In this document: positions 1 to 62,128 of the stretch, one piece after another
How positions within the stretch are numbered: the first letter of the stretch is position 1
Layout: each line of letters begins with the position of its first letter
Origin: an uncultured Candidatus Saccharibacteria bacterium
GTDB taxonomy: Bacteria > Patescibacteriota > UBA1384 > XYA2-FULL-43-10 > 1-14-0-10-43-13
Direction of reading: 5' to 3'
NCBI GenBank assembly: GCA_964529405.1
Contig: CAZGWE010000005.1
Span: 1 to 62,128, forward strand
Length of the DNA stretch: 62,128 bases
Notes under the pieces: model-generated
Databases searched by the model: none
The model's input: the letters and a program-made list of their open reading frames with translations, nothing else
What the model was told of the DNA's origin: nothing
Made by a program: the position numbers and the translations under genes

Positions 1-774
1 GCTGACTTGCTTCGTTTTGTAGACATTTTTGATAATTTCTTGTTGATGGGCGCCGGCCGCTACCAGTTGTGCTGCCACCGTCAACGATTTGGGTGTTGTG
101 TTGGCATTTTGAAATGAATTTGTGTCAGTGATAATGCCGGTCAGAAGAGCCGTGGCAATTTGTTCATCCAAAAATTTAGGGTCACCCGTTACTGCTTCGA
201 GAACCGAGACTAAAATTTCAGCTGTCGAGGTTGCCGTCAAATCAACCAGATTGATTTTACCGAAATGGCTATTGCCGGAATGATGGTCAATATTAATAAC
301 CGGAACCTCGTAAAATATTTGGGAATTTTTCTCGTAGAGAGAACCCAGACGGTCCAGATCGGGCGCATCCAAGACAATCACGGCTTCGTAATTAAAATCC
401 CCCTCCGAAAACACTACCATTTGCGACGTGAACTGGTCTTTTTTAGGCGTAATAATAATGTCGAGCCTCTTGTCGTGGACTTTATACATGACCTTATCGG
501 CCTTAACATTTGAAATATCCAGCGAAATCACAAAGTCTTTGGCACCGTGAAAATCCTGTTTGATGTTTGAAAGTCCCGGCAAAAACTCCATGGCCGAAGG
601 AGCGATGTCATTACAAACCGCCAAAACATCCTTGCCCTGCTTTGCTAGGAATAAATACAACGCCAAAAGGCTGCCCAGGGCATCGCCATCCGGATCTTTG
701 TGGGTTATTAAAAGAATCTTCTTTTTGTTTTTTAGGGCGTCAACAACTTGTTGTTTTGGCGTTAATTCCATCAT
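1..774 (-). CDS. DHH-family phosphoesterase (NrnA-like), C-terminus cut by window edge
   Basis: Not in the ORF track because it is open at the edge. My reverse translation from ATG 774-772 reads MMELTPKQQVVDALKNKKKILLITHKDPDGDALGS...VINIDHHSGNSH...GIITDTNSFQN with no stop to position 1. DPDGD and DHH motifs are present. Confidence 0.8.
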   Translation of the reverse strand, partial: MMELTPKQQVVDALKNKKKILLITHKDPDGDALGSLLALYLFLAKQGKDVLAVCNDIAPSAMEFLPGLSNIKQDFHGAKDFVISLDISNVKADKVMYKVHDKRLDIIITPKKDQFTSQMVVFSEGDFNYEAVIVLDAPDLDRLGSLYEKNSQIFYEVPVINIDHHSGNSHFGKINLVDLTATSTAEILVSVLEAVTGDPKFLDEQIATALLTGIITDTNSFQNANTTPKSLTVAAQLVAAGAHQQEIIKNVYKTKQVS

Positions 775-940
775 TCGTTTGCGTCTTCCATTAAAACAGG
801 AACGATTCAATATAGCCAACTAAACGGTAAAAGTCAAATAGCGGAAAGGACATATTTCGCTTTACCTTTACATTTCCTCCTTTTTATGTTACGTTAAGTT
901 TAAGAATTAAAAATTATCATTTAAAAATTGGATTTTACCC

Positions 941-1258
941 ATGCCTCTTACATCTTCAGCTAAAAAAGCTCTCCGCGTTGACCGCAGACGAAAACTTGAA
1001 AATGACCTGGTGCGGGCCAAAATTAAAAGCGCCCTAAAAAGCGCCAGGATTAGCATTGCGACGCAAGCCTTCGACATTGAAGAAAAGATGAAGCAAGCGT
1101 ACAAGGAGCTTGATTTAGCCGCCAAGAAAAACATCATCCACGACGGTAAGGCGGACAGATTGAAGTCGCGTCTGGCCAAAGCTTTAAGCAAAACCAAGAC
1201 CGCAGAAACACCCCTCAAAAAAACCGCCAAGGCCAAAGCTGTAAAAAAGAAAAAGTAG
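941..1258 (+). CDS. rpsT: 30S ribosomal protein S20
   Basis: 105 aa, basic. SAKKALRVDRRRKLEN...AKKNIIHDGKADRLKSRLAK matches the S20 pattern. Confidence 0.9.
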   Translation: MPLTSSAKKALRVDRRRKLENDLVRAKIKSALKSARISIATQAFDIEEKMKQAYKELDLAAKKNIIHDGKADRLKSRLAKALSKTKTAETPLKKTAKAKAVKKKK

Positions 1259-1310
1259 CCTCAACCAATATTATTCGAACAAAGCCACGCTCATGGCGCT
1301 GCGGCAATAT

Positions 1311-1338
1311 AAAAATCAGCTTTTAGCTGATTTTTTTG
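1311..1338. terminator. Bidirectional hairpin terminator between rpsT and lepB
   Basis: aaaaATCAGCttttaGCTGATttttttg: a stem flanked by an A-run and a T-run, between convergent genes. Confidence 0.6.
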
Positions 1339-1368
1339 TGCTCTTTTGCTACTCTTCGCTCTCCGCCC

Positions 1369-1947
1369 TTAGAACTGGCTCTCGATTGCTCTCAAGCGAG
1401 GGTAGATTATAAACACGGCCCGACCCAAAAAGAAACGCTTCTCAACCCCGCCGAAATAACGCGAATCATTGGAATTGGGACGGTTGTCGCCCATCAAAAA
1501 GTACTCTTTGTCGCTCATTTTCCAAGTGCCGGCCGGTTCAGTTCTGATGTCAAACGTCAGATAGCTCTCTCTAGCCAAACTGTTATTGATAAAAACTTGC
1601 CCTTCGCTTATCTTCACTTCATCTCCCGGCAGGCCGACCACCCTTTTTACATAATGTTTACGTTCCGGATCGCCCGGATACTCTACCACCACCACATCGC
1701 CGCGCTTTGGCGTCTTGCCAACCAAATAGCTGTTCTTTCCGAGCAAAACAAACTCCCGATCATGCAGGTTGGGTTCCATCGAGACGCCGTCAACAACAAA
1801 TATCGTATACAAAAAGGTGCTGACCAGCACAAGGACGATGCCTGCCAATATAACCCAACGGGTCAAATCAAAAAAAACTCCACCGCCGAACAACAATCTA
1901 TTTAGGATTCTATTCATTACAAACCTTAATAATAATTTCTCACTCAA
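1369..1947 (-). CDS. lepB: Signal peptidase I
   Basis: N-terminal TM. GVSMEPNL (Ser box), KRVVGLPGD (Lys box) and GDNRPNSNDSRYFG motifs. Confidence 0.9.
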   Translation of the reverse strand: MSEKLLLRFVMNRILNRLLFGGGVFFDLTRWVILAGIVLVLVSTFLYTIFVVDGVSMEPNLHDREFVLLGKNSYLVGKTPKRGDVVVVEYPGDPERKHYVKRVVGLPGDEVKISEGQVFINNSLARESYLTFDIRTEPAGTWKMSDKEYFLMGDNRPNSNDSRYFGGVEKRFFLGRAVFIIYPRLRAIESQF

Positions 1948-3517
1948 ACCCCGGCTCCCTTAAGGCCGCCAGACTGCGGGATACATAAGAGATAATCGGG
2001 AAAAGGGCCAAACAAAAGTCTTCCAGGCCCAAACTACCCTTTTCCGTCAAAAACCATCCGGGCATAATGAAATTCTGCCTCGCGAACCGCTTGGCCCAGG
2101 CCGCTTCGCAATTTAAGACGATAGCATAAGGCAAATATCGAATAAAAAGACTGTTCTCATTAAATTCGAAGGGCATCGGCTTAGGATCGGAAAGAAATTT
2201 CCTGAAAGCGTACCAATTCGCCAAGGCTTCCTGGCCGAGAATGCTCCTGATTGGAATACGGGAGGAACAAATAATGATAATGAGAGCTGCCAGCATCATT
2301 CCGACCCAGAAGAAAACAATGTACGGAGGATTGGTGAAAGTTATCAAGCTTAAAATAAAACCGCCCAATCCGGCTGCCAGGGCTAAAATGCCAATTAAAC
2401 GATAGCGGGCATGAATTTTTTGCGGATTCGATTTAAAATAACCCAGGCGGGTCGAAAGAGCGTAGATACCGGCCGAAACGAGCGAAATTTTTTTACTATA
2501 AAAGTGGTTATTAATCCTTCTCTCGATCTCAACTCGATCAGAGCTCAAGTTCTTTTGGAAAATTTTGGAGAGCAAAACTTTTTCATAACCAAGCAGGCGC
2601 TGATCGAATTTACCCTTGCCAAAAGCAAAGCTTCGTTCGCGGTCAATAATAGCAATATCTCCCCGCACGGCCAAATCAATCAGGGTGGCAGCAATCTCCC
2701 TTGAACGCACCCGTTGGTTGACCAGCGCTCCCACCACCGACGGAGGCAAAGCCATAGGGGGCGAGTCAATGCTCTTGTCCGGTATTTCGATACGCTGGCG
2801 CCGTGTTTGATAAAGCACCAGCAGGGACATAAAGATGATAGTAATTACAGGCAAGCTAATTGCCACGGTTACCCAGACATTCAGTTGCAAGCCGGAAAGT
2901 ATTTTCTTAATTTTCTCGTTAACCGGCGCATTAACTGTTCCCTTTGGCATCTTGGCCACAATCGAAACAACAGCACTGCCGGAGACATCTTCGGCTAAAT
3001 AGGTGATAGTCGAATCATCCGAGACAGACGAATTGGTTTCGCCGACGCCATGGATAGCCAGGATTTGGTGTTCCGTTTGCTTGGCTACCGGTTGTGGCAG
3101 AGCCAAAGTAATTTCGATCGAAGTGTACTCAACCCCGGCAGCATCAAGAACCGGCAGTCTGGCTTCATCGCCATCCTGAAGCAAATTGATTTTTTTGTTG
3201 GAGGGATTGCCATCAATTTCAATTTTACCGTCATTAAGAATCTCGACATCAATTTTAAGACTTGTCCGGTCTTCACCAGTAGCGATCGGTTCGGTATCGG
3301 CTTGGTACTTGTTGAAATAAACCGTCCTGACTCCGCCCGCAGCCAGCAAGGCCAATAACGCAAAAAATAGTAGTTTCTTTTTGTAGAAACCAATCAAGCC
3401 GGTTTTTTTTTCTGCCTTTACTTTCTCGCCCTTGGTCAACCACCCTCCTATTTGTGAAGCTTGAAACTTAAAATGTGAAACTTGGTTGAAAACCATCCAT
3501 GCAAACTTCGAGGACAA
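1940..3517 (-). CDS. DUF2207-like membrane protein
   Basis: N-terminal TM, ~170 aa ectodomain, TM, then PPSVVGALVNQRVRSREIAATLIDLAVRGDIAIIDRE, then C-terminal TM cluster. This is the DUF2207 architecture. Confidence 0.6.
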   Translation of the reverse strand: MSSKFAWMVFNQVSHFKFQASQIGGWLTKGEKVKAEKKTGLIGFYKKKLLFFALLALLAAGGVRTVYFNKYQADTEPIATGEDRTSLKIDVEILNDGKIEIDGNPSNKKINLLQDGDEARLPVLDAAGVEYTSIEITLALPQPVAKQTEHQILAIHGVGETNSSVSDDSTITYLAEDVSGSAVVSIVAKMPKGTVNAPVNEKIKKILSGLQLNVWVTVAISLPVITIIFMSLLVLYQTRRQRIEIPDKSIDSPPMALPPSVVGALVNQRVRSREIAATLIDLAVRGDIAIIDRERSFAFGKGKFDQRLLGYEKVLLSKIFQKNLSSDRVEIERRINNHFYSKKISLVSAGIYALSTRLGYFKSNPQKIHARYRLIGILALAAGLGGFILSLITFTNPPYIVFFWVGMMLAALIIIICSSRIPIRSILGQEALANWYAFRKFLSDPKPMPFEFNENSLFIRYLPYAIVLNCEAAWAKRFARQNFIMPGWFLTEKGSLGLEDFCLALFPIISYVSRSLAALREPGFE

Positions 3518-3589
3518 ATCGTCTGCGCTTTGCGGTTTACGTTTTATGCTTTACGTTTTATTTTAGCACTTTTTATTTGCAACACCAAC

Positions 3590-4546
3590 CTACATTCTAC
3601 AAATATCAACTACCAGTAAATCAAGCACCAGGCCCGGCACTGAACCGCTCTTGAGTTCATAGTCCGCTTGTTCTAATTTTAAATAGATACTCTCCAGCTT
3701 ATCGAGCGGATAAATCCTTAATAATGTTGCAAGTTTGCGAAAGACATAGGGGTTTATTCTGGTTAATTTAAGAATCTCCTGATCGCCCGCCCCGCTTGCC
3801 CTCAAATCAGCCGCGCTCAAGGCATGACGGAATTGATAAACAATCATGGTCAGAATGTAAATCTCGTTCTCTCCGGCCTCAATTAAGCGATGGAGAGCTT
3901 GGATGGATTCTTTTTCGTTCTTTTTGGCTAGCCAATCAATCAGGTCGAAAATCTTGACTTCGGAATTTGGCGCGACCATCAACTCAACGGATTTTTCGTC
4001 AATCCCGTCCACTCCGCGGGCACCGGCGTAAGCAATCAGCTTATTGGTTTCCTGATCCAGCCGCCAGAGGTCGGCGTCCACAAAGAGAATTAATTTTTCA
4101 ACCGCTTGCTGCGAAATGGTCAATTTAGCTTTATCGACTCTCGCGCGGATCCATCTTTGCAAAAAGGATCGGGGGAGCGGGGAAAATGTTTGGGCGATTT
4201 TCGGCTTATCGAGCGTTTTAAAAAGAACGGTGCGGGCATCCGGTAAACCCTCTTCGATAAAAAGAACAACGCTGGACTGCGGTATCTTGTCCAAATTATA
4301 GGCAATATATTTTTTGAGATCTAAATCCTTATTTTCCATAAGCAGATTAGTAATTTCAACCAGCTTTGTCTCCATCAGAAACGGCAGCGACAAAACCGCC
4401 TCGAGATAGTTCGCTTTGGTTAATTTAGCCCCGTCCAGACGGATATGATTAAAAAGAGCGTTTGAATCATTGTTGAATTTAGCTCGAAACGCCCTCACCT
4501 TTTCTTTTATAGAGTATGTGTCTTCACCGTAGAGAAAGAAATACAT
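3590..4546 (-). CDS. holA: DNA polymerase III delta subunit
   Basis: MYFFLYGEDTYSIKEK start and a length/helical C-terminus typical of HolA. The track ORF extends to a TTG at 4588; ATG 4546 is preferred. Confidence 0.7.
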   Translation of the reverse strand: MYFFLYGEDTYSIKEKVRAFRAKFNNDSNALFNHIRLDGAKLTKANYLEAVLSLPFLMETKLVEITNLLMENKDLDLKKYIAYNLDKIPQSSVVLFIEEGLPDARTVLFKTLDKPKIAQTFSPLPRSFLQRWIRARVDKAKLTISQQAVEKLILFVDADLWRLDQETNKLIAYAGARGVDGIDEKSVELMVAPNSEVKIFDLIDWLAKKNEKESIQALHRLIEAGENEIYILTMIVYQFRHALSAADLRASGAGDQEILKLTRINPYVFRKLATLLRIYPLDKLESIYLKLEQADYELKSGSVPGLVLDLLVVDICRM

Positions 4547-4634
4547 AAACACGAATGGATGACTAATAATCCGAATAACTAATAACAAATATATTGGTCA
4601 TTCGTCATTTGGTTAATTCGTTATCCATTTCTGG

Positions 4635-5909
4635 CTAGTGTTTAGCTTCTGCCCAATTACTACCGATTCCCACTTCGACCTCCAGCGGTACACATAATTT
4701 TACTACATTTTGCATCACCTCCTTAACCAGCTTAGCAACTTTTTCGGCATCCTCATCGCACACTTCAATTACCAATTCATCGTGCACCGTCAGAATCAGT
4801 TTTGATTTACTGTCTTGCTGTCTAGCTGTTTTGCTGTCTAGCTTTTTACTCAATTCGATCATCGCCAACTTCAGCACCTCCGCCGCCGTGCCCTGAACCG
4901 GCGCATTAACCGCCATCCGTTCCTCTGCCCCTGCCAGGCTGTGATTATGAGAATTGATATTCTTCATCGATCTTCGAAAGCCAAAAAGCGTTTCAACATA
5001 ACCTTTTTCTCTGGCTTCGCTGATCATCCGTTCGCAATATGCCTTAATGCCGATATGAGTCTCAAAATAACGCTTGATATATTGATAAGCCTTTTCCTGA
5101 TCAATTTTTAGAGCCTGCGATAAACCGTACGGGCTCATGCCGTAAAGCACGCCAAAGTTAACTGTCTTGGCCACCCGGCGCTGGTCTGATGTGACTTTAG
5201 CAATAGGAATATCAAAAATTTCAGAGGCCGTGGCGGTATGAATATCTTTTTTCGACTCAAATGCCTTCATCATAACCGGATCCTGAGATAAACAGGCGAC
5301 AATTCTTAATTCGATCTGAGAATAATCGGCCGAAATCAACTTGCAGCCTTGTGGCGCAATGAAAGCTTGCCTGATCTCCGTGCCCAGCTCGCCCTTAATA
5401 GGAATATTTTGCAAGTTCGGATTCGACGAGGTCATCCGACCGGTCGAAGTTTCTTGGCCGTAAGTGGTATGAAGTCTTGAATTTTTATCAACCATCTCGG
5501 GCAACGGTTTTAAGTATGTTGAAACTAATTTGGACAGTTCGCGATACTCGAGAATTGGTTTGATAATAGGATGCTTGTCTTCCAGTTTCGATAATCCCGA
5601 TGCTGCCGTCGATATGCCCGTCTTCGTCCGTTTTAAATCATCAGTCGGAAGTTTTAATTTCTTAAATAGCACATCGGCCATTTGCGAGGGCGAATTGATA
5701 TTGAATTCTTCCCCGGCCAATTTATATATCCGTGATTCGTAATTCTTAATTCGTAATTCGAGCTTTTTAGATAATTTCCGCAAAACATCACAATCAATCA
5801 TCACCCCGGTCTTCTCCATACCACGCAAAACCGGCTCAACATCTTTTGAGATTTTTTCCGAACTTATTTTAGGCAGCTTAACGCCATTTTCGCTCAAATG
5901 GGTCCACAT
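4635..5909 (-). CDS. polA: Family A DNA polymerase, polymerase domain only (split Pol I)
   Basis: Motif A DYSQIELR, motif B RRVAKTVNFGVLYG, motif C VHDEL. The N-terminus starts at the thumb (EEFNINSPSQMADVLF). No exonuclease domains. Confidence 0.88.
   Translation of the reverse strand: MWTHLSENGVKLPKISSEKISKDVEPVLRGMEKTGVMIDCDVLRKLSKKLELRIKNYESRIYKLAGEEFNINSPSQMADVLFKKLKLPTDDLKRTKTGISTAASGLSKLEDKHPIIKPILEYRELSKLVSTYLKPLPEMVDKNSRLHTTYGQETSTGRMTSSNPNLQNIPIKGELGTEIRQAFIAPQGCKLISADYSQIELRIVACLSQDPVMMKAFESKKDIHTATASEIFDIPIAKVTSDQRRVAKTVNFGVLYGMSPYGLSQALKIDQEKAYQYIKRYFETHIGIKAYCERMISEAREKGYVETLFGFRRSMKNINSHNHSLAGAEERMAVNAPVQGTAAEVLKLAMIELSKKLDSKTARQQDSKSKLILTVHDELVIEVCDEDAEKVAKLVKEVMQNVVKLCVPLEVEVGIGSNWAEAKH
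4811..4842. repeat. Octamer microsatellite (TGTCTTGC-like x4) inside polA
   Basis: tgtcttgc tgtctagc tgttttgc tgtctagc. Encodes the SKTARQQDSK insert just before motif C. Confidence 0.85.
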
Positions 5910-5936
5910 ACGGTTTGATATTTTATGGAAGCTACT

Positions 5937-6521
5937 TTACGATATGACTTCTAATAATTGATTTACCCCCAAGCCCCTGTGGCTGATTGAATCCCTTTCT
6001 TCATCCGATAACAGCGAATAATATTTGTTAAAAGTAGTTGAGATAAAAATGGGGTCGTAGCCAAATCCTTTACCTTTGAGCGGTTTATCGGCGATTATGC
6101 CCTCTAAATCACTCTCAAAAGTCCAAAATTTCCTGTCCTTCGGATTATAAAGTGCCAGAACTCCGGTGTATCGGCAGGTTCGCTTTTCCTTGTGAATACC
6201 CTTCATCCTCTCCAGAATCTTTTCATTTCGATCTGCTTCGCTCCCCTCATGCCACCGCTTGGCATGAATACCCGGTTCGCCGCCTAAAGCATCGATAAAC
6301 AAGCCGGTATCGTCAGCCAGTGTTAGCATCTTTGACTTCTCGCCAAAAAATAGAGCCTTCTTCTTGGCATTTCCAAGCAAGCTGTCTTCATTCTCCTCAA
6401 CATCTTCGAAAATTCCAGCTTCTCCGAGCGAAACCAGCTCAATACCAGAACCATGATTCTCAAATATCCGCCTAAACTGCTTGAGCTTATTTTGGTTATT
6501 GGTACCAATCAAAATTTTCAT
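5937..6521 (-). CDS. rdgB: Non-canonical purine NTP pyrophosphatase (RdgB/HAM1)
   Basis: KILIGTNNQNKLKQF, LADDTGLFIDALGGEPG, GFGYDPIF motifs. Confidence 0.9.
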   Translation of the reverse strand: MKILIGTNNQNKLKQFRRIFENHGSGIELVSLGEAGIFEDVEENEDSLLGNAKKKALFFGEKSKMLTLADDTGLFIDALGGEPGIHAKRWHEGSEADRNEKILERMKGIHKEKRTCRYTGVLALYNPKDRKFWTFESDLEGIIADKPLKGKGFGYDPIFISTTFNKYYSLLSDEERDSISHRGLGVNQLLEVIS

Positions 6522-6566
6522 TATCTTAACTCTTCATGCCGTCCTGCTTACTTGCTGTCCTGCCCA

Positions 6567-7685
6567 CTATAACTCCAACTTTAACTGCTCATCCTTTTTC
6601 TTCTGCTCCTCCGTGACCTGACTTTTGACTTCATCGCCCCAACCTTTGGCAAATCTCCGTAGTAAGGAATGGAATTCCAGCTCTTCGAACAATGCCCTGA
6701 GCTTTTCCCTATCATACTGCCCCCACTTAGCAGATTCAAGGTCAAATTCTATCGGTACGTCCCGTCTAATCGTCGCCAATCTCTGCGATTGAAACGCCTG
6801 ATCCTTGTATTCAATCAAGAGCTTAAGGATTCTCTCCTTAATATCCAACTCCTTTGAGAGTGTTTTGAAAATTGAATCATTGGAAATTGCTTGAAAATTG
6901 AAAATTGAAAATTGAAAATTATCCTCCAGCGGTTTTGCTTTTTCAGTAATTTCACAATAAAGGTTTTCTAGCGTGTCATATCGCTGTATTAAATCCGTCG
7001 CCGTCTTCGGCCCGATCCCCGGCACACCCGGAATGTTATCCGAAGCGTCACCCGCCAAGGCTTTTAAGTCAATGAAATCGCCGGGCTCCAAACCATAAAC
7101 TTCTTTAAGATGCTTGTGGTCAAAGATCTCCGCCTCCGAAAAACCTTTCTTGAGCATTAAAACTCTCACATGGCCATTCAATAGTTGATAAACATCCCGA
7201 TCGCCAGAAGCAATGTAAATCATCAGCTCGTCAGCTGGACAGCTGGACAGCTGGACAGCATTATCAGATGTATTTTTAGCTGTCTTGCTATCTTGCTGTC
7301 TTGCTGTCTTGCTTGATCTTAAGCACTGTTCCACGAGTGTGCCTAATATATCATCAGCCTCAAATCCCTCCACAGCGTAAATCGGAACGCCAAAAGCGGT
7401 CAGCATCTCCCGCACACGAGGGATTTGATCATAAAGCTCCTGATCCGCCTTCACTCGCGTAGCTTTGTACTCTGTGTATTCAAGATGACGAAATGTTGGC
7501 CCGGCCAAATCAAAAGCGGCAATAATATAATCGGGATGCAACTCTTCCAGAATTTTAATCAAAGCAAGCGCAAAACCATAGGTCACATTCGTCCGCTCGC
7601 CTTTGGAATTCGATAAATTCTTAGGCAAAGCGTGATATGCCCTGTGCACGATGGCATTGGAATCAATTAAAACAAGCGTCTTCAT
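6567..7685 (-). CDS. 5'-3' exonuclease (FEN; N-terminal module of Pol I as a separate protein)
   Basis: LIDSNAIVHRAYHALP, EADDILGTL, GDASDNIPGVPGIGPKTA (H3TH). Contains low-complexity inserts. Confidence 0.9.
   Translation of the reverse strand: MKTLVLIDSNAIVHRAYHALPKNLSNSKGERTNVTYGFALALIKILEELHPDYIIAAFDLAGPTFRHLEYTEYKATRVKADQELYDQIPRVREMLTAFGVPIYAVEGFEADDILGTLVEQCLRSSKTARQQDSKTAKNTSDNAVQLSSCPADELMIYIASGDRDVYQLLNGHVRVLMLKKGFSEAEIFDHKHLKEVYGLEPGDFIDLKALAGDASDNIPGVPGIGPKTATDLIQRYDTLENLYCEITEKAKPLEDNFQFSIFNFQAISNDSIFKTLSKELDIKERILKLLIEYKDQAFQSQRLATIRRDVPIEFDLESAKWGQYDREKLRALFEELEFHSLLRRFAKGWGDEVKSQVTEEQKKKDEQLKLEL
6891..6918. repeat. Heptamer microsatellite (TTGAAAA x4) inside the FEN CDS
   Basis: ttgaaaattgaaaattgaaaattgaaaa. 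Translated as FQFSIFNFQ in the minus frame. Confidence 0.85.
7232..7259. repeat. Octamer microsatellite (CAGCTGGA x3.5) inside the FEN CDS
   Basis: cagctgga cagctgga cagctgga cagc. Encodes VQLSSCPAD. Confidence 0.85.
7281..7312. repeat. Octamer microsatellite (TGTCTTGC x4) inside the FEN CDS
   Basis: tgtcttgc tatcttgc tgtcttgc tgtcttgc. Encodes KTARQQDSKTAK. Same unit as 4811-4842. Confidence 0.85.
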
Positions 7686-7782
7686 GCGCTCATTCTATCG
7701 TAATTAGAACGAATAGTCTATTTCGACAAAAATGGCTCCGAGCTATGGAGCCCAAAGCCATCACGGTTTTCCGGGCGTTTAT

Positions 7783-8169
7783 TCAGACCACCACCCCCTT
7801 AAAGAAAAGCAGTCCCGAATTATCGCCGGGAAGACGCAAGGAGCCATCCCGGCCGGACAATTCCATCGCGCCATCCTTCTCATAGGCCAAGCCGGTCAAG
7901 ACAGCGAACTTGGCGATAGTACCCACTATTGCCACCCACTCGGGACGACACTGTTCCTGATGCTCCCGCCGCACTCGAACAAACGCCCCTCCATCCACGC
8001 GCAGTTCGCCGGACTCTTCGTCCACACAGTAAATCTGGCGGAGGATGGCGGCAAAACGCCGGAACAGCCTGCCCTCTTCTTGGGCGGTAACCTGGATAAC
8101 GGCTTCGGCCCCGGGGATGATATCTCCCAGAGCAAGGCTGACCCTATCTGTCTGAAGTATCCACAGCAT
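7783..8169 (-). CDS. Hypothetical protein (G+C-rich orphan)
   Basis: 128 aa. Strong SD (aaggagaggtaagaaATG). Hairpin + T-run terminator on the minus strand at ~7730-7756. No recognisable family. Confidence 0.45.
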   Translation of the reverse strand: MLWILQTDRVSLALGDIIPGAEAVIQVTAQEEGRLFRRFAAILRQIYCVDEESGELRVDGGAFVRVRREHQEQCRPEWVAIVGTIAKFAVLTGLAYEKDGAMELSGRDGSLRLPGDNSGLLFFKGVVV

Positions 8170-8294
8170 TTCTTACCTCTCCTTCGCTGGATTCTGTCTA
8201 TCTTCTATCCTCCAACCTCAAGATTCACTCTCTAGCTTCGACTGCCTATCGTCAATTATAAGTTGTTAAAATGGTAGGGTTTACTGTAAATTTA

Positions 8295-9728
8295 TTATCC
8301 TGCCAGTTCTCTTACCTCCACAGTCCCCTCCGGCAAACGGCGTTTCTCCAGGTCGGCAAAACGCATTTGGGCCGGGTTAAAGAAGACTTCAACCTGGCCG
8401 GTTGGACCGTTTCTATGCTTTTTGATTAGAATTTCAGTGATGCCCTTCTTTTCCGTATCGGGCTTGTAGTACTCCTCGCGGTACAAAAACATGACCATAT
8501 CGGCATCCTGCTCGATTGAGCCTGATTCTCTTAAATCCGACAGTTGCGGCCGCTTGTCATCCCGGTGCTCAACGGCCCGGGAGAGCTGGGAAAGGGCAAT
8601 GACCGGCACGTTCAATTCGCGGGCCAAGCCCTTGAGCGAGCGTGAAATTTCAGAGATCTCCTGAACACGGTTGCCGTCGGAACTGCGCGAGTGGCCGGAC
8701 ATCAATTGCAAATAGTCAACAATAATCATTCCCAATCCATGCTCCATTTGAAGGCGTCTGGCCTTGGCCCGAATCTCCATAACATTAGCTCCCGGCGAAT
8801 CGTCAATAAAAATTGGCGCCTCCGACAGAACGCCCATAGCATAACCGATCTTGGGAAAATCATCATCAGAGAGGTTGCCGGTACGCAGTTTCCAGGAGTC
8901 AACACCAGCTTGCGAGGATAGTAAACGGTCAACCAGCTGATCCTTGCTCATCTCCAGCGAAAATACGCCGACGGCAATTTTTTCTTCGATGGCGGCATGT
9001 TCGGCTAAATTCAAAGCGAATGAAGTTTTGCCCATCGAGGGACGGGCGGCCAGGATAACAAGATCGGATTTCTGCCAACCGGCTGTTAAATTATCGAGAT
9101 GCTTAAACCCGGAAGGCACTCCCCTGATCGCGCCTTTATCTTTATCTTTATGGATGTGGTCAATACGGTCAAAAGCCTCGGCCAAGACCTCTCGGATCGG
9201 TACAAATTTATCCTTTAAAAATTTTTGGGAGACAGCAAAGAGCGACTGTTCGGCCCTGTCGAGCGTTTCGACAAGTTCGCTCTCTTCGTCAAACCCCAGG
9301 TCAGCAATACTGCTGCCCGCCTTGATCAAACGGCGCAAAACTGCCTTATCGCGCGTAATCTGGGCATAATGGACAATGTTGGTGGCGGTCGGCGTTTCAT
9401 TGACGATTTGGGCCAGATAGCTCGAACCGCCGGCCTCGTCAATTTTATTCTCCGCTTCGAGCGTTTCGGAGAGCGTCACAATATCAACTGGCATCCGTTT
9501 TTCAAACAGTTTGATCATGGCGTCATAAATCAGGTTGTGCCGGTCTTCATAAAAATCTTCCGGCATCAGAATGTCAGCGATTTTAATGAAGGCATCCTTA
9601 TCGAGCAAAATGGCGCCCAGGACGCTCCGCTCGGCCTCAACATTCTGGGGCGGCATACGGACGCCAGAATAAGACGACCGGTTGTCGCGCCTCTCCGCAC
9701 CCTCACTTTTTGAATTTCCCCTCGGCAC
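8295..9728 (-). CDS. dnaB: Replicative DNA helicase DnaB
   Basis: PPQNVEAERSVLGAILLD N-domain, Walker A ARPSMGKTSFAL, IVDYLQLM, SRSLKGLARELNVPVIALSQLSR. Confidence 0.95.
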   Translation of the reverse strand: MPRGNSKSEGAERRDNRSSYSGVRMPPQNVEAERSVLGAILLDKDAFIKIADILMPEDFYEDRHNLIYDAMIKLFEKRMPVDIVTLSETLEAENKIDEAGGSSYLAQIVNETPTATNIVHYAQITRDKAVLRRLIKAGSSIADLGFDEESELVETLDRAEQSLFAVSQKFLKDKFVPIREVLAEAFDRIDHIHKDKDKGAIRGVPSGFKHLDNLTAGWQKSDLVILAARPSMGKTSFALNLAEHAAIEEKIAVGVFSLEMSKDQLVDRLLSSQAGVDSWKLRTGNLSDDDFPKIGYAMGVLSEAPIFIDDSPGANVMEIRAKARRLQMEHGLGMIIVDYLQLMSGHSRSSDGNRVQEISEISRSLKGLARELNVPVIALSQLSRAVEHRDDKRPQLSDLRESGSIEQDADMVMFLYREEYYKPDTEKKGITEILIKKHRNGPTGQVEVFFNPAQMRFADLEKRRLPEGTVEVRELAG

Positions 9729-9775
9729 TATCTCTTACCTCGCCAATTTTTTAAATTAAAAATTTATAGCTGCGT

Positions 9776-11404
9776 TCACCCCTCTACCTCGAAGACCTCT
9801 GCCACCGCTGCTTGCAGTTCGTCATCGCTGGCCGCTTTGGCCTCTTTTTTGGCCCCTTTGGCACCAATTAATTCGCATAAAATTTGATAATCAGACCCTG
9901 TTACATCCCTTAAAATTTTTTCCAGAATGTTGCGATTCTTGACTTCCGAGATTTTGTCTTTATGAAACTTGAACCGTACGCCTATGCTAAGCCGGCTGTT
10001 TGTTATATTCATCGGCTTAGCGTCGCGCAACAGTGCAAACAAGCTGGCATTTTCGACCTTAGCCAGGGCGGTGATTTTCTGCCAAATATCGGCCGTCATT
10101 TCAAGGACGGGAGCCAAGGCAGCCTCCGGCTGTTTATTATTTAATGGTTCGACTGTTTCATTGCTTTTCATGCCCCCGCCATCCCGATAAACCTGCGGCA
10201 CGGGATCATGTTTTTTTTGGCTATTGCCGGATTTTTCGTCCTCACCCCGTTTTGGTTTAGAATAACTTCCGATAATTTCGGGATTCGGATTTTGAATATT
10301 AGAATTTATTTCAAATTCAGGCTTTATGATTTCTGATTTGTCACCGCAAGTGGCCACGATAGCCATCTCGAGCGGCAGGAGAGGATTACTTACCTCCTTG
10401 ATCAATCTGCCCTTATCAATAAACTCCTGCAAAACGGTCCTAATTTGGTCAACCTCAAGTTTTGTCGCTAAGCCAACTACTTTTTTCTTATTTTCCTCCG
10501 TGTCCTCGTGCATCGGTTTGCCGGCAATTCGAGCGAGGAGAATTTCCCGCAAACTCTCGATAATTTCGCTGTTCAGCTGCGCAATATCGGCGCCGCTCTC
10601 GTACACAGCCTGGACGATTTTTAATCCCTCCTCCGGGACGCCATTAAAAATCGTCTCTATTAAGCGGAAAACCTCCTCGCTCTGACTTAAACCCAAAACG
10701 TTAACTACATCAGGAACTGAAACCTTGTTGGAAAAAGCGGCGACTTGCTCAAATAAAGAAATACTGTCCCTGTGCCCGCCCGCCGCGGCAATGGCAATCA
10801 GGTCAAGCGAACCGTCATCAATCTCAATCTTCTCGGCTTGAGCAATTTTCTTTAAATTCTGTTTTATCTCTTCTTTCGAAACGCGGCGAAAGTCATACCG
10901 CTGGACGCGGGAAAGGATGGTGGCCGGCAATTTGTGAACTTCGGTCGTGGCCAGGATAAAAACGACATGGCCCGGCGGTTCTTCAAGCGTCTTTAGAAGG
11001 GCGTTAAAAGCACTCTTTGACAGCATATGGACTTCATCAATGATATAGACTTTCTTCTTGGCCTTGCCTGGGGCAATTCTGGCCTGGCCAATCAGCTCGC
11101 GAACATCGTCAACGCCGGTGTGCGAAGCAGCATCGATCTCGACTATATCTAATGCCCGGCCCTCTTTTATCTCCCGGCAGATATCACACTCGTCACATGG
11201 CTCGGCATCTTTTGGGTTGGTGCAATTAATAGCCTTGGCTAACAATCTAGCCGTGGTCGTTTTGCCAGTACCTCGTGGACCAGTTAGCAAATAAGCATGG
11301 CTCTCCATGCCATTTTTGAGTGCAGAAAGCAGGGTCTGGCTTATGTGGTCCTGGCCAACCAAATCAACAAACTTTTGCGGTCTGTATTTTAGATAAAAAG
11401 CCAT
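9776..11404 (-). CDS. dnaX: DNA polymerase III subunit gamma/tau
   Basis: YRPQKFVDLVGQ, Walker A GPRGTGKTT, zinc module CDECDIC, DEVHML, SRVQRY. Confidence 0.95.
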   Translation of the reverse strand: MAFYLKYRPQKFVDLVGQDHISQTLLSALKNGMESHAYLLTGPRGTGKTTTARLLAKAINCTNPKDAEPCDECDICREIKEGRALDIVEIDAASHTGVDDVRELIGQARIAPGKAKKKVYIIDEVHMLSKSAFNALLKTLEEPPGHVVFILATTEVHKLPATILSRVQRYDFRRVSKEEIKQNLKKIAQAEKIEIDDGSLDLIAIAAAGGHRDSISLFEQVAAFSNKVSVPDVVNVLGLSQSEEVFRLIETIFNGVPEEGLKIVQAVYESGADIAQLNSEIIESLREILLARIAGKPMHEDTEENKKKVVGLATKLEVDQIRTVLQEFIDKGRLIKEVSNPLLPLEMAIVATCGDKSEIIKPEFEINSNIQNPNPEIIGSYSKPKRGEDEKSGNSQKKHDPVPQVYRDGGGMKSNETVEPLNNKQPEAALAPVLEMTADIWQKITALAKVENASLFALLRDAKPMNITNSRLSIGVRFKFHKDKISEVKNRNILEKILRDVTGSDYQILCELIGAKGAKKEAKAASDDELQAAVAEVFEVEG

Positions 11405-11470
11405 GCGCTCCTTCCAGTCGCGCCCCTACGAAAATACGAATCTGAACGAAATTACCAAATTATGAATAAT

Positions 11471-11502
11471 GATCCTTTGTCATCCCCGCGAAGGCAGGGA
11501 TC
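11471..11502. repeat. Short hairpin element (GTCATCC...GGATC family)
   Basis: gatcctttgtcatccccgcgaaggcagggatc. Same head/tail as the elements at 25946, 26901 and 51233. Confidence 0.6.
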
Positions 11503-11622
11503 TATTCGTAGTTTCGCGAGGGGTAAGGCAACTTGCTATCATTATAGCCCCTCTGCCAACGTATCGTGAAGCGATGGCTTATTTGCCACTCCTGCGCTCA
11601 AAGGCCGATTTTGAGCCTAAAC

Positions 11623-11654
11623 TTATCCCCAGGTTGTGCACAGAGTTATGCACA
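11623..11654 (+). promoter_or_regulatory. Cluster of three DnaA-box-like 9-mers
   Basis: TTATCCCCA (11623), TTGTGCACA (11634) and TTATGCACA (11646), in direct orientation with 11-12 bp phasing, inside the divergent dnaX/pilB intergenic region. An AT-rich tract follows. Confidence 0.4.
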
Positions 11655-11822
11655 CCTCTCTCTCCTCCCCGTCAAACGATATTAAACCGATAATAAATAT
11701 CGGTCCAACGTCTTGCTTAAAATTACGGAAAAATGATACAATATTGATAAGAAAGATAATGGAAAGTCCCCCTTCGCCAAAGCTACGGGGGATGCCCCGA
11801 TATCCGGGGCAGAGGGGCAAGT

Positions 11823-14039
11823 ATGGTTCGGCAGGAGTTGGCCAGGCAACTGGCTAAAAAGGCAAAAATAACCCAGCGTCAAGCTGAAAATATTATCATT
11901 GCCTTTGGCGCGACAATTAGAGAAGCTCTCGAGAAAGGCGACAAGATCGTCTATTCTAACTTTGGTACTTTTTACACCGTCCACTATCCCTCCAAAATAA
12001 TAATGCACCCCAAATACGGCGCCGCCAAAAAAATGGTTATGCTGCCGACCAATGTCGCCAAATGGATGCCAGCCGAAAATATCAAAAAAATGGTCGCTAG
12101 TGGCAAAATAATCGAAAATCCCACTATGCACGGCAAAAAACGAAAAACGGAAACTGGCAATGATTCCGTTATCCGTCATCCGTCATCCGTCCCCCAATCG
12201 GAAGGCATCGAAATCCCCATCAAGCGCTCTGCCTCAAAAAAAGAGGCCGGGATAGAAAAAGCAACACAAATAACCGGTCCCGACAATAACCTCGTCTTCC
12301 AAAATAACGCAGGAGAGCCAGCCGCACCGGCAACCGGCAACATTGCTGAAAATCTGACGCCTGACGAAAACGAGAATACCAATCCCGAAGACAAGCATAA
12401 AACACTCTGGAACCGTCTCTGGGGCGACAAAAACGACGAGACGGCTGCAACGGTTGAAACAGCCGTAGAAAAGCTGCCGCCCTTCACCTCCGATTACTCT
12501 AATATCGCCTATATAGACCTCTCCAAAACAACCGTACCCAAAGAAATCCTCCAGCTTATTCCGGAAAAGATCGCCCGGAAATACAAAGCCGTTCCGATCG
12601 AAGAAAGCGAGGGCAAGTTAGTTTTGGCGATGAGCGATCCGGAAGATATCGAGGCTAAGGAAATAATTAAAAAATACTGCCAGAAGCAGCTTTTGATCCG
12701 TCTGTCTTCGGAATTGGATGTCAATCATATCATTGACCAATACCAGGGCCTCGAGTCAGAAGTTGAGGAAGCCATAGAAACCAATGAGGATGAACTTAAA
12801 AAAGATGGCGACAAACAGAAAAAAACTCTGCTGGAGTCAACTCTGAACGATGCCCCGGCGGCCCGCATTGTCACTTCGCTTCTAAAGCGGGCTATTCGCG
12901 ATAAAGCCTCCGACATCCACATCGAACCGGCCGAAAAAGAGATCCAGGTACGTTTTCGGCTCGACGGCATATTAAGAAAAAAAGTTACTCTGCCCAAGGA
13001 TATCCATCTGGCTGTCATTTCGCGCATCAAAATTATGGCCAATCTGAAGATAGACGAGCAAAGGCTGCCCCAGGACGGCCGTTTTAGCATCAATGCTGAC
13101 GGGCATAGAGTTGATTTTCGAATCTCCACCATGCCGACTGCTTATGGCGAGAAGGTCGTTATGCGCGTCTTGGATAAGTCGGCCGGAATTTTAACTGTCG
13201 AGCAGTTGGGCTTGCTGGGCAGCGGTCTTGACACCCTGAAGGCCAACCTCGACAAATCACACGGTATGATCCTGGTCACCGGACCGACCGGCTCCGGCAA
13301 GACAACAACCCTTTATGCTCTGATAGATAAACTTTTCAATGAGGGTGTTAATATTATTACCCTTGAGGATCCGATCGAATATCAAGTTCCCGGCATTAAC
13401 CAAAGTCAGGTCAACCACGAAATTAACTACACTTTCGCCTCCGGCCTCCGTTCAATTGTCCGACAGGACCCCGATATTATCATGATCGGAGAAATTCGCG
13501 ACAGCGAAACAGCCGAGATGGCTGTCCAGGCCGCACTCACCGGCCATGTTGTCCTTTCAACTCTCCACACCAATGATGCGGCCGGCGCCGCTCCCCGCCT
13601 GATTGACATGAAAGTCGAACCGTTCTTGCTCACTTCATCTTTAAACCTGGTCATCGGCCAACGTCTGGCCAGAAAAACCTGCGAGGAGTGCAAAGAGGAA
13701 ACCAAGGTTAGCGAAGCGGAAATTAAAACCGTTAACTTAATCATCGCCAAAATGCCGGCTGCCGAAAGAGAAAAATACACCAAGGCCGAGTTGAAGTTTT
13801 TTAAGGGCAAGGGTTGCAAAACTTGTTCCGGTTCCGGTTACAAGGGCCGGCTGGGCGTTTACGAAGTTATGGCAGTAAACGAACCGGTTAAGGAGCTGGT
13901 ATTAAAAAAGGCCTCCTCCGACGCCATTGCCCAAACTGCCGTCAAGGGTGGCATGGTTACCATGGTCCAGGACGGCATCATCAAAGCCATAGAAGGCATC
14001 ACCACGCTGGAAGAGGTCTGGAGAGTAACGAAGGATTAA
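11823..14039 (+). CDS. pilB: HU/IHF-like DNA-binding domain fused to type IV pilus assembly ATPase PilB (GspE family)
   Basis: Residues 1-95 are HU-like (ALEKGDKIVYSNFGTFYTV...). A ~130 aa low-complexity linker follows. Then a GspE N-domain (KYKAVPIEESEGKLVLAMSDP), Walker A GPTGSGKTTTLYA, GEIRD, TGHVVLSTLHTNDA, and CEEC...CKTCSGSGYKGR. Confidence 0.85.
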   Translation: MVRQELARQLAKKAKITQRQAENIIIAFGATIREALEKGDKIVYSNFGTFYTVHYPSKIIMHPKYGAAKKMVMLPTNVAKWMPAENIKKMVASGKIIENPTMHGKKRKTETGNDSVIRHPSSVPQSEGIEIPIKRSASKKEAGIEKATQITGPDNNLVFQNNAGEPAAPATGNIAENLTPDENENTNPEDKHKTLWNRLWGDKNDETAATVETAVEKLPPFTSDYSNIAYIDLSKTTVPKEILQLIPEKIARKYKAVPIEESEGKLVLAMSDPEDIEAKEIIKKYCQKQLLIRLSSELDVNHIIDQYQGLESEVEEAIETNEDELKKDGDKQKKTLLESTLNDAPAARIVTSLLKRAIRDKASDIHIEPAEKEIQVRFRLDGILRKKVTLPKDIHLAVISRIKIMANLKIDEQRLPQDGRFSINADGHRVDFRISTMPTAYGEKVVMRVLDKSAGILTVEQLGLLGSGLDTLKANLDKSHGMILVTGPTGSGKTTTLYALIDKLFNEGVNIITLEDPIEYQVPGINQSQVNHEINYTFASGLRSIVRQDPDIIMIGEIRDSETAEMAVQAALTGHVVLSTLHTNDAAGAAPRLIDMKVEPFLLTSSLNLVIGQRLARKTCEECKEETKVSEAEIKTVNLIIAKMPAAEREKYTKAELKFFKGKGCKTCSGSGYKGRLGVYEVMAVNEPVKELVLKKASSDAIAQTAVKGGMVTMVQDGIIKAIEGITTLEEVWRVTKD

Positions 14040-14065
14040 TAAAAGTGCGAAAGTACTTGATTGTT

Positions 14066-15256
14066 ATGCGATTTTCATACACGGCAAAAGACAAAACAGG
14101 CAAAGTTATCCAAGGCGCCGTTGAAGCCAACAACGAAAAGGGCGTCTCTTCTGTCCTGCACAATAAAGGCCTTTTTGCCATCGCCGTCAAAGCAGAATCT
14201 AAAGGCTTGGTTATTTTCAGGCGCAAGGTCAGCGCTAAAGACAAGATCATTTTCACGGAACAACTCCAAATTATGATTAAGGCCGGGCTGCCTTTAGCTG
14301 TCGCTATGGAATCGCTGAAAGATGAAACCGAAAATAAGAATTTTGCCAAGCAGATCAATCAAATTATGGCCGATATCGAAGGGGGCGAATCGCTCTCCAA
14401 TGCCCTAGCCAAACACCCTTCTACTTTTAGCGAAATATATGTCAATATGATCCGTTCGGGCGAAAAAAATGGTAAACTGGATATTGTCCTGGAACGCTTA
14501 ATCCAACAAACGTCAAAAGAGTATGAACTTAACCGTAAAATCCGCGGTGCCCTTAGTTATCCCATCTTTGTTTTTGTGGTTCTAATCTGCGTCCTGGTCC
14601 TGATCCTGGTTTTCATCATTCCACAGCTTAAACTTATCTTCGATGACGCCGGCATCGAACTTCCGGCCCTGACCAAAGCCGTCATTGCCTTAAGCCTTTT
14701 TTTAACCAAGTACGGCCTCTTTGTCCTTGGAGGCGCAGTAGCGTTGTTTATAACTCTGTCCCGCTGGCGAAAAACTTCCTCCGGCAAGCACTTCTTCGAC
14801 GCTCTGGTCTTGCACGTTCCCGTCATCGGTACTTTGCTCAAAAAAAGCTATATGTCCCGCTTCACCCGTACCTTTGCTTCACTCGTTGCTTCGGGCCTGC
14901 CCCTGCTGGAAATCTTCAAGATTTCCGGCAACGTGGTCGGCAATGTTTATTATGAAGAAGAAATCACCGGCATGGCGGACAAGGTCAAGAACGGGGTAGC
15001 TGTTTCTGCAACGCTCAAAGAGAGCAAATATTTTCCCGGCATTATCGGCCAATTAGCTGCTGTCGGCGAAAAATCGGGTAGTCTTGACGACGTTTTTAAC
15101 AACATGGCTGATTTCTTTGACCGGGATATTGACAATATGACAGCCAATCTTTCAACCATGCTTGAACCGATCCTTATGGCCGTGATGGGTGCCGGTATCG
15201 GCATAATTATAATTTCGGTCTTGCAACCGATGTATGGATTGGTCAATGCAATATAA
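14066..15256 (+). CDS. pilC: Type IV pilus platform protein PilC (GspF family)
   Basis: MRFSYTAKDKTGKVIQG start. Two GspF repeats with three TM segments. The track ORF starts at GTG 14045. Confidence 0.9.
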   Translation: MRFSYTAKDKTGKVIQGAVEANNEKGVSSVLHNKGLFAIAVKAESKGLVIFRRKVSAKDKIIFTEQLQIMIKAGLPLAVAMESLKDETENKNFAKQINQIMADIEGGESLSNALAKHPSTFSEIYVNMIRSGEKNGKLDIVLERLIQQTSKEYELNRKIRGALSYPIFVFVVLICVLVLILVFIIPQLKLIFDDAGIELPALTKAVIALSLFLTKYGLFVLGGAVALFITLSRWRKTSSGKHFFDALVLHVPVIGTLLKKSYMSRFTRTFASLVASGLPLLEIFKISGNVVGNVYYEEEITGMADKVKNGVAVSATLKESKYFPGIIGQLAAVGEKSGSLDDVFNNMADFFDRDIDNMTANLSTMLEPILMAVMGAGIGIIIISVLQPMYGLVNAI

Positions 15257-15268
15257 TAAATCAAGGAT

Positions 15269-16246
15269 ATGAGGAATTATATGACAGGGCTTTTTTCACA
15301 AAATAACACTCTCGGCCTTGACATTGGCTCCGATGCCCTAAAACTCGTCGAGCTTAAACCGGACGGGAATGGTTTTGCCGTGGTTAGCTCAATTGACTTG
15401 CCGATATCCGAAAGAATCATCGAAAAAGACCTGTTTAAAGACAAAGAAATGACTGTTAAAATAATTAAGGAGACATGCCAAAAAGCCAAACCGGTTGAAA
15501 TCAGAGCCAAAAAGCTTGTTACCGCCTTGCCGGAAACATATATTTTTTCCAAAGTTATTCAACTGCCCAAGATGAGACCGGGCGAATACGAAAAGGCCGT
15601 GCCGCTTGAAGCAGCCCAAACTTTGCCTATTCCCATCGAAGAAACTTGTATTGATTACCAAATATTATCGCAGCATCCCGACTCATCTTTAGTTGACATC
15701 TTGCTGGTGGCAGCTCCGAAGCGCTTGGTTGATGAGTACCTTGAGGTCACAAAAATGGCCGGATTGGATTTAGTCGCCATCGAAACCAAACCGTTAGCCT
15801 CGGGACGGGCCATCTTGACAGACAAAGATAACAGCGGGCTGGCTATTATCGAGATTGGTACGGAAGTGTCCCGAGTCTCAATCTGGGAGGAAAGAAATAT
15901 CCGTCTTACCACCACTATCGGTGTCGGCAAAAACCAGATAGACACAAGTTTGGCTGACGACGAAGAACCTTACAAGATTGGCAATTTAGAACAGAGCGAA
16001 ATTCTAGCCCAGATCAGCAAAGAGCTGCTTGAGGTTATCAAATACCATCAAAACCGCGATTACAAACCCCGGCCGGTTGAGAAAATCTATCTCTGCGGTT
16101 CGGGCGGCAAGATCGCCAATTTAGCTGCCTACCTGACTGACAAAGTTAAAATCAAGTGCGAGATCGGCAAGCCGAACGTGGCCGGCAAGATCCAATTAGG
16201 AACAGAATTTGCCATTGCGGCCGGTTTAGCCATGAGGAAAGAATGA
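15269..16246 (+). CDS. pilM: Type IV pilus assembly protein PilM (actin-like)
   Basis: LGLDIGSDALKLVELK, position after pilC, ~325 aa. Confidence 0.8.
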   Translation: MRNYMTGLFSQNNTLGLDIGSDALKLVELKPDGNGFAVVSSIDLPISERIIEKDLFKDKEMTVKIIKETCQKAKPVEIRAKKLVTALPETYIFSKVIQLPKMRPGEYEKAVPLEAAQTLPIPIEETCIDYQILSQHPDSSLVDILLVAAPKRLVDEYLEVTKMAGLDLVAIETKPLASGRAILTDKDNSGLAIIEIGTEVSRVSIWEERNIRLTTTIGVGKNQIDTSLADDEEPYKIGNLEQSEILAQISKELLEVIKYHQNRDYKPRPVEKIYLCGSGGKIANLAAYLTDKVKIKCEIGKPNVAGKIQLGTEFAIAAGLAMRKE

Positions 16247-16782
16247 TGATCAACCTTATCCCGACACAACTCAAGCGAGAACGTAAACTTAAGGCGGCTG
16301 CCGGGTCGGCCTCTTTGGCGGTTGCTCTCTTGATTATTGTTATAGCGATAATCTCGGAACTGCTGGGCTACCTGGCCGGAACCAGCCAAAGCCGTTTGAA
16401 ATCAATTGAAGATAAAATTTCTACCGCCAATAAATCAGCGGAGCAGTATGGCGAGATTGAACAGAAAATTAATCAGATTAACGGGAAACTGGTAAAAATT
16501 GAGACGGTTAATAAAAACCGGCCGCTCTGGAGTCTGGTTATAGCCGAATTTGAAAAATCCGTGCCCGTTCAAACCAGCATCAACAGTCTAAGTATGGACC
16601 AGGCTACCGGAACACTTGTCCTAAGCGGACAGGCCGAATCGCGGCGCGAAATTGCCAAATTTAAGGAAAAAATGGAGAGCTCCCCGTTTTTCAAAGACGT
16701 TTACTTCTCTTCGTCGGCCTATCAAAGCGGCCAAAATAATTTTAGTTTTTCTATCACGGCTAATTTAGAGAGAGTGAAATGA
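16243..16782 (+). CDS. pilN: PilN-like bitopic pilus assembly protein
   Basis: MMINLIPTQLKRERKLK + TM + coiled coil. ATGA overlap with the pilM stop. The track start at 16156 lies inside pilM. Confidence 0.7.
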   Translation: MMINLIPTQLKRERKLKAAAGSASLAVALLIIVIAIISELLGYLAGTSQSRLKSIEDKISTANKSAEQYGEIEQKINQINGKLVKIETVNKNRPLWSLVIAEFEKSVPVQTSINSLSMDQATGTLVLSGQAESRREIAKFKEKMESSPFFKDVYFSSSAYQSGQNNFSFSITANLERVK

Positions 16783-17354
16783 TCGCTTTTTGGAAAAAAA
16801 CCGTTCTTCTCTCAACCATCTGCCTAATGGTATTTTTTGGCCTTGTCTGGTTCAGGTTTCTGCCCAATTTAAAAGCCATCATCCGAAACAATAAAGAAAC
16901 TGCGCAGAAAGAAACGGAACTAAAGGCAATCAATGACAAGATTGCCGTTTTGAAAGGTTCCGAATCTGATTCCGAAGAGATTTCAAACGCCCTTACCACT
17001 GTAAATGAGCTCTGGCCAGACAAAGAAGAAGTCAGCAACTTTATTGTCGAGATCGAAGGTTTGACCGCCAAAAAAGGTTTAATTTTGGATAGCCTCTCCG
17101 TGATCGAAAAACCGGCCGCAAAAGCCGACAACGGGGGAAGCGGCAGTAAATCAGAAAACAAAGAGAGCGCAAAATCGGCTAAAGATGGTATCGGTTTTAA
17201 CTTTGACACCTCCGGTCATTATACCGTTATCAAAGAATTCATTGCTGATTTAGAAAAATTATCGCGCTTCAACACTGTTTCCACCGTCTCATTAACTAAC
17301 GGCAGCCAGGACATGATTGCAATAAGGATCAACGGTTACATCTATGCAAAATAA
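16779..17354 (+). CDS. pilO: PilO-like pilus assembly protein
   Basis: N-terminal TM, coiled coil, C-terminal alpha/beta region. 4-nt overlap with pilN. Confidence 0.6.
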   Translation: MIAFWKKTVLLSTICLMVFFGLVWFRFLPNLKAIIRNNKETAQKETELKAINDKIAVLKGSESDSEEISNALTTVNELWPDKEEVSNFIVEIEGLTAKKGLILDSLSVIEKPAAKADNGGSGSKSENKESAKSAKDGIGFNFDTSGHYTVIKEFIADLEKLSRFNTVSTVSLTNGSQDMIAIRINGYIYAK

Positions 17355-17586
17355 AACGCCTCTAAATTTAATAATTCTTGGTTTTATCCTGATTGCCGGA
17401 GGAGTGTTTTTCTTCTGGCGTTTTTCTCAACCCCCCTCCGCGGCTGATAAGCCGGACGAGTCAACGGTTCTCAAAATCAACAAAACGACCCTCAACGAGC
17501 TAGCCAAACCGAAGAATTATGGCCAATCCATTTCGACTGATGAACCGGGCTTCGGCCGGGAAAACCCCTTTGCTCCCTACAAATAG
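17344..17586 (+). CDS. Small membrane protein at the end of the pilus operon
   Basis: 80 aa, one TM (LNLIILGFILIAGGVFFFW). Overlaps the pilO end. Confidence 0.45.
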   Translation: MQNKTPLNLIILGFILIAGGVFFFWRFSQPPSAADKPDESTVLKINKTTLNELAKPKNYGQSISTDEPGFGRENPFAPYK

Positions 17587-17615
17587 GCCAAAAGACCAAT
17601 AACGTTCTTCCGTCT

Positions 17616-18017
17616 TTATTGTTTTTCGATTTCGCCGCTTGCCTTTACCAACGACTCCTTAATCTTCTTTATCACTTCCCCGGGCATGATTTCGCTTTTG
17701 ATCAGATAATGATCGTAATCTCTCATCTGCTCTTTAATTTTATCAATCTCTTTTATGAGCGCTGTCAGAAGAATAACCGGGATACCTTCGGTTTCTTTGT
17801 CGGCTCTTAATTTCTTCATGACATCAATACCGTTAATTTTTGGCATCATAATGTCTAAAATAATGATGTCTGGTTTCTCCCTGAATGCTTTTTGAAGCGC
17901 TTCTTCGCCATCTGAAGCAGAAATAACAACATAACCCTCCTCTTTAATGCGGGCTTCATACATCTCCCGAAGGATCATATCGTCATCAACGATCAATACT
18001 TTCGGCTGATTGGCCAT
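17616..18017 (-). CDS. Single-domain response regulator (CheY-like receiver)
   Basis: KVLIVDDDMILREMYE, DIIILDIMMPKINGIDV, ILLTA. ATG 18017 is preferred over the track start at 18038. Confidence 0.85.
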   Translation of the reverse strand: MANQPKVLIVDDDMILREMYEARIKEEGYVVISASDGEEALQKAFREKPDIIILDIMMPKINGIDVMKKLRADKETEGIPVILLTALIKEIDKIKEQMRDYDHYLIKSEIMPGEVIKKIKESLVKASGEIEKQ

Positions 18018-18056
18018 TGCTACCTCCTTAATGATCAATGTTTACGACACGTCTTA

Positions 18057-19013
18057 TCAATCTGCATCGTAAACAACATAGTCAAATAAATCATACAACG
18101 TGCCATGCTGGCGGTCAATATTGGCGGCGATTTCCCGGCTGACACCATTATAGTAACCGTTTGATTTAATCTTGGAGTACGGTCCGAAAATAGGCCGCCC
18201 GTTGACTGAACTAAAAGAAACAGTGACATCATTACCAATCGGCTTAATGTAGAGTTCGGCGCCATTCAATACACCAAGATCGGGCCAGGTAGTCTCAATT
18301 AATCTGTTTAGCCGGATCAGGGTAGTAGCAGCTTCCATAACATAAGGTTTTGCCCCGATAGTAACAACATCGCCAGTGTTGCTGCCATCCAATCTGCCGC
18401 ATAGAACCGTTTCACTACTTCTAAAAATAGCTTTTCTCTCAACCGGAATGGGTGAATTGTTGACTATCCTCATCTCAATCAAAACGCAGCGCGCGTTATT
18501 AAGCGGGCTCGGTTTAGAGACCGCCTCGCCGACCGATTTTAGAACAAGATTGATGTCTTCATAGGTTTTAAACTTCTTTGACTCGTCACGAGGAATATAG
18601 TACGGCGAACCGGGGTCGGCTAGTACTCCGGGGTCGGAAAGAAGGGTTTCGCTGCCATAAGAGCTCTCCCCTGAATTCATCCTGAGATCATAAAGTTGTT
18701 TCGCTAGCGATAAGCCATCTCCCATGCCCATATCAACAGAGTTGCTCACCAGACTTAAATCACTCAAATTTGTCCGCTGGGCGCTATTCGTTATACCTGA
18801 TTCGCCAGTCGGCAGAGCGGTTTCCATATCATAGCGGTAGCGCAGAAAACCCTCCTCGATCCCGGATTCGGCCGCATAGAAAGCTTGTATGCTGCTTTCA
18901 TACATTGAGAACGACCCGATTTCAAACAGTAAGACTCTGCCAACGCCGAAAGCAACGCTACCGATAGCGGTCATAATCAGCATCGCAATGATGAGCGCCG
19001 AACCCCTCCGCAT
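18057..19013 (-). CDS. PilX-N-like minor pilin / pilus assembly protein
   Basis: MRRGSALIIAMLIMTAIGSVAFGVG...QAFYAAESGIEEG resembles the PilX N-terminal domain pattern. Confidence 0.5.
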   Translation of the reverse strand: MRRGSALIIAMLIMTAIGSVAFGVGRVLLFEIGSFSMYESSIQAFYAAESGIEEGFLRYRYDMETALPTGESGITNSAQRTNLSDLSLVSNSVDMGMGDGLSLAKQLYDLRMNSGESSYGSETLLSDPGVLADPGSPYYIPRDESKKFKTYEDINLVLKSVGEAVSKPSPLNNARCVLIEMRIVNNSPIPVERKAIFRSSETVLCGRLDGSNTGDVVTIGAKPYVMEAATTLIRLNRLIETTWPDLGVLNGAELYIKPIGNDVTVSFSSVNGRPIFGPYSKIKSNGYYNGVSREIAANIDRQHGTLYDLFDYVVYDAD

Positions 19014-19089
19014 CCCAAATACTCCGAAAATTAACTGCTGGTGATTTTATTATAGCATGGACAATATCGGGATGACAAATACCTTAAAG

Positions 19090-19118
19090 TTGCAGCAAAG
19101 CTCAATTTCTGTTAGAAT
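19090..19118 (+). promoter_or_regulatory. Sigma70-type promoter of the tRNA pair
   Basis: TTGCAG-17 nt-TAGAAT, ~18 nt upstream of tRNA-Glu. Confidence 0.55.
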
Positions 19119-19136
19119 TACAACAACAAATTTTTT

Positions 19137-19213
19137 GCCGCGTTCGTCTAGTGGTCTAGGACACTGCCCTCTCACGGCAGAGATCATGGGTTCGACTCCC
19201 ATACGCGGTACCA
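19137..19213 (+). tRNA. tRNA-Glu (anticodon CTC), CCA encoded
   Basis: Cloverleaf folded by hand. Anticodon arm CTGCC-CTCTCAC-GGCAG, T-arm ATGGG-TTCGACT-CCCAT. G1-U72 wobble. Confidence 0.85.
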
Positions 19214-19255
19214 CGTCACGACAGAAATCGAAAACTCGCCCCGCATTAATCTTGT

Positions 19256-19329
19256 TCGGAGATCGTCTAGCGGCAGGACGGCGGATTCTGGCTCCGTCAA
19301 CCTAGGTTCGAATCCTAGTCTCCGAACCA
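19256..19329 (+). tRNA. tRNA-Gln (anticodon CTG), CCA encoded
   Basis: Acceptor TCGGAGA/TCTCCGA, anticodon arm GCGGA-TTCTGGC-TCCGT, T-arm CTAGG-TTCGAAT-CCTAG. Confidence 0.85.
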
Positions 19330-19345
19330 GCGAGAAAATTGGTAA

Positions 19346-19374
19346 AGATGGCCCTAAACGGTCATTTTTTGTTT
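19346..19374 (+). terminator. Rho-independent terminator after the tRNAs
   Basis: ATGGCCctaaacGGTCATtttttgttt. Confidence 0.6.
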
Positions 19375-19448
19375 GAAAAATTTTTTATTCTTGGCGTTCC
19401 GACATTGGCCGGCTGGCGCTTCAGCCATAAATCTGCTAATTTAAATTC

Positions 19449-20006
19449 ATGATGTCAAAGATCTTTATTATCTCCGGCCCCTCCGGATCAGGCAAGAGCT
19501 CCGTTAGTGCGCCGCTAAGAGACCGTGACGATTGTATTTTTTCTATTTCTTACACCACCAGAAAATGTATCCGTCCGGGCGAGATCAAGGGAAAAGATTA
19601 CAACTTTGTTACCGACAAAGAATTTGACCGCGCCATTCAAAACAATGAGTTTCTGGAATGGGAACAAGTCTTTGAAAACAGGTACGGGACTAAAAGAGAG
19701 GATTTTGACCGGCTGGCAGAATCCGGTAAAAATGTCATCGCCATCTTGGATGTTAAGGGAGCAATGAATATTAAAAAACTCTATCCCGATGTCGTCACCG
19801 TTTTTATCTTGCCCCCCAACCCAAAAGAAGCCGCCGGCAGATTGCAAAATCGAGGTACGGAAAATAAAGCTTCGCGTGCTATCCGTCAAGCCCGTTTTAG
19901 TCTAGAATTGGGATATAAAGATTTATATGACCATACTATCATCAACGGCGACCTTAAAACAGCCCAACATAAACTGATTGACATTGTTATGGGATTAAAG
20001 AAATAA
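19449..20006 (+). CDS. gmk: Guanylate kinase
   Basis: IFIISGPSGSGKSS P-loop, SYTTRKCIRPGEIKGKDYNFV. Confidence 0.9.
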   Translation: MMSKIFIISGPSGSGKSSVSAPLRDRDDCIFSISYTTRKCIRPGEIKGKDYNFVTDKEFDRAIQNNEFLEWEQVFENRYGTKREDFDRLAESGKNVIAILDVKGAMNIKKLYPDVVTVFILPPNPKEAAGRLQNRGTENKASRAIRQARFSLELGYKDLYDHTIINGDLKTAQHKLIDIVMGLKK

Positions 20007-20042
20007 AAGCTACAATATAGGGCAAGCCCTAAACCCATAGAA

Positions 20043-20062
20043 CGCCCCGATCGATCGGGGCG
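20043..20062. terminator. Perfect 20-nt palindrome between convergent genes
   Basis: CGCCCCGATCGATCGGGGCG, followed by a T-run at ~20075. Confidence 0.5.
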
Positions 20063-20141
20063 GCGGGGTATTAACCCTTTTTTACGCCTTGTATACCCTT
20101 TAGGCGACTAGCGTATCTTGTAATAAATTTGATATTCGTCT

Positions 20142-20408
20142 CTAGCGCAAGACCCGCACCCAACGCAGAACTGCAATCAGGATCACGGCACCGACAACAC
20201 CCCAAATCAGCCCCCAAAAAGTTAACGAACCGGCACTCGCGGCCGAACCGATACCAAGCAGATCAAAGAAGACTAATCTGGCCAGCAGGGCGCCAATAAC
20301 ACCAACGATGATGTTGGCCCAAAAACCTTGTTCCTCATCGGTTTTCATGATTAAACTGGCAACCCAGCCGATTATGCCACCCACAATAATGGCAACGATC
20401 CATCCAAT
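20142..20408 (-). CDS. GlsB/YeaQ/YmgE (transglycosylase-associated) small membrane protein
   Basis: G-rich TM repeats [10 protein letters not shown]...GVIGALLA. The track starts at GTG 20384, but the in-frame upstream sequence reads GWIVAIIV after a GGAGGA SD. A likely ATT start at 20408 lies 7 nt after the SD. Confidence 0.7.
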
Positions 20409-20501
20409 TATTTTATCCTCCTAACACGTTAATTATGCCGGACACTTCACTCCCACATTGTATCACTCGAGTCAAGATAAAAAATTGTACAGGAAATCAC
20501 A

Positions 20502-21281
20502 ATGGCCGCAAGGCGCCTTATTAAAAATTTACTTCATCTGAACCACCTGCGTAAATTTCTGGGTTGGGAAGTTTTTAATAAAGCCATCGCTTCAGAATTT
20601 AAGCTGGAAATTTTAGACAACCCGCCGAAGGGCAATATTCTTGTTTTGTCTTCCCATCCCGATGACGACGTCTTTGGTTGCGGCGGAGCTCTTTGTCTCC
20701 ACCAAAAAGCAGGGAATAAAATTAAAATAATTTATCTGGCTGACGGCTCCGGGGAAAAAAAATCCAACCCCGGCCGGCGGCAAAAAGAAGCTCGGGAAGC
20801 CGCCCTGGTTTTAGGTGTTACCGACCTCGATTTTTGGCAAATCCCCGATGGTCGTTTGTCTCCCAACAATTCAACGATTCAACGATTAAACGATTTGATA
20901 TTAAAATTCCAGCCGGACATCATCTATGCACCATCTTTTATAGACTCCCATCCCGACCATTTTGAAACCGCCGCCATTCTTGCCGAAGCCCTGAAAAAAA
21001 TGCCTGATTTTAATGGTATGATTTTTTCGTACGAAATTTGGACACCTGTCTTCGCCAATCGCCTCATAAATATCGATGAAGCAATAGAATTAAAAAAGGA
21101 AGCTATGGCCGCGCACGCTTCTCAACAAAATTCTCGCTCCTATTCAAAAGCAATTCTAGGGCTTAATCAATACCGCGCCGGCATGTTTAACCATGGTCAG
21201 TATGCCGAAGCGTTTTTTGAGTCCAATAGAGAACTTTACATTAATCTGTTCAATTTGGTTAACAACCCCGAACCAATATAA
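20502..21281 (+). CDS. PIG-L/LmbE-family deacetylase
   Basis: LVLSSHPDDDVFGCGG and DSHPDHF motifs. Confidence 0.85.
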   Translation: MAARRLIKNLLHLNHLRKFLGWEVFNKAIASEFKLEILDNPPKGNILVLSSHPDDDVFGCGGALCLHQKAGNKIKIIYLADGSGEKKSNPGRRQKEAREAALVLGVTDLDFWQIPDGRLSPNNSTIQRLNDLILKFQPDIIYAPSFIDSHPDHFETAAILAEALKKMPDFNGMIFSYEIWTPVFANRLINIDEAIELKKEAMAAHASQQNSRSYSKAILGLNQYRAGMFNHGQYAEAFFESNRELYINLFNLVNNPEPI

Positions 21282-21288
21282 CTTCCAA

Positions 21289-21377
21289 CTATCAATTATC
21301 AATGTTCAATCAAGTTCCAGGTATCAATGATCGCTGGATAATCGGAAATTGATTGGATATTGAACATTGATAATTAG
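21289..21377. repeat. AT-rich imperfect inverted-repeat element
   Basis: ctatcaattatcaatgttcaatcaa ... ttgattggatattgaacattgataattag. Confidence 0.6.
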
Positions 21378-21388
21378 CCAAAGACTTT

Positions 21389-22540
21389 CTAGCACTGTTT
21401 GGCATTTTCGACAATTCCAAGGTATGCCCTTTCAACTTTCTTCACTATTCTCTCCCACCCGTACTCTTCTGCAGTCTTGTTTCCCGCCTTAATCAATTTT
21501 GCGGCCAGTTTCTGGTCGCCAAGCACTCTTATGACTTTTTCAGCCAAATCGGCCGGATTTTTTGTTTTAGCGAGTAGTCCATTTTGACCATCCTGAACGA
21601 TATCTTTGATGCCGCCAACCTCACTTGCCACCACCGGAATTCCAACAGCAAAAGATTCCAAAATTGCCACGCCAAACGTCTCTGATATCGATGGCAAGAC
21701 AAACGTATCCCACTTTTCAAGATACTTTCGAGTATTCTCTTGCTTACCCGGTAAACTGACCCTCCCCTCCAGTTTCAAATTAAAAATTAGAAATTTCAAA
21801 TTATCGTACTCTGGTCCTTCCCCGACGATCTCCAACTTTGCCTCCGGATATTTCTCTAATATAGTCGGCAACGCCTCAATTAAATATTTCTGTCCTTTCT
21901 GTTTGTTCAAATTACCAATTGTTCCGATCATAACTCCTTTGCCGCTCTCTGTCGCCCTTAATTCTCTCTTGTTGTCCCTTAGCTCAATCCCGTTTGGAAT
22001 AATGATTGTCCGGTTCTTCGGCGCTAATCCAGATTTTAGCAAATAATCCTTAACTGCCGTTGAGACGGCGATCACTAAATCCGATTTGAAGTTTAATCTC
22101 TTAAGTAAATTCTTTTGCAACCATTCGTTAATCGAGTTGCCTAAATGGTAATCACCGGTATAGATATGCTCCGTGTAGATATTTTTTGCGCCGACAATTC
22201 GCTTGAAACGGGCGACAAAGCCGGCACGAGGCCCATGCGAATGGATAATCAATGGTCCAAAGGGATCATGATCAGTCCTGATCTTACTAACGATCTCGCG
22301 AAATTGGACCAAACTCCCCAGGTCGAACTTCGACTTAAAATCAATTCTAAAAACCCCAACCCCCCCGATCTCCCCGGCTTTTCTCTCCAACCATCCAGCT
22401 GGAAAAGCCAAAAAAAGATCAAACTTGTCTTGATCGAGATTCTCCAAGAGTCCCAATACATGTTTTGGACCCCCTCCGATCTCAGAATCAGCAATGACCT
22501 GAATAACTTTTATTCTTCTAACATCAGACCTATCCGTCAT
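21389..22540 (-). CDS. GT4-family glycosyltransferase
   Basis: IADSEIGGGPKHVLGL N-domain, ISETFGVAILESFAVGIPVVAS (E-x7-E). ATG 22540 avoids an overlap with gltX. Confidence 0.85.
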   Translation of the reverse strand: MTDRSDVRRIKVIQVIADSEIGGGPKHVLGLLENLDQDKFDLFLAFPAGWLERKAGEIGGVGVFRIDFKSKFDLGSLVQFREIVSKIRTDHDPFGPLIIHSHGPRAGFVARFKRIVGAKNIYTEHIYTGDYHLGNSINEWLQKNLLKRLNFKSDLVIAVSTAVKDYLLKSGLAPKNRTIIIPNGIELRDNKRELRATESGKGVMIGTIGNLNKQKGQKYLIEALPTILEKYPEAKLEIVGEGPEYDNLKFLIFNLKLEGRVSLPGKQENTRKYLEKWDTFVLPSISETFGVAILESFAVGIPVVASEVGGIKDIVQDGQNGLLAKTKNPADLAEKVIRVLGDQKLAAKLIKAGNKTAEEYGWERIVKKVERAYLGIVENAKQC

Positions 22541-22556
22541 ATTAGACCTATCCGAC

Positions 22557-23978
22557 CTATTGAATTTTCCCCAATGCCCTCTCAATTCTTTTCAAACTCT
22601 CATCTTTCCCTAACGTTAACATCAGTTCAACCGGCGAAGGCGACTTTTCAGCACCCGATAAAGCCACCCGTACCGGCCAAAAAACATCCCCGTTTGCCAA
22701 GCCGTTCTCCAAGACCACTTTTTCTAAAATCCTCTGATAATCTTCTTCTATTTCTTTCCCTTCTCCATACTCTTTTATCTTCTTCATCTTCTCTAATACT
22801 TTCTTCAGCCCCACCAGCGTTCTCTCCCTATCCGACTTTTTAAACACCAAAAGTTCAGTTGGATACTCAGGTTCTTTTCTTAGCTCAACAACATAATTAG
22901 CAATTTCCTTAAGCGTCTTAAATCCGCCCCGCCCCGCCAGCTCCAGCTCTCCCTCCGACATTCCCAATTCCCCCAAAATCTCCAATCTTCCTAATTCCCC
23001 CGATTTCCCCAATTCCCTAATATATCGCTCGTTAATACTATTCAATTTATCGACATTAAAGACGGCCGGCGACTTCTGAACGTTTTCGATTTTAAATTCT
23101 TTAACCAGTCCCTTTAAATCAAATTCCTCCCGCTCGTCCTTAGGATTCCAACCAAGCAAAGCAATAAAATTAACAATAGCCTCCGGCAAATAACCCTCTT
23201 TTCGATAATCAAGCACTGCCGTAGCACCATGCCGTTTGGATAATTTCTTTTTATCCGGTCCCAAAATCATCGGTAAATGGGCAAATTCAGGCTTGGGCCA
23301 ACCGAAAGCATCATACAAAGTATGATGCTTGGGTGTTGAAGACAACCACTCCTCCGCCCGAATGACGTGAGTGATGCCCATGTCGTGATCATCAACCACC
23401 ACAGCCAAGTGGTAGGTCGGAAAACCATCGGATTTCATGATAATCGGATCATCCTGAAGAGCAGTGTCAAACTCAACTTTCCCCCGAATCAAATCATTGA
23501 CAACAATCTTTCCGCTTTCCGGCATTTTCAATCGAATGACTGCTCCTTCCGGCAATTTTTCATAATTCGTAATTCTTGACCCGTTATTCGAAAGTTCCCG
23601 ACAGTGCCGATCATATCCCGTCGGCGTTCCCTTCGCCTCCTGATCCTTCCGCAGCTCCTCCAATCTCTCTTTCGTACACGTGCAAATATAGGCCGCGCCC
23701 TTTTCGACCAATTCCAATGCATGTTTCTTGTAGGTCTCCTTGCGCTCCGACTGAATCATGGGCTCGTCAACGTTATCAGTGATAATTCCAAGCCACTTCA
23801 TCGCTTCAATAATACGTTCAGTCGCGCCTTCAACAAAACGTTCGCGATCAGTGTCCTCGATTCTAAGTAAAAAATCGCCGCCTTCATGCTTGGCAAATAG
23901 GTAAGCGAAAAGGGCAGTGCGGGCACCGCCAATATGCAATTCCCCCGTCGGGCTCGGCGCAAATCGTGTTTTAATCAT
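22557..23978 (-). CDS. gltX: Glutamyl-tRNA synthetase
   Basis: RFAPSPTGELHIGGARTALF (HIGH) and KLSKRHG (KMSKS). A low-complexity insert GKSGELGRLEILGELGMSEGELELAGRGG lies in the C-domain. Confidence 0.95.
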   Translation of the reverse strand: MIKTRFAPSPTGELHIGGARTALFAYLFAKHEGGDFLLRIEDTDRERFVEGATERIIEAMKWLGIITDNVDEPMIQSERKETYKKHALELVEKGAAYICTCTKERLEELRKDQEAKGTPTGYDRHCRELSNNGSRITNYEKLPEGAVIRLKMPESGKIVVNDLIRGKVEFDTALQDDPIIMKSDGFPTYHLAVVVDDHDMGITHVIRAEEWLSSTPKHHTLYDAFGWPKPEFAHLPMILGPDKKKLSKRHGATAVLDYRKEGYLPEAIVNFIALLGWNPKDEREEFDLKGLVKEFKIENVQKSPAVFNVDKLNSINERYIRELGKSGELGRLEILGELGMSEGELELAGRGGFKTLKEIANYVVELRKEPEYPTELLVFKKSDRERTLVGLKKVLEKMKKIKEYGEGKEIEEDYQRILEKVVLENGLANGDVFWPVRVALSGAEKSPSPVELMLTLGKDESLKRIERALGKIQ

Positions 23979-24113
23979 GACTCCACCATATCAAAATGTT
24001 TCTTTATTGTCATCTTCATTCATCATAATTATTCGCTCTCTTTACTCGCCTCATCATCTTCACTCCATTAATTCTCTATAGATAAAACATCATAAAATCG
24101 CATTTCCCTCTGT

Positions 24114-24163
24114 CTGTCATTCCTGCCCCGTAACTCAGTACGGGGTAAATTCCGGCGGGAATC
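24114..24163. repeat. Hairpin element (GTCATTCC...GGAATC family)
   Basis: ctgtcattcctgccccgtaactcagtacggggtaaattccggcgggaatc. Confidence 0.6.
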
Positions 24164-24259
24164 TTGGTGCGCTAACTAGGTGTGATGTCTCTATATCCCC
24201 CAACCCAAACAACCAATATTGGCATCAAATCATCCATCATAACCGATTAAAAAACCATT

Positions 24260-24299
24260 TTTCGTCGTACAGAACGCGGCCGCGTTCTGTACGACGAAA
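24260..24299. repeat. 40-nt perfect palindrome with GCGGCCGC centre (copy 1)
   Basis: tttcgtcgtacagaacgcggccgcgttctgtacgacgaaa. Identical to 25059-25098. Confidence 0.95.
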
Positions 24300-24317
24300 T
24301 TCAACACAGCTGGTCGT

Positions 24318-24971
24318 TCATGTCCTAATTGATTCGCACCTGTTCCGATGTAATTTACGCCCATGGATCGCCCTGGGCTCTCTTTTAATTGTATCATTTT
24401 TCGATCGATCAAATTTTTTCTCAATAATACCATCGATATCAGACTTTTCGGCCACAATATAGACCACATATCCCTCAATTCCGAATGTATACGCTGCCAT
24501 CTCAACAAATTTACCAATATTTCGATTCGTAACCCAAAGACTGCCCTGTATTTTTTGGCAACCAAGATCCTTTAGCGCCTGTCTAAACTGATCTCTTTTT
24601 ACCTTGTCCTTCTCTGGTATATCAAAGGAGATATACCGATTCGTGCCATCTGCCTCAATCTTATCCGACAGTGTTTCAAGAGTTCTAAGTTTCGCTTTAT
24701 CCGTAAACCGAATCGAGGTTTGCTTTCCCACCCCTTCAAACTCAAGATAACCGCTCCGTTTCAAATTATAAAGTTGCTTGGCGGCTTTAATATCAGACCA
24801 GCCCGTCCCAAGCGAAAAATGGTCATTAAGGGAACGATAGACGTCCTTCCTGGTCAGAACAATTTCATCCGCAGCTTCAGCAAAAGCGGCAAGAAAATTC
24901 AACACCGCAAGCCCAGTATTACGCGCTCCTTTCTTTATATCCCTAAGTAACACCTGACGCCTATATCTCAC
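24318..24971 (-). CDS. PaaX-like / Cas2-fold-containing putative regulator
   Basis: C-terminal RYISFDIPEKDKVKRDQFRQALKDLGCQKIQGSLWVT resembles the PaaX C-domain (ferredoxin/Cas2-like) pattern. GTG 24971 follows GAAGGAGGGG. Confidence 0.4.
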   Translation of the reverse strand: MRYRRQVLLRDIKKGARNTGLAVLNFLAAFAEAADEIVLTRKDVYRSLNDHFSLGTGWSDIKAAKQLYNLKRSGYLEFEGVGKQTSIRFTDKAKLRTLETLSDKIEADGTNRYISFDIPEKDKVKRDQFRQALKDLGCQKIQGSLWVTNRNIGKFVEMAAYTFGIEGYVVYIVAEKSDIDGIIEKKFDRSKNDTIKREPRAIHGRKLHRNRCESIRT

Positions 24972-25058
24972 TGCCCCTCCTTCATTATTAACAATCACAT
25001 CTTTCTAGTAATGATTCCAGCCATTATCTACAACTCTCACCCCCCATTTTACCCCATA

Positions 25059-25098
25059 TTTCGTCGTACAGAACGCGGCCGCGTTCTGTACGACGAAA
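25059..25098. repeat. 40-nt perfect palindrome with GCGGCCGC centre (copy 2)
   Basis: Identical to 24260-24299. The local palindrome extends to 25057-25100. Confidence 0.95.
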
Positions 25099-25139
25099 TA
25101 GCTATCATACAATACGGAATGTAAAAATAGTAATATTAT

Positions 25140-25517
25140 TTACCAGACGGCGTTTTTGAGGTGGTCAATTTGGAGGTTGCCGTGATAGTCGAACTGGACA
25201 CCGACGACGTCGATGCGGATGGTTTTGCCGGGGTATTGCTGTTCGAGAGCGCGAGCAAGAAGTTTGAGCTTGTTCTGTTTTTTGAATCTGACCAGTTCCT
25301 GGGCCGAGCCGAAACCGGTTCCGCGAACCGATTTAACTTCGACGATCACAATATTAGCGCCATCTTGGGCCAAAATATCAATCTCCCCGCAAACCAACCT
25401 CAAATTTCGCTCGATGATCTTATATCCGATTCCCGTCAAAAACGCCGCCGCCTGATCCTCGCCTGCATTACCCGTTTTTTTATTTTGAGTTTTATCAAAC
25501 GTCATTTGCTTAATCAT
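25140..25517 (-). CDS. yraN: YraN-family endonuclease (UPF0102)
   Basis: GEDQAAAFLTGIGYKIIERNLRLVCGEIDILAQDGANIVIVEVKS. Confidence 0.8.
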   Translation of the reverse strand: MIKQMTFDKTQNKKTGNAGEDQAAAFLTGIGYKIIERNLRLVCGEIDILAQDGANIVIVEVKSVRGTGFGSAQELVRFKKQNKLKLLARALEQQYPGKTIRIDVVGVQFDYHGNLQIDHLKNAVW

Positions 25518-25597
25518 AATCCTTTTTTCCACCAACAACCAATCACAATAGTAAATATTTAAGCTATAATGCAATTAATTAATAGTTTGGAGGAAAA

Positions 25598-25858
25598 ATG
25601 TCAGCCGTCGAAATTGGTTATCAACCAGCATCACCGGAAACATCACCAGCATCAGAACCGAACGATGAACGCAGAATAAGGACCAAACAGCTGCGACACG
25701 AGCTAGACACAATTGATAGCTGCTTGGATCTCGGAATGGGTCCAAATGGCAATGAAGGCAGGCACCCGCTAACCAAAGATAAATCATATGAGGAACTTTT
25801 GAAGATGTATCAAGATCGAAAGACGGAACTTACCCATTTGCAAAATCCAGAGAGTTAA
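25598..25858 (+). CDS. Hypothetical small protein
   Basis: 86 aa, good SD (ggaggaaaaATG). No family recognised. Confidence 0.4.
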   Translation: MSAVEIGYQPASPETSPASEPNDERRIRTKQLRHELDTIDSCLDLGMGPNGNEGRHPLTKDKSYEELLKMYQDRKTELTHLQNPES

Positions 25859-25945
25859 CCCACCAATAGTCGGCTCCACGATCTAGAACTCGATTCCTAA
25901 TTACTCCCACACTCTCTAGCTATCACCCTCTAACACTTAAAATAG

Positions 25946-25984
25946 TTGTCATCCCAGACTGCGGTGCTGAGATCTGGGATCCAC
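25946..25984. repeat. Hairpin element (TTGTCATCC...GGGATCCAC family)
   Basis: ttgtcatcccagactgcggtgctgagatctgggatccac. Near-identical design at 51233-51271. Confidence 0.75.
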
Positions 25985-25988
25985 TCAA

Positions 25989-26762
25989 CTATTCCACCTC
26001 CAGCCCCCTAGACTGTACCCAAACCGACTCAAAAAACACTTGCATCGTTTGATAAAAACTAGTACTCGTAATAATCATTGCGTAAGGCTTCTCTTTTGTT
26101 TGAGAAAAAATAGCCACTTTATCATCATAGATGTGAATATGGCTCTCGGGTACGAACCACTCCGGAGCAATCCTAATCTGCCTGTTATCATCAGTCTCAG
26201 GCTTATATCGCCTGTAACCTGTTTTTTTATACTCTTCATTATCAGTCGCCAATCTTAAAGACCTATATACAATCTGGTGTTTTTTCGTTTCATCTAAATA
26301 GTTCGCAATAAATTCGTCACCCACGTGGCTGTGTCCAGATGCTCGAACGGGTATGGCATCAACTTTTTTACCAGTTGATTCCAGGGAGAGACGAAAAACT
26401 TCTTTGATACCCTCAACGCCCTCGAACATCTCCACCGCCGGCTTACCCTCCTCCTGTTTGTAAAGCGAGAAGAGGGCAGGAACGGCGTGTTCGATCGTAG
26501 CCAGCCTTGCCCGCATTATCTCTTGGAGTCGCGCCGGCGAAGCGGCAATGTAGTATTGATGCCTGTTTCGCTCAGTAATACTAATTAAACCAAGTCGGCG
26601 AAAATCATCCAGATAATTGTAAACAGTAGTCCTCTTAATACCGGCCCGCTGTGCAATCGGAATAATACTAGATTCCCCCAACTCCAACATAGCCAGATAT
26701 ACTTTGGCTTCTTTTTCGGTTAATCCGGCTTCTTTTAAAGATGTAAGTAAAGTGTTGTCCAT
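25989..26762 (-). CDS. TrmB-family transcriptional regulator (paralogue 1)
   Basis: LKEAGLTEKEAKVYLAMLELGESSIIPIAQRAGIKRTTVYNYLDDFRRLGLI wHTH. C-terminal domain ends ...FFESVW. Confidence 0.8.
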   Translation of the reverse strand: MDNTLLTSLKEAGLTEKEAKVYLAMLELGESSIIPIAQRAGIKRTTVYNYLDDFRRLGLISITERNRHQYYIAASPARLQEIMRARLATIEHAVPALFSLYKQEEGKPAVEMFEGVEGIKEVFRLSLESTGKKVDAIPVRASGHSHVGDEFIANYLDETKKHQIVYRSLRLATDNEEYKKTGYRRYKPETDDNRQIRIAPEWFVPESHIHIYDDKVAIFSQTKEKPYAMIITSTSFYQTMQVFFESVWVQSRGLEVE

Positions 26763-26848
26763 GTGTTTGTTTTGTCTATATTTCTAGACACATTCTAGCA
26801 CTTACTGATCATTTAGTCAAGACTTTAGCCATTTTTATGTCTAAACTA

Positions 26849-26877
26849 TTGACATATTACCGCTTACATGCTATAAT
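26849..26877 (+). promoter_or_regulatory. Conserved consensus promoter, copy A
   Basis: TTGACA-17 nt-TATAAT with extended -10 (TGCTATAAT), followed by GGCAAGTCACGATGAG. Confidence 0.75.
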
Positions 26878-26900
26878 GGCAAGTCACGATGAGAATTTGA

Positions 26901-26948
26901 TTGTCATCCTCGGGCAGCACGCCAGCAGGCGGCATGACCCGGGGATCC
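26901..26948. repeat. Hairpin element inserted in the cargo-A leader
   Basis: ttgtcatcctcgggcagcacgccagcaggcggcatgacccggggatcc. It sits between the TCAC and GTGA halves of the leader stem. Confidence 0.7.
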
Positions 26949-27119
26949 AGTTACTCTCAAAGTGAAGCAAGTGGCAACGGTCCTTCTCCTGGATCAGCCG
27001 GCAGCAAGCTGGCCCTGGGGGGAGAAGCTAGATGAGGTAGAGAGATTCACGCCATCAAAAACGCCAACCGAGGGCATAAGGCACAGGTTGGAATCACGAT
27101 CAGAAAGAGAAACAGAAAA

Positions 27120-27404
27120 ATGGACAAGATCAAGCTAGTTGCTGCAATGAAAAAAATCGGAGGCTACAAAGCCATCCTAATCGACAAAGACGGGGCCAAA
27201 ACCCAGGTGATGATGGGTAGATGGAGCAATCGTCTTAGTGTCGATGGGCACATTATCAAAGATCTGCCCGAGTTTGACACCGTCCGGCTTTTTGACGGGT
27301 GGTATGACTGCCACACAGCAGAATGGACAGCGGAGGAAGTAGAACAACATTGGGATGGGCTACCGAAATACCTGCGTGAAAACGCAAAGGTGAATGGCTG
27401 GTAG
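27120..27404 (+). CDS. Hypothetical small W-rich protein (cargo A1)
   Basis: 94 aa, G+C-rich, downstream of promoter A and its leader. Confidence 0.5.
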   Translation: MDKIKLVAAMKKIGGYKAILIDKDGAKTQVMMGRWSNRLSVDGHIIKDLPEFDTVRLFDGWYDCHTAEWTAEEVEQHWDGLPKYLRENAKVNGW

Positions 27405-27537
27405 CAGCTCTTCCATCCTCCTCCCCGCCTAGTACCCACCAACTTACGCCCCTCAGACAGTGATCATTACCTTAACAGGTAATGATCTCCTCCGAGGGAA
27501 TCATTCCCTTGCACACAGACACGAAAGGAAAACAAAA

Positions 27538-27801
27538 ATGACCGCAACCATACTGATCCGCGCTATGAAAATGTTCGGTGCCAGGTATTGCCATCTGGTG
27601 GAAATTGATGGAAAAACAAGGGAAGAGTATGGGTTGGACTGGACAGGAGCGCTAGTAAGCCTACTTGGAAAAGGCACGCTTAGCGAGGGAGACGAGATCC
27701 CTCGGTATCCAATTGTAAAATTGTTCGGAGTGTCATTCCCTTATGGGGAGATCTGGCTATATGAGCAAGTAGAGGCACGAGCTCTAGAATCTTCCATGTA
27801 A
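27538..27801 (+). CDS. Hypothetical small protein (cargo A2, possible paralogue of A1)
   Basis: ATG 27538 after gaaaggaaaac. AMKMFGARYCHLVEIDGKT resembles AMKKIGGYKAILIDKDGAKT of A1. Confidence 0.45.
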   Translation: MTATILIRAMKMFGARYCHLVEIDGKTREEYGLDWTGALVSLLGKGTLSEGDEIPRYPIVKLFGVSFPYGEIWLYEQVEARALESSM

Positions 27802-27816
27802 GGAGATATGAACCGA

Positions 27817-27848
27817 AAGAGCCAATCCATAAGGAAAGGCTCTTTTTT
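27817..27848 (+). terminator. Rho-independent terminator of cargo A
   Basis: AAGAGCCaatccataaggaaaGGCTCTTtttt. Near-identical hairpin at 32263-32296. Confidence 0.75.
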
Positions 27849-27865
27849 AATTCCGATTCCATTCT

Positions 27866-28063
27866 TCAATCCTTCAAAAACACCATCGTGAGGATCCGCA
27901 GAAACTCTAGCTTCTCCTCCATCACTCTCAATCTGATTTTGCGCTGTTCAATTTTAGCCAACAAAAATTCATTGCCCTGAGATCTGATCTCCAGCCAGAC
28001 AATCCATCTCCTTAAGTCCTCCAGCTCGGCTTTTAGCTCAAAATAGCCGTCCATAATCACCAA
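27866..28063 (-). CDS. Hypothetical coiled-coil protein
   Basis: 65 aa, 6 nt downstream of 28069-28440. RKIRLRVMEEKLEFL resembles the C-terminus of its neighbour. Confidence 0.35.
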   Translation of the reverse strand: MVIMDGYFELKAELEDLRRWIVWLEIRSQGNEFLLAKIEQRKIRLRVMEEKLEFLRILTMVFLKD

Positions 28064-28068
28064 TAGTA

Positions 28069-28440
28069 TTAGTGCACCAATTTCAACTTCTCCTCCAGAA
28101 CCCTGACACGTTTCTTGAGCTTCTCGAGTTCAAACGCAATAGTATCGTCGTCCTTAATAGTCCGCTTCTCAAGACGGGCGATACCTGCTTTGATCTCGTT
28201 TATCTCCGACCTTATTAACAAAAAACCACCACTTATTCCTGTGATTTGGTTTTCGAGCCTTCGCTGGCCTTGCTCAAGATTTCCAGCCCTATCTTCAAGC
28301 CGTTCTTGGCCTTGCTCAAGCCGTTCTTGGCCTTGCTCAAGCCGTTCTTGGCCTTGTTTTAGTTCATCAAACTGGCCTTGAAATACATCAAATTGCTTCT
28401 GGATTGATATGGCCAAACTTTCAATCGTTACTTTTACCAT
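28069..28440 (-). CDS. Coiled-coil protein with QGQERLE tandem repeats
   Basis: 123 aa, SD agaaggaac. Three in-frame 21-bp repeats. Confidence 0.5.
   Translation of the reverse strand: MVKVTIESLAISIQKQFDVFQGQFDELKQGQERLEQGQERLEQGQERLEDRAGNLEQGQRRLENQITGISGGFLLIRSEINEIKAGIARLEKRTIKDDDTIAFELEKLKKRVRVLEEKLKLVH
28300..28356. repeat. 21-bp tandem repeat (x2.7), coding
   Basis: ccgttcttggccttgctcaag repeated. Encodes QGQERLE units. Confidence 0.9.
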
Positions 28441-28584
28441 TTTAGTTCCTTCTTGTTCTATGTTTCCATTCTATCACCGACCATATCGGCGCTGTCAATG
28501 GTCAATTTTAATTACTTGCGCGCTCTCCGACTCTCGCCCTCCTTGTCCCGCGAAGCCTTGGCAAAGCGGGATCACTCTCTCACA

Positions 28585-29349
28585 CTATCTTATCTCCTTC
28601 GGCTTCTTGGCAATCTCCCAAAGCAAATTAAACCTCTGCCGTTCGTCATATGCCAAGGCCGAACTTTCGATTACTGTGGCAAATGGATTACTTTCCGAGT
28701 GGGCGATATTGGCAATCGAATCGCCAAAGATAAAAGTGATTGTCCTGGGATCAAATTCCGGTCCTGGCACCAATCTTGTCTCCCGCAATTCGGGATCATC
28801 ATTTGATGCCAGTTCGCGATTAGGTTTATTATTTTCAAAAATAGCCCGGGCAAAAATTTTCTTCTTAGCCCGTTCGGCGATGAAAATTTTAAAATATTCC
28901 GAATAAGCAGTCTCGATCATATTTGTGCCAATAATCAATAATTCGCTGCCCTCCGGCTGATTCAGAACTAAGTTAAAGACCTGTTCTACGCCATGAGCAC
29001 CTTCATAAAGGCGTATTTTAGGTTTCTGGGCAGATTTACTACTTAAGGCGTCAAACTGAGCCAAACTTTGGCTAAACTGTTTTTTGCGCTGGTCAAAAGC
29101 CGCCAACAATTCTCGGGGATTTACAACCGAGTAGATCGTCCGCTTATTATCATTGGTTTTACTGGCATATCCCATTGACAATAAATCGTCGAGCACAACG
29201 TAACAGGTTGGCCGCTTTACGCCGCATTTTTGAGCAATGTCCCAAATAGAACTCGGCCCCAACTCCAAACAAGCCAAATAAACCTTGGCCTCATTTTCGC
29301 CCAAGCCGATCATGTTTAACGTTTGAATTAAATCTGTGTTTTGAGTCAT
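28585..29349 (-). CDS. TrmB-family transcriptional regulator (paralogue 2)
   Basis: LNMIGLGENEAKVYLACLELGPSSIWDIAQKCGVKRPTCYVVLDDLLSMGY. Confidence 0.8.
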   Translation of the reverse strand: MTQNTDLIQTLNMIGLGENEAKVYLACLELGPSSIWDIAQKCGVKRPTCYVVLDDLLSMGYASKTNDNKRTIYSVVNPRELLAAFDQRKKQFSQSLAQFDALSSKSAQKPKIRLYEGAHGVEQVFNLVLNQPEGSELLIIGTNMIETAYSEYFKIFIAERAKKKIFARAIFENNKPNRELASNDDPELRETRLVPGPEFDPRTITFIFGDSIANIAHSESNPFATVIESSALAYDERQRFNLLWEIAKKPKEIR

Positions 29350-29786
29350 CTGGTCCTCCCCTTGAAGCAGGGGAAGTTAGTGGGGGTATGGCCCCTCCCC
29401 CTAGTGTAAGGGGAGCTGGAGGGGGTATTCTCCCCCAACTCATTCGCGATTTTTTCCACTACCCCCTCTAAATTTTCGGTCACTTCTTTGTTTGTAAATC
29501 TAAGAACTATTATGTCCAGTCCACTCAACACTGTATCCCTTTCCCGGTCTTTTATTCTGCCACTCTCGGAATAATGCGAATCCCCATCGATCTCTATAGC
29601 CAAACGCTTGTTTGGGCAATAAAAATCAACAATAAAACTGTCAATGCTATACTGGCGACGAAACTTATATCCATTTAATTGACAATTCCTGATCTTCTGC
29701 CAAAGCTTTCTCTCCGGTTCCGTCATGTTGCCGCGTAGTATCTTGCGTTTTTCCTTTAGAATTTCCTTGTTGTAAGTTTGATCCAT
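29346..29786 (-). CDS. DUF559 (Vsr/MutH-like endonuclease fold) protein
   Basis: RGNMTEPERKLWQKIRNCQLNGYKFRRQYSIDSFIVDFYCPNKRLAIEIDGDSHY. The C-terminal 30 aa are translated from a hairpin repeat. Confidence 0.75.
   Translation of the reverse strand: MDQTYNKEILKEKRKILRGNMTEPERKLWQKIRNCQLNGYKFRRQYSIDSFIVDFYCPNKRLAIEIDGDSHYSESGRIKDRERDTVLSGLDIIVLRFTNKEVTENLEGVVEKIANELGENTPSSSPYTRGRGHTPTNFPCFKGRTR
29352..29386. repeat. Hairpin repeat flanking the DUF559 gene (left)
   Basis: ggtcctccccttgaagcaggggaagttagtggggg. Its reverse complement matches 29881-29914 with 2 mismatches in the core. Confidence 0.75.
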
Positions 29787-29880
29787 TTTGTCCTCGATGA
29801 GCCTACCCTCTACTGGTTCTCCTCCTAAGGTAGGAGGAGTCAGAGAAGGTATTTTATTTATTTCTACAATGCTCTCCTAC

Positions 29881-29914
29881 CTCCTCTAACTCCCCCTGCT
29901 TCAGGGGGAGGACC
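29881..29914. repeat. Hairpin repeat flanking the DUF559 gene (right)
   Basis: ctcctctaactccccctgcttcagggggaggacc. Confidence 0.75.
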
Positions 29915-30039
29915 TGTAGTCATATTTATTGACACTAATATATCACACTACTTGTCTGATTGTCAATAGTATGGTTATCTTACGATTGATATTAATACTA
30001 TTATATATGAACTGATAAATATTATTACTGTCATATCTA

Positions 30040-30068
30040 TTGACAAAAGACTTATCATATGCTATAAT
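30040..30068 (+). promoter_or_regulatory. Conserved consensus promoter, copy B
   Basis: TTGACA-17 nt-TATAAT (TGCTATAAT), followed by GGCCTGTTCACGATGAG. Confidence 0.75.
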
Positions 30069-30161
30069 GGCCTGTTCACGATGAGGAAGCGGTCACCCGC
30101 CAATCACCGTGAAAGCAAATAGCAATCACGCCATCAACAACGCTGGACGAAAGGCAAGAAG

Positions 30162-30617
30162 ATGAACTTCAATAACAAAACGATGGGGATTTTGGTTGTT
30201 GATTTGTCCTGCTGGTGCGACGAGATCGGATTCATACAATGCCGGATTGATGAAATAGCCAATCGTGTAAGAGAATTCAGAGCCGTCTACGGCCACAATA
30301 TCGATGACGAAGGGAACGATGAGTGGACACTCGTTTCAGTTAAGTGGTTCCCTCGCTGGTGTGATAACCTTCGCCCACTAGTTTTCTACATCAACAAGAC
30401 CAAGACTGGTGACCCAAGAGATTATTACAGGATCCACAAAGAAAACGGCGAGATTATCTGGGAAACAAGCCCTGGTGACCTGGCCGGTCCACGTTCTGAA
30501 TTTTATTTTGTTGAGTGGGCCGTCAAAGTCCACGAGTCCCGAATTGAGGAAGAGATCTTAGAAGTCTCGCTCGAGGAACTGAAAGACTGGGTGATACTCA
30601 GTCTGGGTGGTGTTTAA
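30162..30617 (+). CDS. Hypothetical W/C-rich protein (cargo B1)
   Basis: 151 aa, G+C-rich, downstream of promoter B. Confidence 0.5.
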   Translation: MNFNNKTMGILVVDLSCWCDEIGFIQCRIDEIANRVREFRAVYGHNIDDEGNDEWTLVSVKWFPRWCDNLRPLVFYINKTKTGDPRDYYRIHKENGEIIWETSPGDLAGPRSEFYFVEWAVKVHESRIEEEILEVSLEELKDWVILSLGGV

Positions 30618-30700
30618 TACAACTCCGGCCATCCTCGCGGATGGCCCCCTTTCCCTGCTGTTCGACCATGAACAGCAGAGAGTGAACGAGAGGAAGAAAG

Positions 30701-31054
30701 ATGCGATACATGACATGGAAGATATGCATGGTCAGGATCGTAAAGCCGAATCCCAAGAACGCTCCCCTGGCCATCGCGGTTCGATCGGCCATCCTACGAT
30801 ACGACGAAAACGAGTGCAAAGCATCGTTCGACAGCTTTGAGCTTACGCTGGACGACAACTCAGAATACGCCAATTGGTGTAACGAATGGCGCATGAAGTT
30901 GTCCGGCAAGCTCGATCTCGGAGCCGACGCGTCAAACGAATACGGCAGGTTCGTTTCGCTGACCGACGAGGCGGGCAAGATCGAGGTAGAATGCTTCTAC
31001 CACGAACCGCCGCGTTTCTTCAAGAAAGACGGCACCGACATCACCCCCGTCTAA
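30701..31054 (+). CDS. Hypothetical protein (cargo B2)
   Basis: 117 aa, SD gagaggaagaaagATG. Confidence 0.5.
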   Translation: MRYMTWKICMVRIVKPNPKNAPLAIAVRSAILRYDENECKASFDSFELTLDDNSEYANWCNEWRMKLSGKLDLGADASNEYGRFVSLTDEAGKIEVECFYHEPPRFFKKDGTDITPV

Positions 31055-31077
31055 CCCCGAGGAGCCGAAGCTAAACG

Positions 31078-31108
31078 GACACCAGTCCTAGTAAGCCGAG
31101 GCTCTTTT
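31078..31108. repeat. 31-nt direct repeat (left) bracketing the GHKL cassette
   Basis: gacaccagtcctagtaagccgaggctctttt. 30/31 identical to 32362-32392. Confidence 0.9.
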
Positions 31109-31121
31109 TCTATTCATCTTG

Positions 31122-31197
31122 TTGACAAGATTGTTGACAAGATTTTATTTCTACTTGACAAGATTGTTGACAAGATATATAATTTACATGACAAGAT
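31122..31197 (+). promoter_or_regulatory. Iterated TTGACAAGAT operator-like array overlapping a consensus promoter
   Basis: Five copies, at 31122, 31134, 31155, 31167 and 31188 (ATGACAAGAT). TTGACA 31155 -17 nt- TATAAT 31178. Confidence 0.7.
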
Positions 31198-31211
31198 TAA
31201 CGAAAGAGTAT

Positions 31212-32243
31212 ATGAATTTAGAAGAGAAAATAATCGAAATTGCCAGCAAGAAAAAGAAATTTAAAACCTCCGACATAGTCAAAGGACTGGGGGGTTCATT
31301 TTCGCGACAGTATATTAGCACAATAATTAATAATATGGCCAAAAAAGGGTTGCTGCTTCGTACCGGCAAAACAACTGGCACGTTCTATGCCCTGCCCGAG
31401 TACTCCGACTTTCTTCTCAACGGACACATAATGAAGAAATTTAAAAACGATGGGCTTAAGGAGCATGAAGTACTGCAAGAGATAGAGAGCCGGGCCACTT
31501 ATATCACAAAGCTAAAAGACAATGTTAGAAGTATTTTTACGTATGCTTTTTCTGAAATGCTTAATAATGCAATTGAGCACTCTAAGTCACCAGAAGCTCA
31601 AATTGAAGTTAGCCAAAACAAAGAAAGTTTTTCATTCATTGTTAAAGATACCGGCATTGGAGTATTTAAAAACATTATGCAAAAACGACACTTGAGTTCC
31701 GAGCTGGAAGCAATTCAGGACTTGCTTAAAGGCAAAACAACAACCGCTCCACATGCCCACTCCGGCGAAGGAATTTTTTTCACATCCAAAGCGGCTGATA
31801 TTTTCGTGTTGGAAAGTTTTGGCCACAGGCTAAGAATCGACAATATTATTAACGACATATTCGTTGAAGAACTTAAACCAAAAATGAAAGGTACCAAGGT
31901 TTTATTTTATATTAATCTCAATTCAAAAAGACACTTGAGCGATATATTCAAAGCTTATCAAACCGACCCAGAAGAGTACGCTTTTGATAAGACTGAGGTT
32001 AAAATAAGACTCTATACCATGGGCACCGTCTATATCTCCCGTTCGCAAGCCAGACGTGTGCTCTCTGGACTCGAAAAATTCAAGCATATAGTTATGGATT
32101 TCGACAAAGTCCCAACAGTCGGCCAAGCCTTCGCCGATGAGGTTTTCCGCGTCTTCAAAATCAAACACCCGGAAATCGTGATAGAACCAGTAAATATGAA
32201 TGAAACAACAGCTTTCATGGTTGGCAGAGTTGAGAAAGTTTAA
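31212..32243 (+). CDS. wHTH + GHKL ATPase (RsbW-like) + DUF4325 (STAS-like) fusion protein
   Basis: N-box SEMLNNAIEHS, G1 KDTGIGV, G2 SGEGIFF. C-terminal SRSQARRVLSGLEKFKHIVMDFDKVPTVGQAFADEVF resembles DUF4325. ATG 31212 follows gaaagag; the track start at 31119 translates the operator array. Confidence 0.7.
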   Translation: MNLEEKIIEIASKKKKFKTSDIVKGLGGSFSRQYISTIINNMAKKGLLLRTGKTTGTFYALPEYSDFLLNGHIMKKFKNDGLKEHEVLQEIESRATYITKLKDNVRSIFTYAFSEMLNNAIEHSKSPEAQIEVSQNKESFSFIVKDTGIGVFKNIMQKRHLSSELEAIQDLLKGKTTTAPHAHSGEGIFFTSKAADIFVLESFGHRLRIDNIINDIFVEELKPKMKGTKVLFYINLNSKRHLSDIFKAYQTDPEEYAFDKTEVKIRLYTMGTVYISRSQARRVLSGLEKFKHIVMDFDKVPTVGQAFADEVFRVFKIKHPEIVIEPVNMNETTAFMVGRVEKV

Positions 32244-32262
32244 AACCACAACGTTGTACACT

Positions 32263-32296
32263 AAAAGAGCCAATCCGAAAGAAAAGGCTCTTTTTT
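32263..32296 (+). terminator. Rho-independent terminator of the GHKL fusion gene
   Basis: AAAGAGCCaatccgaaagaaaaGGCTCTTTtttc. Confidence 0.75.
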
Positions 32297-32313
32297 CATT
32301 CACAATAATATTT

Positions 32314-32357
32314 AAATTCCAGATATAGTACGCGATCGCTGTGTATATCTGGAATTT
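32314..32357. repeat. Palindromic element with GCGATCGC core
   Basis: aaattccagatata-gtacgcgatcgctgtg-tatatctggaattt. Related to 41320-41359. Confidence 0.8.
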
Positions 32358-32361
32358 GACA

Positions 32362-32392
32362 GACACCAGTCCCAGTAAGCCGAGGCTCTTTT
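32362..32392. repeat. 31-nt direct repeat (right) bracketing the GHKL cassette
   Basis: gacaccagtcccagtaagccgaggctctttt. Confidence 0.9.
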
Positions 32393-32564
32393 CTTTTTGT
32401 GATTTTATTGTGCAAATCTAATAATTTCCCACTATTGACAATCTGGGACTTTGGAAGTAAGATCAGCTTACTAAATCGCCCTGTGAGGTTGTCGAGAGAT
32501 AACGTTTGCGGGGCCTTTTGTTTTCCAAATATTTCCAAATTTTATGTGATATAATGTTGCTATA

Positions 32565-32720
32565 ATGACTAAAGCGAGACAAAAAGAGCTGGAAAAAGCT
32601 CGTCAGAACGCGGTTAAAAATCCCCCAAGAGAGCTACGTAGCTTGATAATAAACACTTCGCGGTGCAAGAATAAGAAAAATACGCATCAGATACTGATGG
32701 AGATGCGATACGGTAAATAA
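32565..32720 (+). CDS. Putative small basic protein upstream of the PIN gene (candidate antitoxin)
   Basis: Not in the track (51 aa): MTKARQKELEKARQNAVKNPP...MRYGK. It ends 14 nt before the PIN start. Tandem extended -10 boxes lie immediately upstream. Confidence 0.35.
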   Translation: MTKARQKELEKARQNAVKNPPRELRSLIINTSRCKNKKNTHQILMEMRYGK

Positions 32721-32734
32721 CTGAGGGGATTTAA

Positions 32735-33136
32735 ATGAGACACTGCGTCTTACAAGATAGCAGTTTCTTAATAGCCACTCTAAACAATGATGACCTGTTT
32801 CATGCGGATGCTCTTTTTGTGTTCAAAAAGTTAATGGAATACAAAAGCAAGATCAAAATTATCATTCCCGCTCTTGTATTCTATGAGACCATCGTGACGC
32901 TTATCAAAAAAGGATCGCCCAGGGCTACCATTGAGAAAAAACTTTGGGACTTTCTTTATCATGACTCAGTTATAAACGTATCCTTGATTGAAACAGCGGC
33001 CTTTAAGGCTTGCCGAAGACTGTCTAACTGCCCCCTTGAAGACCTAAGGACACAGGATTTCATCATTGCAAATATTGGTATTGAATATGATGCTCAAATT
33101 CTGACCTTCGATAATAAAGATGAAAGAAAAAGTTAA
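32735..33136 (+). CDS. PIN-domain protein (VapC-like toxin)
   Basis: VLQDSSFLIATL, YETIVTL, TQDFIIANI, ILTFD acidic-residue pattern. SD gagggg. Confidence 0.7.
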   Translation: MRHCVLQDSSFLIATLNNDDLFHADALFVFKKLMEYKSKIKIIIPALVFYETIVTLIKKGSPRATIEKKLWDFLYHDSVINVSLIETAAFKACRRLSNCPLEDLRTQDFIIANIGIEYDAQILTFDNKDERKS

Positions 33137-33344
33137 ACAGGTATATCCATCAATTTACTATTGCTCCTCTAAAGACAACATGTCCGACGATACCGAATAT
33201 TTTCTGAAAGATTTCTATGAAGCAATCGACATAACAGATATTGATTTAAATGCAATTCCTTTCTGATAACAAAAAATGCCCTTGTCTTGCGACTTGGGCA
33301 TTTCTTCTAACATTTATTGTTCGAAGGCAATCGAGAACTATTTT

Positions 33345-33388
33345 GTGGATCCCCGGGTTCAGATCGGAGTCTGCCCCGAGGATGACAG
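33345..33388. repeat. Hairpin element (reverse orientation of the GTCATCC family)
   Basis: gtggatccccgggttcagatcggagtctgccccgaggatgacag. Confidence 0.65.
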
Positions 33389-33449
33389 AGGAGGGGTGGG
33401 CAAGATTCGTCGTTCGTTGTTAGTATTGTTCGTCGTCCATTTGTGATGA

Positions 33450-33947
33450 CTACTTCTTTATTCTGTCTCCGGCCATGGCAGCTGTTTTTTTATCAATTTC
33501 TTCCTCCTCGGCTTTTCTCTTAGCTTCTTCCTTGGCAGCCAATTCAGCCTTCTCGGCAGCAATTTTAGCTAGTTCCTCTTCTGCATCTTTTTCTTCCCAG
33601 ACTTTGACATCACGATTAAGCTCTTTCAGGCGGGCATGCTTGCCTGAAAGTTCGCGCATAAAGTAAAGTTTAGCGCGTCTAACTTTTGATTGTTTGATTC
33701 TTTCAACCTTCACGATTCTTGGAGAGTGGATCGGGAAAACACGCTCAACACCGACGCCGAACGACTCTTTTCGTACAGTGAAAGTGCCATCAAGACCTGT
33801 ACCGTGCTTGCAAGCAATGACTAACCCTTCAAAAACCTGGATACGTTCCTTGCCGGCTTCCTTAACTAAAAGGTGGACACGAACGGTGTCGCCAGGCTTC
33901 ACGGCTGGAGCATTTTTCTTTAAATATTTTGTAAGTATCTTTTCCAT
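33450..33947 (-). CDS. rplS: 50S ribosomal protein L19 with K/E-rich C-terminal extension
   Basis: [33 protein letters not shown]...[29 protein letters not shown]. Confidence 0.92.
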
Positions 33948-34063
33948 GATTTTCCAACGTATTACGAATTTACAAATTCAACGAAAGTACGAATTTTACG
34001 TATCTACAAATATTTGTAATATACGTAATTTCGATAGATTTGTAGATTTGTAGGAGATGTTGC

Positions 34064-34342
34064 CTATTTACTTACAACATGCACAAAAGTGCGCTTATCT
34101 TTGTTGCCATTGAAAGCTGTAATTCTTTTTTCTTGAAATTTAACGTTGCCGGAAGCTAAGGCATAAAGAGTGTCATCGTTACCGCGGCCGACGTTCAAAC
34201 CTGGATGATATTTTGTGCCGCGCTGACGGATGATAATACCACCGGCAGGCACAAATTGGTCACCAAAAATCTTGACGCCAAGCATCTTTGGTTGCGAATC
34301 TCGTCCTAATCTTGTACTACCGGCAGCTTTCTTGTGTGCCAC
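34064..34342 (-). CDS. rpmA: 50S ribosomal protein L27
   Basis: [52 protein letters not shown]. Confidence 0.95.
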
Positions 34343-34358
34343 AATAACTCCTTCGGAG

Positions 34359-34468
34359 AATTTTCAATTCTCAATTTCCAATCAATTTTTAAATCAAAAT
34401 TTTAAAAAATTAAATTATTTAGATTTGATTGTAAAATTGAAAATTAAAAATTGCAAAATTTCAAAAAC
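34359..34468. repeat. AT-rich inverted-repeat element
   Basis: aattttcaattctcaatttccaatc...tttgattgtaaaattgaaaattaaaaattgcaaaattt. Shares tgtaaaattgaaaattaaaaattg with 50472-50588. Confidence 0.7.
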
Positions 34469-36018
34469 ACTATTTCTCTCTTCACGACTTGATAGCCCCT
34501 ACCATAAACTAATGGTGTACGCAGCTCAGTATAACCTAATTTTTTGATCTCGTCAACACTCTCGTTATAGAGAGAATATTTTTTTCTTTCCGTGGTTTCG
34601 ACGAGGGGGAAGACAATGCAGAAAACCATCTCTATCTTGTCATCCTCGGGCAGGCGATAGCCATGACCCGGGAATCCACCAACAGATTTTTCCTTTTTCT
34701 GGATTCCTGCCTCCGCAGAAATGACAGAAGAAAACCGTTTAATATTTTTGAGAAACGCAAGATAAATTTCTTTTATCTTTAGGTATTCGCCTTGAACTGC
34801 TTTTAATGTGGGAGCAAATTTCTTAGGCTCGCCGAGATAAGGTTCGGTAACGATCACAATTTTACCACTGTCATCCTGAGGGAGTCTTCGACTGAAGGAT
34901 CTCTCCCCGGCGGAGAGATCCTTCGCTCCGTCAGAACTTCGCTCAGAATGACATTTAATAATATCAGACAAATTATCCTTGGTGGCATCTGCCTGAAATA
35001 TTTTGATCTTAGGTATTTGAATCTGGGATTTGTTTTGGCTTTGGAGTCTTGGCTTTTGGCTTTCTTCAATCAACCACTCTATATTTGCTCGAGTATCATT
35101 CACCGCCTTCTCGCTCACATCGCTGCCAACCACATCACATCCAAACAACATCGCCTCTAATAAAATGTTGCCAGAACCACAGAAAGGGTCAACGACCACA
35201 CAGTGGTCGAAATCCAAGGCCCTAGATCCCAAAGCCGAAACCTCTGAATTTTGATTTTTATTCTTTTGGATTTCTTTTGGATTTGGAGTCTTGACTTTGG
35301 GCTTTGCCTCGCTTAAAGCGATGTTCACCATCATCCTAGCCAGCTTCGGCGGTGCCATGCCCGATTTCTTATCGCCTGCCGGTTTGTCATAATCGCGCTT
35401 GCTCCACTCCTCCGGATTCGAAAGAGCAACCAAAATTCCGATTTGCTTATCAAAAACACCAACCTCAACACCCTCGCCAACCATCTTGTTTTTAAGTGAC
35501 AAAATTGAGGACAATTCTTTACCTTCTCGCAAGGCGACAAAACGACTCTTTAGCGTCCCCTCAAACAATCTTTTAGCCTCGAGGCCGGCCTTATTTATCC
35601 CCCTCTGGTCGAGATCCCTTACATAGGAAGAAATGCCATAATTAAACTTCTTACTCTCGCCCGCCTTCTTGGCAAAAACAGTCTCAAAAACTTGTCCGGC
35701 CAGATTAGAACTTCTTGGTCCGATCAACTCAAAAATCTTAACTGTGCCGCCTAGCTCCTCAATCACTCTCCCGGGATCAAAATCGGTCGTACTCTCTATG
35801 TTGATTAGTGCTACGTTACCAGTTAGACTGATGGTATAGAAACTTGAGCAATCCCTTGTTTTGCCTTCGATCAGTTTTTCCTCTTCATCCAGATAACAAT
35901 CGCCCTGCTCGCCAAAACAAAAACCAAAACGGTAGAGCACCGCTTCTAATTCTGTTTTGGCCAATTCAACTTCTCGGCCAAGCACAAAAGCATACTGTTT
36001 TTGGATTAATTCACCCAT
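34444..36018 (-). CDS. THUMP-like/UPF0020-type SAM-dependent methyltransferase with repeat-derived inserts
   Basis: Motif I VVDPFCGSGNILLEA, motif IV-like IVTEPYLGEP. Three low-complexity or hairpin-derived in-frame inserts. Confidence 0.65.
   Translation of the reverse strand: MGELIQKQYAFVLGREVELAKTELEAVLYRFGFCFGEQGDCYLDEEEKLIEGKTRDCSSFYTISLTGNVALINIESTTDFDPGRVIEELGGTVKIFELIGPRSSNLAGQVFETVFAKKAGESKKFNYGISSYVRDLDQRGINKAGLEAKRLFEGTLKSRFVALREGKELSSILSLKNKMVGEGVEVGVFDKQIGILVALSNPEEWSKRDYDKPAGDKKSGMAPPKLARMMVNIALSEAKPKVKTPNPKEIQKNKNQNSEVSALGSRALDFDHCVVVDPFCGSGNILLEAMLFGCDVVGSDVSEKAVNDTRANIEWLIEESQKPRLQSQNKSQIQIPKIKIFQADATKDNLSDIIKCHSERSSDGAKDLSAGERSFSRRLPQDDSGKIVIVTEPYLGEPKKFAPTLKAVQGEYLKIKEIYLAFLKNIKRFSSVISAEAGIQKKEKSVGGFPGHGYRLPEDDKIEMVFCIVFPLVETTERKKYSLYNESVDEIKKLGYTELRTPLVYGRGYQVVKREIVFLKFCNF
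34637..34679. repeat. Hairpin element inside the methyltransferase CDS
   Basis: ttgtcatcctcgggcaggcgatagccatgacccgggaatccac. Translated as GGFPGHGYRLPEDDK. Confidence 0.75.
34868..34954. repeat. Long hairpin element inside the methyltransferase CDS
   Basis: ctgtcatcctgagggagtcttcg...cgctcagaatgacat. Translated as CHSERSSDGAKDLSAGERSFSRRLPQDDSG. Confidence 0.75.
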
Positions 36019-36053
36019 GCGTATGAATCACATATTAACAGAATAAAACAATA

Positions 36054-39000
36054 ATGCCAAAAAACGAAGAATCACAACCCGAAAGTAAGTTCGTCCACCT
36101 CCACGTTCACTCGCACTACTCCATGCTTGATGGCATGGGAAAGCTTCCTGATCTCATCAAAAAGGCTAAGGCTGATGGCAGTATCGCGCTAGCTTTGACC
36201 GATCATGGAGTTATGCATGGGGCGATCGAGTTTTATGAGGAGTGTGGGAAGGCCGGCATTAAACCGATTATTGGCATTGAAGCCTACGTCGCACCGCGCA
36301 CGCTCAAGGACAAAACGCCCAGAATCGATGCCAGCCCATACCACCTGGTTCTCTTGGCAAAAAACGAAGAAGGTTACAAAAACTTACTCAAACTTACCTC
36401 CATCGCCCATCTTGAAGGCTATTATTATAAACCCAGAATCGACAAAGCCACACTCAGGAAGCATGCCAAAGGCTTGATCGGCCTCTCCGCCTGTCTCCAG
36501 GGCGAAATCCCCCGCAAAGCCATGGAAGATATAGAAAAGGGCCGCCAAACCCTGCGCGAATATTTAGAGATCTTTGAGCCCGGCGATTTTTACCTCGAGG
36601 TCCAAAAGCACCCCTCTATCAGAGAGCAGGATCCGACTAACGAGGTCGTTTTTCAATTGGCCAAAGAGTTCAACCTCAAGGTCGTCGCCACTTGCGACAC
36701 CCACTATGTCAACTCAGATGATGCCATTGCCCAGGATGCCCTTCTCTGCCTTCAAACCGGCAAAATCCTTTCCGATACCAATCGCATGCGTATGACAGGT
36801 GACGATTACTCGCTCCAGTCGCCCGATCAAATGGCCGCCAATTTTCCCGGCCATCCGGAAGTTCTCTCCAACACTCTCGAAGTGGCCGAAAAGTGCAATC
36901 TCCACTTGGATCTCGGCGGCATTATTATCCCGAATTTTCCGGTGCCGAAAGGCTACACCCTGGAAAATTACTTTCTGGAAAAAGCTTATCTCGGCATCAA
37001 TTGGCGTTATGGAACAGAAAAGATTAAAAAAGAGGATCTTCCCGATCTCCCCAATGACCCAACCGACACCGATTTCCCCAATTTATCCGAAACTTTAAAA
37101 ATCCCCGGAGAAATCTGGGAACGGGCTAAATACGAACTCTCCGTCATTCTGCGTATGGATTATGCCGGTTACTTCTTGATTGTGGCTGACTATGTCCAAT
37201 GGGCCAAAGACCACGGTATTGCCGTTGGTCCCGGCCGCGGCTCGGCTGCCGGTTCGATTGTGGCTTACGGCTTTAATATCACTAACCTCGACCCTCTTAA
37301 ATATGATCTTCTTTTTGAACGTTTTTTGAATCCCGACCGTATCTCTATGCCTGATGTTGATATGGACTTTGCCGATTCCCGTCGGGCTGAGGTGATTGAA
37401 TATGTCTGCAGCAAATATGGCCGCGACCACGTGGCTCAAATTATCACATTCGGTACAATGGCTGCCCGCATGGCCGTACGCGATGTCGGCCGGGTCCTAG
37501 GCATGAGTTACGCCGAAGTTGACTTGATCGCCAAGCTGATTCCCTCCGGTCCCGGCGGTATGTCGCTATCAAAAGCGCTGGCCAATATTGCCGAACTTAA
37601 ACAACTCTATGATTCCAACTCCCAAGTCAAGCAGTGTATAGATATTGCCGGCAAACTCGAGGGTGTCGTCCGCCACGCCTCCGTGCACGCCGCCGGCGTG
37701 GTTATATCAAAAGATACCTTGACCGAATATGTACCGCTTCAGGAGGCTGCCAAGGGTGATATTTCGGTTGTGACTGAATACTCCATGGGCCCAATCGAGC
37801 ATCTTGGCCTGCTCAAGATGGACTTTCTCGGCCTCTCCAACCTCACCATTATTCAAAATGCCCTACGCATTATCAGAAAAACAAAGGGGGTCGATCTCGA
37901 CATCGACAATTTGCCGCTCGACGACAAACCCTCCTACGAACTGCTGGCTCGCGGTGATACTATCGGCATCTTCCAGCTGGAATCGGACGGCATGAAACGC
38001 TATCTCAAAGAGCTTAAGCCCAATGTTTTTGAGGATATTGTTGCTATGGTCGCCCTCTACCGCCCGGGTCCGATGCAGTGGATCGATTCGTTTATTGCCA
38101 GAAAGCATGGCCGCGAAGCAATCAATTATCCTCATCCCAAAGCTAAAGCCGCTCTGGAAAATACCTACGGTATTATTGTCTATCAGGAGCAGGTTATGCA
38201 GATGTCCAAAGATATGGCCGGCTTCACCGGCGGCCAAGCTGACGGCCTGCGCAAAGCTATGGGCAAGAAAATCAAAGAGTTGATGGAGAAGATGGGCAAA
38301 CAGTTCGTCGAAGGTTGTATCGCCAACAATGTTGATAAACAGATTGCCCAGGATTTATATAAAGCCATGCAGGATTTCGCCCAATATGCTTTCAATAAAT
38401 CCCATGCTGCCTGTTACGCTATGATCTCCTACCAGACGGCCTATCTTAAATCACACTATCCCTCTGAATTTATGGCCGCGCTGTTGACCTCGAATCAGGA
38501 CGATCTTGACAAGATGGCTATGGAGATACAGGAGTGCGATCGTATTGGCATCAAGGTTCTACCGCCATCGGTCAATGAATCATTCGTTGATTTTGGCGTG
38601 GTCAAAGAGACCGGTAATATCCGTTTTGGACTCTCGGCCATTAAGAATGTCGGTTTAGCCGTAGCTGAGGCGATTGTTAAAGAGCGCAAAAATGGCATTT
38701 ACAAGGACCTTAAGGACTTTATTACGCGTCTGGATGGCAAAGTAATTAATAAAAAATCACTCGAGTCCCTGGCTATGGCCGGGGGAGTTGATGACCTGGG
38801 CGAGCGTGCCGAACTGCTTTACAACATGGAGCGGATCCTGGCTTTTGCCAATACCTTCCAGAAAAACAAGTCGGCCGGACAGTCCTCTCTTTTTGGCGAG
38901 ACTCAAATTGAGCTGGGCAATATTGAAATGGAAAAAACCAGGGAAGCCGACCGCAAACAACGCCTGGCCTGGGAGAGAGAACTTTTGGGTATGTACGTCT

Positions 39001-39737
39001 CCGAACATCCCCTAACCGGCATCGGACACTTGCTTGAGCCTAATCGGACCAAAGCCATTCGCGAAATTAAAGAGGACATAGAAAATCAATTCGTCCGCGT
39101 GGCCGGCATCATCACATCCGTCCAAAAAATTATGACGCGCTCAAACCAGAATATGGCCTTTGCCAAGCTAGAAGATCTCTCTGGCAATATTGAGGTGCTG
39201 GCATTTCCCAAAGTACTTGACGCCAATCCGATGCTCTGGCTGGCTGACAAAATCGTGGCAGTTGACGGCTATGTTTCGTTTAAAGACGGCGCACCAAAGA
39301 TTTTGGCGGAATTGATCTGCGAAATCGACGAAAACAAAAATGCCCCAACCTTTGAACCCAGAGAAAAGAAGCGTAACGGTTTTAGGAGTGAAAACAGAGG
39401 CAATGGAGGCAGTAACTATAAAAATGGTTCTGACAGCGGTACAATGCCTTCCAACGGCCATTCTTCAACCTCCTTGCCCCCAACAAACTCCCCAATACCC
39501 CAAATGCCCCTAAAATCCCTTAAAATCATTATCCCCAAGGGCTCCGACCGCTCGATCTTGAACCATCTTAAAGACATCTTAAGCTCCCGCAAAGGCGAAG
39601 CCTCTGTGACTTTAAGCATACCCAACAACGGCTCAGGCTACAAAGACGTTAAAATCAAATCCAAAGTCGAAGCTTGCCCCACCCTCATTCATCAACTCAA
39701 GCAGCTCGTCGGCAAAGAGAACGTGGTACAGGTATAA
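36054..39737 (+). CDS. dnaE: DNA polymerase III alpha subunit
   Basis: PHP FVHLHVHSHYSMLDG, palm PDVDMDF, fingers and OB-fold regions, 1227 aa. Confidence 0.95.
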   Translation: MPKNEESQPESKFVHLHVHSHYSMLDGMGKLPDLIKKAKADGSIALALTDHGVMHGAIEFYEECGKAGIKPIIGIEAYVAPRTLKDKTPRIDASPYHLVLLAKNEEGYKNLLKLTSIAHLEGYYYKPRIDKATLRKHAKGLIGLSACLQGEIPRKAMEDIEKGRQTLREYLEIFEPGDFYLEVQKHPSIREQDPTNEVVFQLAKEFNLKVVATCDTHYVNSDDAIAQDALLCLQTGKILSDTNRMRMTGDDYSLQSPDQMAANFPGHPEVLSNTLEVAEKCNLHLDLGGIIIPNFPVPKGYTLENYFLEKAYLGINWRYGTEKIKKEDLPDLPNDPTDTDFPNLSETLKIPGEIWERAKYELSVILRMDYAGYFLIVADYVQWAKDHGIAVGPGRGSAAGSIVAYGFNITNLDPLKYDLLFERFLNPDRISMPDVDMDFADSRRAEVIEYVCSKYGRDHVAQIITFGTMAARMAVRDVGRVLGMSYAEVDLIAKLIPSGPGGMSLSKALANIAELKQLYDSNSQVKQCIDIAGKLEGVVRHASVHAAGVVISKDTLTEYVPLQEAAKGDISVVTEYSMGPIEHLGLLKMDFLGLSNLTIIQNALRIIRKTKGVDLDIDNLPLDDKPSYELLARGDTIGIFQLESDGMKRYLKELKPNVFEDIVAMVALYRPGPMQWIDSFIARKHGREAINYPHPKAKAALENTYGIIVYQEQVMQMSKDMAGFTGGQADGLRKAMGKKIKELMEKMGKQFVEGCIANNVDKQIAQDLYKAMQDFAQYAFNKSHAACYAMISYQTAYLKSHYPSEFMAALLTSNQDDLDKMAMEIQECDRIGIKVLPPSVNESFVDFGVVKETGNIRFGLSAIKNVGLAVAEAIVKERKNGIYKDLKDFITRLDGKVINKKSLESLAMAGGVDDLGERAELLYNMERILAFANTFQKNKSAGQSSLFGETQIELGNIEMEKTREADRKQRLAWERELLGMYVSEHPLTGIGHLLEPNRTKAIREIKEDIENQFVRVAGIITSVQKIMTRSNQNMAFAKLEDLSGNIEVLAFPKVLDANPMLWLADKIVAVDGYVSFKDGAPKILAELICEIDENKNAPTFEPREKKRNGFRSENRGNGGSNYKNGSDSGTMPSNGHSSTSLPPTNSPIPQMPLKSLKIIIPKGSDRSILNHLKDILSSRKGEASVTLSIPNNGSGYKDVKIKSKVEACPTLIHQLKQLVGKENVVQV

Positions 39738-39782
39738 AAAGTTCACTAACGCTTTGTGCTAATTAATATCTAACTCTATATA

Positions 39783-39903
39783 AATAATCTGTCATTTCGA
39801 CACCATTCGAGTCTGCTCGAAGGCGAGAAATCTACAAATTAATGAGCCAGAGTAAGCGGTAGATTTCTCGTCCCGATCGGAATCGGGATGTCAAAATGAC
39901 ATA
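39783..39903. repeat. Complete GTCATTTCGAC...GAAATCT hairpin element
   Basis: tgtcatttcgacaccattcgagtc...cgagaaatctac pairs with gtagatttctcgtcc...gtcaaaatgaca. The first 66 nt are identical to 42231-42296. Confidence 0.85.
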
Positions 39904-39971
39904 GTAATTAATGGGGAAATTGCGAATTTAATATTTTGCGGGCGATTTGCAAGATAGCTTCTGTTTTTATA

Positions 39972-40673
39972 TTACCTTCCTGTATATTTCTTAGCGTAAA
40001 TCCTCACCAAAAAAATCAGCTCGGATAATAATTTTTCCTTAACCCAAGCTTTTTGCTTCAGTTCGAGCAGTTCGCCCAAACCGTGCAGAATGTTAATTTT
40101 GTCCAACTTTTCCAGTTTGCCGGCTAAATCATCTAAAAACTCGCCCGTACCCATGCCGGTTTTTTCTTTGATCACTTTTTCGTCGATGGACCAATCGTTC
40201 TTGAGCATAAAATGAGCATCAAAAAGATCGCGGTTAGCAAAGCGCTTACGATTAAAAATGGCAATTAATTTATTAGCCAGCATGAATTCTTTCTTGGCAA
40301 TCAGCATGCTCAAACCATAATAGTTCTTAACCTCGTAGTTCTCCCTGCTGCCGGTCAGGCGCGAGATTTCAACCTTGACATTTTGTCTTTCCGACTCGTA
40401 ACTCAAACGCCAAAACAAGGTAAAATGCTTTATCCGGCTGTCTTTTACTTGGCCAAACTCCGGCAGTATCCGATCGATTTTCTTGAAAACCTCTGCGCCC
40501 TGATCATTCTCAAGCAGATCAAAGTCCAAATCAACCGAAAAACGAGGCAAATCGTAAAAAAGGTAGCAGGCCGTACCGCCCTTAAAACCCAAAAGAGGCG
40601 CCAGTTTATTGTCGCCATACAAAGCAAGTAAAATCTTATTCATTACCACATCGTGATCACCCCTATGAAGCAT
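39972..40673 (-). CDS. AbiEii/AbiGii-family nucleotidyltransferase toxin
   Basis: FKGGTACYLFYDLPRFSVDLDFDL motif, 233 aa. Confidence 0.8.
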   Translation of the reverse strand: MLHRGDHDVVMNKILLALYGDNKLAPLLGFKGGTACYLFYDLPRFSVDLDFDLLENDQGAEVFKKIDRILPEFGQVKDSRIKHFTLFWRLSYESERQNVKVEISRLTGSRENYEVKNYYGLSMLIAKKEFMLANKLIAIFNRKRFANRDLFDAHFMLKNDWSIDEKVIKEKTGMGTGEFLDDLAGKLEKLDKINILHGLGELLELKQKAWVKEKLLSELIFLVRIYAKKYTGR

Positions 40674-41238
40674 ATTCCTCCTTCAGTTTCTTAATGCGTT
40701 TAATCAGATTTTTATTGTCATAAATCAGACCGATCTTTAGACATTTTATCCAGTCAATATCAGACAAATTGTCAAAATAAAAGTCGCCCATCAGATAAAG
40801 GGTGTCGCAGATTGCCCGTTCTTTAGAAGCCACAGATTTTTCTCCGTCCTGGATAAGACCGAGAGGATCGAGTAAAGTCGGGTCTTTGATTTTCCGATAG
40901 ACAAATTCTTCCTTGCCGATTTTAATCGTCCGATTCACCCTGGCCGCCGAGTAGATCTTTGGATCGTACTGAAAAACTACTCCTTCCCGAGCCAGAACAG
41001 TCTCAAAACTGACATAAGAGGGCACAACCAGCTTATTAGCCAACTCTAATCGATCATAATTCCAATCTAGCGCATAAATTCCACCCCGAAGCCGAATCAA
41101 CTGCCCCGCCTTAGCCAACCGGTAAACTTTAGTTTTTAAATAGTCCCTGTCCGTGATTCCCCATAACAAAACCAGGTCATTCATGTCAAAGACCGTCTTC
41201 TTGCTTCTTATCAATGTAACCAGGCTTGATTCTTTCAT
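40663..41238 (-). CDS. AbiEi-like antitoxin/transcriptional regulator
   Basis: Overlaps the toxin start by 11 nt. AKAGQLIRLRGGIYAL wHTH pattern. Confidence 0.7.
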   Translation of the reverse strand: MKESSLVTLIRSKKTVFDMNDLVLLWGITDRDYLKTKVYRLAKAGQLIRLRGGIYALDWNYDRLELANKLVVPSYVSFETVLAREGVVFQYDPKIYSAARVNRTIKIGKEEFVYRKIKDPTLLDPLGLIQDGEKSVASKERAICDTLYLMGDFYFDNLSDIDWIKCLKIGLIYDNKNLIKRIKKLKEEYAS

Positions 41239-41319
41239 AATGTTATTTAAAAGTGATCAAAAATGATTACTTTTAATATACATTAACTAACACTCGTTGT
41301 CAAGTCAAAACAGCAATAT

Positions 41320-41359
41320 ATTCCAGAAATAGCAAGCGATCGCTTGCTATTTCTGGAAT
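41320..41359. repeat. 40-nt perfect palindrome with GCGATCGC centre
   Basis: attccagaaatagcaagcgatcgcttgctatttctggaat. Confidence 0.95.
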
Positions 41360-41440
41360 TTGAACGCAAAAAAACATCCCAAAACAAAAGAAAAAACCGC
41401 CGTGCCGAGGTGGCCGTGCGGTATAGGAATTGGAAAGCGT

Positions 41441-42070
41441 TTAGCTCTCCTCGGAAGGGGTGAGTGGCGGAGGATAGGCGGCGAGTTCCAGATTGTGCTT
41501 CTTCAGCCACTCCTGAATTTCAACCAGGGACTTTCTGCCAAAGTGTCTTGTACTCAGCAGCCCCTCCTCAGTCCACTCCAGCAACTGTTCAACCGTCTCG
41601 ATACCGAGATTCCGTAAACAGTTGCTGGTCCGAACAGAAAAGTCAGCTGCATCGACACGAGTCAGGCGAATCGTAGCCAGATCAACTAGAGCTGACTCCT
41701 CTTCCTCTTTATTTGCCTCCTGTTCGTTCAGCTTGGGCGGCTCTTTCAACTTCAGGCCGAGGCGCTGAAGCGCGTACTTGACTTCTTTCAGCTTTGCCCA
41801 ACTGAATGGACACCACATACGCAAGTCGTCCTCGGTCATCTGCAGCAGCCCCCCGATAGTCTCGATCCCGTGATCTCGGATGCTGGCCACAGTTGAGCTT
41901 GACATACCCAGTCCAGAAATGGGTATGTCCGCTTTTTCGCCCCCACCGGTACACTCTAGGATGAGCCGAGGAAGCCGTCGACGAAATTCGGCCACTTCCT
42001 CCGGCGTACCGATAACACGGTATGCCCACGAGATCAAGGTCTTTTCTGCACTCGATTCCGCGAGTTCCAT
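41441..42070 (-). CDS. Stand-alone protein with two RpoA alpha-CTD-like (HhH) repeats (cargo E)
   Basis: FSVRTSNCLRNLGIETVEQLLEWTEEGLLSTRHFGRKSLVEIQEWLKKHNLEL matches the alpha-CTD pattern. A degenerate first copy is at residues ~50-115. SD agaggagg. Confidence 0.65.
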   Translation of the reverse strand: MELAESSAEKTLISWAYRVIGTPEEVAEFRRRLPRLILECTGGGEKADIPISGLGMSSSTVASIRDHGIETIGGLLQMTEDDLRMWCPFSWAKLKEVKYALQRLGLKLKEPPKLNEQEANKEEEESALVDLATIRLTRVDAADFSVRTSNCLRNLGIETVEQLLEWTEEGLLSTRHFGRKSLVEIQEWLKKHNLELAAYPPPLTPSEES

Positions 42071-42230
42071 TCAATCACCTCCTCTCTTGGAATCAAGTAA
42101 TTTAACCAGATTACGAAAACTTTTTCAATGTTTTCACTTGATTTGTGATGAAATTTATGATAGTATTACAATCGATTTCACATCATATGATATTGACGCC
42201 TTGTACCAACTAATATTAACTCCTTAATAT

Positions 42231-42408
42231 AATAATCTGTCATTTCGACACCATTCGAGTCTGCTCGAAGGCGAGAAATCTACAAATTAATGAGCCCAAT
42301 TAAGTTGAATGAGATCCTCACGTCAGCTGATAAGAATCGGCTTCCTCAGGATGACATCAGAATGTCAGATTTCTCGCCTCCACCAGAGTGGATGGTGTCG
42401 AAATAACA
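42231..42408. repeat. Composite nested hairpin element
   Basis: Left half is identical to 39783-39848. A GATCCTCAC...CTCAGGATGACAT element (42311-42358) is inserted. The right half is gtcagatttctcgcc...ggtgtcgaaataaca. Confidence 0.8.
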
Positions 42409-42431
42409 AACAAGAGCGTATTGGAGTGTAC

Positions 42432-43166
42432 ATGCCTCATCGTGCCTTAAGACAAATTGGTTTGTCGCAGAAAGAAGCGGAAGTTTACGAAACACTGCTG
42501 AAAATCGGCGAATCGCCGGTGGCTGATTTGATCAAAGCCACAAATGACCACCCGCAGATTATTTACCGCGCACTTGATGGTCTAAATGCAATTGGTTTAA
42601 TAATCACGACCTACCGCAGACATCGCCGTTATGTGCGAGCTGAGGATCCGAAAGTGTTGGAAAAGATCGAAGAATCCAAGTTAAAAGAGATCAGAAAAAT
42701 CATCCCCGATCTCGCCGCACTCCAAAAAAACTCCTCCGATGCCATTGTTCGAATTAGCAAGGGCAATGAAGCATTGCGATCATTAAGAATTCGAGCTTAT
42801 GATGAATTAGCCAAAGATGAAGTCTATTATGTCATCGGCGCATCCGGCGATCGCTATTATGAAATCATGGGCGATTTGCAAACCGAAAATGAGCGCAAAA
42901 GAATCAAAAAAGGCGTCATCAAAAGAATGATCAGCTTCAAAAGCCAAAAAGAATTACTAGAGCAGCAAAACAAATATAGCCATTTAACTGAGTATCGCTA
43001 TTTAGCAGAAGAATTTTCTGTACCCTCAACTACAATAATCTTCAATGAGACTGCCGCCATCATCATCTGGAATCCCGAACCGATCGTTATCACTATCGAA
43101 TCGCCCGAGGTCGCCGAGAGCTACCGCCACTACTTTGAGTCCTTGTGGCAAATTGCCAAACCATAA
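42432..43166 (+). CDS. TrmB-family transcriptional regulator (paralogue 3)
   Basis: LRQIGLSQKEAEVYETLLKIGESPVADLIKATNDHPQIIYRALDGLNAIGLI. The track start at 42309 reads through the repeat element. Confidence 0.8.
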   Translation: MPHRALRQIGLSQKEAEVYETLLKIGESPVADLIKATNDHPQIIYRALDGLNAIGLIITTYRRHRRYVRAEDPKVLEKIEESKLKEIRKIIPDLAALQKNSSDAIVRISKGNEALRSLRIRAYDELAKDEVYYVIGASGDRYYEIMGDLQTENERKRIKKGVIKRMISFKSQKELLEQQNKYSHLTEYRYLAEEFSVPSTTIIFNETAAIIIWNPEPIVITIESPEVAESYRHYFESLWQIAKP

Positions 43167-43225
43167 ATTTGCATTAGCCAGATAATTAGATCTATATTGT
43201 TAGTGAAGTTAATTAAGGAACTCAC

Positions 43226-43717
43226 ATGCCATTCAGTGAACATGGAATACGAGCGACAATTGGAGCAGAACTACCGCCCGAAGCTCCCGAGAGATTAAGA
43301 ACGAAGCCAGAAGTTATCTTCGGCAACATTTTGGGCGTTGACCAAAGCGGTATAGCTACTGCTTGTACTGCAAGCATTAGAAACAAGACTAAGGCTTTGC
43401 GAATTCGACAGATAGAAGAATCTAAGGGCCAACATGTTGGCTCCGTTGATGCTCGAATCGACAAAATCCAAACCATGGGCAATGATGTTTTTGCCTCTAT
43501 TCGCCAAAACAGACACTTGCTCGAGAGCCGGCATGACGTAGAGCGGATCAGGGTTGAGTGGCTGGTTATGAAATGCTATGAGGAGATTCCACTGATTGTA
43601 GCAAGAGCCATTAATCGAGCCGACCTTGAAAGACAATCAAAGCGGCTTAAGCGCCAAATTTACGAAGAACGAATCACCAATCCCAGTCACGCCGCCCATC
43701 TTCAAAACGAAAAATAA
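43226..43717 (+). CDS. Hypothetical protein (possibly the N-part of an interrupted gene)
   Basis: 163 aa. Ends at TAA 43715, in the same frame as 43796-44548. Confidence 0.4.
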   Translation: MPFSEHGIRATIGAELPPEAPERLRTKPEVIFGNILGVDQSGIATACTASIRNKTKALRIRQIEESKGQHVGSVDARIDKIQTMGNDVFASIRQNRHLLESRHDVERIRVEWLVMKCYEEIPLIVARAINRADLERQSKRLKRQIYEERITNPSHAAHLQNEK

Positions 43718-43795
43718 ATAATTGAACAACAAATCGGTGAGCTCAATCATCCTGATGCTGTCTGGCAAATCCACCTTTCAGAGCTAATCGGCTAT

Positions 43796-44548
43796 TTGCG
43801 CTTGCTTCAGGGCCATGATCCTAAAACCGGTAGCCAAAGAGAGATTGTCGATCAATTCTGCTCTGATTTGTGGGACTCTCTGGAACACTTTGCCCAAGCT
43901 GCCACCTCGCCAGAGGAGGCAATGGCAATTGTCGATGAACGGAGAACGGGTATTGCCGGCCTCAGAGCTCTGATTGGTTTTTTTGAATCTGCCGGCATCA
44001 AGGCCTATTATCCGAAAATAGAAGACGAAAGAAGTGACCGGCCCACCTCAAAACAAGATGTGAGTGAGGGCTTTGACCTTTGGGTTACAGACGATACTGG
44101 CGCAGCTGCCATCGGAGTGCAGGTGAAGAGTCATCGAAGATTTAACAACAATGAGGAAGAGGAATTAACCGAGGATAAAAAAACTTCACGCTTAGAATTT
44201 CAACCAGTGACACCAGATTTGATAAGCCAAACGGAGGCAGAACTCCACAAACTCCGTCGGCGACAGAAGCAAGGAGAAGAGATTTCGACTGTCGCAATTC
44301 AACATAGGGAGAAAAAAGCAGGCCAAATGCGGGCTATGCTTGAAACATTGACAAAATCAGGTGTTTATAGTACTATTACGGACGCTGACCTAAGTGCCGG
44401 CTGGGTTGAGATCTGGGGTGTAAGCGACAAGGGCTCAATCGATCCCTTAACGGGCGAGATTGTCGAGGGATCCAGCCAGGACCTCGATCAAAGCCAAGTT
44501 GCCATACGCCTTAAGTCAATCCTAGCCTCGGGAGGGAATCATGAGTAA
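43796..44548 (+). CDS. Hypothetical protein, possible PD-(D/E)xK-like core
   Basis: 250 aa from a TTG with no SD. GFDLWVTDDTGAAAIGVQVKS is reminiscent of a nuclease core (weak). Confidence 0.35.
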   Translation: MRLLQGHDPKTGSQREIVDQFCSDLWDSLEHFAQAATSPEEAMAIVDERRTGIAGLRALIGFFESAGIKAYYPKIEDERSDRPTSKQDVSEGFDLWVTDDTGAAAIGVQVKSHRRFNNNEEEELTEDKKTSRLEFQPVTPDLISQTEAELHKLRRRQKQGEEISTVAIQHREKKAGQMRAMLETLTKSGVYSTITDADLSAGWVEIWGVSDKGSIDPLTGEIVEGSSQDLDQSQVAIRLKSILASGGNHE

Positions 44549-44735
44549 CGCCAACAGGCCGCCGGGCTTAGTCCCGGCCACCAATCCTTCTTTGCCGGAC
44601 TCCGACCTTGACATCTGCGAGTACTTCCGCCAGCAGATGGAGGGCAATCCGGAGTCCTACCCCGAACTGGCTCGGCTGCACCTCGAGGGGTGTGAGCCTT
44701 GTCGTGAATGGGAGAAGAGGAAACGCGGGCAGTAG
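44541..44735 (+). CDS. Small zf-HC2-like (anti-sigma-type zinc finger) protein
   Basis: 64 aa. HLEGCEPC fits H-x3-C-x2-C. Overlaps the previous ORF by 8 nt. Confidence 0.4.
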   Translation: MSNANRPPGLVPATNPSLPDSDLDICEYFRQQMEGNPESYPELARLHLEGCEPCREWEKRKRGQ

Positions 44736-44761
44736 CCCGCAGACATCGTCAGCGTCCTGAA

Positions 44762-44799
44762 ACGCCGTCAACCCGTCCCTCGGGTGGGCGGCGTATTTT
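44762..44799 (+). terminator. Rho-independent terminator
   Basis: ACGCCGtcaACCCGtccctCGGGTgggCGGCGTatttt. Confidence 0.65.
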
Positions 44800-44802
44800 G
44801 TT

Positions 44803-45034
44803 TCATATACTCAAATATTTTTCTACGCTCTCTTTATACCCATCCCGCATCGGATACCGGTCGATCTCTTTCGAGTCAATCCAGGCAAATTTCGAGTGCT
44901 CGTTGCTTAATTTCATATTCGATAGATCGGCTTCTGCCAGGTAATTCCCAATTTGTGCCATCATGCACAAACAAAAATTTGCCATCCCGGCAGAAGAGTG
45001 CTTTGACTGTAACTCGCTGAATTTGTTTTGGCAT
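44803..45034 (-). pseudogene. NUDIX hydrolase remnant (Nudix box deleted, frame broken)
   Basis: From ATG 45034: MPKQIQRVTVKALFCRDGKFLFVHDGTNWELPG, then out of frame. The 44803-44985 ORF supplies a NUDIX-like C-terminus (FAWIDSKEIDRYPM). No GX5EX7REUXEEXGU box. Confidence 0.5.
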
Positions 45035-45039
45035 TTTAT

Positions 45040-45065
45040 CTGTCATTCCTATGAAAACAGGAATC
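45040..45065. repeat. Short hairpin element
   Basis: ctgtcattcctatgaaaacaggaatc. Confidence 0.6.
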
Positions 45066-45091
45066 TTATTTAAGATTATCTGTTGACCGAA

Positions 45092-45154
45092 TGGATCCCC
45101 TGGTCATGGCCATGCCTGGCCCGAAGGGCGCCCTTCGGGCCCCGAGGATGACAA
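45092..45154. repeat. Hairpin element (reverse orientation)
   Basis: tggatcccctggtcatggccatgcctggcccgaagggcgcccttcgggccccgaggatgacaa. Confidence 0.65.
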
Positions 45155-45163
45155 GAAGGGGAG

Positions 45164-45661
45164 TTATTTCGTGTTCACGATCTTTTGCTGGATTTCATAG
45201 GGCTTGGCAATATTTTTGATTCTGATCTCTTTGCCATCGGATGAGCCGGCCGTGCGGATAATAACATCGCCGAATTTAAACATCATGCGTAAGAGCCCGT
45301 CGGTTTGGGAGGCGATATCCTGAATCCTGTCAATCTCCGTTTCGGTAATTTTACGTTTGACAAAACCCCCCTGTTCGACATTGATAATCCGGCCGTTTGT
45401 AATAACGCAAACGCTCTCCTTGAACATATAAAAGGCCCGCAAAAACCCGGCTAAGCCGACCGGAATTAAGACAAGGGCAACCAATCCGACAAATTCATTG
45501 TTGAATTTGAGATAGATAAGAACTGTCGCTGCGACCGGCACCACCATTTTCACGACCGGCCAAACCAAAACAACCGGATGATTCCGTACTACTTCGGTAA
45601 CCTTCTCGCCCGGACGCTGGCCGTTGAAGGTGAATTCTTTTCTCCTGTTTGTATTATTCAT
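45164..45661 (-). CDS. Membrane protein with bacterial PH (bPH_2/YdbS-like) domain
   Basis: Two TM segments, then VCVITNGRIINVEQGGFVKRKITETEIDRIQDI...GDVIIRTAG. Confidence 0.55.
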   Translation of the reverse strand: MNNTNRRKEFTFNGQRPGEKVTEVVRNHPVVLVWPVVKMVVPVAATVLIYLKFNNEFVGLVALVLIPVGLAGFLRAFYMFKESVCVITNGRIINVEQGGFVKRKITETEIDRIQDIASQTDGLLRMMFKFGDVIIRTAGSSDGKEIRIKNIAKPYEIQQKIVNTK

Positions 45662-46752
45662 TTGAATTTATCTACCGTCATTTTATTCAGCACTCTGGTC
45701 AAACCGAACATAATTAAAATTATGACCAATGCTGCGATTATCTTGCTTAAGGTGTGCGAACGCAATGAGACCCAACCAAAAGCGACCGAGATCAAATACA
45801 ATGAAATAATAGATTGGCGAACGCTGAATCCGGCTTTCAGAAAACGATGGTGCAAATGGGTTTTATCGGGAGTGGTAAAAGGGTTTTGTCCCCGCATAAT
45901 TCTGCCGCCCGCCACAATCAAGCCATCTATGATCGGAAAACCGAGGACCAAAAAGGCCGTCGCCAGTTTGCCGCCGGAAATGACTGCCAGTACCCCAAGC
46001 ATAAAACCCAAAAACATACTGCCGGAATCGCCCATAAAGATTTTGGCCGGTGGAAAATTCAAAACCAAAAAGCCAAGCGTTGCGCCAACCAGAATAATGG
46101 CAACCATCGCTGTGGCGGGCTGGTTTACTGCCAGACTAATTGAGAGTAAAAAGATGACAAAAGCGGCAATGGCAGACGTCCCGGCCGCCAAACCATCCAC
46201 CCCGTCCAGAAAATTGATGACATTCATCATACCTATTAACCAAATGAGGGTGAGCAGATCCGACCAGAGCGAAAAGTGGTAAACAATGCCGCCAACCGTC
46301 GCGATTGGTATATAGACCGAATTCAAATCAAAAGCGTTGCCGAAGGGATTCGAGAGATTTTCAATCCCGATGCCCGAAGCAATAATCGCAATAACCGCCA
46401 AAGCCTGGAAAAACAGCTTTTTCCAGGCGCTTAACCCGCGTATGTCATCAATCAGCATCGATATAATAATGATCAAAGCTCCGGCCCAAATACCGACCAA
46501 ATGCTTGTCAATATAGCCGAGCCTGGAGTTCACCAGCTCCAAATTTGTATTGCGAAATCCAAAAACCCAAAATGAAACAAGCAGAAACGATAGAGAAAAC
46601 GCCAAACCGCCGATCCGGGGCACGGGTTTTCTGTGAACATCGCGTTTTCGGGGCATTGAAACAATACCAAAACGAGTGCAGACCCTCTCCGCTGCCCAAG
46701 TCAATATGACAGAAAAGACAAACGCTAAGAAAAAGGGAGTTAGATATAACAC
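45658..46752 (-). CDS. MraY/WecA-family polyprenyl-phosphate sugar-1-phosphate transferase
   Basis: Polytopic membrane protein. MMNVINFLDGVDGLAAG, DSGSMFLGF, HLHHRFL motifs. Confidence 0.85.
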   Translation of the reverse strand: MLYLTPFFLAFVFSVILTWAAERVCTRFGIVSMPRKRDVHRKPVPRIGGLAFSLSFLLVSFWVFGFRNTNLELVNSRLGYIDKHLVGIWAGALIIIISMLIDDIRGLSAWKKLFFQALAVIAIIASGIGIENLSNPFGNAFDLNSVYIPIATVGGIVYHFSLWSDLLTLIWLIGMMNVINFLDGVDGLAAGTSAIAAFVIFLLSISLAVNQPATAMVAIILVGATLGFLVLNFPPAKIFMGDSGSMFLGFMLGVLAVISGGKLATAFLVLGFPIIDGLIVAGGRIMRGQNPFTTPDKTHLHHRFLKAGFSVRQSIISLYLISVAFGWVSLRSHTLSKIIAALVIILIMFGLTRVLNKMTVDKFK

Positions 46753-46936
46753 AATTGTAAAACCCGCAATCTAATTGCAAGACACAATGAACGAGGCTTT
46801 TAACGCATTGAAAGTCCTTCGGAACGCTCGGCATTCCTTCGAACACTATCACATCTTGCTATATGCCAAAAATTCGGTGCGTAAGCTTTGCTTATTTGAC
46901 ATTTGTTATTTAGGCTTCGACATTCCGCTATGTTCA

Positions 46937-47542
46937 TTAGAACATAGCGGCGTGGTCTGCTCTTTCGTAATCGTGAATCTCTTCCTCCGAAAACCAGTGG
47001 GCAATCTCGTTCTTGGTTTCGTCTGGAGTTTCGGAAGAATGGATAAGATTCTTAACAGAACGACCGCTTAGGTTGGCCGCCGCCGGCGAATCAACTGAAT
47101 AATCACCCCTGATTGTACCTATTTCGGCCTTGCTCGGCAAGGTCGAGCCGACGATCTTTCTAGCCATATCAATAGCATGAATGCCTTCAACAACCATGGC
47201 CACAACCGGTGCATCGGCAATGTATTCGATGAGCCATTGGCGAACCATCTTACCGGCCTCAAGCTGATCGCTTGTACCCATATGCTCTTTAGGGTCAAGC
47301 CCGTACTCCTCAAAAACCTTAAAACCCTTGCCGCCGAGGCGATGAATCCATTCTTCGTCTTTGGGATAGTGTAAATCAACATGCTCGACCGAAGGTTTCA
47401 TCATTTTCATGGCGACAATCTTTAAACCACGCCGTTCGAATCGCCCAACTATTTCGCCTATTAAACCCCGCTCAACACCGTCGGGCTTAATCATAACAAA
47501 AGTTCTTTCTAGCACAACATCCGGAATACATTTTTGGGACAT
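46937..47542 (-). CDS. ndk: Nucleoside diphosphate kinase (long form)
   Basis: ERTFVMIKPDGVERGLIGEIVGRFERRGLKIVAMKM, TIRGDY, NLIHSSE (active-site His). Confidence 0.88.
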   Translation of the reverse strand: MSQKCIPDVVLERTFVMIKPDGVERGLIGEIVGRFERRGLKIVAMKMMKPSVEHVDLHYPKDEEWIHRLGGKGFKVFEEYGLDPKEHMGTSDQLEAGKMVRQWLIEYIADAPVVAMVVEGIHAIDMARKIVGSTLPSKAEIGTIRGDYSVDSPAAANLSGRSVKNLIHSSETPDETKNEIAHWFSEEEIHDYERADHAAMF

Positions 47543-47641
47543 AATAAACTCCTAAATCAAAAAATCAAAATAATAGAATGTCTTATCTGTAAAAGTTCAG
47601 ACTCATTAATTTTGATTTTGCTAATATGTAACGCAAATTTA

Positions 47642-48865
47642 TCAAAGCACAAAAATGTCTTCAAGCTGGCCTTTGGTCAATGAAGGGCCAATGTATGCCA
47701 ACCCCATCCGTTCATCAGTCAAATACTTTCTTGCCACACTAAGTATATCATCTCTGCTGATTTTTTCATAAATTTTCATCAGTTCCGGGATCGTCACGAC
47801 TTTAGCGCTCAAGATTTCAGAAATAGCATAATACTCGGCGACCTCAAGGGAATCCTCAAACGAAACCAGCATGCGGCCGTTGGCGATTTCTTTGGCCCGA
47901 TTTAGTTCAGCCTCCGTTACGCCTGAATCCAGAGCCTTACGATATTCATCCAGAATCGCCTGAATTGTCTCCTTGACCTTTTCGTGGGGAACTCCTGCCT
48001 GGGTATCAAAACCGCCTGATTCAACATAACTCGACGAAGAAGTCCTGACGGCATATGCCAAGCCGCGCTTTTCCCGGATTTCGGTAAACATTCTTGAACT
48101 CATCGAACCGCCCAGTATGACCGCCAGAAGTTTCAAAATATAGCGTTCGGCATTCCGATATTCGGCGCCGCGGAAACCAACAACCAGATGGGATTGCTCT
48201 GTCGAACGATTGATGACGATTGAAGCCTTTTTATTATTAATCGTCACGGCTGGCAGAGCGTCAATCTTTTTATGCGGCAAAACGAAGTTTTCTTCAGCCA
48301 AGCGGACCATCTCCTCCTCGCTTTTGCCGCCAAAATTTCCCGCCATAACGACAACCGTATTCGGCGCCGTATAGTATTTTTCGCGATAATTTATGAGGTC
48401 GTCGCGCTGTACTGCCAGAACTGCCTCCTTGCGGCCGATAACATCCCGGCCAAGCGCATTTGACCCGAAGATCACCTCCTCGAACCGGCTGTCAACGATC
48501 TCCATAGGCAAATCTTCATACATGTTAATCTCTTCGACGATGACACCCTTTTCGCGCTCAAGCGAATCCCGATCAAAAAGGGGATTGACCACAATTTCTT
48601 TTAGAAATTCCAAGGCCGTCTCCAAATGCTTAGGCACGATTTTGGCATAATATCCGGTATATTCTTTGCCGGTAAAAGCATTGTGTTCGCCCCCGACATT
48701 TTCAATGAATTCCGCCACGTCAATCGGAGTCGGCAATTTTTTCGTCCCTTTGTAGTGCATATGTTCCAGCACGTGAGAGATGCCAGCCTGATGATCTGCT
48801 TCATTGCGGCTACCGACGCCAAAAATTACCAGGACCGTAATTACCCCGGTCGCATTATTAGGCAC
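47642..48865 (-). CDS. M16-family (insulinase-like) zinc peptidase
   Basis: GISHVLEHMHYKGT (HxxEH). Homology-like sequence (KHVLKSGVRLILVP) continues in frame upstream of the GTG start, up to 48907/48913. Confidence 0.85.
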   Translation of the reverse strand: MPNNATGVITVLVIFGVGSRNEADHQAGISHVLEHMHYKGTKKLPTPIDVAEFIENVGGEHNAFTGKEYTGYYAKIVPKHLETALEFLKEIVVNPLFDRDSLEREKGVIVEEINMYEDLPMEIVDSRFEEVIFGSNALGRDVIGRKEAVLAVQRDDLINYREKYYTAPNTVVVMAGNFGGKSEEEMVRLAEENFVLPHKKIDALPAVTINNKKASIVINRSTEQSHLVVGFRGAEYRNAERYILKLLAVILGGSMSSRMFTEIREKRGLAYAVRTSSSSYVESGGFDTQAGVPHEKVKETIQAILDEYRKALDSGVTEAELNRAKEIANGRMLVSFEDSLEVAEYYAISEILSAKVVTIPELMKIYEKISRDDILSVARKYLTDERMGLAYIGPSLTKGQLEDIFVL

Positions 48866-48955
48866 TAATATTAACCTGACACCACTTTTGAGAACATGCT
48901 TTGTTATGAGAATTTCCTAGCTATGAGTTTTATGTTTTGCGTTTTGAATTGGTTA

Positions 48956-49032
48956 TGGTATGCCTGGGAGGACTTGAACCTCCGACCTTCGGAACCGCAA
49001 TCCGACGCTCTATCCAACTGAGCTACAGGCAC
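48956..49032 (-). tRNA. tRNA-Arg (anticodon GCG), CCA encoded
   Basis: Reverse complement GTGCCTGTAGCTCAGTTGGATAGAGCGTCGGATTGCGGTTCCGAAGGTCGGAGGTTCAAGTCCTCCCAGGCATACCA. Anticodon arm TCGGA-TTGCGGT-TCCGA. Confidence 0.85.
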
Positions 49033-49114
49033 AAAAGACAGTCCAAAGTCTATAAAGAAAAAATCTGCCTCCCCCGACTTTATAGGCTTTACGAACTCGA
49101 TGGACTTTATGGAC

Positions 49115-49618
49115 TTAAAACCGCAGAATGCGGTTTATTACATCCACCAAGTCCTCACCCTTACTCTCATCTTCCGGCAAATGCTTTTTGAAATACAATC
49201 TCACTTGGCCTTCGTCAACATTCTTAAGCGGCAGGCTTACTTCACCGTTGAATTGTCCGACCAGATCCGCCTTAATTTTGGGAATGTCTCCGGGCACAAA
49301 GACGAAGGACTTAAACTGGCTAAATTGATAGGCTCTGTTGTGGACAACAATGCCGTCTTGATAGAGAGCACAGTCAATATTATTCGGCCTGACACCGGAA
49401 ATAACGGACAAAACGATTCCGGCCACGATAACTACCAAACCGCCGCTTATCATTTCCAGCAGCAAGAAAACTCCGGCAATTGCTACTGTAACAATCGCCA
49501 AGCCCAGAAACCAGCTGACATTTTTTTTGTGATAAGCATACTCGGGCGATTGCCAGGAAAAAATCGGCCTTTCTTCATTTATTGTCTTTTTTGGCACGCT
49601 CTTTTTAACTTCCGGCAC
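49115..49618 (-). CDS. Hypothetical membrane protein
   Basis: 167 aa, two TM segments, then a soluble domain. Antisense ORFs are rejected. Confidence 0.5.
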   Translation of the reverse strand: MPEVKKSVPKKTINEERPIFSWQSPEYAYHKKNVSWFLGLAIVTVAIAGVFLLLEMISGGLVVIVAGIVLSVISGVRPNNIDCALYQDGIVVHNRAYQFSQFKSFVFVPGDIPKIKADLVGQFNGEVSLPLKNVDEGQVRLYFKKHLPEDESKGEDLVDVINRILRF

Positions 49619-49719
49619 GTTTCCCTCCTAAAATTAGCCTTCTTGTGCTATAAAATTATCACTACTATCAAATTGGCTGTGCTAACCGTAGCCTTAAGCC
49701 GAAACCATTGAACGAAGGT

Positions 49720-49812
49720 TGGCGGAGAGAATGGGATTCGAACCCATGTGGCGGTTATTAGGCCACCGACGGTTTAGCAAACCGTTCCCTTAAGCCTCTC
49801 GGGCATCTCTCC
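49720..49812 (-). tRNA. tRNA-Ser (anticodon GCT), long variable arm, CCA encoded
   Basis: Reverse complement GGAGAGATGCCCGAGAGGCTTAAGGGAACGGTTTGCTAAACCGTCGGTGGCCTAATAACCGCCACATGGGTTCGAATCCCATTCTCTCCGCCA. Confidence 0.9.
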
Positions 49813-49942
49813 AAACATAGACCATTTAGTATTAAACAAAAACAAGGGAATTTGCCAACTTTCCCAATTGATTCAAGCTCCAAGATCCATGTTTCATGAT
49901 AAAGTCTAGCATAAAATTGATAAATTGTATATAATCTAAACC

Positions 49943-50473
49943 ATGATAAAAAAGCGTTTTCTCACATCCCTTATACTTTCTACTCTCTACTTTCTACTTT
50001 CCGCAAGCAAAGCCCGTGCGATCTGCGGTGTCTGTACCGGAGCGGCTGTGGCCGGAGTCGGCCTGACCCGCTGGCTTGGGATTGACGACCTGGTCTCAGG
50101 GCTCTGGGTTGGAGGCGCTCTTGCCTCTGTCACAGGTTGGACCATCAACTGGTTAAACAAGAAAGAGATCAGATTTTACGGTAGAAAAATTCTTGTTGCG
50201 CTGCTCTACTACGGTTTTGTTGTCATTCCGTTCTATTACTACGATATCGCCACTCATCCACGCAATAAATACATCCATGAAACCTATATCGGCATCGATA
50301 AATTAATCCTGTCGATTTTCATTGGCACCATCTTCTTTGTCATTGCCAATAAGACTTACGAATACCTCAAAGCTAAAAATGGCGGTCACGGCCATTTTCC
50401 ATTCGAAAAAGTCGTTTTTCCAATCGGAACGCTACTTATCTTAAGTGGAATTGCTTGGCTGATCAATAAATAA
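49943..50473 (+). CDS. Hypothetical polytopic membrane protein
   Basis: Signal/TM, then the ICGVCTG motif and 4-5 TM segments. Confidence 0.5.
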   Translation: MIKKRFLTSLILSTLYFLLSASKARAICGVCTGAAVAGVGLTRWLGIDDLVSGLWVGGALASVTGWTINWLNKKEIRFYGRKILVALLYYGFVVIPFYYYDIATHPRNKYIHETYIGIDKLILSIFIGTIFFVIANKTYEYLKAKNGGHGHFPFEKVVFPIGTLLILSGIAWLINK

Positions 50474-50588
50474 TTTTCAATTACCAATTTTACAATTTTC
50501 AATCAAATCTAAATTTTTCAAGGGTTAATTTTTAAATTTTTGGATTTGAAAATTAGTTGTAAAATTGAAAATTAAAAATTGAAAATTT
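50472..50588. repeat. AT-rich inverted-repeat element
   Basis: aattttcaattaccaattttacaattttcaatc ... atttgaaaattagttgtaaaattgaaaattaaaaattgaaaattt. Confidence 0.7.
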
Positions 50589-50597
50589 AGGAATATA

Positions 50598-51167
50598 ATG
50601 ATAGACAACATCGATGCTTTCATCAAAAAAGTTAATGATTCAAAAAAGGACAACAAGCTCGACCTCTCGGCCGATGAAGACCTGTCGATTGCCATAATGA
50701 ACCTGATTTCGATCGAGGAGCACTTCTTCTTCACGGCTAAAAAGACCGGCAAAGCCAAATATTTTGATTTACTCAAAGAAATCCGCGAGATGCGCAAAGA
50801 GCTCTTGAAAAAGATCGTCAAAGATTACGAAGGCGAAGTCTGGTGCATCTCCAAACACCTGCTTGCAGCTTCAATGCGCCTAATGGAAGTCGGCACCAAA
50901 GAACTCGGCCGCGATAATAAAAAAGAGGCCGAAGACCTATTCGAAAAATCATACAATTTGTACTCGCTCTTCTGGGGTCTAAATCTTGGCGTAGTTGATG
51001 TCGGAGGAATCAAGAAGATAGGAGAGGATGAAATTGATAAAGGGGAAAAGAGGGGGAAAAAAGAGGAAGAAGAAGGTGAAGAAGATAAAGCTGTTAAGGG
51101 TGGTAATTCCGTCATGAGCAAACTCGGCGGCTTAGTCAAACGCGCTATTGATTGCTGCATTGAATAG
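50598..51167 (+). CDS. Hypothetical protein with acidic/K-rich tail
   Basis: 189 aa. Helical N-domain. GEKRGKKEEEEGEED tail. Confidence 0.5.
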   Translation: MIDNIDAFIKKVNDSKKDNKLDLSADEDLSIAIMNLISIEEHFFFTAKKTGKAKYFDLLKEIREMRKELLKKIVKDYEGEVWCISKHLLAASMRLMEVGTKELGRDNKKEAEDLFEKSYNLYSLFWGLNLGVVDVGGIKKIGEDEIDKGEKRGKKEEEEGEEDKAVKGGNSVMSKLGGLVKRAIDCCIE

Positions 51168-51232
51168 TTTCATTTTCTCCTCCCCTTTTGAAGGGGAGGC
51201 GTAGGTGGGGTTACAAAATAGTCCCAAAAAGG

Positions 51233-51271
51233 TTGTCATCCCGGACTGTGGTGTTGAGATCCGGGATCCAC
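51233..51271. repeat. Hairpin element (TTGTCATCC...GGGATCCAC family)
   Basis: ttgtcatcccggactgtggtgttgagatccgggatccac. Confidence 0.75.
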
Positions 51272-51363
51272 TCCTTATTGTGTCGTTGCGAGCATATCGA
51301 AGCAATCTATCAGGATTAGTTCGTAGATTTCTCATTTCATTCGAAATGACTTTTTATTTTCAA

Positions 51364-51405
51364 ATAAAAAACCGCCCATCATTCCGTTTCCGGAAATCAG
51401 GGCGG
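51364..51405 (-). terminator. Rho-independent terminator of cargo D
   Basis: Minus strand: CCGCCCtgaTTTCCGgaaaCGGAAtgatGGGCGGtttttt. Confidence 0.7.
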
Positions 51406-51462
51406 CCGGTTGTGTTTGGTCGCACTACGCTGGTTCATTACTCCCCACTCGAATTGGCAGGC

Positions 51463-52113
51463 TTACCTGCTCTCCTCGTAGAGATGATCCATGTAGCTCC
51501 GCTTCATACCGACAATCTCGCTGAGGTCTGTATCCTTAGTAATGACCTGGTAGCCAGTGCTATCATCACCCACCCGATCTTCGTCCAGGAAGACAAGTCC
51601 GTAGTGCGAAAGGTTATAGGTATAGCAGACTGTCTTACCCTCGCTGGTTTGTGATTCGGTGTAAGTGATGAACAGGTGGCCACAATCGTCTTCCTTGTCC
51701 CAAGTCTGGCGTAGCTCAGCCACGAGAACCTCCAGGATTGTCATGCAAGTACGAGGAAAGACTCGTAACCAGGAACAACGATCCTCACTCTTCAGTTCTC
51801 GTTGCCTAGGCTGAGCATAGCTGAAAGTCTTGGTCCGGCGGGCCTTGATCGCATAGGACTCCTCAGTCGTCCTAGACATCTCGATAGAATCGAGATCCTT
51901 GAGCTCACTGAAGGCGCCGTAAACCCGCCTTATCTCGCACCACACCTGGGAAATCTTCACTCCCTTGGGAATGAAGAAGTACCAGTCATAGCCATCGAGT
52001 TCGGGCAGGTGCTTGAACTTGACCTCAACTTCCGCTGAGTCAACTTCAATACCCATGTGCGCCCAGAATTCGATATTCGCTTTGATCTCGCTCTCAACCG
52101 TTCTGACCTGCAC
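51463..52113 (-). CDS. Hypothetical W/C-rich protein (cargo D)
   Basis: G+C-rich. GTG 52113 follows gggagagaaaag. The track start at 52203 lies inside the conserved leader (CGTGAAAG). Confidence 0.5.
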   Translation of the reverse strand: MQVRTVESEIKANIEFWAHMGIEVDSAEVEVKFKHLPELDGYDWYFFIPKGVKISQVWCEIRRVYGAFSELKDLDSIEMSRTTEESYAIKARRTKTFSYAQPRQRELKSEDRCSWLRVFPRTCMTILEVLVAELRQTWDKEDDCGHLFITYTESQTSEGKTVCYTYNLSHYGLVFLDEDRVGDDSTGYQVITKDTDLSEIVGMKRSYMDHLYEESR

Positions 52114-52241
52114 CTTTTCTCTCCCTATCGGAATCGAGCTATCCAGCCTGCACCCTTGCGAGCCTCGGCTGGCGTTTTTGATGGCGTTTCCGTGCTCTTT
52201 CACGCTGATTGCGCTAAGCGCTTATTCATCGTGAACAGGCC

Positions 52242-52271
52242 ATTATAGCACTTCTTTTTCCGCTTTGTCAA
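52242..52271 (-). promoter_or_regulatory. Conserved consensus promoter, copy D
   Basis: Minus strand: TTGACA-18 nt-TATAAT (TGCTATAAT), followed by GGCCTGTTCACGATGAA. Confidence 0.7.
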
Positions 52272-52483
52272 TACCTTTCCACAGTTTATTGCTCTATTAG
52301 TCTTGCTGTTATCATAGCTATTGACAGGTTAATATATAAAGGTATATAATACAACTGTCGAAATATTTCCACACAGTATTAAGTCGGAGAGTATGAAAGT
52401 ACTAAGTGTGAAAGTCAGATCGAATTCTGTGCCTCACTCTCCGACTCTCTAACTCTCACCCTCTCACACTAATTAGGAGTCAT

Positions 52484-53257
52484 ATGAACACCGACCTATT
52501 AAAACAATTTGGTCTGTCGGCAAAAGAAGCTAGCATTTATTTGTCTTTGTTAGAGCTTGGAGCATCATCGGTCTCACAAATCGCCGTCAAAGCAAAAATT
52601 AACCGCACCACTGCATACGATATTTTGGAGGCACTGGTTCAATACGGCTTGGTAAGCTATGTCAAAGAGGAGACCAAAAAGCATTATGTGGCTGAAAACC
52701 CTGAGGCATTGGTCGGCTATTTAGAGAAAAAGGGCAGAGCATTGATTTCAAAGGCTTCTGAGGCCAAGAAAATATTACCGGAACTTAAAAGTGTCTATAA
52801 CTTAATCCCACATAAACCAAAGGTTAAATATTATGACGGCGAAGACGGTATTATCGCCATGTATGAAGATTCCCTTACTTCAAGATCAGAGATTTTGTCA
52901 TGGTTAGATCCAGAACGTACAGCCGACTTTTCAGAAGATTATTTTAGTCAATATTATAAACGCCGTGCTGAAAAAGGCATTCACATTAAAGCTATAGTTA
53001 ACGATGTGCCAATCTCGCACGAAATCAACTCACGCAACAAAGCAGAGGATAGAGAGATGAAAATAATCCCCCGCCAGATGATGGATATTGTGCCTGAGTG
53101 CTACGTATATGATGACAAAGTTGCCTTTATGTCCCTTCGTGAAAAGTTTGGCGTTATGATCGAATCCAAAGACATCGCCAAAGCCCTCCGCAAGCTTTAT
53201 GAACTCGCTTGGAAGCATGCGGGGGAAATTGATAAAGCAAGTCAGCGGAACAGCTAG
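52484..53257 (+). CDS. TrmB-family transcriptional regulator (paralogue 4)
   Basis: LKQFGLSAKEASIYLSLLELGASSVSQIAVKAKINRTTAYDILEALVQYGLV. Confidence 0.85.
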   Translation: MNTDLLKQFGLSAKEASIYLSLLELGASSVSQIAVKAKINRTTAYDILEALVQYGLVSYVKEETKKHYVAENPEALVGYLEKKGRALISKASEAKKILPELKSVYNLIPHKPKVKYYDGEDGIIAMYEDSLTSRSEILSWLDPERTADFSEDYFSQYYKRRAEKGIHIKAIVNDVPISHEINSRNKAEDREMKIIPRQMMDIVPECYVYDDKVAFMSLREKFGVMIESKDIAKALRKLYELAWKHAGEIDKASQRNS

Positions 53258-53285
53258 TCAGCAAGACAGCAAGATAACTTTACAT

Positions 53286-53312
53286 TTGTCATTCCTGCGG
53301 AGACAGGAATCC
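53286..53312. repeat. Short hairpin element
   Basis: ttgtcattcctgcggagacaggaatcc, preceded by (CAGCAAGA)x2 octamers. Confidence 0.6.
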
Positions 53313-53366
53313 AAGATCCCTGATCAAGTCAGAGATAACAATCAAAAACTAAGTAATAAGTAAAAT

Positions 53367-53399
53367 GAAAAGAACAGTTCGAATGAGAACTGTTCTTTG
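53367..53399. terminator. Bidirectional terminator between TrmB-4 and the radical SAM gene
   Basis: aaaAGAACAGTTCgaatgaGAACTGTTCTttg. Confidence 0.7.
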
Positions 53400-53432
53400 G
53401 TTATGGGGAGCCTGTACGGCTCTCACGGATTA

Positions 53433-54527
53433 TCATGGCACCCTCGCCTCCTTCTTGAGCCGGCTGCGAACAGCCTTCATAAGGTTAGCTTGGGTGCCGG
53501 CAGTGGCTCGCGTGATGCAGCGTATGCACGAGCCATCTGCCTCCCGGCAATGGCGCCAACTCGCCTGGATGATCAGGCGGTGAAAATGGCGCAAATCCTC
53601 GACGGTCATGGCCTTAATGTTGGGCATCAACCCGGTGGGGCCGGATTTATAGCCGCAGAGCATCATTAGGCCATCTGTGTCCATTGCCACCCCGCGATAG
53701 CCGTAGCTGCACTTGCCTGTTCGCAAGGAGCTTTGACCGCCAGTGTCAGAGTAGGTTTTGACCAAGGTATCCAGCCGAGCTTGATCGATAGCATTGCCGA
53801 CCCGCTCGAGCCAGACTCGTTCCCTGGCCACTTTCCCCTCAGGCATGACACAGTTTGAAATGAAGAGCAGGCCGTTGCTGTGAGCGAAAGCCTTGGCAAC
53901 CTCGACACCACTCTCGTTGAGCAGGGTGACAGTGAAGTTCACCCCGATCCGAGTGATCTCTCGGTTGCCAATGACCTCGTTTGGCCCATAAACAGCCCGA
54001 AGCAGTCTCAGGTTCTCGATGACCCTGAAGATATCACCATTGCCGGTTGAGCGGCGGTAAATCTCAGGGTCAAGTGAATGCAGGCTGATGAAAATCGAAA
54101 CCCCGTGGTCTCGCAAGAATTCAGCCTGTTCCTGGCTCAGAAAGTTCAGGGTAGTGAACATAATAGTTCCCATTCCCAAACTATGAGCCTGTTCGAGAAC
54201 CGGGCGTACCAACTCACAAAACCCAGGTCGGCCATCGGGCGGTTGCCACAAAGGCTCACCGTCACCGATAATCACGATGGTTTGAGCGCCTGCCTCATGC
54301 GCCTTGACAATCTGCTCGTTGCGCTCCTCGGGCGACAAAACCGGCTTACCGAGGCAAGCCCAGTTGATGCCGCCGCCAGAGCCCAGCGCGCAGATGGCGC
54401 AGCAATGCGGACAACTCGTCGGAATGTTAACTGTAAAGAAAGTTAAGCCTTCTTCATCTGGTGCAATCTCGCCTTTCAAACTGGCGACCAGCTCCAGATA
54501 GTCAAGCGACCCCCTCAGTGTCTTCAT
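53433..54527 (-). CDS. Radical SAM protein with C-terminal Cys cluster (SPASM/twitch-like) (cargo F)
   Basis: CPHCCAIC (C-x3-C-x2-C), IIGDGEPL, C-terminal HCREADGSCIRC. G+C-rich. Confidence 0.7.
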   Translation of the reverse strand: MKTLRGSLDYLELVASLKGEIAPDEEGLTFFTVNIPTSCPHCCAICALGSGGGINWACLGKPVLSPEERNEQIVKAHEAGAQTIVIIGDGEPLWQPPDGRPGFCELVRPVLEQAHSLGMGTIMFTTLNFLSQEQAEFLRDHGVSIFISLHSLDPEIYRRSTGNGDIFRVIENLRLLRAVYGPNEVIGNREITRIGVNFTVTLLNESGVEVAKAFAHSNGLLFISNCVMPEGKVARERVWLERVGNAIDQARLDTLVKTYSDTGGQSSLRTGKCSYGYRGVAMDTDGLMMLCGYKSGPTGLMPNIKAMTVEDLRHFHRLIIQASWRHCREADGSCIRCITRATAGTQANLMKAVRSRLKKEARVP

Positions 54528-54613
54528 ATTCTGTTCTCCCCTTGAATGTACCAGCCACCATTCTGGCGTGATGGCTCAACGCCGTTCAACCCGACTCCGG
54601 ATTGTAACTTGCT

Positions 54614-54642
54614 ATTCTAGCATTAAATTGCTGAAATGTCAA
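54614..54642 (-). promoter_or_regulatory. Conserved promoter, copy F (diverged)
   Basis: Minus strand: TTGACA-17 nt-TAGAAT (TGCTAGAAT), followed by AGCAAGTTACAAT. Confidence 0.6.
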
Positions 54643-54717
54643 CACTATCAATACAAAATGTTGTACAATTTTCCCAACATCTTGACATTTAGAATCGGAT
54701 AGCGTAATATATTTTGT

Positions 54718-55488
54718 ATGAATGACCAATACAAAAGTGAGGAACTGGAAAAAGAACTGCTTGACTATGGCCTCACCAGCAAACAAGCGCGAGTCTATTT
54801 AGCTTTGTTGCAGTTAGGCACTTCTAATATCCAAGCTATTGCCGAGAAGGCGCGCGTTGAGAGAACAAATACTTATGATGCCGTTCAAGGATTGATTGAT
54901 CGCCGGCTGATCAGCATCACTACGCAAGGCAAAAAACGGCTATTTGTGGCTGAGCCGCCCGAATCGTTAGAGGTCATCATCAAAGAAAAGGCAAAGAAAC
55001 TTAAAGACCTTTTGCCTGAACTCAGATCGCTCCATAATATTTCCGAATTCAAGCCCAAAATCCGCTTTTATCCAGGAGTTGAGGGTTACAAAGCAGTTTA
55101 TGAGGATACCCTCTCCGCTTCAAGCAAGTTGCTCTTTGGCATATACTCCAGCCAAGATATTATCGATGTTTTGGGCATGGACTTTATTCGCCACATAATT
55201 GAGCAGCGGGTAGAAAAGAAAATCACTCTCCGCGTTATTCGACCCAGAGAGACAGAGGTACCCGGTCTTTGGCCGGCCGGCGAAGAAGCACTAAGGGAAG
55301 TAAAACTAGCCCCCAAGGGAATGGTTTTCCCGATTGTAACCTTTGTTTACGACAACAAAGTCATCTATCTCTCATCAAAAAAAGAGACCTTTGGTCTCAT
55401 TATTGAAAGCCATGACATGGCCCAGGCTCATCAGAACTATTTTGAGGCTCTGTGGCAGATTAGTACGGAGATGCCGATAGTAAAATAA
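54718..55488 (+). CDS. TrmB-family transcriptional regulator (paralogue 5)
   Basis: LLDYGLTSKQARVYLALLQLGTSNIQAIAEKARVERTNTYDAVQGLIDRRLI. Ends YFEALWQIS. Confidence 0.85.
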   Translation: MNDQYKSEELEKELLDYGLTSKQARVYLALLQLGTSNIQAIAEKARVERTNTYDAVQGLIDRRLISITTQGKKRLFVAEPPESLEVIIKEKAKKLKDLLPELRSLHNISEFKPKIRFYPGVEGYKAVYEDTLSASSKLLFGIYSSQDIIDVLGMDFIRHIIEQRVEKKITLRVIRPRETEVPGLWPAGEEALREVKLAPKGMVFPIVTFVYDNKVIYLSSKKETFGLIIESHDMAQAHQNYFEALWQISTEMPIVK

Positions 55489-55490
55489 TC

Positions 55491-55829
55491 TTAGACGATC
55501 TTGAGAACTTTTTTGATCTTGGTAATTTCTTTTAGATGCCTTTTGTCGAGCCGGTCGATTCTAATGTTAGTAAAAACACGCTCCTGATCCAGGCGCTGAA
55601 CGATAGTCAAAATTTTATCCATACCTACTAATACTTCAAGGTGGTTGTTTCTCATCTCCTGCTTCATTTCATCAAAACGATCGTCATGCTCCAGAAGCTT
55701 GGCAATCATTCTCTCGTGGGCTTCGTCGTTTTGCTTAAACTTGAGGTCATGTTCGTCAAAACGGCGGTCATGCTCATTAAACCTCTTATCATGCTCAGCC
55801 AACTTTATAAGAATTTTATCTTCGCTCAT
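55491..55829 (-). CDS. Coiled-coil protein with EHDxRF repeats
   Basis: 112 aa. AEHDKRFNEHDRRFDEHDLKF. Same overall design as 28069-28440. Confidence 0.45.
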   Translation of the reverse strand: MSEDKILIKLAEHDKRFNEHDRRFDEHDLKFKQNDEAHERMIAKLLEHDDRFDEMKQEMRNNHLEVLVGMDKILTIVQRLDQERVFTNIRIDRLDKRHLKEITKIKKVLKIV

Positions 55830-55895
55830 TATGAAACCATAATATCATTACCGGTTCGAGTATTGTCAATAATTTATCTTGTAAAAAGCTGATAA

Positions 55896-58037
55896 TCAAT
55901 CTGATACTCTTTGAATAAAAATTCTGGCCAGGCGGAGGTCGTCGTAGGAGTATTTTTTGTTTAGAAGTTTGTAGGCCGGTGAGAGTGCGGAGATTGTAGT
56001 CTTTTCGAACGCGGCTTTGATTTCGGCCAGCTTTTCCGGCTCGGGTTTCAAGTGGGCAATGTCATCGAGCGGCAGATCTAATTTCTCCAGGTGTCCAATG
56101 ATCGTACCCACGGTTAAGTTGCGCTGTTTGGCAATCTGTTTTAGCGTCAGCTTTTTCAAGACAAGCTCTTTGGTTTGGGCATAAGTCGGACTGCTGTTTT
56201 GACGCAAAGAACGGCTTGGCTTCCTCTCGATGCTCGTGCGCGGCTGCTCGCTTTTGTTTGTCTCTTTAGCATAATTTCTGATCAGGCTCAAAAATCGTCC
56301 GCCAAACTCGTCTAATTTATGGCGTCCAACACCGCTGATACTCAAGAGCGAAACTTCGCTTTGCGGCAGATAGTAGGACATTTCCTGAAGTGCCTTATCG
56401 CCGAATATCACAAATGGCGGCACATTCATTTCGTCGGCAATCTCCTTGCGCAAAAACCTCAATCTTGAGAAGAGTTTTTCATCAAAATCAAGCTCCGTTA
56501 CATCCTTCACTTTGCCCGCCAACTCTGCCCTTGCTTCGGACAGCATGATGATCTCCTTATTTTTAAGAAAAGATAACCCTGCAGGTGCCACTCTTAAAAT
56601 CGGGTATTCCTCTCCTTCCTTAACGATCAATCCGCGCGCCACAAGCAAATTTATGAGCCGTTTGATCTCATCCGCCGGCAATTCGGAAGCGATACCAAAT
56701 ACCGAGAGCTGATTGTGGCCCCGCTCGCGAACTGTTTTCTTGTTCTCGCCGCGCAGCACCTGGCTGATATAACCGGCGCCAAAGCGCTGGTTAGCTCTAA
56801 GTATTGCCGAGAGAATCTTTTGAGTAATCTCCGTAGCCTCGAACTCCGCTTTAGGCGCAAGGCAGATGTCGCAGCCGCCGCAATTATTTATTTTGTTATC
56901 TTCGCCAAAGTAACGCAGTAGATGAGCTCGGCGACAGGACTGAAGTTCGCAGTATTCAAGCATTTCACGCAGCTTGATCTGGGCTCTTTGCCGCTCGGTT
57001 GGATCCTCGATCTGATTAATAAAATAATCATGTTTGATCTTATCGCCCGGCGAGTAGAAAAGAACACACTCGCTCGGCAAGCCATCGCGCCCGGCCCGCC
57101 CGGTTTCTTGATAATATCCCTCAACCGTTTTTGGCAGGTCAAAGTGGACAACCAGGCGCACATCCGGCTTATCTATACCCATGCCAAAGGCGATTGTAGC
57201 CACAATGATAGGCACTTCGTCACGAATAAATTTCTCCTGGGTTACTCTCCGTAAATCGTTGTCAAGCCCGGCATGATAGGCTAGGGCAGCTAAACCCTGG
57301 CTCGATAAATTAAGTGCCAGGTTCTCGGTATCTTTACGGGAAAAGCAGTAGATAATAGCCGGCTTGTTCTCATATTTTTTAAGCAGCAAAACGAGTTTGT
57401 TATATGCCTGGCGCTTCGGCTCAACGTGATATGACAGGTTTGCCCGGTTAAAGCTGGTCAGAAAAACCCTGGCTTGATCAAGATTGAGCTCAGTCAAAAT
57501 ATCATTTCGGACACGCTCCGTGGCAGTTGCGGTCAAAGCCACGATTGGCACATTCGGAAAATCGCTTCTCAATGTCTTCAGATTGCGATATTCGGGTCGA
57601 AAATCGTGCCCCCACTCCGAGATACAATGAGCTTCGTCAACTGCGATAAGAGAAATTGGCAACGTCTTCAGAAAAGATCGGAAGAAGTCCATGGCCAGCC
57701 GCTCCGGCGCCAGATAAAGAAGTATGATTTTGCCGGCTTTGATATCAGCCTGCGTCTGTCTGATCTCAGTCGAGCTCAGAGAACTGTTTATAAAAGCAGC
57801 CGAAATGCCATTAGCGCGCAGAGCATCAACCTGATCTTTCATCAGAGCGATCAGGGGCGAAATAACCAAGGTTAATCCGGGTAACTTCAAAGCTGGCAAC
57901 TGAAAACAGAGCGATTTGCCCCCGCCTGTCGGCATCAGCACCAGCGCATCTTTGCCTGCCAAAACATGCTCGATAATCTCCGCCTGCCCGGGCCTGAACT
58001 GATCGTAACCAAAGTGTTTTTTAAGCAATGTAAGCAT
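55896..58037 (-). CDS. recQ: ATP-dependent DNA helicase RecQ
   Basis: [40 protein letters not shown], zinc module CGGCDIC, HRDC, plus an extra C-terminal HTH. Confidence 0.95.
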
Positions 58038-58042
58038 TAAAA

Positions 58043-59023
58043 TCAGTCCTGAAGAATGTTGATGATTAATTTGATGATATTATCTTTTTCTTTGGGGTTA
58101 CTGCTGGCTACCAGCAACGCCAGCGCGATGATGGAGTTGTCATTCAGTTTGAGCTCGCCGTTGGCGCGATAGAGAAATTCATTGCGATTCAAAAAGTGCA
58201 GAAAGAGCATCGAACCGATGCGTTTGTTACCATCGGCAAAAGGGTGGTCTTTGATCGTCAAATAGAGCAAATTGGCCGCTTTTTCCTCGACACTGGGATA
58301 GAGATCTTGGCCGTCAAAAGTTTGGTTAATACAACCAAGTACGCTTTTTAATTTAAAACCGACCTCACAGCCAAACAAATCGCCGGCGATACCGAATTTC
58401 GATAGCTCCTGCCGCATCTCCTCAACTAACTTTTTTGATCGAGTGTATTCAAATTCATACTGAATTTGATGATTTAGCTTGGCAATCTCCAAACTATTAG
58501 CATCAAACTCATCGAGTACTCTCCAAGACTTGGCGTATTCAGTAATAATTTGCAGTAACTCTTTCTCTTTGCCTATCAACTCCTCCACGTTAGATTTCTC
58601 GCCGATCATCAGAATCGTACTCTTGATCTCCTCCAGGCGTTTGTTTTGCTCTCGTAGCAATTTTTCATTGATAGCGTAACCTTTAAGCAAGTAGCTTTTT
58701 AGAGTTTTAGTTGCCCAGATTCTGAACTGCGTCGCTTTTTGGGAGTTGACCCTGTAACCAACTGAGATAATCATATCCAAATTGAACACTTCTGTTATTC
58801 TTTTTACTTCCCGGGAACCCTCTTTTTGAACTGTTTCCATTTTGGAACAAGTTGCTTCAGAATTCAATTCTTTGGTACGTAGAATATTTTTGACGTGTTT
58901 CGAAACAGCCGGCACTTGCACATCAAAAAAGTCCTCAATCTGCTTTTGCGACAGCCATATTGACTCATCTTTGACGCGAGCTTCGATATAAACCTCGCCC
59001 TGGGGCGGAAGTATAAATAACAA
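58043..59023 (-). CDS. RhuM-like N-domain fused to a Fic/DOC domain
   Basis: [29 protein letters not shown] (RhuM-like). Fic motif [11 protein letters not shown]. Confidence 0.8.
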
Positions 59024-59208
59024 CTTGATTCTCTTCTATATTCCCCTCCTTGGTTATATTAAGGAAAGTATACCGAACATAGGCCAAACATGTCAAACAA
59101 ATTGTCAATTGCCGCTAGCGAATATTTAGCACCAACAGGAATCTAAAGCCAATCCCAGATGTCCACCAGCTGGCGGATCGAAAAACATCCTCCAGGTTTG
59201 GAAAGACA

Positions 59209-59499
59209 TTATTCGCTTTCTTGCATGTATTCGACAACAATATTAATGATTTTCTGAACATTTTCATTACAAGATTTAAAAAGCAAACGGTCCAACACAT
59301 CATCGCCATATTTTCGAATCAGATCACTGATTAGCGCATGAACAAACGACTGTGTAGCCGCATCAATGTTTTCAAAATCCAAAACTATTTCTTGTTTATC
59401 CTCTAAGGCTGGGACGATCTCCTTTGATCTGATCTCTTTGGCGATGTCTTTATTCTCGGCAAATACGCCAACCCTCTTGAACAACTTGATCACTTTCAT
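59209..59499 (-). CDS. DUF4325 (STAS-like) protein
   Basis: 96 aa. EIVLDFENIDAATQSFVHALISDL resembles the DUF4325 pattern. 4-nt overlap with the upstream ATPase. Confidence 0.65.
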   Translation of the reverse strand: MKVIKLFKRVGVFAENKDIAKEIRSKEIVPALEDKQEIVLDFENIDAATQSFVHALISDLIRKYGDDVLDRLLFKSCNENVQKIINIVVEYMQESE

Positions 59500-60449
59500 A
59501 TAAATCTCGCTTTCTTGTAGCCAGTCCCCTTCCTTTCCCTAACAGTTTTGATATAGACGTCTCGAATTAAATCCAAGAGGGCGGAGAATTCCTTAGTTTC
59601 GTCCAAAGAGATGTCAATCCCAACTACGGTCCCTTGCCAATACGGGAAATCGTCGTCTTTCGAGTGCCTATCACGGAACGGATCTGCATATAATCTATCC
59701 GAGGTGCCCTTGAGCAGCTTATACATAGCATTGCCACTGTAAATCATAAAGAAATTGCGTTTGACTTTGGCAATCGATTTAATGAAAAACAAACCCGCCC
59801 CGGCATTATATTCAGTACCCCCCTCCCTGCTTGTCGTGCCGGTGATGCCAGGCGTCAACGCTAATTGAATCGCCTCTATATCAGTATTAGCAACATGAGA
59901 ATGGTTAATTGTTTTTTTGATCCCCACGCCTCTATCAGCGATACCAATCCTGATCATATTACTTTTTTTATGATATTGGGCTGAGACAATTGAGCCTTGC
60001 CGAGAATCAGCGTGCTCAAGCACATTTCTGACCAACTCGCTCACAACATACCGAATAGAATCGACTTGGTGAGGGCTCAGATGTAACAAGGGAATCATCT
60101 CTGTAATAAAATCCGTCAGCTCTTCTGAATCTTTGATCGTCGTTAAGGGTATAAATCGCCCAGCAGATTCGTGCTCAGTTATTTTAATGCCAGAATCGAT
60201 ATTTAAAAATTTGAACAACCCCATCCGCTCCAGATAATGAGCAGATTTTGCCGTTGGCGTTTCAAATACTATTTTCTTGGGATCCAAAGAAAGTCCAATT
60301 GCTGCAACCATTGACAAAACAACCGGATGGACCGATATCCAGGATTGATTAGCTGTGACCTCCAACTTTTCCGGCTCTCGCGGATCGATTTCTCGCAGAA
60401 AAGGATCTATGTTGCCGATAAAAGCACTGTTAGGAATATGGACTTTCAT
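59496..60449 (-). CDS. GHKL-superfamily ATPase (RsbW/anti-sigma-kinase-like) with novel N-domain
   Basis: N-box SELVRNVLEHA, G1 ADRGVGI, G2 NAGAGLFF. No SD; the ATG lies 6 nt after the -10. Confidence 0.7.
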   Translation of the reverse strand: MKVHIPNSAFIGNIDPFLREIDPREPEKLEVTANQSWISVHPVVLSMVAAIGLSLDPKKIVFETPTAKSAHYLERMGLFKFLNIDSGIKITEHESAGRFIPLTTIKDSEELTDFITEMIPLLHLSPHQVDSIRYVVSELVRNVLEHADSRQGSIVSAQYHKKSNMIRIGIADRGVGIKKTINHSHVANTDIEAIQLALTPGITGTTSREGGTEYNAGAGLFFIKSIAKVKRNFFMIYSGNAMYKLLKGTSDRLYADPFRDRHSKDDDFPYWQGTVVGIDISLDETKEFSALLDLIRDVYIKTVRERKGTGYKKARFI

Positions 60450-60455
60450 GCCTAC

Positions 60456-60502
60456 ATTTTACCGGGAATGCCGGTATTTTGTCAATACCCCGGGATTCCC
60501 GG
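60456..60502 (-). promoter_or_regulatory. Promoter with palindromic operators for the GHKL-DUF4325 operon (leaderless)
   Basis: Minus strand: TTGACA (60485-60480) -18 nt- TAAAAT (60461-60456), then gtaggcATG. Palindromes TACCGG-N5-CCGGTA (60460-60476) and CCGGGA-T-TCCCGG (60490-60502). Confidence 0.6.
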
Positions 60503-60539
60503 TGTTCTATATGATCATTCGCAATCCCGGTAATAGCCA

Positions 60540-61322
60540 TTACAACCGATCCCAGATGAATTCGAAGTACTTCTGCCAGGTTTGGGCTATGACGGTGCTT
60601 TCTGTGATTGAAAAGAAGAGAGTGCGGGAGTCGTAGAGAATGATGTGATTTTTAGTTATAACGACTGAGCCTGGGTTAGCGTATTTGTCATCGATGAATT
60701 TGATCTCAGATCGAGGCAGGTTATAACGTGTCACGATGTATGGGTCGCCCGCATTGCCATCTCCGGGTAATTTTTGTGATTTGGGCAAAATTGTGCGCAA
60801 ATGGAGACCTAACTGCTCCTTGGGCGGAGAAAAGTACATAAACGCATCACCCGCTGAAGTTATCTTTCTAAACGAAGCCCCAAATATACAAATGTTATTG
60901 TCGGGTGTCTGCAGGGTCTTAAACAGCTCGTAAGTACGATCATAAAATTTGTTAACTTCTTCCTCGCCCTGAAAATACTCAACAATCGATTTGCTAGTCT
61001 CGCGTGAAAAGTGTTCCTGAAGTTTGGGAAGGATTTTGTTCAAGTCTCTCTCTTTTTGCTTGACCATAAGCTTCAAGTTCTCAGGATCTGAGGGTAAATA
61101 AATGGTCCTCTTGCCGCGTGAGGCGGTTTTTAGCAAGCCATCGCGTAAAAGTTTATCGATGTGATAATAAATGCCGGTACGCTCGATCTCGCCATTCTCA
61201 GCGATCTCGCTCACCGTACCGCCGCCAAGATCTATGGCAGATAAATAAATAAGCGCCTCTTTTTGGCTCAAACCCAGATTTATAAGAGCATCAAGCTCAA
61301 TTTTTGTGTTAAACTTTTTCAC
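60540..61322 (-). CDS. TrmB-family transcriptional regulator (paralogue 6)
   Basis: LINLGLSQKEALIYLSAIDLGGGTVSEIAENGEIERTGIYYHIDKLLRDGLL. Ends YFEFIWDRL. Confidence 0.85.
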   Translation of the reverse strand: MKKFNTKIELDALINLGLSQKEALIYLSAIDLGGGTVSEIAENGEIERTGIYYHIDKLLRDGLLKTASRGKRTIYLPSDPENLKLMVKQKERDLNKILPKLQEHFSRETSKSIVEYFQGEEEVNKFYDRTYELFKTLQTPDNNICIFGASFRKITSAGDAFMYFSPPKEQLGLHLRTILPKSQKLPGDGNAGDPYIVTRYNLPRSEIKFIDDKYANPGSVVITKNHIILYDSRTLFFSITESTVIAQTWQKYFEFIWDRL

Positions 61323-61382
61323 ACTTACATATTACATCAAGCCTAGACATCTGTCAAATATGTTTTAATTCGTTAAACTGAT

Positions 61383-61411
61383 TGACATATTAAGCATTTA
61401 GTGCTATAATG
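61383..61411 (+). promoter_or_regulatory. Conserved consensus promoter, copy C
   Basis: TTGACA-17 nt-TATAAT (TGCTATAAT), followed by GGCGTGTTCACGATTGG. Confidence 0.75.
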
Positions 61412-61485
61412 GCGTGTTCACGATTGGAAAGAGCTTCGAGTTCAACTAAGCGTGAAGATCGACCAACACAAGGAGGCATTACACA

Positions 61486-61908
61486 ATGCTATTCGATCAG
61501 AAAACCGTAGCAGGCTATCATTTGCTCGGCCCTACGGCCCAGCACATCCTGCAAGTTGCATTTGAGAACGCCAGACCCACCAATGACGGTCTGATCGTGG
61601 ACGGCCTTGATGGGATCTTGCGCGCAACCGGGAAGGTGGCCGCAACCACCATCAACCGTCTCGAGAAACGGGGGTACTTGGTACCCATCGGCGAGATTCC
61701 GACAGCCAAGGGCGGTCGAGCGAGGAAACGCCACAAGCTGGTTCTTGATCCACCGATCACCGAATACCAGCCCCTGAATGGCCCAGGTACGGGCCAGCTC
61801 GTCCTCACCTTCCGTCACAAGGACGAAGTCAGAACCTTTGTCATCGACCATAGCCTCCGTCTCTCTATTAAGACTGAGGAGTTCAGTATCGAGATCGCCG
61901 AGGAGTGA
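61486..61908 (+). CDS. Hypothetical protein, possible wHTH (cargo C)
   Basis: 140 aa, G+C-rich, SD aaggagg. TTINRLEKRGYLVPIGE resembles a winged-helix recognition region (weak). Confidence 0.5.
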   Translation: MLFDQKTVAGYHLLGPTAQHILQVAFENARPTNDGLIVDGLDGILRATGKVAATTINRLEKRGYLVPIGEIPTAKGGRARKRHKLVLDPPITEYQPLNGPGTGQLVLTFRHKDEVRTFVIDHSLRLSIKTEEFSIEIAEE

Positions 61909-61962
61909 TCGATTCCCCAGTCCGGCCTCATCCTTCCCCGCCGCTCGTTCTCCACATCATAA

Positions 61963-62000
61963 GCCTGCCCCGTGCTCCATGCACTTGGCAGGCCTTTTTT
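61963..62000 (+). terminator. Rho-independent terminator of cargo C
   Basis: GCCTGCCccgtgctccatgcacttGGCAGGCctttttt. Confidence 0.7.
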
Positions 62001-62014
62001 ATGTCTGGAATAAA

Positions 62015-62128
62015 TGTCATTTCGACGAGTCATCGAGGAGAAATCTACGACTTAATGAGTCCCTTAAAAGCAAAGATCCTCACGTCGTCCACAGGACTTC
62101 CTGCGGTCGCAACTCCTCAGGATGACAT
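62015..62128. repeat. Composite nested hairpin element (cut by window edge)
   Basis: tgtcatttcgacgagtcatcgaggagaaatctacgacttaatgag + agatcctcacgtcg...ctcaggatgacat. Same composite order as 42231-42358. Confidence 0.75.

Follow-up and report, generated by a model that had tools for sequence, protein, structure and literature searches.

Archaeal TrmB and TrmBL1 recognize the motif TATCAC-N5-GTGATA, with TCAC/GTGA as the core of the TrmB-family motif, and archaeal proteins of this family repress transcription when bound downstream of the core promoter. Regulators of the BrxR/CapW type accompany varied defense systems. TrmBL2 is a global repressor as well as a chromatin protein (PMC3031468, PMC4158304). 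The window analyzed here, a chromosomal stretch of 62,128 nt from a tiny-genome, Berkelbacteria-like CPR/Patescibacteria bacterium, holds six dedicated regulator modules, each pairing a TrmB-family gene with a divergent operon that we refer to as its cargo. The first-pass annotation knew of no described system with this layout, and we found none in the literature; the same layout recurs in uncultured relatives.

Six TrmB-family regulators

When the ORFs of all six frames were searched with a profile, exactly six TrmB-family paralogs were found in the window. TrmB-A (25989..26762, minus strand; 257 aa), TrmB-B (28585..29349, minus; 254 aa), TrmB-E (42432..43166, plus; 244 aa), TrmB-D (52484..53257, plus; 257 aa), TrmB-F (54718..55488, plus; 256 aa) and TrmB-C (60540..61322, minus; 260 aa) all matched Pfam TrmB (PF01978) above the gathering score, with E-values of 9e-14, 3.4e-14, 5.5e-9, 5.5e-16, 4.2e-13 and 6.5e-9, respectively. 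These matches (range 5.5e-16 to 6.5e-9) and an end-to-end alignment (21-29% identity to the first sequence) agreed with the initial assignment of the six ORFs as TrmB-type paralogs. The proteins are mutually 21-33% identical; one recognition-helix Tyr is invariant throughout and a ...W motif recurs at the C terminus, while the variable positions of the recognition helix differ among them. By sequence profile, the regulators matched TrmB 3qph (1e-6) and TrmBL2 (4e-4); TrmB-A, a TrmBL2-like regulator, gave a profile match of 1.1e-69. The AF2 model of TrmB-D (pLDDT 94) was found to consist of a wHTH, a 30-residue helix and an α/β domain, in that order, and its best Foldseek matches were all TrmBL2 (full length, E 1e-13), followed by PLD-fold proteins. 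The modeled paralog thus matches TrmBL2 in its predicted wHTH, coiled coil and PLD-like domain and, unlike the sugar-sensing TrmB, lacks the sugar-binding subdomain. No WYL domain was detected in any of the six regulators using Pfam.

Divergent promoters and leaders of the cargo operons

Back-to-back with five of the six TrmB paralogs, motif scans identified a cargo promoter with a consensus extended -10 for sigma70 (TTGACA-17/18-TGCTAnAAT): promoter A (26849..26877, plus; TTGACA-17-TGCTATAAT), B (30040..30068, plus), C (61382..61410, plus), D (52242..52271, minus; TTGACA-18-TGCTATAAT) and F (54614..54642, minus; TTGACA-17-TGCTAGAAT). The string TTGACA-N13-16-TGCTANAAT occurred five times in the window (26849+, 30040+, 61382+, 52271-, 54642-) vs. 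0.00 expected in shuffles, in keeping with the near-perfect conserved promoter first described at these loci. All five TTGACA-N-TGCTAnAAT promoters in the 62 kb fire away from a TrmB gene, and the 62-kb scan found no copy of the platform before the ~55 other genes; within the window, it does not behave as a generic promoter. Modules B, C, and D have exact copies of a longer block, TGCTATAATGGCNNGTTCACGAT, which shows a 1-nt deletion at A and is more diverged at F, and the likeness between modules reaches 50-85 nt past the hexamers. The window's D platform is closer to those of B (0.81) and C (0.76) than to orthologous D loci (0.60-0.68), and ACGCCATCAAnAACGC is common to A, B, and D in this genome only. 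The platform is kept alike between modules within one genome, probably by concerted evolution.

The regulator genes have promoters of their own, located at 26792..26820 for TrmB-A (minus; TTGACT-17-TAGAAT with TG; 28 bp from its -35 to the cargo -35), 52321..52350 for TrmB-D (plus; TTGACA-18-TATAAT), 54682..54710 for TrmB-F (plus; TTGACA-17-TAATAT) and 61329..61357 for TrmB-C (minus; TTGACA-17-TAATAT). A promoter scan placed that of the TrmB-B transcript at 29937..29966 (minus), with a DUF559 gene (29346-29786) between it and TrmB-B. When the window and related loci were taken together (186 kb), 16 of 25 strong extended -10 promoters were directed away from a TrmB gene, and five of the remaining nine face a TrmB gene and resemble its own promoter (window 29966-, L011 3939+, L012 1049+, L014 691-, L015 6431-). 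Module E lacks the shared platform and has a weaker promoter (42100..42128, minus; TTGAAA-17-TTAAAT) and a short, unstructured leader with no hairpin. The first-pass annotation had wired every regulator to the same platform and had seen a degenerate copy near 42130-42175; the former holds for A, B, C, D, and F but not for E, and the latter corresponds to the weaker minus-strand promoter at its actual position.

The five platform transcripts open with a predicted 5′ stem-loop (GTTCACGAT...CGTGAAAG). In leader A (26878..27119, plus), an extended stem-loop (26884-26965; z -3.7) precedes a second hairpin and ACGCCATCAAAAACGC at 27049-27064; leader B (30069..30161, plus) has a stem-loop at 30075-30113 (0/200 shuffles as good) and ACGCCATCAACAACGC at 30128-30143. 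RNA folds gave stem-loops at 52199-52235 in leader D (52114..52241, minus), which also has ACGCCATCAAAAACGC at 52172-52187 and a second hairpin, at 54584-54608 in leader F (54528..54613, minus) and at 61417-61456 in leader C (61411..61485, plus). For 19 of 20 leaders, pairing was predicted to start at one of the first five nucleotides counted from the assumed 5′ end, suggesting that the hairpin begins the transcript. The stem arms co-vary across genomes (UUCACG/CGUGAA, UCCACG/CGUGGA, CAACGAU/AUCGUUG, UUACGC/GCGUAA), and the sequence between them folds too; for single leaders, at least 40 of 200 shuffles gave hairpins as good in 6 of the 20. A second leader element, ACGCCATCAANAACGC, is confined to leaders A, B, and D (3 matches vs. 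0.11 expected).

Candidate operators and regulatory logic

Between the divergent promoters, a separate footprint is conserved in each of groups D, F, and C. Candidate TrmB-D site 1 (TGTGGAAAGGTATTGACA; 52266..52283, minus) overlaps the cargo -35 and is conserved across seven orthologous loci, and also in L023, while candidate site 2, the near-palindrome TGTCGAAATATTTCCACA (52356..52373) just downstream of the TrmB-D -10, is conserved in the alignment of D loci. The candidate TrmB-F operator is an inverted repeat, CAAGATGTTG-N11-CAACATTTTG (54654..54684), that lies between both -35 elements and is nearly invariant in four genomes; that of TrmB-C is a block (61352..61376), likewise between both -35 elements, conserved in alignment with L014. 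Because the promoters are of consensus type and the conserved footprints overlap or adjoin -35 elements, repression is the favored half of the "repressor/activator" role originally proposed, and activation is not. Judging from these sequences, a paralog-specific, autoregulated repressor likely controls the shared high-output promoter and leader.

As an overall explanation we lean, with moderate confidence, toward a self-contained TrmBL2-type repressor switch that gates a standardized cargo expression platform. From the observed parts, their association, recurrence and contrast in composition, we infer repression, operators, a hairpin role and a signal as follows. Each module would act as a switch of Berkelbacteria-like CPR bacteria, in which a TrmBL2-type protein made from its own consensus promoter would bind a palindromic, paralog-specific operator in the 24-73 bp between the back-to-back promoters, or overlapping a -35 hexamer, and would repress the divergent cargo operon along with its own gene. 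On the cargo side, a high-output platform would combine a consensus -35 with an extended -10 (TGCTATAAT), the spacer being 17/18 bp long and the discriminator rich in G. The stem-loop (UUCACG...CGUGAA, then AAAG), within a few nt of the transcript start, would most likely shield the 5′ end and stabilize the mRNA; after it come an A/C-rich stretch free of structure and a good Shine-Dalgarno sequence. Concerted evolution would have homogenized the platform within the genome, with regulators and operators diverging, and the cargo would comprise fast-evolving, persistently G+C-rich accessory genes that stay silent until a signal frees the repressor.

Since TCAC/GTGA, the archaeal motif core, occurs within the hairpin arms, these may also have a role at the DNA level. 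Taken further, the TTCACG...CGTGAA repeat downstream of the -10 could be a DNA operator common to all TrmB paralogs rather than an RNA element; bound protein would then block RNAP, and cross-regulation would join the modules in a single network. The archaeal precedent for repression from such a position, the invariant recognition-helix Tyr and the conservation of sequence beyond pairing across paralog groups and genomes (ACGATG at ~+8) would suit such an operator. We nevertheless consider it unlikely, as the spacing of the arms, 6 to 74 nt (L002 vs. window A), cannot be reconciled with a dimer of fixed geometry, the helices nested between them show compensatory changes (GCGG/CCGC vs. GCGC/GCGC), and the paralogs, divergent as they are in sequence and in recognition-helix positions, have distinct conserved footprints upstream.

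Cargo genes and their recurrence in related bacteria

The cargo genes were described at the outset as mutually unrelated, and sequence comparison bears this out. Module A encodes two W-rich orphans, A1 (27120..27404, plus; 94 aa; no family match) and A2 (27460..27801, plus), the latter probably starting at an internal ATG (...MTATILIRAM). A1 and A2 are weak paralogs, with 28% identity. Module B encodes orphans of 151 aa (B1; 30162..30617, plus) and 117 aa (B2; 30701..31054, plus), both with no family match; a terminator-like hairpin follows B2. Cargo E (41441..42070, minus; 209 aa, GC 0.54) has two RNAP alpha-CTD-like domains (PF03118, 1.4e-24, 2 stretches; rpoA C-terminal models), and cargo F (53433..54527, minus; 364 aa, GC 0.56) is a radical SAM enzyme (PF04055, 1.3e-13). 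Cargo D (51463..52113, minus; 216 aa, GC 0.51, GC3 0.64), an ORFan, precedes an intrinsic terminator, and cargo C (61486..61908, plus; 140 aa, GC 0.57) precedes a terminator. The AF2 model of cargo C (pLDDT 73) is wHTH-like, its N-terminal half probably being a winged helix; Foldseek matches were not significant. Apart from E and F, no cargo matched a family in Pfam, NCBIfam, PADLOC, or PHROGs. Searches found 4 small homologs for C, only 6 relatives among 5.8e9 proteins for F and none among 5.8e9 for D. Across loci, most cargo is ORFan; the types seen repeatedly are radical SAM enzymes, look-alikes of RNAP domains and proteins resembling REC or wHTH domains.

As the first-pass annotation had noted from hand counts, cargo is richer in G+C than its regulator, and this was the case in 21 of 21 pairs (mean +0.10, GC3 +0.155). 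GC is 0.51-0.57 and GC3 0.60-0.67 for cargo C, D, E, and F, vs. 0.42-0.45 and 0.44-0.51 in TrmB genes; cargo A and B are only slightly raised (0.46-0.49). Cargo also diverges faster: TrmB-C is 69% identical to its L014 ortholog vs. 40% for cargo C, and TrmB-F is 79-84% identical vs. 49-66% for the radical SAM protein. Because the contrast persists at 40-66% protein identity in the C and F pairs, it is maintained and is not the signature of a fresh import.

The layout is present in most of 17 other non-redundant CPR loci, which were reached via TrmB or cargo homologs and are phylogenetically non-independent. Look-ups starting from TrmB showed it in L002, L006-L010, L012, and L023. As an independent test, look-ups starting from cargo recovered cargo C homologs in L014, L015/16, and L017 and radical SAM F homologs in L018-L020, with a divergent TrmB gene on 6/6 contigs; L015 packs four TrmB genes into 10 kb, and a complete divergent cargo operon accompanies three of them. 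In L004 the promoter is present and the G+C contrast small, and L021 and L022 have neither strong promoter nor contrast. Because of these loci and the platform-less module E, the layout is regarded as clade-restricted.

The first-pass annotation had further called the cargo swappable and probably horizontally acquired. The former is apparent at the orthologous D locus: the window has an ORFan there, L002 and L007 carry REC-like cargo, L006 and L023 a radical SAM gene, and L004, L009, L010, and L022 cargo of other kinds. The latter is unfit for the C and F pairs, in which, on all 6 other contigs recovered, the orthologous regulator is accompanied by the same cargo family; they are stably co-inherited, which argues against simple recent HGT. 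That cargo is recent foreign DNA from a G+C-richer donor (phage, plasmid, or host), silenced as an import by TrmBL2-like proteins, is accordingly improbable in our estimation. The variable D locus, the lack of any cargo D homolog, the gain or loss of operon genes between sister genomes L007 and L008, a dS of 0.22 for REC-like cargo vs. 1.18 for the adjacent TrmB gene and the repressor and chromatin roles of TrmBL2 are in its favor. However, amelioration would have erased an import signal at the identities over which the G+C excess persists, and the low cargo dS is not unique because nucleotide identity between L007 and L008 ranges over 81-93% along the entire region. The searches run turned up no candidate donor, the few cargo C and F relatives with recovered context (6 contigs) sitting in the same TrmB module; four protein scans and one DNA-motif scan of IMG/VR gave no match, and the ORFs scanned included no integrase or transposase.

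By analogy with BrxR/CapW, the modules might instead be conflict systems (anti-phage defense, toxin, or effector), each kept in check by a regulator of its own. Variable, fast-evolving, lineage-restricted cargo behind a conserved regulator family would fit, and the modules are clustered in a region where AbiEi/AbiEii, Fic/RhuM, and DUF559 genes also lie. Weak matches of the radical SAM cargo to pVip (E 8e-4) and of the alpha-CTD cargo to a PglW segment (E 1.8e-8), however, amount to generic radical-SAM and helix-hairpin-helix likeness, so that no cargo convincingly matches a defense family, PADLOC, PHROGs and the IMG/VR scans provided nothing meaningful, the regulators are free of WYL domains, and several cargo proteins look regulatory or secreted, not toxic. 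This suggestion of the first-pass annotation therefore gained no positive evidence, and we judge it quite improbable. Least credible, indeed very improbable, is that the platform is merely a strong promoter and 5′ UTR in general use in this lineage: regulators often diverge from their targets, consensus sigma70 hexamers should turn up repeatedly and TrmB genes too have consensus promoters, but all five copies adjoin TrmB genes, their likeness extends well past the hexamers, ACGCCATCAANAACGC is confined to platform leaders and cargo-first look-ups always recovered a TrmB neighbor.

The regulator family and its predicted fold

All six regulator ORFs of the window that the first-pass annotation had assigned to the TrmB type (TrmB-A to TrmB-F) matched Pfam PF01978, with scores of 36-58.6 bits against a gathering cut-off of 25.6, and a profile built from 49 family members found exactly six members among all six-frame ORFs of the window. 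The paralogues align over their full length, with 21-29% identity to the first sequence. A Tyr in the recognition helix is invariant in all six paralogues and in the 49 family members, and the residue that follows it varies (D/N/V/R/Y). In Pfu TrmB, the DNA-contacting Tyr of the recognition helix is Y50 (PMC4158304). In an AF2 model of TrmB-D (pLDDT 94), a winged helix leads through a 30-residue helix into an alpha/beta domain, and the model stops after the PLD-like domain. When the model was compared with the PDB using Foldseek, ranks 1-8 were all occupied by TrmBL2 over its full length (256-269 aligned columns; E-values of 1e-13 to 4e-12), and the next matches were PLD-fold proteins, aligned to the C-terminal domain. 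The sequence profile of the regulators also reached TrmB (3qph) and TrmBL2. The sugar-binding domain PF11495 was searched for in the six regulators (244-260 aa) and gave no match; a missing sugar-binding subdomain is the feature that separates TrmBL2 from TrmB in a review of the family (PMC4158304). Judged by the structural model, the window regulators are of the TrmBL2 type, with a wHTH, a long helix and a truncated PLD-like C-terminal domain.

TrmBL2 (TK0471/PF0496) is an archaeal chromosomal protein and global repressor (PMC3031468). The window regulators resemble it in length (~250-260 aa), wHTH, recognition Tyr, long coiled-coil helix, PLD-like C-terminal domain and lack of a sugar-binding subdomain (PMC4158304, PMC3031468), and it is their best full-length structural match; a role as repressors is probable. 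Unlike TrmBL2, they are bacterial (CPR) proteins, only ~17-19% identical to it over the structural alignment, and there are at least six divergent paralogues per genome rather than one abundant protein. Sugar-sensing TrmB and TrmBL1 (Tgr) of the Thermococcales have in common with them the PF01978 domain and, of the effector domain, its N-terminal part; with the modules they share TCAC/GTGA in palindromic half-sites and, presumably, regulation at or near core promoter elements. In contrast to these sugar sensors, the modules lack PF11495 and the C-terminal sugar-binding barrel, their targets are not sugar-metabolism genes and their promoters are bacterial sigma70 promoters.

Promoters, leaders and candidate operators

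In each module, a TrmB gene stands back-to-back with a promoter and leader that drive the cargo genes. The pattern TTGACA-N13-16-TGCTANAAT was found five times in the window (modules A, B, C, D and F), where none is expected by chance, and all five copies fire away from a TrmB gene; the block is thus not the generic strong promoter that the first-pass annotation had named as the alternative. Over 186 kb (the window and non-redundant related loci), 16 of 25 strong extended -10 promoters were directed away from a TrmB gene, and of the remaining nine, five point toward a TrmB gene, whose own promoter they seem to be. Conservation extends beyond the hexamers, as had been claimed: a longer block, TGCTATAATGGCNNGTTCACGAT, occurs without change in B, C and D, has a 1-nt deletion in A and is more diverged in F. 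A second leader element, ACGCCATCAAnAACGC, is exact in the A, B and D leaders and occurs nowhere else in the window (three copies versus 0.11 expected). In module E, the promoter is weaker (TTGAAA-17-TTAAAT, 42100-42128) and the leader short. The cargo promoters combine a consensus -35, an extended -10 and a G-rich discriminator. The intergenic regions carry near-consensus promoters on both sides, facing outward, with the two -35 hexamers 24-73 bp apart in five modules.

The similarity of the platform (promoter plus leader) of window module D was 0.81 to that of window B, 0.76 to that of window C and 0.60-0.68 to those of orthologous D loci, and ACGCCATCAAnAACGC is confined to the window's genome. 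By these sequence comparisons, the platform evolves in concert inside one genome. The exact promoter/leader motif had zero matches in GTDB representatives and one doubtful match in metagenomes (L001), which had neither a -35 nor a TrmB gene. The exact motif is lineage-specific, and looser versions were reached only through protein-guided loci.

The most likely reading of the shared leader is an RNA stem-loop at the 5' end. With the transcription start assumed 5 nt after the -10, a stem-loop closing near the 5' end is predicted for all leaders; in 19 of the 20 compared (window plus related loci), pairing starts at nt 1-5. The stem arms show compensatory changes between genomes (UUCACG/CGUGAA; UCCACG/CGUGGA; CAACGAU/AUCGUUG; UUACGC/GCGUAA), the distance between them ranges from 6 to 74 nt and the intervening sequence folds into additional helices. 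Inverted arms could also mark a protein operator, but the compensatory changes, variable spacing and nested helices favor RNA structure. The predicted hairpin is followed by an A/C-rich stretch, often a second hairpin, and then a good Shine-Dalgarno. An upstream mini-ORF starting from the ATG in ACGATGAG was rejected: the ATG is ATT or ATA in module C, L002 and L014, there is no Shine-Dalgarno, and length and sequence vary between leaders. Rfam covariance models returned only tRNAs at gathering thresholds, and the leaders had no match even at E<=5; a likeness to the hammerhead core (GAUGAG...GAAA) was dropped, as no model matched and the helices do not fit.

Among known leaders, the closest parallel to the predicted stem-loop is with the stabilizers of ompA, ermC and aprE, in which a stem-loop a few nt from the mapped 5' end prolongs mRNA half-life. 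As in these, the predicted stem-loop of the modules lies ~1-5 nt from the assumed 5' end and is followed by an unstructured stretch and a Shine-Dalgarno. It differs from them in that its 5' arm (GUUCACGAUG) is conserved in sequence across paralogous modules and genomes, and it has no Rfam family; by analogy, a stabilizing role may be proposed.

Group-specific footprints were found in the shared control region of the three paralogue groups with orthologues in other loci (D, F and C). In group F, this is an inverted repeat, CAAGATGTTG-N11-CAACATTTTG (54654-54684 in the window), nearly invariant in four genomes. Group D has two, both kept in seven to nine loci: TGTGGAAATATTTCGACA (52356-52373) lies immediately 3' of the TrmB -10, and TGTGGAAAGGTATTGACA (52266-52283) overlaps the cargo -35. 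In group C, a 25-nt block (61352-61376) is common to the window and L014. Consensus promoters work without an activator. Since the promoters here would need none, and since the sites lie on or beside -35 elements, we infer autoregulated repression by the TrmB paralogues at these putative operators. The first-pass annotation had described the regulators as repressors or activators; the first alternative is favored, in that they are most likely TrmBL2-type repressors with paralogue-specific candidate operators. The paralogue specificity of the footprints suggests specific binding rather than non-specific filament formation or chromatin coating, and the pairing of each footprint with a cognate divergent operon points to site-specific local control instead of the genome-wide coating by TrmBL2.

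This arrangement recalls divergent switches of the TetR-tetA type, with back-to-back promoters around a short control region from which the regulator would probably control itself and repress its target through one operator region. Promoters on both strands and conserved candidate operators in the shared region were both found. Unlike in TetR-tetA, one regulator family is multiplied within the genome, each copy with its own candidate operator; one promoter/leader cassette is reused across the copies (module E, with its weaker promoter and short leader, excepted); and the targets are unrelated ORFans. We read the module as a TrmB-based divergent repressor/target switch whose standardized platform and cargo class are both unusual.

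Cargo genes and their inheritance

Cargo identities were as first described, namely a tandem alpha-CTD protein (cargo E, 41441-42070, minus strand), a radical SAM enzyme (cargo F) and orphans. PHROGs gave no meaningful match to any cargo, and the remaining window cargo had no match in Pfam, NCBIfam or PADLOC either. An all-against-all comparison of cargo recovered recurrent families: the C family, radical SAM enzymes (window F, L006, L021, L023), REC-like proteins (L002, L007/L008, L015a) and secreted proteins. Two cargo proteins look like parts of RNA polymerase, the tandem alpha-CTD protein of the window and a stand-alone sigma70 region 4 protein in L009 (3069-3335, minus strand; Pfam 1.9e-8), and may be mimics or decoys of RNA-polymerase domains. 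The model of cargo C had a pLDDT of 73, and its best Foldseek matches were winged-helix domains with E-values of at least 0.27, so that this fold is only suggestive. No homologue of cargo D was detectable. In L021 (1445-4849, minus strand), the genes opposite a TrmB-D orthologue are two small ORFs (59 and 82 aa) and then two radical SAM enzymes, one of them B12-binding, a layout that resembles a RiPP biosynthetic cluster.

The claim that cargo is richer in G+C than its regulators was borne out for C, D, E and F, with 0.51-0.57 (GC3 0.60-0.67) versus 0.42-0.45; in cargo A and B, G+C is only slightly raised. Other window genes range from 0.37 to 0.53, except for a 128-aa orphan (7783-8169, minus strand; G+C 0.56) with a good Shine-Dalgarno. 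This gene lies downstream of dnaB and away from any TrmB gene, so that orphans rich in G+C also occur outside modules. Cargo exceeded regulator in all 21 pairs compared, which are phylogenetically non-independent, by a mean of +0.10 and by +0.155 at third positions.

The first-pass annotation had also viewed the cargo as swappable and probably horizontally acquired. Exchange agrees with the genes opposite orthologous TrmB-D, which differ between genomes, but the C and F pairs were inherited together. Within these pairs, cargo diverges faster than its regulator: identity is 69% for TrmB-C versus 40% for cargo C, and 79-84% for TrmB-F versus 49-66% for its radical SAM enzyme, with dS saturated and dN/dS consequently unusable. 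In the sister genomes L007 and L008, whose TrmB proteins are 95% identical, genes have been inserted or deleted within the operon, directly after an almost identical promoter/leader. Their REC-like cargo has a dS of 0.22 versus 1.18 for TrmB; identity varies from 81 to 93% over the whole region, so that this low value no more than hints at exchange. The C and F pairs, in contrast, keep their G+C excess at deep divergence, which a recent import from a G+C-rich donor does not account for. In these pairs the excess must be maintained, either by selection, for instance for the structure or stability of the mRNA, or by some local bias (e.g., biased gene conversion).

Recurrence, proposed role and genomic neighborhood

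TrmB-D orthologues (43-79% identity) were common in CPR metagenomes; the alignment-guided fetch of TrmB loci recovered D-type orthologues only, and the retrieved proteins included no orthologues of TrmB-A, -B or -E. The layout was seen again in L002/L003, L006, L007, L008, L009 (two modules), L010, L012 and L023. There, the TrmB gene diverges from a strong promoter, which is followed by a 5' hairpin leader and G+C-rich genes without family match. In L004, the promoter is present and the leader is A+T-rich. L021 and L022, from lower-G+C genomes, have neither the strong promoter nor the G+C contrast, so that the layout is confined to a clade. A test independent of the TrmB-based look-ups came from those that began with cargo. 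Cargo C had only four credible homologues, all small, among 1.8 billion representatives, and a divergent TrmB gene was present in every context recovered (L014, L015/L016, L017). Cargo F had six relatives among 5.8 billion proteins, with a TrmB-F orthologue opposite in all three contexts retrieved. In L015, four TrmB genes fall within 10 kb, and a complete divergent cargo operon accompanies three of them (G+C 0.55-0.58 for cargo, 0.41-0.43 for regulators). The layout is real and reaches beyond the window's genome. The modular reading of the first-pass annotation is largely right, with three corrections: the regulators are, as modelled, of TrmBL2 type, the leader is most likely a 5' RNA stem-loop, and the cargo is not simply recent foreign DNA. 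A typical module with a TrmB-D relative (43% identity), a hairpin leader and G+C-rich cargo also occurs in L010 (CAYHKX010000007.1), labelled 'uncultured Gammaproteobacteria', which is probably mis-binned CPR DNA.

BrxR/CapW-type regulators and integron cassette arrays likewise couple a conserved regulator or platform to variable, exchangeable cargo. Integron cassettes are promoterless, are flanked by attC sites and come with a tyrosine-recombinase integrase, whereas every cargo unit here has its own promoter and its own putative repressor; no integrase was found among the ORFs scanned in 25-62 kb, no attC sites were found and self-BLAST gave no shared 3' repeat. An intercistronic element in the cargo of three genomes (window 27455-27500, in module A; L007 3300-3345; L008 842-880 and 1374-1410) consists of a hairpin and then TCCGAGGGAA. 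As a shared 3' cassette boundary it was rejected, the single 9-mer match in the window being within chance. PHROGs gave no meaningful match that would point to a phage or plasmid origin, and within the limited sensitivity of the peptide patterns IMG/VR gave none either, the queries there being the radical SAM enzyme, the alpha-CTD protein, cargo C, the TrmB-D alignment and the DNA motif. Against a defense system of the BrxR/CapW kind, the window regulators have no WYL match, no known defense genes were found among the cargo, and PADLOC gave only weak generic matches (pVip, 8e-4; PglW, 1.8e-8). Xenogeneic silencing of the H-NS/Lsr2/Rok type concerns DNA that is A+T-richer than the genome, whereas module cargo is G+C-rich. 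No literature was found on TrmB in Patescibacteria, the candidate phyla radiation or Saccharibacteria and, in agreement with the first-pass annotation, no description of the module layout was found more broadly.

A bolder proposal, which we regard as unlikely, is that Berkelbacteria-like CPR possess a plug-and-play expression system. A standard consensus promoter and 5'-hairpin leader would be copied between loci of one genome by gene conversion and would drive a distinct, persistently G+C-rich, rapidly evolving and partly exchangeable pool of accessory genes, including radical SAM/RiPP-like enzymes and RNA-polymerase domain decoys (tandem alpha-CTD, sigma region 4). Each unit would be locked by its own TrmBL2-derived repressor, and the G+C excess would reflect selection for stable or structured mRNA, or biased gene conversion, rather than descent from a donor. 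If so, this would be a gene-capture and deployment platform, integron-like but with one repressor per cassette, that could serve symbiont-host or phage interactions of reduced-genome bacteria.

CPR/Patescibacteria make up a large share of bacterial diversity and, to our knowledge, very little work has addressed their transcription regulation. The module would be a dominant, easily recognizable regulatory unit in one CPR clade, with locus-specific switches provided by an archaeal-type TrmBL2 fold that has expanded in bacteria. Candidate operators are on offer for half of the paralogue groups (D, F and C), and the reusable consensus promoter and leader should function in E. coli reporters. The modules also list tightly controlled, lineage-specific genes that are natural candidates for functions in symbiosis, competition or defense. 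A stable G+C excess beside co-inherited, A+T-normal regulators raises a question of genome evolution, mRNA selection versus biased gene conversion, and the stand-alone alpha-CTD and sigma-region-4 proteins suggest a possible, unexplored mode of RNA polymerase modulation.

Its closest protein relatives put the window within Patescibacteria, near Candidatus Berkelbacteria. It is a chromosomal stretch (DnaE, DnaB, DnaX, RecQ, NDK and an MraY-like gene) in which the module-rich region is interleaved with mobile- or defense-type genes and core replication genes; in L023, a TrmB-D module adjoins dnaX-dnaB. Between the TrmB-B promoter and start codon lies a DUF559/REase_MTES_1575 endonuclease gene (29346-29914; Pfam 1.8e-32), bracketed by ~37-nt inverted repeats (29352-29388 and 29878-29914), that looks like a selfish insertion into the TrmB-B leader; L002 also carries a DUF559 gene. 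Five direct copies of TTGACAAGAT (31116-31200), iteron- or operator-like, lie over a 12/12 consensus promoter upstream of an ORF (31119-32243) whose N-terminal Penicillinase_R-like wHTH is accompanied by HATPase_c and DUF4325/STAS-like domains. Between RecQ and TrmB-C, the minus strand (58043-60449) holds an ORF with a RhuM/Fic domain and another ORF of the HATPase type. Cargo E is directly followed by an AbiEi/AbiEii type IV toxin-antitoxin pair (39972-41359) with its own promoter (41275-41303) and a perfect 40-nt palindrome (41320-41359). Perfect or near-perfect palindromes of 40-46 nt are intergenic at 24255-24300, 25054-25100, 32311-32359 and 41317-41363. Short dispersed repeats of two families, 'GTCATTTCGA...GAGAAATCT...' and 'GGATCCCGGATCTCA.CACC.CAGTC.GGGATGACAAC', adjoin modules or gene ends (42196-42304, similar to 39749-39856; 51226-51273, similar to 25939-25986; 51300-51350; 62005-62128), and a similar hairpin is present in L007 (885-940).

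Follow-up and report, generated by a model that had tools for sequence, protein, structure and literature searches.

A hairpin that would close the 5' end of messages transcribed away from TrmB-family regulator genes is probably a selected RNA structure, as the joint changes of its two arms suggest. It was studied in the window, by which we mean the whole stretch of 62,128 nucleotides analysed here (contig CAZGWE010000005.1 of an uncultured Candidatus Saccharibacteria bacterium), and in leaders of related organisms. The element would be the 5' untranslated leader of cargo mRNAs made from consensus sigma-70 promoters opposite TrmB-family genes in Patescibacteria, the candidate phyla radiation (CPR). 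One to two nucleotides past the predicted +1, (U)UCACGAU is proposed to pair with a downstream complement, and the resulting hairpin may make the 5' end inaccessible to decay enzymes that depend on it (an RNase J type, or RppH with RNase E). Unrelated cargo genes would thereby gain a common, stable and well-expressed message, and the neighbouring TrmB paralog would supply gene-specific control. Some leaders would further possess a CA-rich single-stranded linker (box 2 in loci A, B and D) and, shortly before the ribosome-binding site, a second hairpin, both probably serving translation or stability. Such a 5'-terminal stabiliser hairpin leader is the best explanation overall, to which we give about an even chance; that 5'-end protection is the main role of the hairpin is held a shade less firmly. 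The transcription start, the fold in the cell and the stabilising function are the parts of this explanation that we infer. Its other parts are shown directly, namely the sequences and promoter matches, the predicted folds, a helix that covaries, is strand-specific and does not depend on loop length, and the retention of ACGAT in relatives reached by way of the proteins.

Results

Five divergent modules and their promoters

Five loci, A to E, were compared, each of them back to back with a different gene for a TrmB-family winged-helix regulator (PF01978). Locus E, at 54642-54527 on the minus strand, is a fifth, diverged module, which was absent from the first-pass annotation of this DNA.

25989-26762, minus strand: TrmB-family paralog A (PF01978, E = 9e-14), divergent from promoter A
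26849-26877, plus strand: locus A promoter, TTGACA, 17-nt spacer and TG-extended TATAAT, 12/12 match
28585-29349, minus strand: TrmB-family paralog B, with a DUF559 gene inserted between the paralog and promoter B
30040-30068, plus strand: locus B promoter, 12/12 match, TG-extended
60540-61322, minus strand: TrmB-family paralog C
61382-61410, plus strand: locus C promoter
52484-53257, plus strand: TrmB-family paralog D
52242-52271, minus strand: locus D promoter
54718-55488, plus strand: TrmB-family paralog E
54642-54614, minus strand: locus E promoter, TTGACA-N17-TGCTAGAAT

The five regulators are mutually 20-28% identical, and those of their homologues that bear a source name are labelled Patescibacteria group, Berkelbacteria, Moranbacteria, Wolfebacteria or Falkowbacteria. 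At locus B the DUF559 endonuclease gene is flanked by 37-nt inverted repeats. Pfam gave no match for any of the four first genes downstream of the leaders that were scanned; a common origin of the cargo genes was rejected, the cargo proteins being unrelated.

A perfect TTGACA-N17-TGCTATAAT promoter is common to loci A, B, C and D. Downstream of the -10 hexamer these four loci display a GGC discriminator, two variable bases, a G and then (T)TCACGAT, and they share a YGT start element. The predicted +1, which was placed by spacing and the YR rule only, is the G at the sixth nucleotide past TATAAT within YGT, and in this it matches the YRY start element described around +1 (PMC12641261). Promoter and start are joined in the 23-nt sequence TGCTATAATGGNNNGTYCACGAT, reaching from the -10 through TCACGAT, which has three matches in the window against 0.00 expected and from which locus A departs by a 1-nt deletion. 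After the promoter of locus E the bases read AGCAAGTTACAAT.

Within the window TCACGAT is confined to the cargo promoters and was found neither at the TrmB genes' own promoters (26820-26792 and 52321-52350) nor at other promoters with a 12/12 match. It is unchanged beside paralogs of 20-28% identity and does not vary with the regulator paralog. Between loci there is no conservation of flanks, loop sequences or -35/-10 spacers. Similarity is thus limited to the -35, the extended -10, the discriminator, the start and the first transcribed bases, which argues for selection and against recent block duplication. With promoter and start shared despite differing spacers, regulators of no more than 20-28% identity and unrelated cargo proteins, conservation is position-specific.

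The 5'-terminal hairpin in loci B, C, D and E

In the window the arrangement TTCACG-N20-32-CGTGAA has exactly three instances, one each at loci B, C and D; the chance expectation is 0.07. The first-pass annotation had recognised this stem and located it correctly in B and D; in C the stem is present as well, but it had been placed one base too high, and its true arms are those listed here.

30074-30113, plus strand: 5' hairpin of B with the predicted +1 G, three tiers in RNA folding (UUCACG/CGUGAA, UGA/UCA, GCGG/CCGC); outer stem arms 30075-30080 and 30108-30113
61416-61456, plus strand: 5' hairpin of C with the predicted +1 G, three tiers in RNA folding (UUCACG/CGUGAA, UUGG/CUAA, GAGCU/AGUUC); outer stem arms 61417-61422 and 61451-61456
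52199-52236, minus strand: 5' hairpin of D with the predicted +1 G, three tiers in RNA folding (UUCACG/CGUGAA, UGA/UCA, GCGC/GCGC); outer stem arms 52230-52235 and 52199-52204
54608-54584, minus strand: 5' hairpin of E, GUUACAAUCCGGAGUCGGGUUGAAC, in the same position as in the other loci and different in sequence

Counted from the predicted +1, the first paired base of the folded helix is +2 in B, C and D; in E it is +1, and the hairpin there comprises 10 bp (GUUACAAUCCGG/UCGGGUUGAAC). The inner hairpin sequences differ among B, D and C (GCGG/CCGC, GCGC/GCGC and GAGCU/AGUUC, respectively). In the middle tier, C is distinguished from B and D by a compensatory change of G-C to U-A, and the same change abolishes an ATG that had been taken to be invariant in CACGATGAG; C reads CACGATTGG, with ATT in its place. 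Fold z-scores of the individual leaders are modest (-1.2 to -2.3). The sequences 3' of the 3' arm are AGCAAAUAG, GAUCGACC and AGAGCACGG.

The cargo genes start with ATG at 30162 (B), 61486 (C) and 54527 (E), and that of D likely with GTG at 52113 on the minus strand, which follows GGGAGAG. The leader of B has a length of 88 nt. The leader of C has neither an ATG at the start sequence nor box 2. A simple terminator scan detected no terminator-like site on the sense strand of the A and B leaders; an intrinsic attenuator or terminator in the leader was rejected, as no GC-rich hairpin with a U run lies on the sense strand of these two.

The expanded leader of locus A

26883-27119, plus strand: leader of locus A (237 nt), beginning at the predicted +1 G and followed by the cargo ATG at 27120
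26884-26965, plus strand: 5' hairpin of A, UCAC 26884-87/GUGA 26962-65, UGAGA 26890-94/UCUCA 26955-59 and UGAUUG 26898-903/CAGUUA 26948-53
26901-26949, plus strand: insert of 49 nt within the apical loop of the 5' hairpin, a copy of the dispersed hairpin repeat TTGTCATCC...GGGGATCCA

The leader of locus A has a minimum free energy of -84.4 kcal/mol (z = -3.3). Its shorter outer pair, TCAC at 26884-26887 with GTGA at 26962-26965, had been described before and was found again. An insert had also been rightly located in the hairpin loop, but its size is 49 nt and not 48, and it is one copy of a dispersed hairpin repeat (REP/MITE-like). This repeat, TGTCATYC...GGRATC, has conserved ends and a variable stem-loop and is present in at least 15 copies in the window. 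That the conserved sequence might be part of a repeat element, a possibility raised in the first-pass annotation, holds for the 49-nt insert but not for the leader itself. The closest relative at this locus (L059, with a regulator 79% identical) reads GTCACGATGAGAGAGCGGCCAAAGGCCAAGC and displays no insert up to the contig end; A is the atypical, expanded copy of the leader, and it is to this one copy that the coordinates of the first-pass annotation refer. Small dispersed repeats are abundant throughout the genome.

Leaders in related organisms

An unbiased set was obtained from contigs reached via orthologues of regulators A, C and D, and it comprised 13 independent orthologous leaders. In five of them (L059, L062, L066, L067 and L068) ACGAT lies 9-11 nt after the -10 hexamer, the chance of which we estimate at about 0.3% per leader. 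Four of these five pair ACGAT with a downstream complement, across loops of 6 to ~20 nt; the contig of L059 ends before any 3' arm.

L066: CACGAU-N6-AUCGUG
L067: AACGAUAA-N9-UUAUCGUU
L068: CAACGAU-N13-AUCGUUG
L062: UUACGAUC...GGUCGUAA

Beside a B-type orthologue, L064b reads GUCACACUGAGAAAGCGAAAGCCAAUCGGUAUGAAG, which is homologous base by base to the B hairpin and shows a change of G-C to A-U. The 5'-proximal hairpins of L060 and L061 are unrelated, and the orthologous leaders L051, L053 and L056 lack a hairpin of this kind at their 5' ends. The contigs of L059 and L063 end inside or before the leader, and the uninterrupted A-type and the closest D-type leaders are incomplete for this reason.

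Genome, metagenome and viral collections were additionally scanned with the DNA pattern TGCTATAATGGN{4,5}TCACGAT, the matches to which were mostly due to chance and lay in unrelated bacteria. Matches in CPR were L004, L009, L010, L034, L017, L018, L031, L035 and L044; they were selected by the pattern, and consensus promoters are very numerous, so that the match count by itself is no proof of a CPR-wide motif. Three of these pattern-selected leaders, L009, L010 and L034, show a TrmB-divergent layout and a 5' hairpin engaging ACGAU, which are features outside the search pattern, and their hairpins also show an A-rich internal loop and an inner hairpin; on account of these features alone they were relied upon, the pattern-selected matches otherwise being given limited weight. 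Tier 2 and the inner hairpin are separated by such an A-rich internal loop in B, C, D, L064b, L010 and L034. Short sRNA-like transcripts starting AUCACGAU were seen on other CPR contigs, among matches selected by the search pattern itself.

Tests of the RNA structure

The first-pass annotation had suggested that covariation be sought in homologous leaders. The 5' and 3' arms of 12 leaders, taken from predicted helices, were aligned manually with N filling the gaps, and the following values are to be read as those of a structure-biased alignment. Paired cells amounted to 81.5%, compared with 24-49% when the 3' partner was slid by 1-3 columns, and changes on both sides were found in eight of 11 pairs. 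The covariation score was 0.452 against 0.192 +/- 0.031 in shuffles, none of 500 reaching it. At the position preceding ACG the pair is C-G in eight leaders, A-U in two and U-A in two. One pair is U-A in 7/12 leaders and U-G in 5/12, and further G-U pairs are present. The spacing of the arms takes values of 6, 9, 13, ~20 and ~70 nt, and lineages differ in the pairing register.

Pairing of the 5' end was also evaluated in 20 leaders with the first 12 nt held fixed and the remainder of each leader shuffled. The pairing of +2 to +9 was matched by at most 4% of shuffles in 11 of them, and Fisher's method over all 20 gave, in a hand calculation on loci that are not fully independent, a chi-square of ~108 with 40 degrees of freedom.

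A covariance model, R1, was built from six hairpins including B and D. As training sequences, D scored 44.6 bits in sense and 21.2 bits in antisense orientation and B 44.8 bits. The model recovered its own members and otherwise just weak matches (27093-27133, L009, L044 and L059); no hidden copies of the hairpin were detected in the window by this search. Rfam yielded no family match, either at gathering thresholds for the whole window or at E-value thresholds for A-B and ten related loci, and returned just tRNAs and matches at chance level. In the literature searched on CPR promoters, leaders and TrmB no description of the motif was found.

The variable spacing, the shifting register and the G-U pairs point to a helix in sense-strand RNA and not to an operator in double-stranded DNA, because G-U pairs would be C-A mismatches on the other strand. 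The earlier proposal of a shared structured leader at the RNA level is thus borne out by a helix that covaries in paralogous and orthologous leaders, with loops of 6 to ~70 nt and with G-U pairs.

Box 2 and the second hairpin

27049-27065, plus strand: box 2 of A, ACGCCATCAAAAACGCC, in a CA-rich linker
27064-27091, plus strand: hairpin 2 of A, CCAACC...GGTTGG
30128-30143, plus strand: box 2 of B, ACGCCATCAACAACGC
52143-52187, minus strand: box 2 and hairpin 2 of D, the box at 52187-52171 running into CCAGCC...GGCTGG at 52172-52143

Box 2, ACGCCATCAAMAACGC, had been reported from three loci and indeed matches exactly at 27049 (A), 30128 (B) and 52187 on the minus strand (D), all other sites in the window having at least three mismatches. 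It is absent from loci C and E. Hairpin 2 of A and D was likewise recovered where it had been described, with a single compensatory change of A-U to G-C, which is one event only. The suggestion that the element as a whole is common to all modules did not hold, as box 2 is present in 3/5 loci and hairpin 2 in 2/5. A second copy of UCACG lies just 5' of box 2 in A (27045-27050) and B (30124-30128), and D is without it.

D-type orthologues have a CA-rich, G-poor linker at the place of box 2 (L066 ACAAAAAC, L067 ACAACACAAAUAAA, L068 CACACAUACAAUCAAA, L064 CUACAAAAC). In all four the linker is followed by a hairpin of variable sequence, and 0-5 nt separate its end from the Shine-Dalgarno sequence. 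The architecture of 5' hairpin, CA-rich linker, hairpin 2 and ribosome-binding site is kept, and the exact box is specific to this genome.

It might be supposed that box 2 and hairpin 2 form an intrinsic terminator of the opposite strand, which would shield the promoter region from antisense read-through. The simple scan did give a terminator-like site at 27077-27061 on the minus strand, followed by TTTTTGATGG, and the antisense strand of D is arranged alike. However, the stem has merely 6 bp and the loop 16-18 nt, the T run of B is interrupted (TTGTTG) and hairpin 2 is absent there, the convergent genes are already closed by good terminators at 27816-27853, and the relatives have the CA-rich linker and the hairpin, yet no A run. 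We regard this reading as very improbable.

Candidate operators of the regulators

26773-26790: type A motif, palindrome TGTCTA-N6-TAGACA, just before the regulator ATG
26838-26843: type A motif TGTCTA, five nt upstream of the -35 of the cargo promoter
52283-52276: type D motif TGTGGAWA, upstream of the -35; a second motif, TGTGTGGAAATATTTCGACA, lies near the regulator's own start
61351-61365: type C motif CTGTCAAATATGTTT, kept in L061 and L062

Both type A motifs are kept in L051, L053, L056, L059 and L060, and both type D motifs in L064 and L066-L068. The candidate operators of the regulators probably lie upstream of and against the -35 and outside the leader. Paralog-specific motifs in this position point to gene-specific control upstream, which leaves the shared leader as a common, generic element. 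A TrmB operator within the leader was rejected, as the paralog-specific motifs sit upstream.

Discussion

That 5'-terminal stem-loops stabilise bacterial mRNAs is established for ompA, papA and aprE (primary papers cited as refs 93-95 and 109 in the review PMC3997798). As in ompA and papA of E. coli and aprE of B. subtilis, the hairpin of the present leaders would lie 1-2 nt from the 5' end, which here is a predicted one, and is followed by a single-stranded stretch and the ribosome-binding site. Those stabilisers serve any downstream gene, which parallels the unrelated cargo genes found here. Unlike the present leader, which is known from sequence and in which the ACGAU 5' arm is conserved as well, they are experimentally defined, and structure suffices. 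A 5' stabiliser is the reading that we rank first, on the understanding that stabiliser, cis-regulator and protein site are inseparable by sequence alone. The conservation of ACGAU and the A-rich internal loop, seen in two lineages, exceed the needs of a pure stabiliser and hint at sequence-specific recognition or a constraint at promoter level.

Such recognition is the core of a reading that we consider unlikely, in which the hairpin is a cis-regulatory RNA for one trans-acting protein, small RNA or ligand that the modules have in common. By recognising the ACGAU arm together with the A-rich loop, this factor would co-regulate modules that are otherwise under their own TrmB paralogs, and in A and B the 3' arm may alternatively pair with the second (U)UCACG at the start of box 2. 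A 5' arm conserved past the requirement of pairing, the A-rich internal loop of B, C, D, L064b, L010 and L034 and the second UCACG next to box 2 in A and B would all fit, and so would the sRNA-like AUCACGAU transcripts of other CPR contigs, but these were chosen by the search pattern and the second UCACG is missing in D. Moreover, no candidate factor is known, Rfam is without a match, and a loop of 6 to ~70 nt with a shifting register is unlike a ligand-binding aptamer; the leader shares with the cis-regulatory leaders and riboswitches of Rfam a conserved, covarying structure in the 5' untranslated region and differs from them in having no family match and an apical region too variable for an aptamer. 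It is somewhat less probable still that GUCACGAU with its hairpin is a lineage-wide 5' tag of Patescibacteria read by an RNA-binding protein, an RNase or a small RNA dedicated to it. Were it true, one global post-transcriptional control would extend over the TrmB-guarded cargo genes, which are regulated separately, and over some small RNAs that stand alone, and the alternative pairing with the second UCACG in box 2 might belong to the mechanism. Similarly low is the probability that the conserved block near the transcription start acts as a DNA-level element to which the hairpin is secondary, be it a start element and initial transcribed sequence tuned for start choice or promoter escape, or an operator for a shared transcription factor. 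Conservation does run unbroken from the -10 via GGC and YGT to TCACGAT, promoter escape is often the limiting step at consensus promoters, and the TCAC/GTGA half-sites presumably resemble the TrmBL1 motif of Thermococcales. A pure promoter element, however, does not predict that the two arms change together, spacings of 6 to ~70 nt and a shift in register would not suit a dimeric DNA-binding protein, G-U pairs are mismatches in DNA or on the other strand, and each TrmB paralog type has its own upstream motif (TGTCTA-N6-TAGACA for type A, TGTGGAWA for type D).

The TrmB-family operator of Thermococcales, TGM, is TATCAC-N5-GTGATA, and the present leaders are like it in having TCAC/GTGA half-sites beside TrmB-family genes. 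They are unlike it in their spacing of 6 to ~70 nt, in their G-U pairs and in the occurrence of the same sequence beside five regulators of 20-28% identity, each type of which has a different conserved upstream motif; a palindromic operator of the TrmB/TGM kind was rejected, there being no fixed spacing and one pair being U-G in 5/12 leaders. The similarity of the leaders could also result from copying within the genome, by gene conversion or by the spread of a promoter-leader cassette or repeat, and not from functional selection. A block of 25 nt that is 96% identical between A and D speaks for it, as do the richness of the genome in small dispersed repeats and the fact that the exact TTCACG...CGTGAA is known only here (L059 has GTCACGATGAG, and its contig ends before the 3' arm). 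Yet spacers, loops and flanks are not kept between loci, the differences between copies are compensatory, and ACGAT with its complement is found again in orthologous leaders of organisms in which regulator identity is down to 60-70%, so that we deem copying improbable. Hardly any credence is left for the near-leaderless mini-ORF that the first-pass annotation had offered as an alternative, starting at the ATG in CACGATGAG. This ATG would open peptides of 13, 9 and 3 codons in B, D and A, but the codon is ATT in C, ATA in L010, L034, L066 and L067 and ATC in L062, it lies inside the helix, and the peptides have neither length nor sequence in common; a mini-ORF or leader peptide was rejected, start codon and reading frame being unconserved.

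To our knowledge, gene control at the RNA level is all but unexplored in the candidate phyla radiation, the members of which are mostly uncultured and have very small genomes. The stabiliser leader preferred here would provide a candidate CPR 5' leader motif with covariation support, set in a recurring module of TrmB-family regulator, divergent consensus promoter, hairpin leader and variable cargo gene. This module offers a testable handle on accessory gene expression in CPR organisms, and its compact promoter-leader unit may lend itself to expression experiments in CPR bacteria or in their hosts. If 5'-end protection is its only function, an ordinary mechanism would be met in a new lineage; the leader is an undescribed one of a fairly ordinary kind, which most likely protects the message from decay.

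A further possible resemblance, to other 5' stabilisers, concerns the bases behind the conserved arm. The polypurine stabiliser of Hue et al. 1995 (ref. 179 in PMC3997798) and the STAB-SD of B. thuringiensis cryIIIA reportedly represent Shine-Dalgarno-like stabilisers at the 5' end, and like them the present leaders possess a purine-rich, Shine-Dalgarno-like run after ACGAU (GAGGAAG, AGGAAAGGG, GGGAAUAGG). Unlike in those stabilisers, the run is here partly within the helix or the internal loop, and binding of the 30S subunit to it would be putative.

Regulatory units and their cargo

Each TrmB-family regulator gene in modules A to E is accompanied by a divergent promoter, a leader and a cargo gene. 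Orthologues of regulator D elsewhere adjoin radical-SAM/SPASM genes (L064, 4579-5721; L068, 3277-4377), whereas the cargo of module D encodes a 216-aa protein unrelated to these; thus the regulator-promoter-leader units are conserved while cargo genes are swapped between them. Judged by its cysteine motif, the module E cargo looks radical-SAM-like.

53433-54527, minus strand: cargo gene of module E, with the cysteine motif CPHCCAIC

Short motifs recur next to the regulator genes, with types A, C and D denoting the TrmB paralogs of those modules and their orthologues in related genomes.

26773-26790: palindrome TGTCTA-N6-TAGACA, just 5' of the type-A TrmB start codon
26838-26843: half-site TGTCTA, located 5 nt before the -35 element of cargo promoter A, which is divergent from the regulator gene
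52276-52283, minus-strand reading: TGTGGAWA, 5' of the -35 element in the type-D cargo promoter
52356-52375, minus-strand reading: TGTGTGGAAATATTTCGACA, near the type-D regulator's own start
61351-61365: CTGTCAAATATGTTT at the type-C locus, present too in L061 and L062

Because the TGTCTA palindrome and half-site are kept in the intergenic regions of every type-A orthologous locus (L051, L053, L056, L059, L060), they are likely to form the operator of the type-A regulator. TGTGGAWA and TGTGTGGAAATATTTCGACA are common to the type-D loci (module D, L064, L066-L068) and constitute a candidate operator distinct from that of type A, for a distinct paralog.

Within the leaders, further copies of the 5' arm, (U)UCACG(AU), were found in A and B. 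The 3' arm, CGUGA, could pair with them in competition with the 5' arm, making an alternative pairing possible; leader D is without such a copy.

27045-27050 and 27094-27100: extra copies in leader A
30124-30128: extra copy in leader B

Insertions and repeats

An endonuclease gene bracketed by inverted repeats has been inserted into the region that separates TrmB paralog B from its divergent promoter.

29346-29786, minus strand: DUF559 / REase_MTES_1575 endonuclease gene
29352-29388 and 29878-29914: 37-nt inverted repeats, 89% complementary

The equivalent place in the CPR contig L010 is occupied by a 123-aa ORF (3354-3725). Together, the two cases suggest that this intergenic spot is a target of mobile insertions.

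A family of short, REP/MITE-like hairpin repeats, conserved at their ends (TGTCATYC...GGRATC(Y)A) but variable in the stem-loop, is dispersed over at least 15 sites in the window; one copy lies in leader A, and another adjoins a TrmB gene in a related organism (L063). A 46-nt element occurs twice, with 98% identity between the copies, and a perfect palindrome of 41-44 nt (TTTCGTCGTACAGAACGCGGCCGCGTTCTGTACGACGAAA) is embedded in both.

11479, 24116, 26903, 33386 (minus), 34639, 34725 (minus), 39791, 42239, 45152 (minus), 53288 and 62016: examples of hairpin repeats
24255-24300 and 25054-25099: 46-nt element, either side of the ORF 24318-24998

Separately, tandem TTGACAAGATTG repeats (31116-31183) overlap a 12/12 promoter, downstream of which lies a 374-aa ORF (31119-32243).

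Predicted small RNAs on other contigs

On CPR metagenome contigs picked out by the search pattern itself (L017/L033, L018, L031, L035), a consensus promoter precedes AUCACGAU, after which come a hairpin of ~40 nt and a U run, a layout that predicts small RNAs of ~55 nt; for these, an Rfam match was not found. In L031 and L035 the predicted RNA converges on the 3' end of a putatively NYN-like ORF starting (Y)AFIDSQNLNL.

Follow-up and report, generated by a model that had tools for sequence, protein, structure and literature searches.

How a single gene, complete with its own promoter and terminator, comes to lie between two nearly perfect copies of a short direct repeat, and what such a gene might do for its host, are the questions raised by positions 31078 to 32392 of the 62,128-nucleotide stretch of DNA analyzed here (the window), which comes from an uncultured Candidatus Saccharibacteria bacterium (genome G000). 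The initial annotation read the locus as a self-contained, autoregulated, partner switch-like sensor acquired as a cassette by recombination at the repeat, and all of the elements that it listed are present where it placed them. The features of the locus and its surroundings are as follows.

25146 to 25499, minus strand: yraN (UPF0102), which borders the variable gap around the cassette
31059 to 31108, plus strand: terminator hairpin of cargo-B, the orphan two-gene operon upstream (-19.9 kcal/mol, z = -2.6)
31078 to 31108, plus strand: direct repeat copy 1, a 31-mer (34 nt when taken from 31075)
31122 to 31197, plus strand: array of five direct repeats, the presumed operator (four TTGACAAGAT and one ATGACAAGAT; start-to-start distances 12, 21, 12, and 21)
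31155 to 31183, plus strand: sigma-70-type promoter, TTGACA-17-TATAAT (12/12 consensus score)
31212 to 32243, plus strand: wHTH-GHKL-DUF4325 gene, 343 aa (open reading frame and Pfam)
31218 to 31388, plus strand: wHTH segment (Pfam Penicillinase_R-like, residues 3-59, 21.5 bits, just below the cut-off)
about 31506 to 31913, plus strand: GHKL ATPase/kinase segment (Pfam HATPase_c, residues 110-234; HATPase_c_2 also matched)
32046 to 32210, plus strand: STAS-like DUF4325 segment (Pfam, residues 279-333, E = 5e-13)
32263 to 32298, plus strand: intrinsic terminator of the wHTH-GHKL-DUF4325 gene (stem 32263-32271/32286-32294, T run)
32313 to 32359, no strand assigned: GCGATCGC-centered imperfect palindrome (-22.1 kcal/mol, z = -5.9)
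32362 to 32392, plus strand: direct repeat copy 2
33450 to 33947, minus strand: rplS, the opposite border of the gap
59209 to 60449, minus strand: split GHKL and DUF4325 pair (HATPase_c_2 at 59496-60449, DUF4325 at 59209-59499)

The domain architecture first described for the protein, in which wHTH, GHKL, and DUF4325 segments follow one another in a single chain, is borne out by Pfam. The N, G1, and G2 boxes of the ATPase (E115/N119, D146xGxG150, and G185xG187) are invariant in 48 homologues. In the AlphaFold model of the 343-aa protein (pLDDT 82), residues 262-339 form the strand-helix-strand-helix-strand-helix succession of the STAS-like DUF4325 domain, and the best PDB folds returned by Foldseek are SpoIIAB (1TIL, 1TH8, 1L0O), RsbW (6M36/6M37), and UsfX (8IH8), so that the proposed likeness to partner switches holds at the level of the fold. 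The best PDB match of the wHTH is MecI (1SD7), with BlaI/MecI as the nearest type. At the level of sequence, no PDB chain matches the 343-aa protein at E <= 1, a profile of the family retrieves only weak histidine-kinase and BlaI matches, and among the PADLOC defense models only DrmA responds to the fused protein, unconvincingly, at E = 0.007.

The expected phospho-acceptor of the STAS-like domain, T302, is placed in a register taken from secondary structure rather than from superposition. Among 60 relatives the position is occupied by T in 19, by E in 20, by S in 5, and otherwise by M, D, N, I, or L, with threonine confined to the close clade. T302 is therefore rejected as a conserved acceptor, and the canonical kinase-substrate reading is weakened accordingly; the invariant S276 and S278, in the motif SRSQA[RK]R, are alternative candidates. 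The same two domains recur toward the far end of the window as separate proteins, of which the fused protein had been called the single-chain version. That description is overstated: only the GHKL parts align (28% over 156 columns), the DUF4325 parts do so weakly, and the split kinase is without a wHTH and matches the N-terminal model of DrmA (PADLOC, E = 1.6e-18). The split pair is only a remote paralogue of the fused gene.

The arrangement of the promoter suggests what the wHTH may be for. The word TTGACAAGAT occurs exactly at 31122, 31134, 31155, and 31167, and ATGACAAGAT at 31188, which places the -35 TTGACA inside repeat 3, repeat 4 within the 17-nt spacer, and repeat 5 just downstream of the -10 TATAAT (31178-31183); genome-wide, this array is the sole cluster of the TTGACAAGAT word. 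Orthologues from other families and classes keep the layout with other words (GTTTACAA, TTGTCATA, TAACATAG, and GTTAACAT), and relatives on viral contigs have GTTTACA repeats upstream. At least four copies of a 9-mer within 130 nt upstream are found at 15 of the 24 family loci as compared with 2 of 257 control genes (p = 6e-17), and at the two loci whose operators deviate most, the recognition helix differs too, reading ARSY and SRPW instead of SRQY. In a more distant clade, inverted sites flank the -10 element in the manner of a repressor. A phased array that accompanies the gene in varied Patescibacteria as well as on viral contigs, its sequence changing from case to case, gives good support to the earlier claim of autoregulation, which can be narrowed to a protein that very probably represses its own promoter. 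The winged helix would bind the five direct repeats, which lie on the same face and cover -68 to +8, and the GHKL/STAS module may tune DNA binding or oligomerization by ATP binding, hydrolysis, or self-phosphorylation upon some cue.

The repeats that bracket the cassette bear on its origin. The two 31-mers agree at 30 of 31 positions, where shuffles lead one to expect 0 matches, and the agreement can be extended to 34 nt with 2 mismatches (94% identity). No further copy turns up in the 936-kb genome, even when 3 mismatches are allowed or half-sites are searched, and a search of JGI metagenome contigs was negative; the 31-mer is thus rejected as a common terminator-associated repeat, the finding that the initial annotation had named as fatal to its proposal. 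Nor did a check against the ends of tRNAs, tmRNA, and other known RNAs return anything. The earlier statement that the 31-mer is also the 3' end of the cargo-B operon agrees with folding of the region, which makes copy 1 the 3' portion of that operon's terminator. The hairpin starts 5 nt beyond the cargo-B stop codon (31052-31054), and its 5' arm (GAGGAGCC, 31059-31066) lies outside the 31-mer, with the loop and 3' arm within copy 1. Copy 2 is without the 5' arm and is consequently a partial copy of the terminator, and joining of the flanks in silico restores a terminator with hairpin and T-tract. In a ranking of the open reading frames of G000 by flanking repeats, the wHTH-GHKL-DUF4325 gene is third of 678. 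An empty site could not be sought by way of cargo-B-like operons, because cargo-B is without homologues: none of ORF1 or ORF2 was found among 60 relatives, and a comparison of ORF2 with 5.8 billion proteins and with the JGI metagenome contigs likewise gave none. Sample SRR4343430 yields an identical contig of 2083 bp.

Other noncoding elements of the region also occur more than once. The terminator hairpin of the gene (about 32263-32294; -10.6 kcal/mol, z = -3.4) is 89% identical to the cargo-A terminator at 27816-27853, and the palindrome has a sibling at 41317-41363 that is 83% identical to it and perfect (20+20). Promoter/leader copies are shared among the intergenic modules of the region.

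The gap between the housekeeping genes rplS and yraN is itself variable. The two genes are adjacent in six relatives (G001, G004, G028, G025, G035, and G042), are separated by the wHTH-GHKL-DUF4325 gene in G037 and G039, and in G000 stand 7.9 kb apart with the gene included, a pattern from which we infer a spot where accessory modules accumulate in this order of Patescibacteria. The GC content of the cassette, 37.7%, falls in the lowest 3% of genomic windows, with a genome mean of 45.5%. Full-length relatives are patchily distributed, with a copy in 4 of 60 relatives and in 22 of 400 genomes of the phylum, and across 24 loci no functional neighbors are conserved except hot-spot genes; the neighbors on viral contigs are uninformative on function. 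The family is nonetheless a large one, with more than 7900 proteins among the matches listed and 58-67% identity across classes of ultra-small bacteria. Relatives are present on 35 IMG/VR contigs, and neither GenBank phages nor PLSDB plasmids yielded a match. The closest known homologue reaches only 67% identity, which leaves the gene without a known recent donor. In the protein tree, G000 groups with moderate support (91/93) with G011, a member of its own family in which the gene likewise occupies the rplS-yraN interval; the backbone lacks resolution and includes cross-class pairs, and the tree does not date the arrival of the gene in G000.

Flanking repeats are not peculiar to this copy of the gene. 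Repeats scoring at least 14 flank 9 of the 24 family loci as compared with 12 of 300 neighboring open reading frames (4%; p = 2e-6), and 6 of 14 stand-alone genes as compared with 11 of 279 (p = 3e-5), the control in both comparisons being approximate, with crude open reading frame calls. The repeats at the various loci are unrelated in sequence and range from 20 to 105 nt, so that the 31-mer cannot be taken for a dedicated recombination site. Their content differs as well: the 3' end of a gene in G024, the 5' end of yraN in G039, and the 3' end of a tRNA in G224. The repeats of G039 and G024 consist of gene-end fragments that have diverged, with differences distributed by codon position as 6/2/14 and 1/3/6, respectively. 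This bias toward third positions points to copies derived from a donor, and the presence of diverged gene ends among the repeats favors homology-anchored recombination over a dedicated 31-nt site. The repeat in the window is noncoding and nearly perfect, so that its origin cannot be read from substitutions. The claim of a cassette acquired at the 31-nt site is accordingly upheld in its first half, indirectly, by low GC, patchiness, the hot spot, and the enrichment of repeats, but not in its second.

These observations are probably best accommodated if positions 31109-32361 constitute a self-contained accessory unit (operator-laden promoter, one gene, and terminator) that represses itself and was joined by recombination into the terminator of the neighboring cargo-B operon. 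The 31-34-nt repeats would then be the scar of a Campbell-type or homology-facilitated join, with a short stretch of the terminator on both sides. Such a history bears on how genome-reduced bacteria, almost without recombinases, still swap accessory genes at fixed hot spots.

A different history, which we regard as unlikely but deserving of real weight, would make the gene an old vertical resident of the rplS-yraN gap and the repeat a product of later shuffling, duplication, or gene conversion of terminator and promoter modules, for example at the arrival of cargo-B. The grouping of G000 with G011, whose copy sits in the same interval, leaves room for a near-perfect repeat that arose in a later and unrelated local event; recycled modules fill the region, among them the terminator of the gene (here 32264-32301), the palindrome, and promoter/leader copies; and a noncoding repeat at 97% identity is too young to match a protein pair that is 59% identical. 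Long residence fits less well with repeats that enclose precisely the promoter, gene, and terminator, with the partial terminator in copy 2 and the clean one formed by the joined flanks, with a bracketed GC content well below the 50.4% of the left neighbor, and with the recurrence of bracketing at further family loci. Exchange of cassettes by a site-specific recombinase acting in trans, with the 31-mer as its specific attachment site, would suit a repeat so long and so nearly perfect, as well as the repeats of G224 and G366, which abut tRNA 3' ends as integrases produce, and the genome does encode one tyrosine recombinase, on contig C10. This we consider very improbable in view of the absence of the 31-mer from the rest of the genome and from metagenome contigs, the varied sequence and length of the repeats elsewhere, and the lack of any recombinase within or beside the cassette and of any serine recombinase in the genome. 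An integrase acting in cis is rejected, as the cassette holds none and the single tyrosine recombinase lies on C10. The unit does not resemble an integron gene cassette, having a perfect promoter of its own and standing as a single unit with no integrase nearby. A transposon, insertion sequence, or MITE is likewise rejected, since no inverted repeats join the ends, the single open reading frame is without a transposase domain, the flanking repeats of the family vary from 20 to 105 nt, and there are no operator copies at the 3' end.

Two further readings concern what the gene does rather than how it arrived. A PIN-domain gene at 32735-33136 (Pfam E = 5e-8) lies 490 nt downstream, and there is precedent in VapK-VapS-VapC, in which a GHKL kinase and a STAS protein control the VapC nuclease (PMC13373217), for the two genes as a kinase-controlled toxin-antitoxin or defense unit. 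Such a partnership seems remote, however, when the gene's own terminator and copy 2 of the repeat intervene, when the PIN/VapC-like gene has a promoter-like site and a small upstream open reading frame of its own, and when a PIN neighbor recurs at 0 of 23 other loci. The array, for its part, might consist of iterons or element-end sites rather than an operator, with the protein replicating or moving its own cassette. Plasmid origins and Tn7- or Mu-type ends typically have several direct repeats to which a protein of the element binds, the cassette starts at the array, and it has no other mobility gene. Hardly any credence can be given to this interpretation of sites that overlap the -35, the spacer, and the transcription start, that have no copy at the 3' end in any of the 24 loci, and that in the more distant clade flank the -10 as inverted pairs; moreover, terminal inverted repeats are absent and the ATPase belongs with the small anti-sigma kinases rather than with topoisomerases or MutL.

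The accessory unit proposed above may belong to a wider scheme, which we put forward as quite doubtful. Members of the family would act as partner switches tethered to DNA within one chain, in which an anti-sigma-type kinase/ATPase and its STAS-like domain, fused to a repressor head, sense stress or an invader (the cue might be single-stranded DNA, as for CapK), and the unit would spread in Patescibacteria and their viruses as a minimal promoter-to-terminator module, providing a benefit (immunity, exclusion, or addiction) without a separate effector gene. In a bolder form, the protein would even assist its own recombination into new sites. No study of the wHTH-GHKL-DUF4325 family was found in the literature, in which DUF4325 itself is named by only three papers, yet the family is large and has viral relatives.

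Known systems share parts of this organization. Phage "morons" are similar in being promoter-to-terminator units of deviant GC content among unrelated flanking genes, as is the presence of relatives on IMG/VR contigs. Campbell-type and homology-facilitated scars are similar in their short homologous flanks, some with donor-type divergence, although the present case has yielded neither a circular intermediate nor a donor. For the array, a likeness is found in PhoB, whose direct repeats are about 11 bp apart on one face of the helix. Both PhoB/OmpR and BlaI/MecI are winged-helix proteins at sites overlapping the -35, but the protein described here has no receiver domain, and BlaI/MecI bind palindromes rather than direct repeats and are controlled by proteolysis. 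With SpoIIAB-SpoIIAA, RsbW-RsbV, and UsfX-RsfB, the protein shares the N, G1, and G2 boxes, a STAS-like partner domain, and the ATPase fold, for which these are the best structural matches (TM about 0.7 on the target); it differs from these pairs in that no sigma-factor partner is evident, the partner domain is in cis, a DNA-binding domain is added, and the acceptor position is not conserved. Fusion of a kinase with its STAS antagonist is also seen in Rv1364c of Mycobacterium tuberculosis, a single chain of PAS, PP2C, RsbW-like kinase, and STAS domains. Rv1364c, unlike the protein described here, includes sensor and phosphatase domains, lacks one that binds DNA, and is not controlled by an operator of its own.

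The closest characterized system is CapK/CapS. In CapK/CapS and VapK-VapS-VapC, a self-repressing transcription switch is assembled from a GHKL kinase of the anti-sigma type, a (w)HTH, and a STAS domain (Chambers et al., EMBO J 2026, PMC13373217). Repressors of the CapS type bind sites in their own promoter region and oligomerize along the DNA, and they occur in mobile and defense contexts; the cue of the CapK/CapS pair is single-stranded DNA, and control of bacterial immunity by this pair was shown only in 2026 (PMC13373217). Neither CapS nor VapS has detectable sequence similarity to the protein described here, the deposited CapS/VapS structures being among the PDB chains compared, and their absolutely conserved Ser/Thr has no conserved counterpart. 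The operators of CapK/CapS are palindromes, whereas here the predicted sites are direct repeats that overlap the promoter. CapK/CapS lie upstream of an adjacent immune operon that they control; here, the gene has its own terminator, there is no recurrent neighbor across 24 loci, and no downstream operon is controlled. Finally, CapK/CapS consist of two proteins, HTH-STAS-GHKL followed by STAS-wHTH, whereas here the order is wHTH-GHKL-STAS-like in one chain, and what would be an entire kinase/STAS/repressor switch, encoded together with its own operator array, offers a convenient object for the study of such switches.

Between two copies of a 31-nt direct repeat (31078-31108 and 32362-32392), the window carries a promoter with an iterated array, a single gene with its terminator, and a palindrome centered on GCGATCGC, all confirmed where the initial annotation had placed them. 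Together with the genes that border the surrounding gap, the principal elements are as follows.

Kinase-switch cassette and the borders of its gap (forward-strand coordinates)
25146-25499, yraN, border of the variable gap, 7.9 kb from rplS
31155-31183, promoter TTGACA-17-TATAAT, 12/12 matches, its -35 being the third repeat copy of the array
31212-32243, kinase-switch gene, 343 aa
33450-33947, rplS, border of the variable gap

Pfam models assign to the 343-aa protein a BlaI/MecI-like winged helix-turn-helix (wHTH, just below threshold), HATPase_c, and DUF4325. Public annotation gives it 351 aa, starting from an ATG within operator repeat 5 (31188-31211), while alignment with homologues favors the ATG at 31212 and thus 343 aa. 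At least 7981 homologues exist; among the matches listed, full-length proteins are 57-67% identical, named sources are Saccharimonadia, Roizmanbacteria, Parcubacteria, CPR2, Levybacteria, and Doudnabacteria, and the only names are “DUF4325 domain-containing protein” or “anti-sigma regulatory factor.” Three papers were found that mention DUF4325, and none of them deals with its function. All 48 homologues aligned preserve the N, G1, and G2 boxes of the GHKL domain without change; SRSQARR (276-282) and VPTVGQAF (300-307) are likewise invariant at most positions, with R282, P301, T302, and A306 each shared by at least 90%. The wHTH forms the variable part. The AlphaFold model (pLDDT 82) is nearest to SpoIIAB, RsbW, and UsfX, which are serine-kinase anti-sigma factors, and its head resembles MecI; no solved structure was matched at the sequence level. 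Outside the close clade, the position expected as acceptor, T302, is not threonine but E, D, S, M, N, I, or L. A canonical kinase-substrate mechanism is therefore not to be assumed, and other acceptor candidates are the serines of SRSQA(R/K)R, which are invariant.

How the gene may be controlled is suggested by the array, which comprises four exact copies of TTGACAAGAT and one ATGACAAGAT (starts 31122, 31134, 31155, 31167, and 31188) and is the sole cluster of its word genome-wide. Sites 3-5 overlie the -35 element, spacer, and transcription start, so that occupancy should repress. Orthologues from further genera, families, and classes share this upstream design: sites of an 8-10-nt word are paired at a distance of 11-12 nt, the pairs are spaced by 33 nt, and a fifth site follows after another 21-22 nt, with the word itself differing among orthologues (GTTTACAA, TTGTCATA, TAACATAG, GTTAACAT, TTACAATW). 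In a more distant clade, a single site at the -35 is accompanied by an inverted copy past the -10. At least four copies of a 9-mer within 130 nt upstream were found at 15/24 family loci versus 2/257 control genes whose upstream region is non-coding (p = 6e-17). Where operators deviate most, in two cases, the recognition helix deviates as well, and GTTTACA repeats also lie upstream of relatives on viral contigs. At no family locus does a copy of the array site occur at the 3' end, which favors an operator over element ends. From this strong comparative support we infer that the kinase-switch protein regulates itself through the predicted operator array. The proposal of an autoregulated, partner-switch-like sensor is supported in predicted architecture (domains and fold) and in cis-regulation (the conserved array). 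The operator word occurs once more at 38503-38515, as the palindrome ATCTTGACAAGAT within a 1227-aa ORF, probably by chance.

The direct repeat, GACACCAGTCC(T/C)AGTAAGCCGAGGCTCTTTT, for which no match is expected by chance, can be lengthened to 34 nt at 94% identity between copies. Both the 31-mer and each of its halves (up to 2 mismatches) are confined to these two places in the 936-kb, 98%-complete genome, and the 31-mer is absent from the JGI metagenome contigs searched, so that it is not a common terminator repeat. No tRNA, tmRNA, or Rfam family was found at either copy. In context, copy 1 contributes the loop plus the 3' arm to a branched hairpin of -19.9 kcal/mol. As the 5' arm (31059-31066), which is outside the repeat, begins 5 nt past the stop of the upstream 117-aa ORF, the hairpin is the terminator of cargo-B, the two-gene operon just upstream (30162-31054), in agreement with the earlier assignment of the 31-nt site to the 3' end of that operon. 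Copy 2 is a partial copy of this terminator, lacking a 5' arm (-10.6 kcal/mol, z = +0.3). When the outer flanks are joined by script, the product is the hairpin and, after it, UUUUCUUUUUGUGAUUUU, which together make a normal intrinsic terminator. Such a layout would be the expected trace of insertion into the terminator T tract with ~31-34 nt duplicated. The bracketed segment lacks terminal inverted repeats and encodes the one protein and nothing else.

The cassette's GC content of 37.7% falls in the lowest 3% of windows of the genome (45.5 ± 4%); adjacent cargo-B has 50.4%. Full-length relatives occur in 4/60 related genomes and 22/400 across the phylum, and 2/22 same-family genomes have the gene, one weak partial match counted. 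Family loci have no common neighbors except rplS/yraN. The gene lies between these two in G037 and G039 and adjoins yraN in G011, with rplS 11 kb off on the same contig. In G001, G004, G028, G025, G035, and G042, rplS and yraN are adjacent (~130 nt interval), and in other relatives 0.4-1.5 kb of other material separates them. In the window the 7.9-kb gap contains two TrmB/cargo modules, a DUF559 endonuclease, the cassette, and a small-ORF/PIN pair. Since the gap is filled variously among relatives, the cassette sits in a recurrent accretion site, and the five or more unrelated accessory modules in 25146-33947 make this an accretion hot spot of the order. The G037 orthologue (locus L109, contig C9, ~1777-2828) is present as two ORFs matching query residues 1-222 and 220-340; this copy, in the same gap, is probably decaying after a frameshift. 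Neither cargo-B ORF1 (151 aa) nor the G+C-rich ORF2 (117 aa) has a homologue in 60 relatives or a Pfam, NCBIfam, PADLOC, or PHROG match; ORF2, a complete orphan, likewise has none in JGI metagenome contigs or 5.8 billion proteins.

Flanking repeats are also a property of the wider family. Scored as the best ungapped match between 400 nt upstream and 250 nt downstream of a gene, values of at least 14 were found at 9/24 family loci versus 12/300 neighboring ORFs within the same 20-kb stretches (p = 2e-6), and for stand-alone genes only at 6/14 versus 11/279 (p = 3e-5). In the window's genome 11/678 ORFs reach this value, the kinase-switch gene ranking third. The top score belongs to a 226-aa ORF just beyond yraN (24318-24998, minus strand), bracketed by 46-nt, 98%-identical repeats (24255-25099), each a perfect palindrome centered on GCGGCCGC.

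The family repeats are all different and 20-105 nt long, with starts 135-360 nt ahead of the ATG and 0-190 nt past the stop; two abut tRNA 3' ends (G224, G366). The G024 repeat consists of the final 16 codons and stop codon of the upstream gene, and that of G039 of the first 29 codons of yraN. Differences between copies by codon position (1/3/6 and 6/2/14) are most frequent at the third, with frame kept. Such copies diverged as coding sequence within separate lineages and are donor and recipient versions of one gene end rather than in-situ duplications, pointing to homology-anchored recombination, by Campbell-type or homology-facilitated illegitimate joins, between genomes sharing the flanking gene. 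A transposase with fixed stagger or a dedicated att site is not favored. The window's genome encodes no serine recombinase and a single tyrosine recombinase, which lies on a different contig.

Acquisition as a cassette, as initially proposed, is likely, by ordinary recombination in the hot spot, with the 31-mer as its scar and not its site. A less likely alternative is that the gene has long resided in the gap and the 31-nt repeat is younger and unrelated. Room for old residence is left by a protein tree with an unresolved backbone, in which the window protein groups with that of G011 and a 67%-identical match (support 91/93). The same tree contains the cross-class pairs Saccharimonadales with Roizmanbacteria (100/100) and Parcubacteria with Levybacteria (100/99).

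Searches of GenBank phages and PLSDB plasmids gave no match to the 343-aa protein. Relatives at 31-47% identity are encoded on 35 viral contigs of IMG/VR, part of them derived from isolate genomes; their neighbors are uninformative. The kinase-switch terminator and the GCGATCGC palindrome each fold well. The terminator (32264-32301) is 89% identical to that of another operon, cargo-A (27816-27853), a recycled intergenic module. The palindrome occurs twice (32313-32359 and 41317-41363, 83% identical) with common outer arms ATTCCAGA.ATAG and a common tail AATTTGA, the second copy, located in a different intergenic region, being a perfect 20+20 palindrome. The two copies of a 74-nt direct repeat (39783-39856 and 42231-42304, 96% identical) lie 2.4 kb apart.

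The description of the protein as the single-chain version of a split pair encoded elsewhere in the window was overstated. When the fused and split forms were aligned, the 317-aa split kinase (59496-60449) matched the family over GHKL alone (28%, 156 columns, probability 94%), and the 96-aa DUF4325 protein (59209-59499) aligned weakly, both DUF4325 parts matching the Pfam model. The split kinase lacks a wHTH, is preceded by a TrmB regulator, and matches the N terminus of a PADLOC DrmA model (E = 1.6e-18). Split and fused proteins are remote paralogues with a common module, not fusion/fission forms. On the minus strand at 58043-61322, the TrmB regulator, GHKL protein, DUF4325 protein, and a RhuM/Fic protein stand in a row; the middle two match DrmA (DISARM) model positions 31-252 and 319-390, so that this model seems to carry the module N-terminally.

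The closest characterized system is CapK/CapS (PMC13373217). There, single-stranded DNA activates a GHKL kinase whose target is a conserved serine of a STAS-wHTH repressor; phosphorylation breaks the repressor dimer and lifts repression of the locus. The window protein has the same three domain kinds, but in one chain and another domain order, and whereas the CapK/CapS acceptor serine is conserved, its presumed counterpart, T302, varies across the family.
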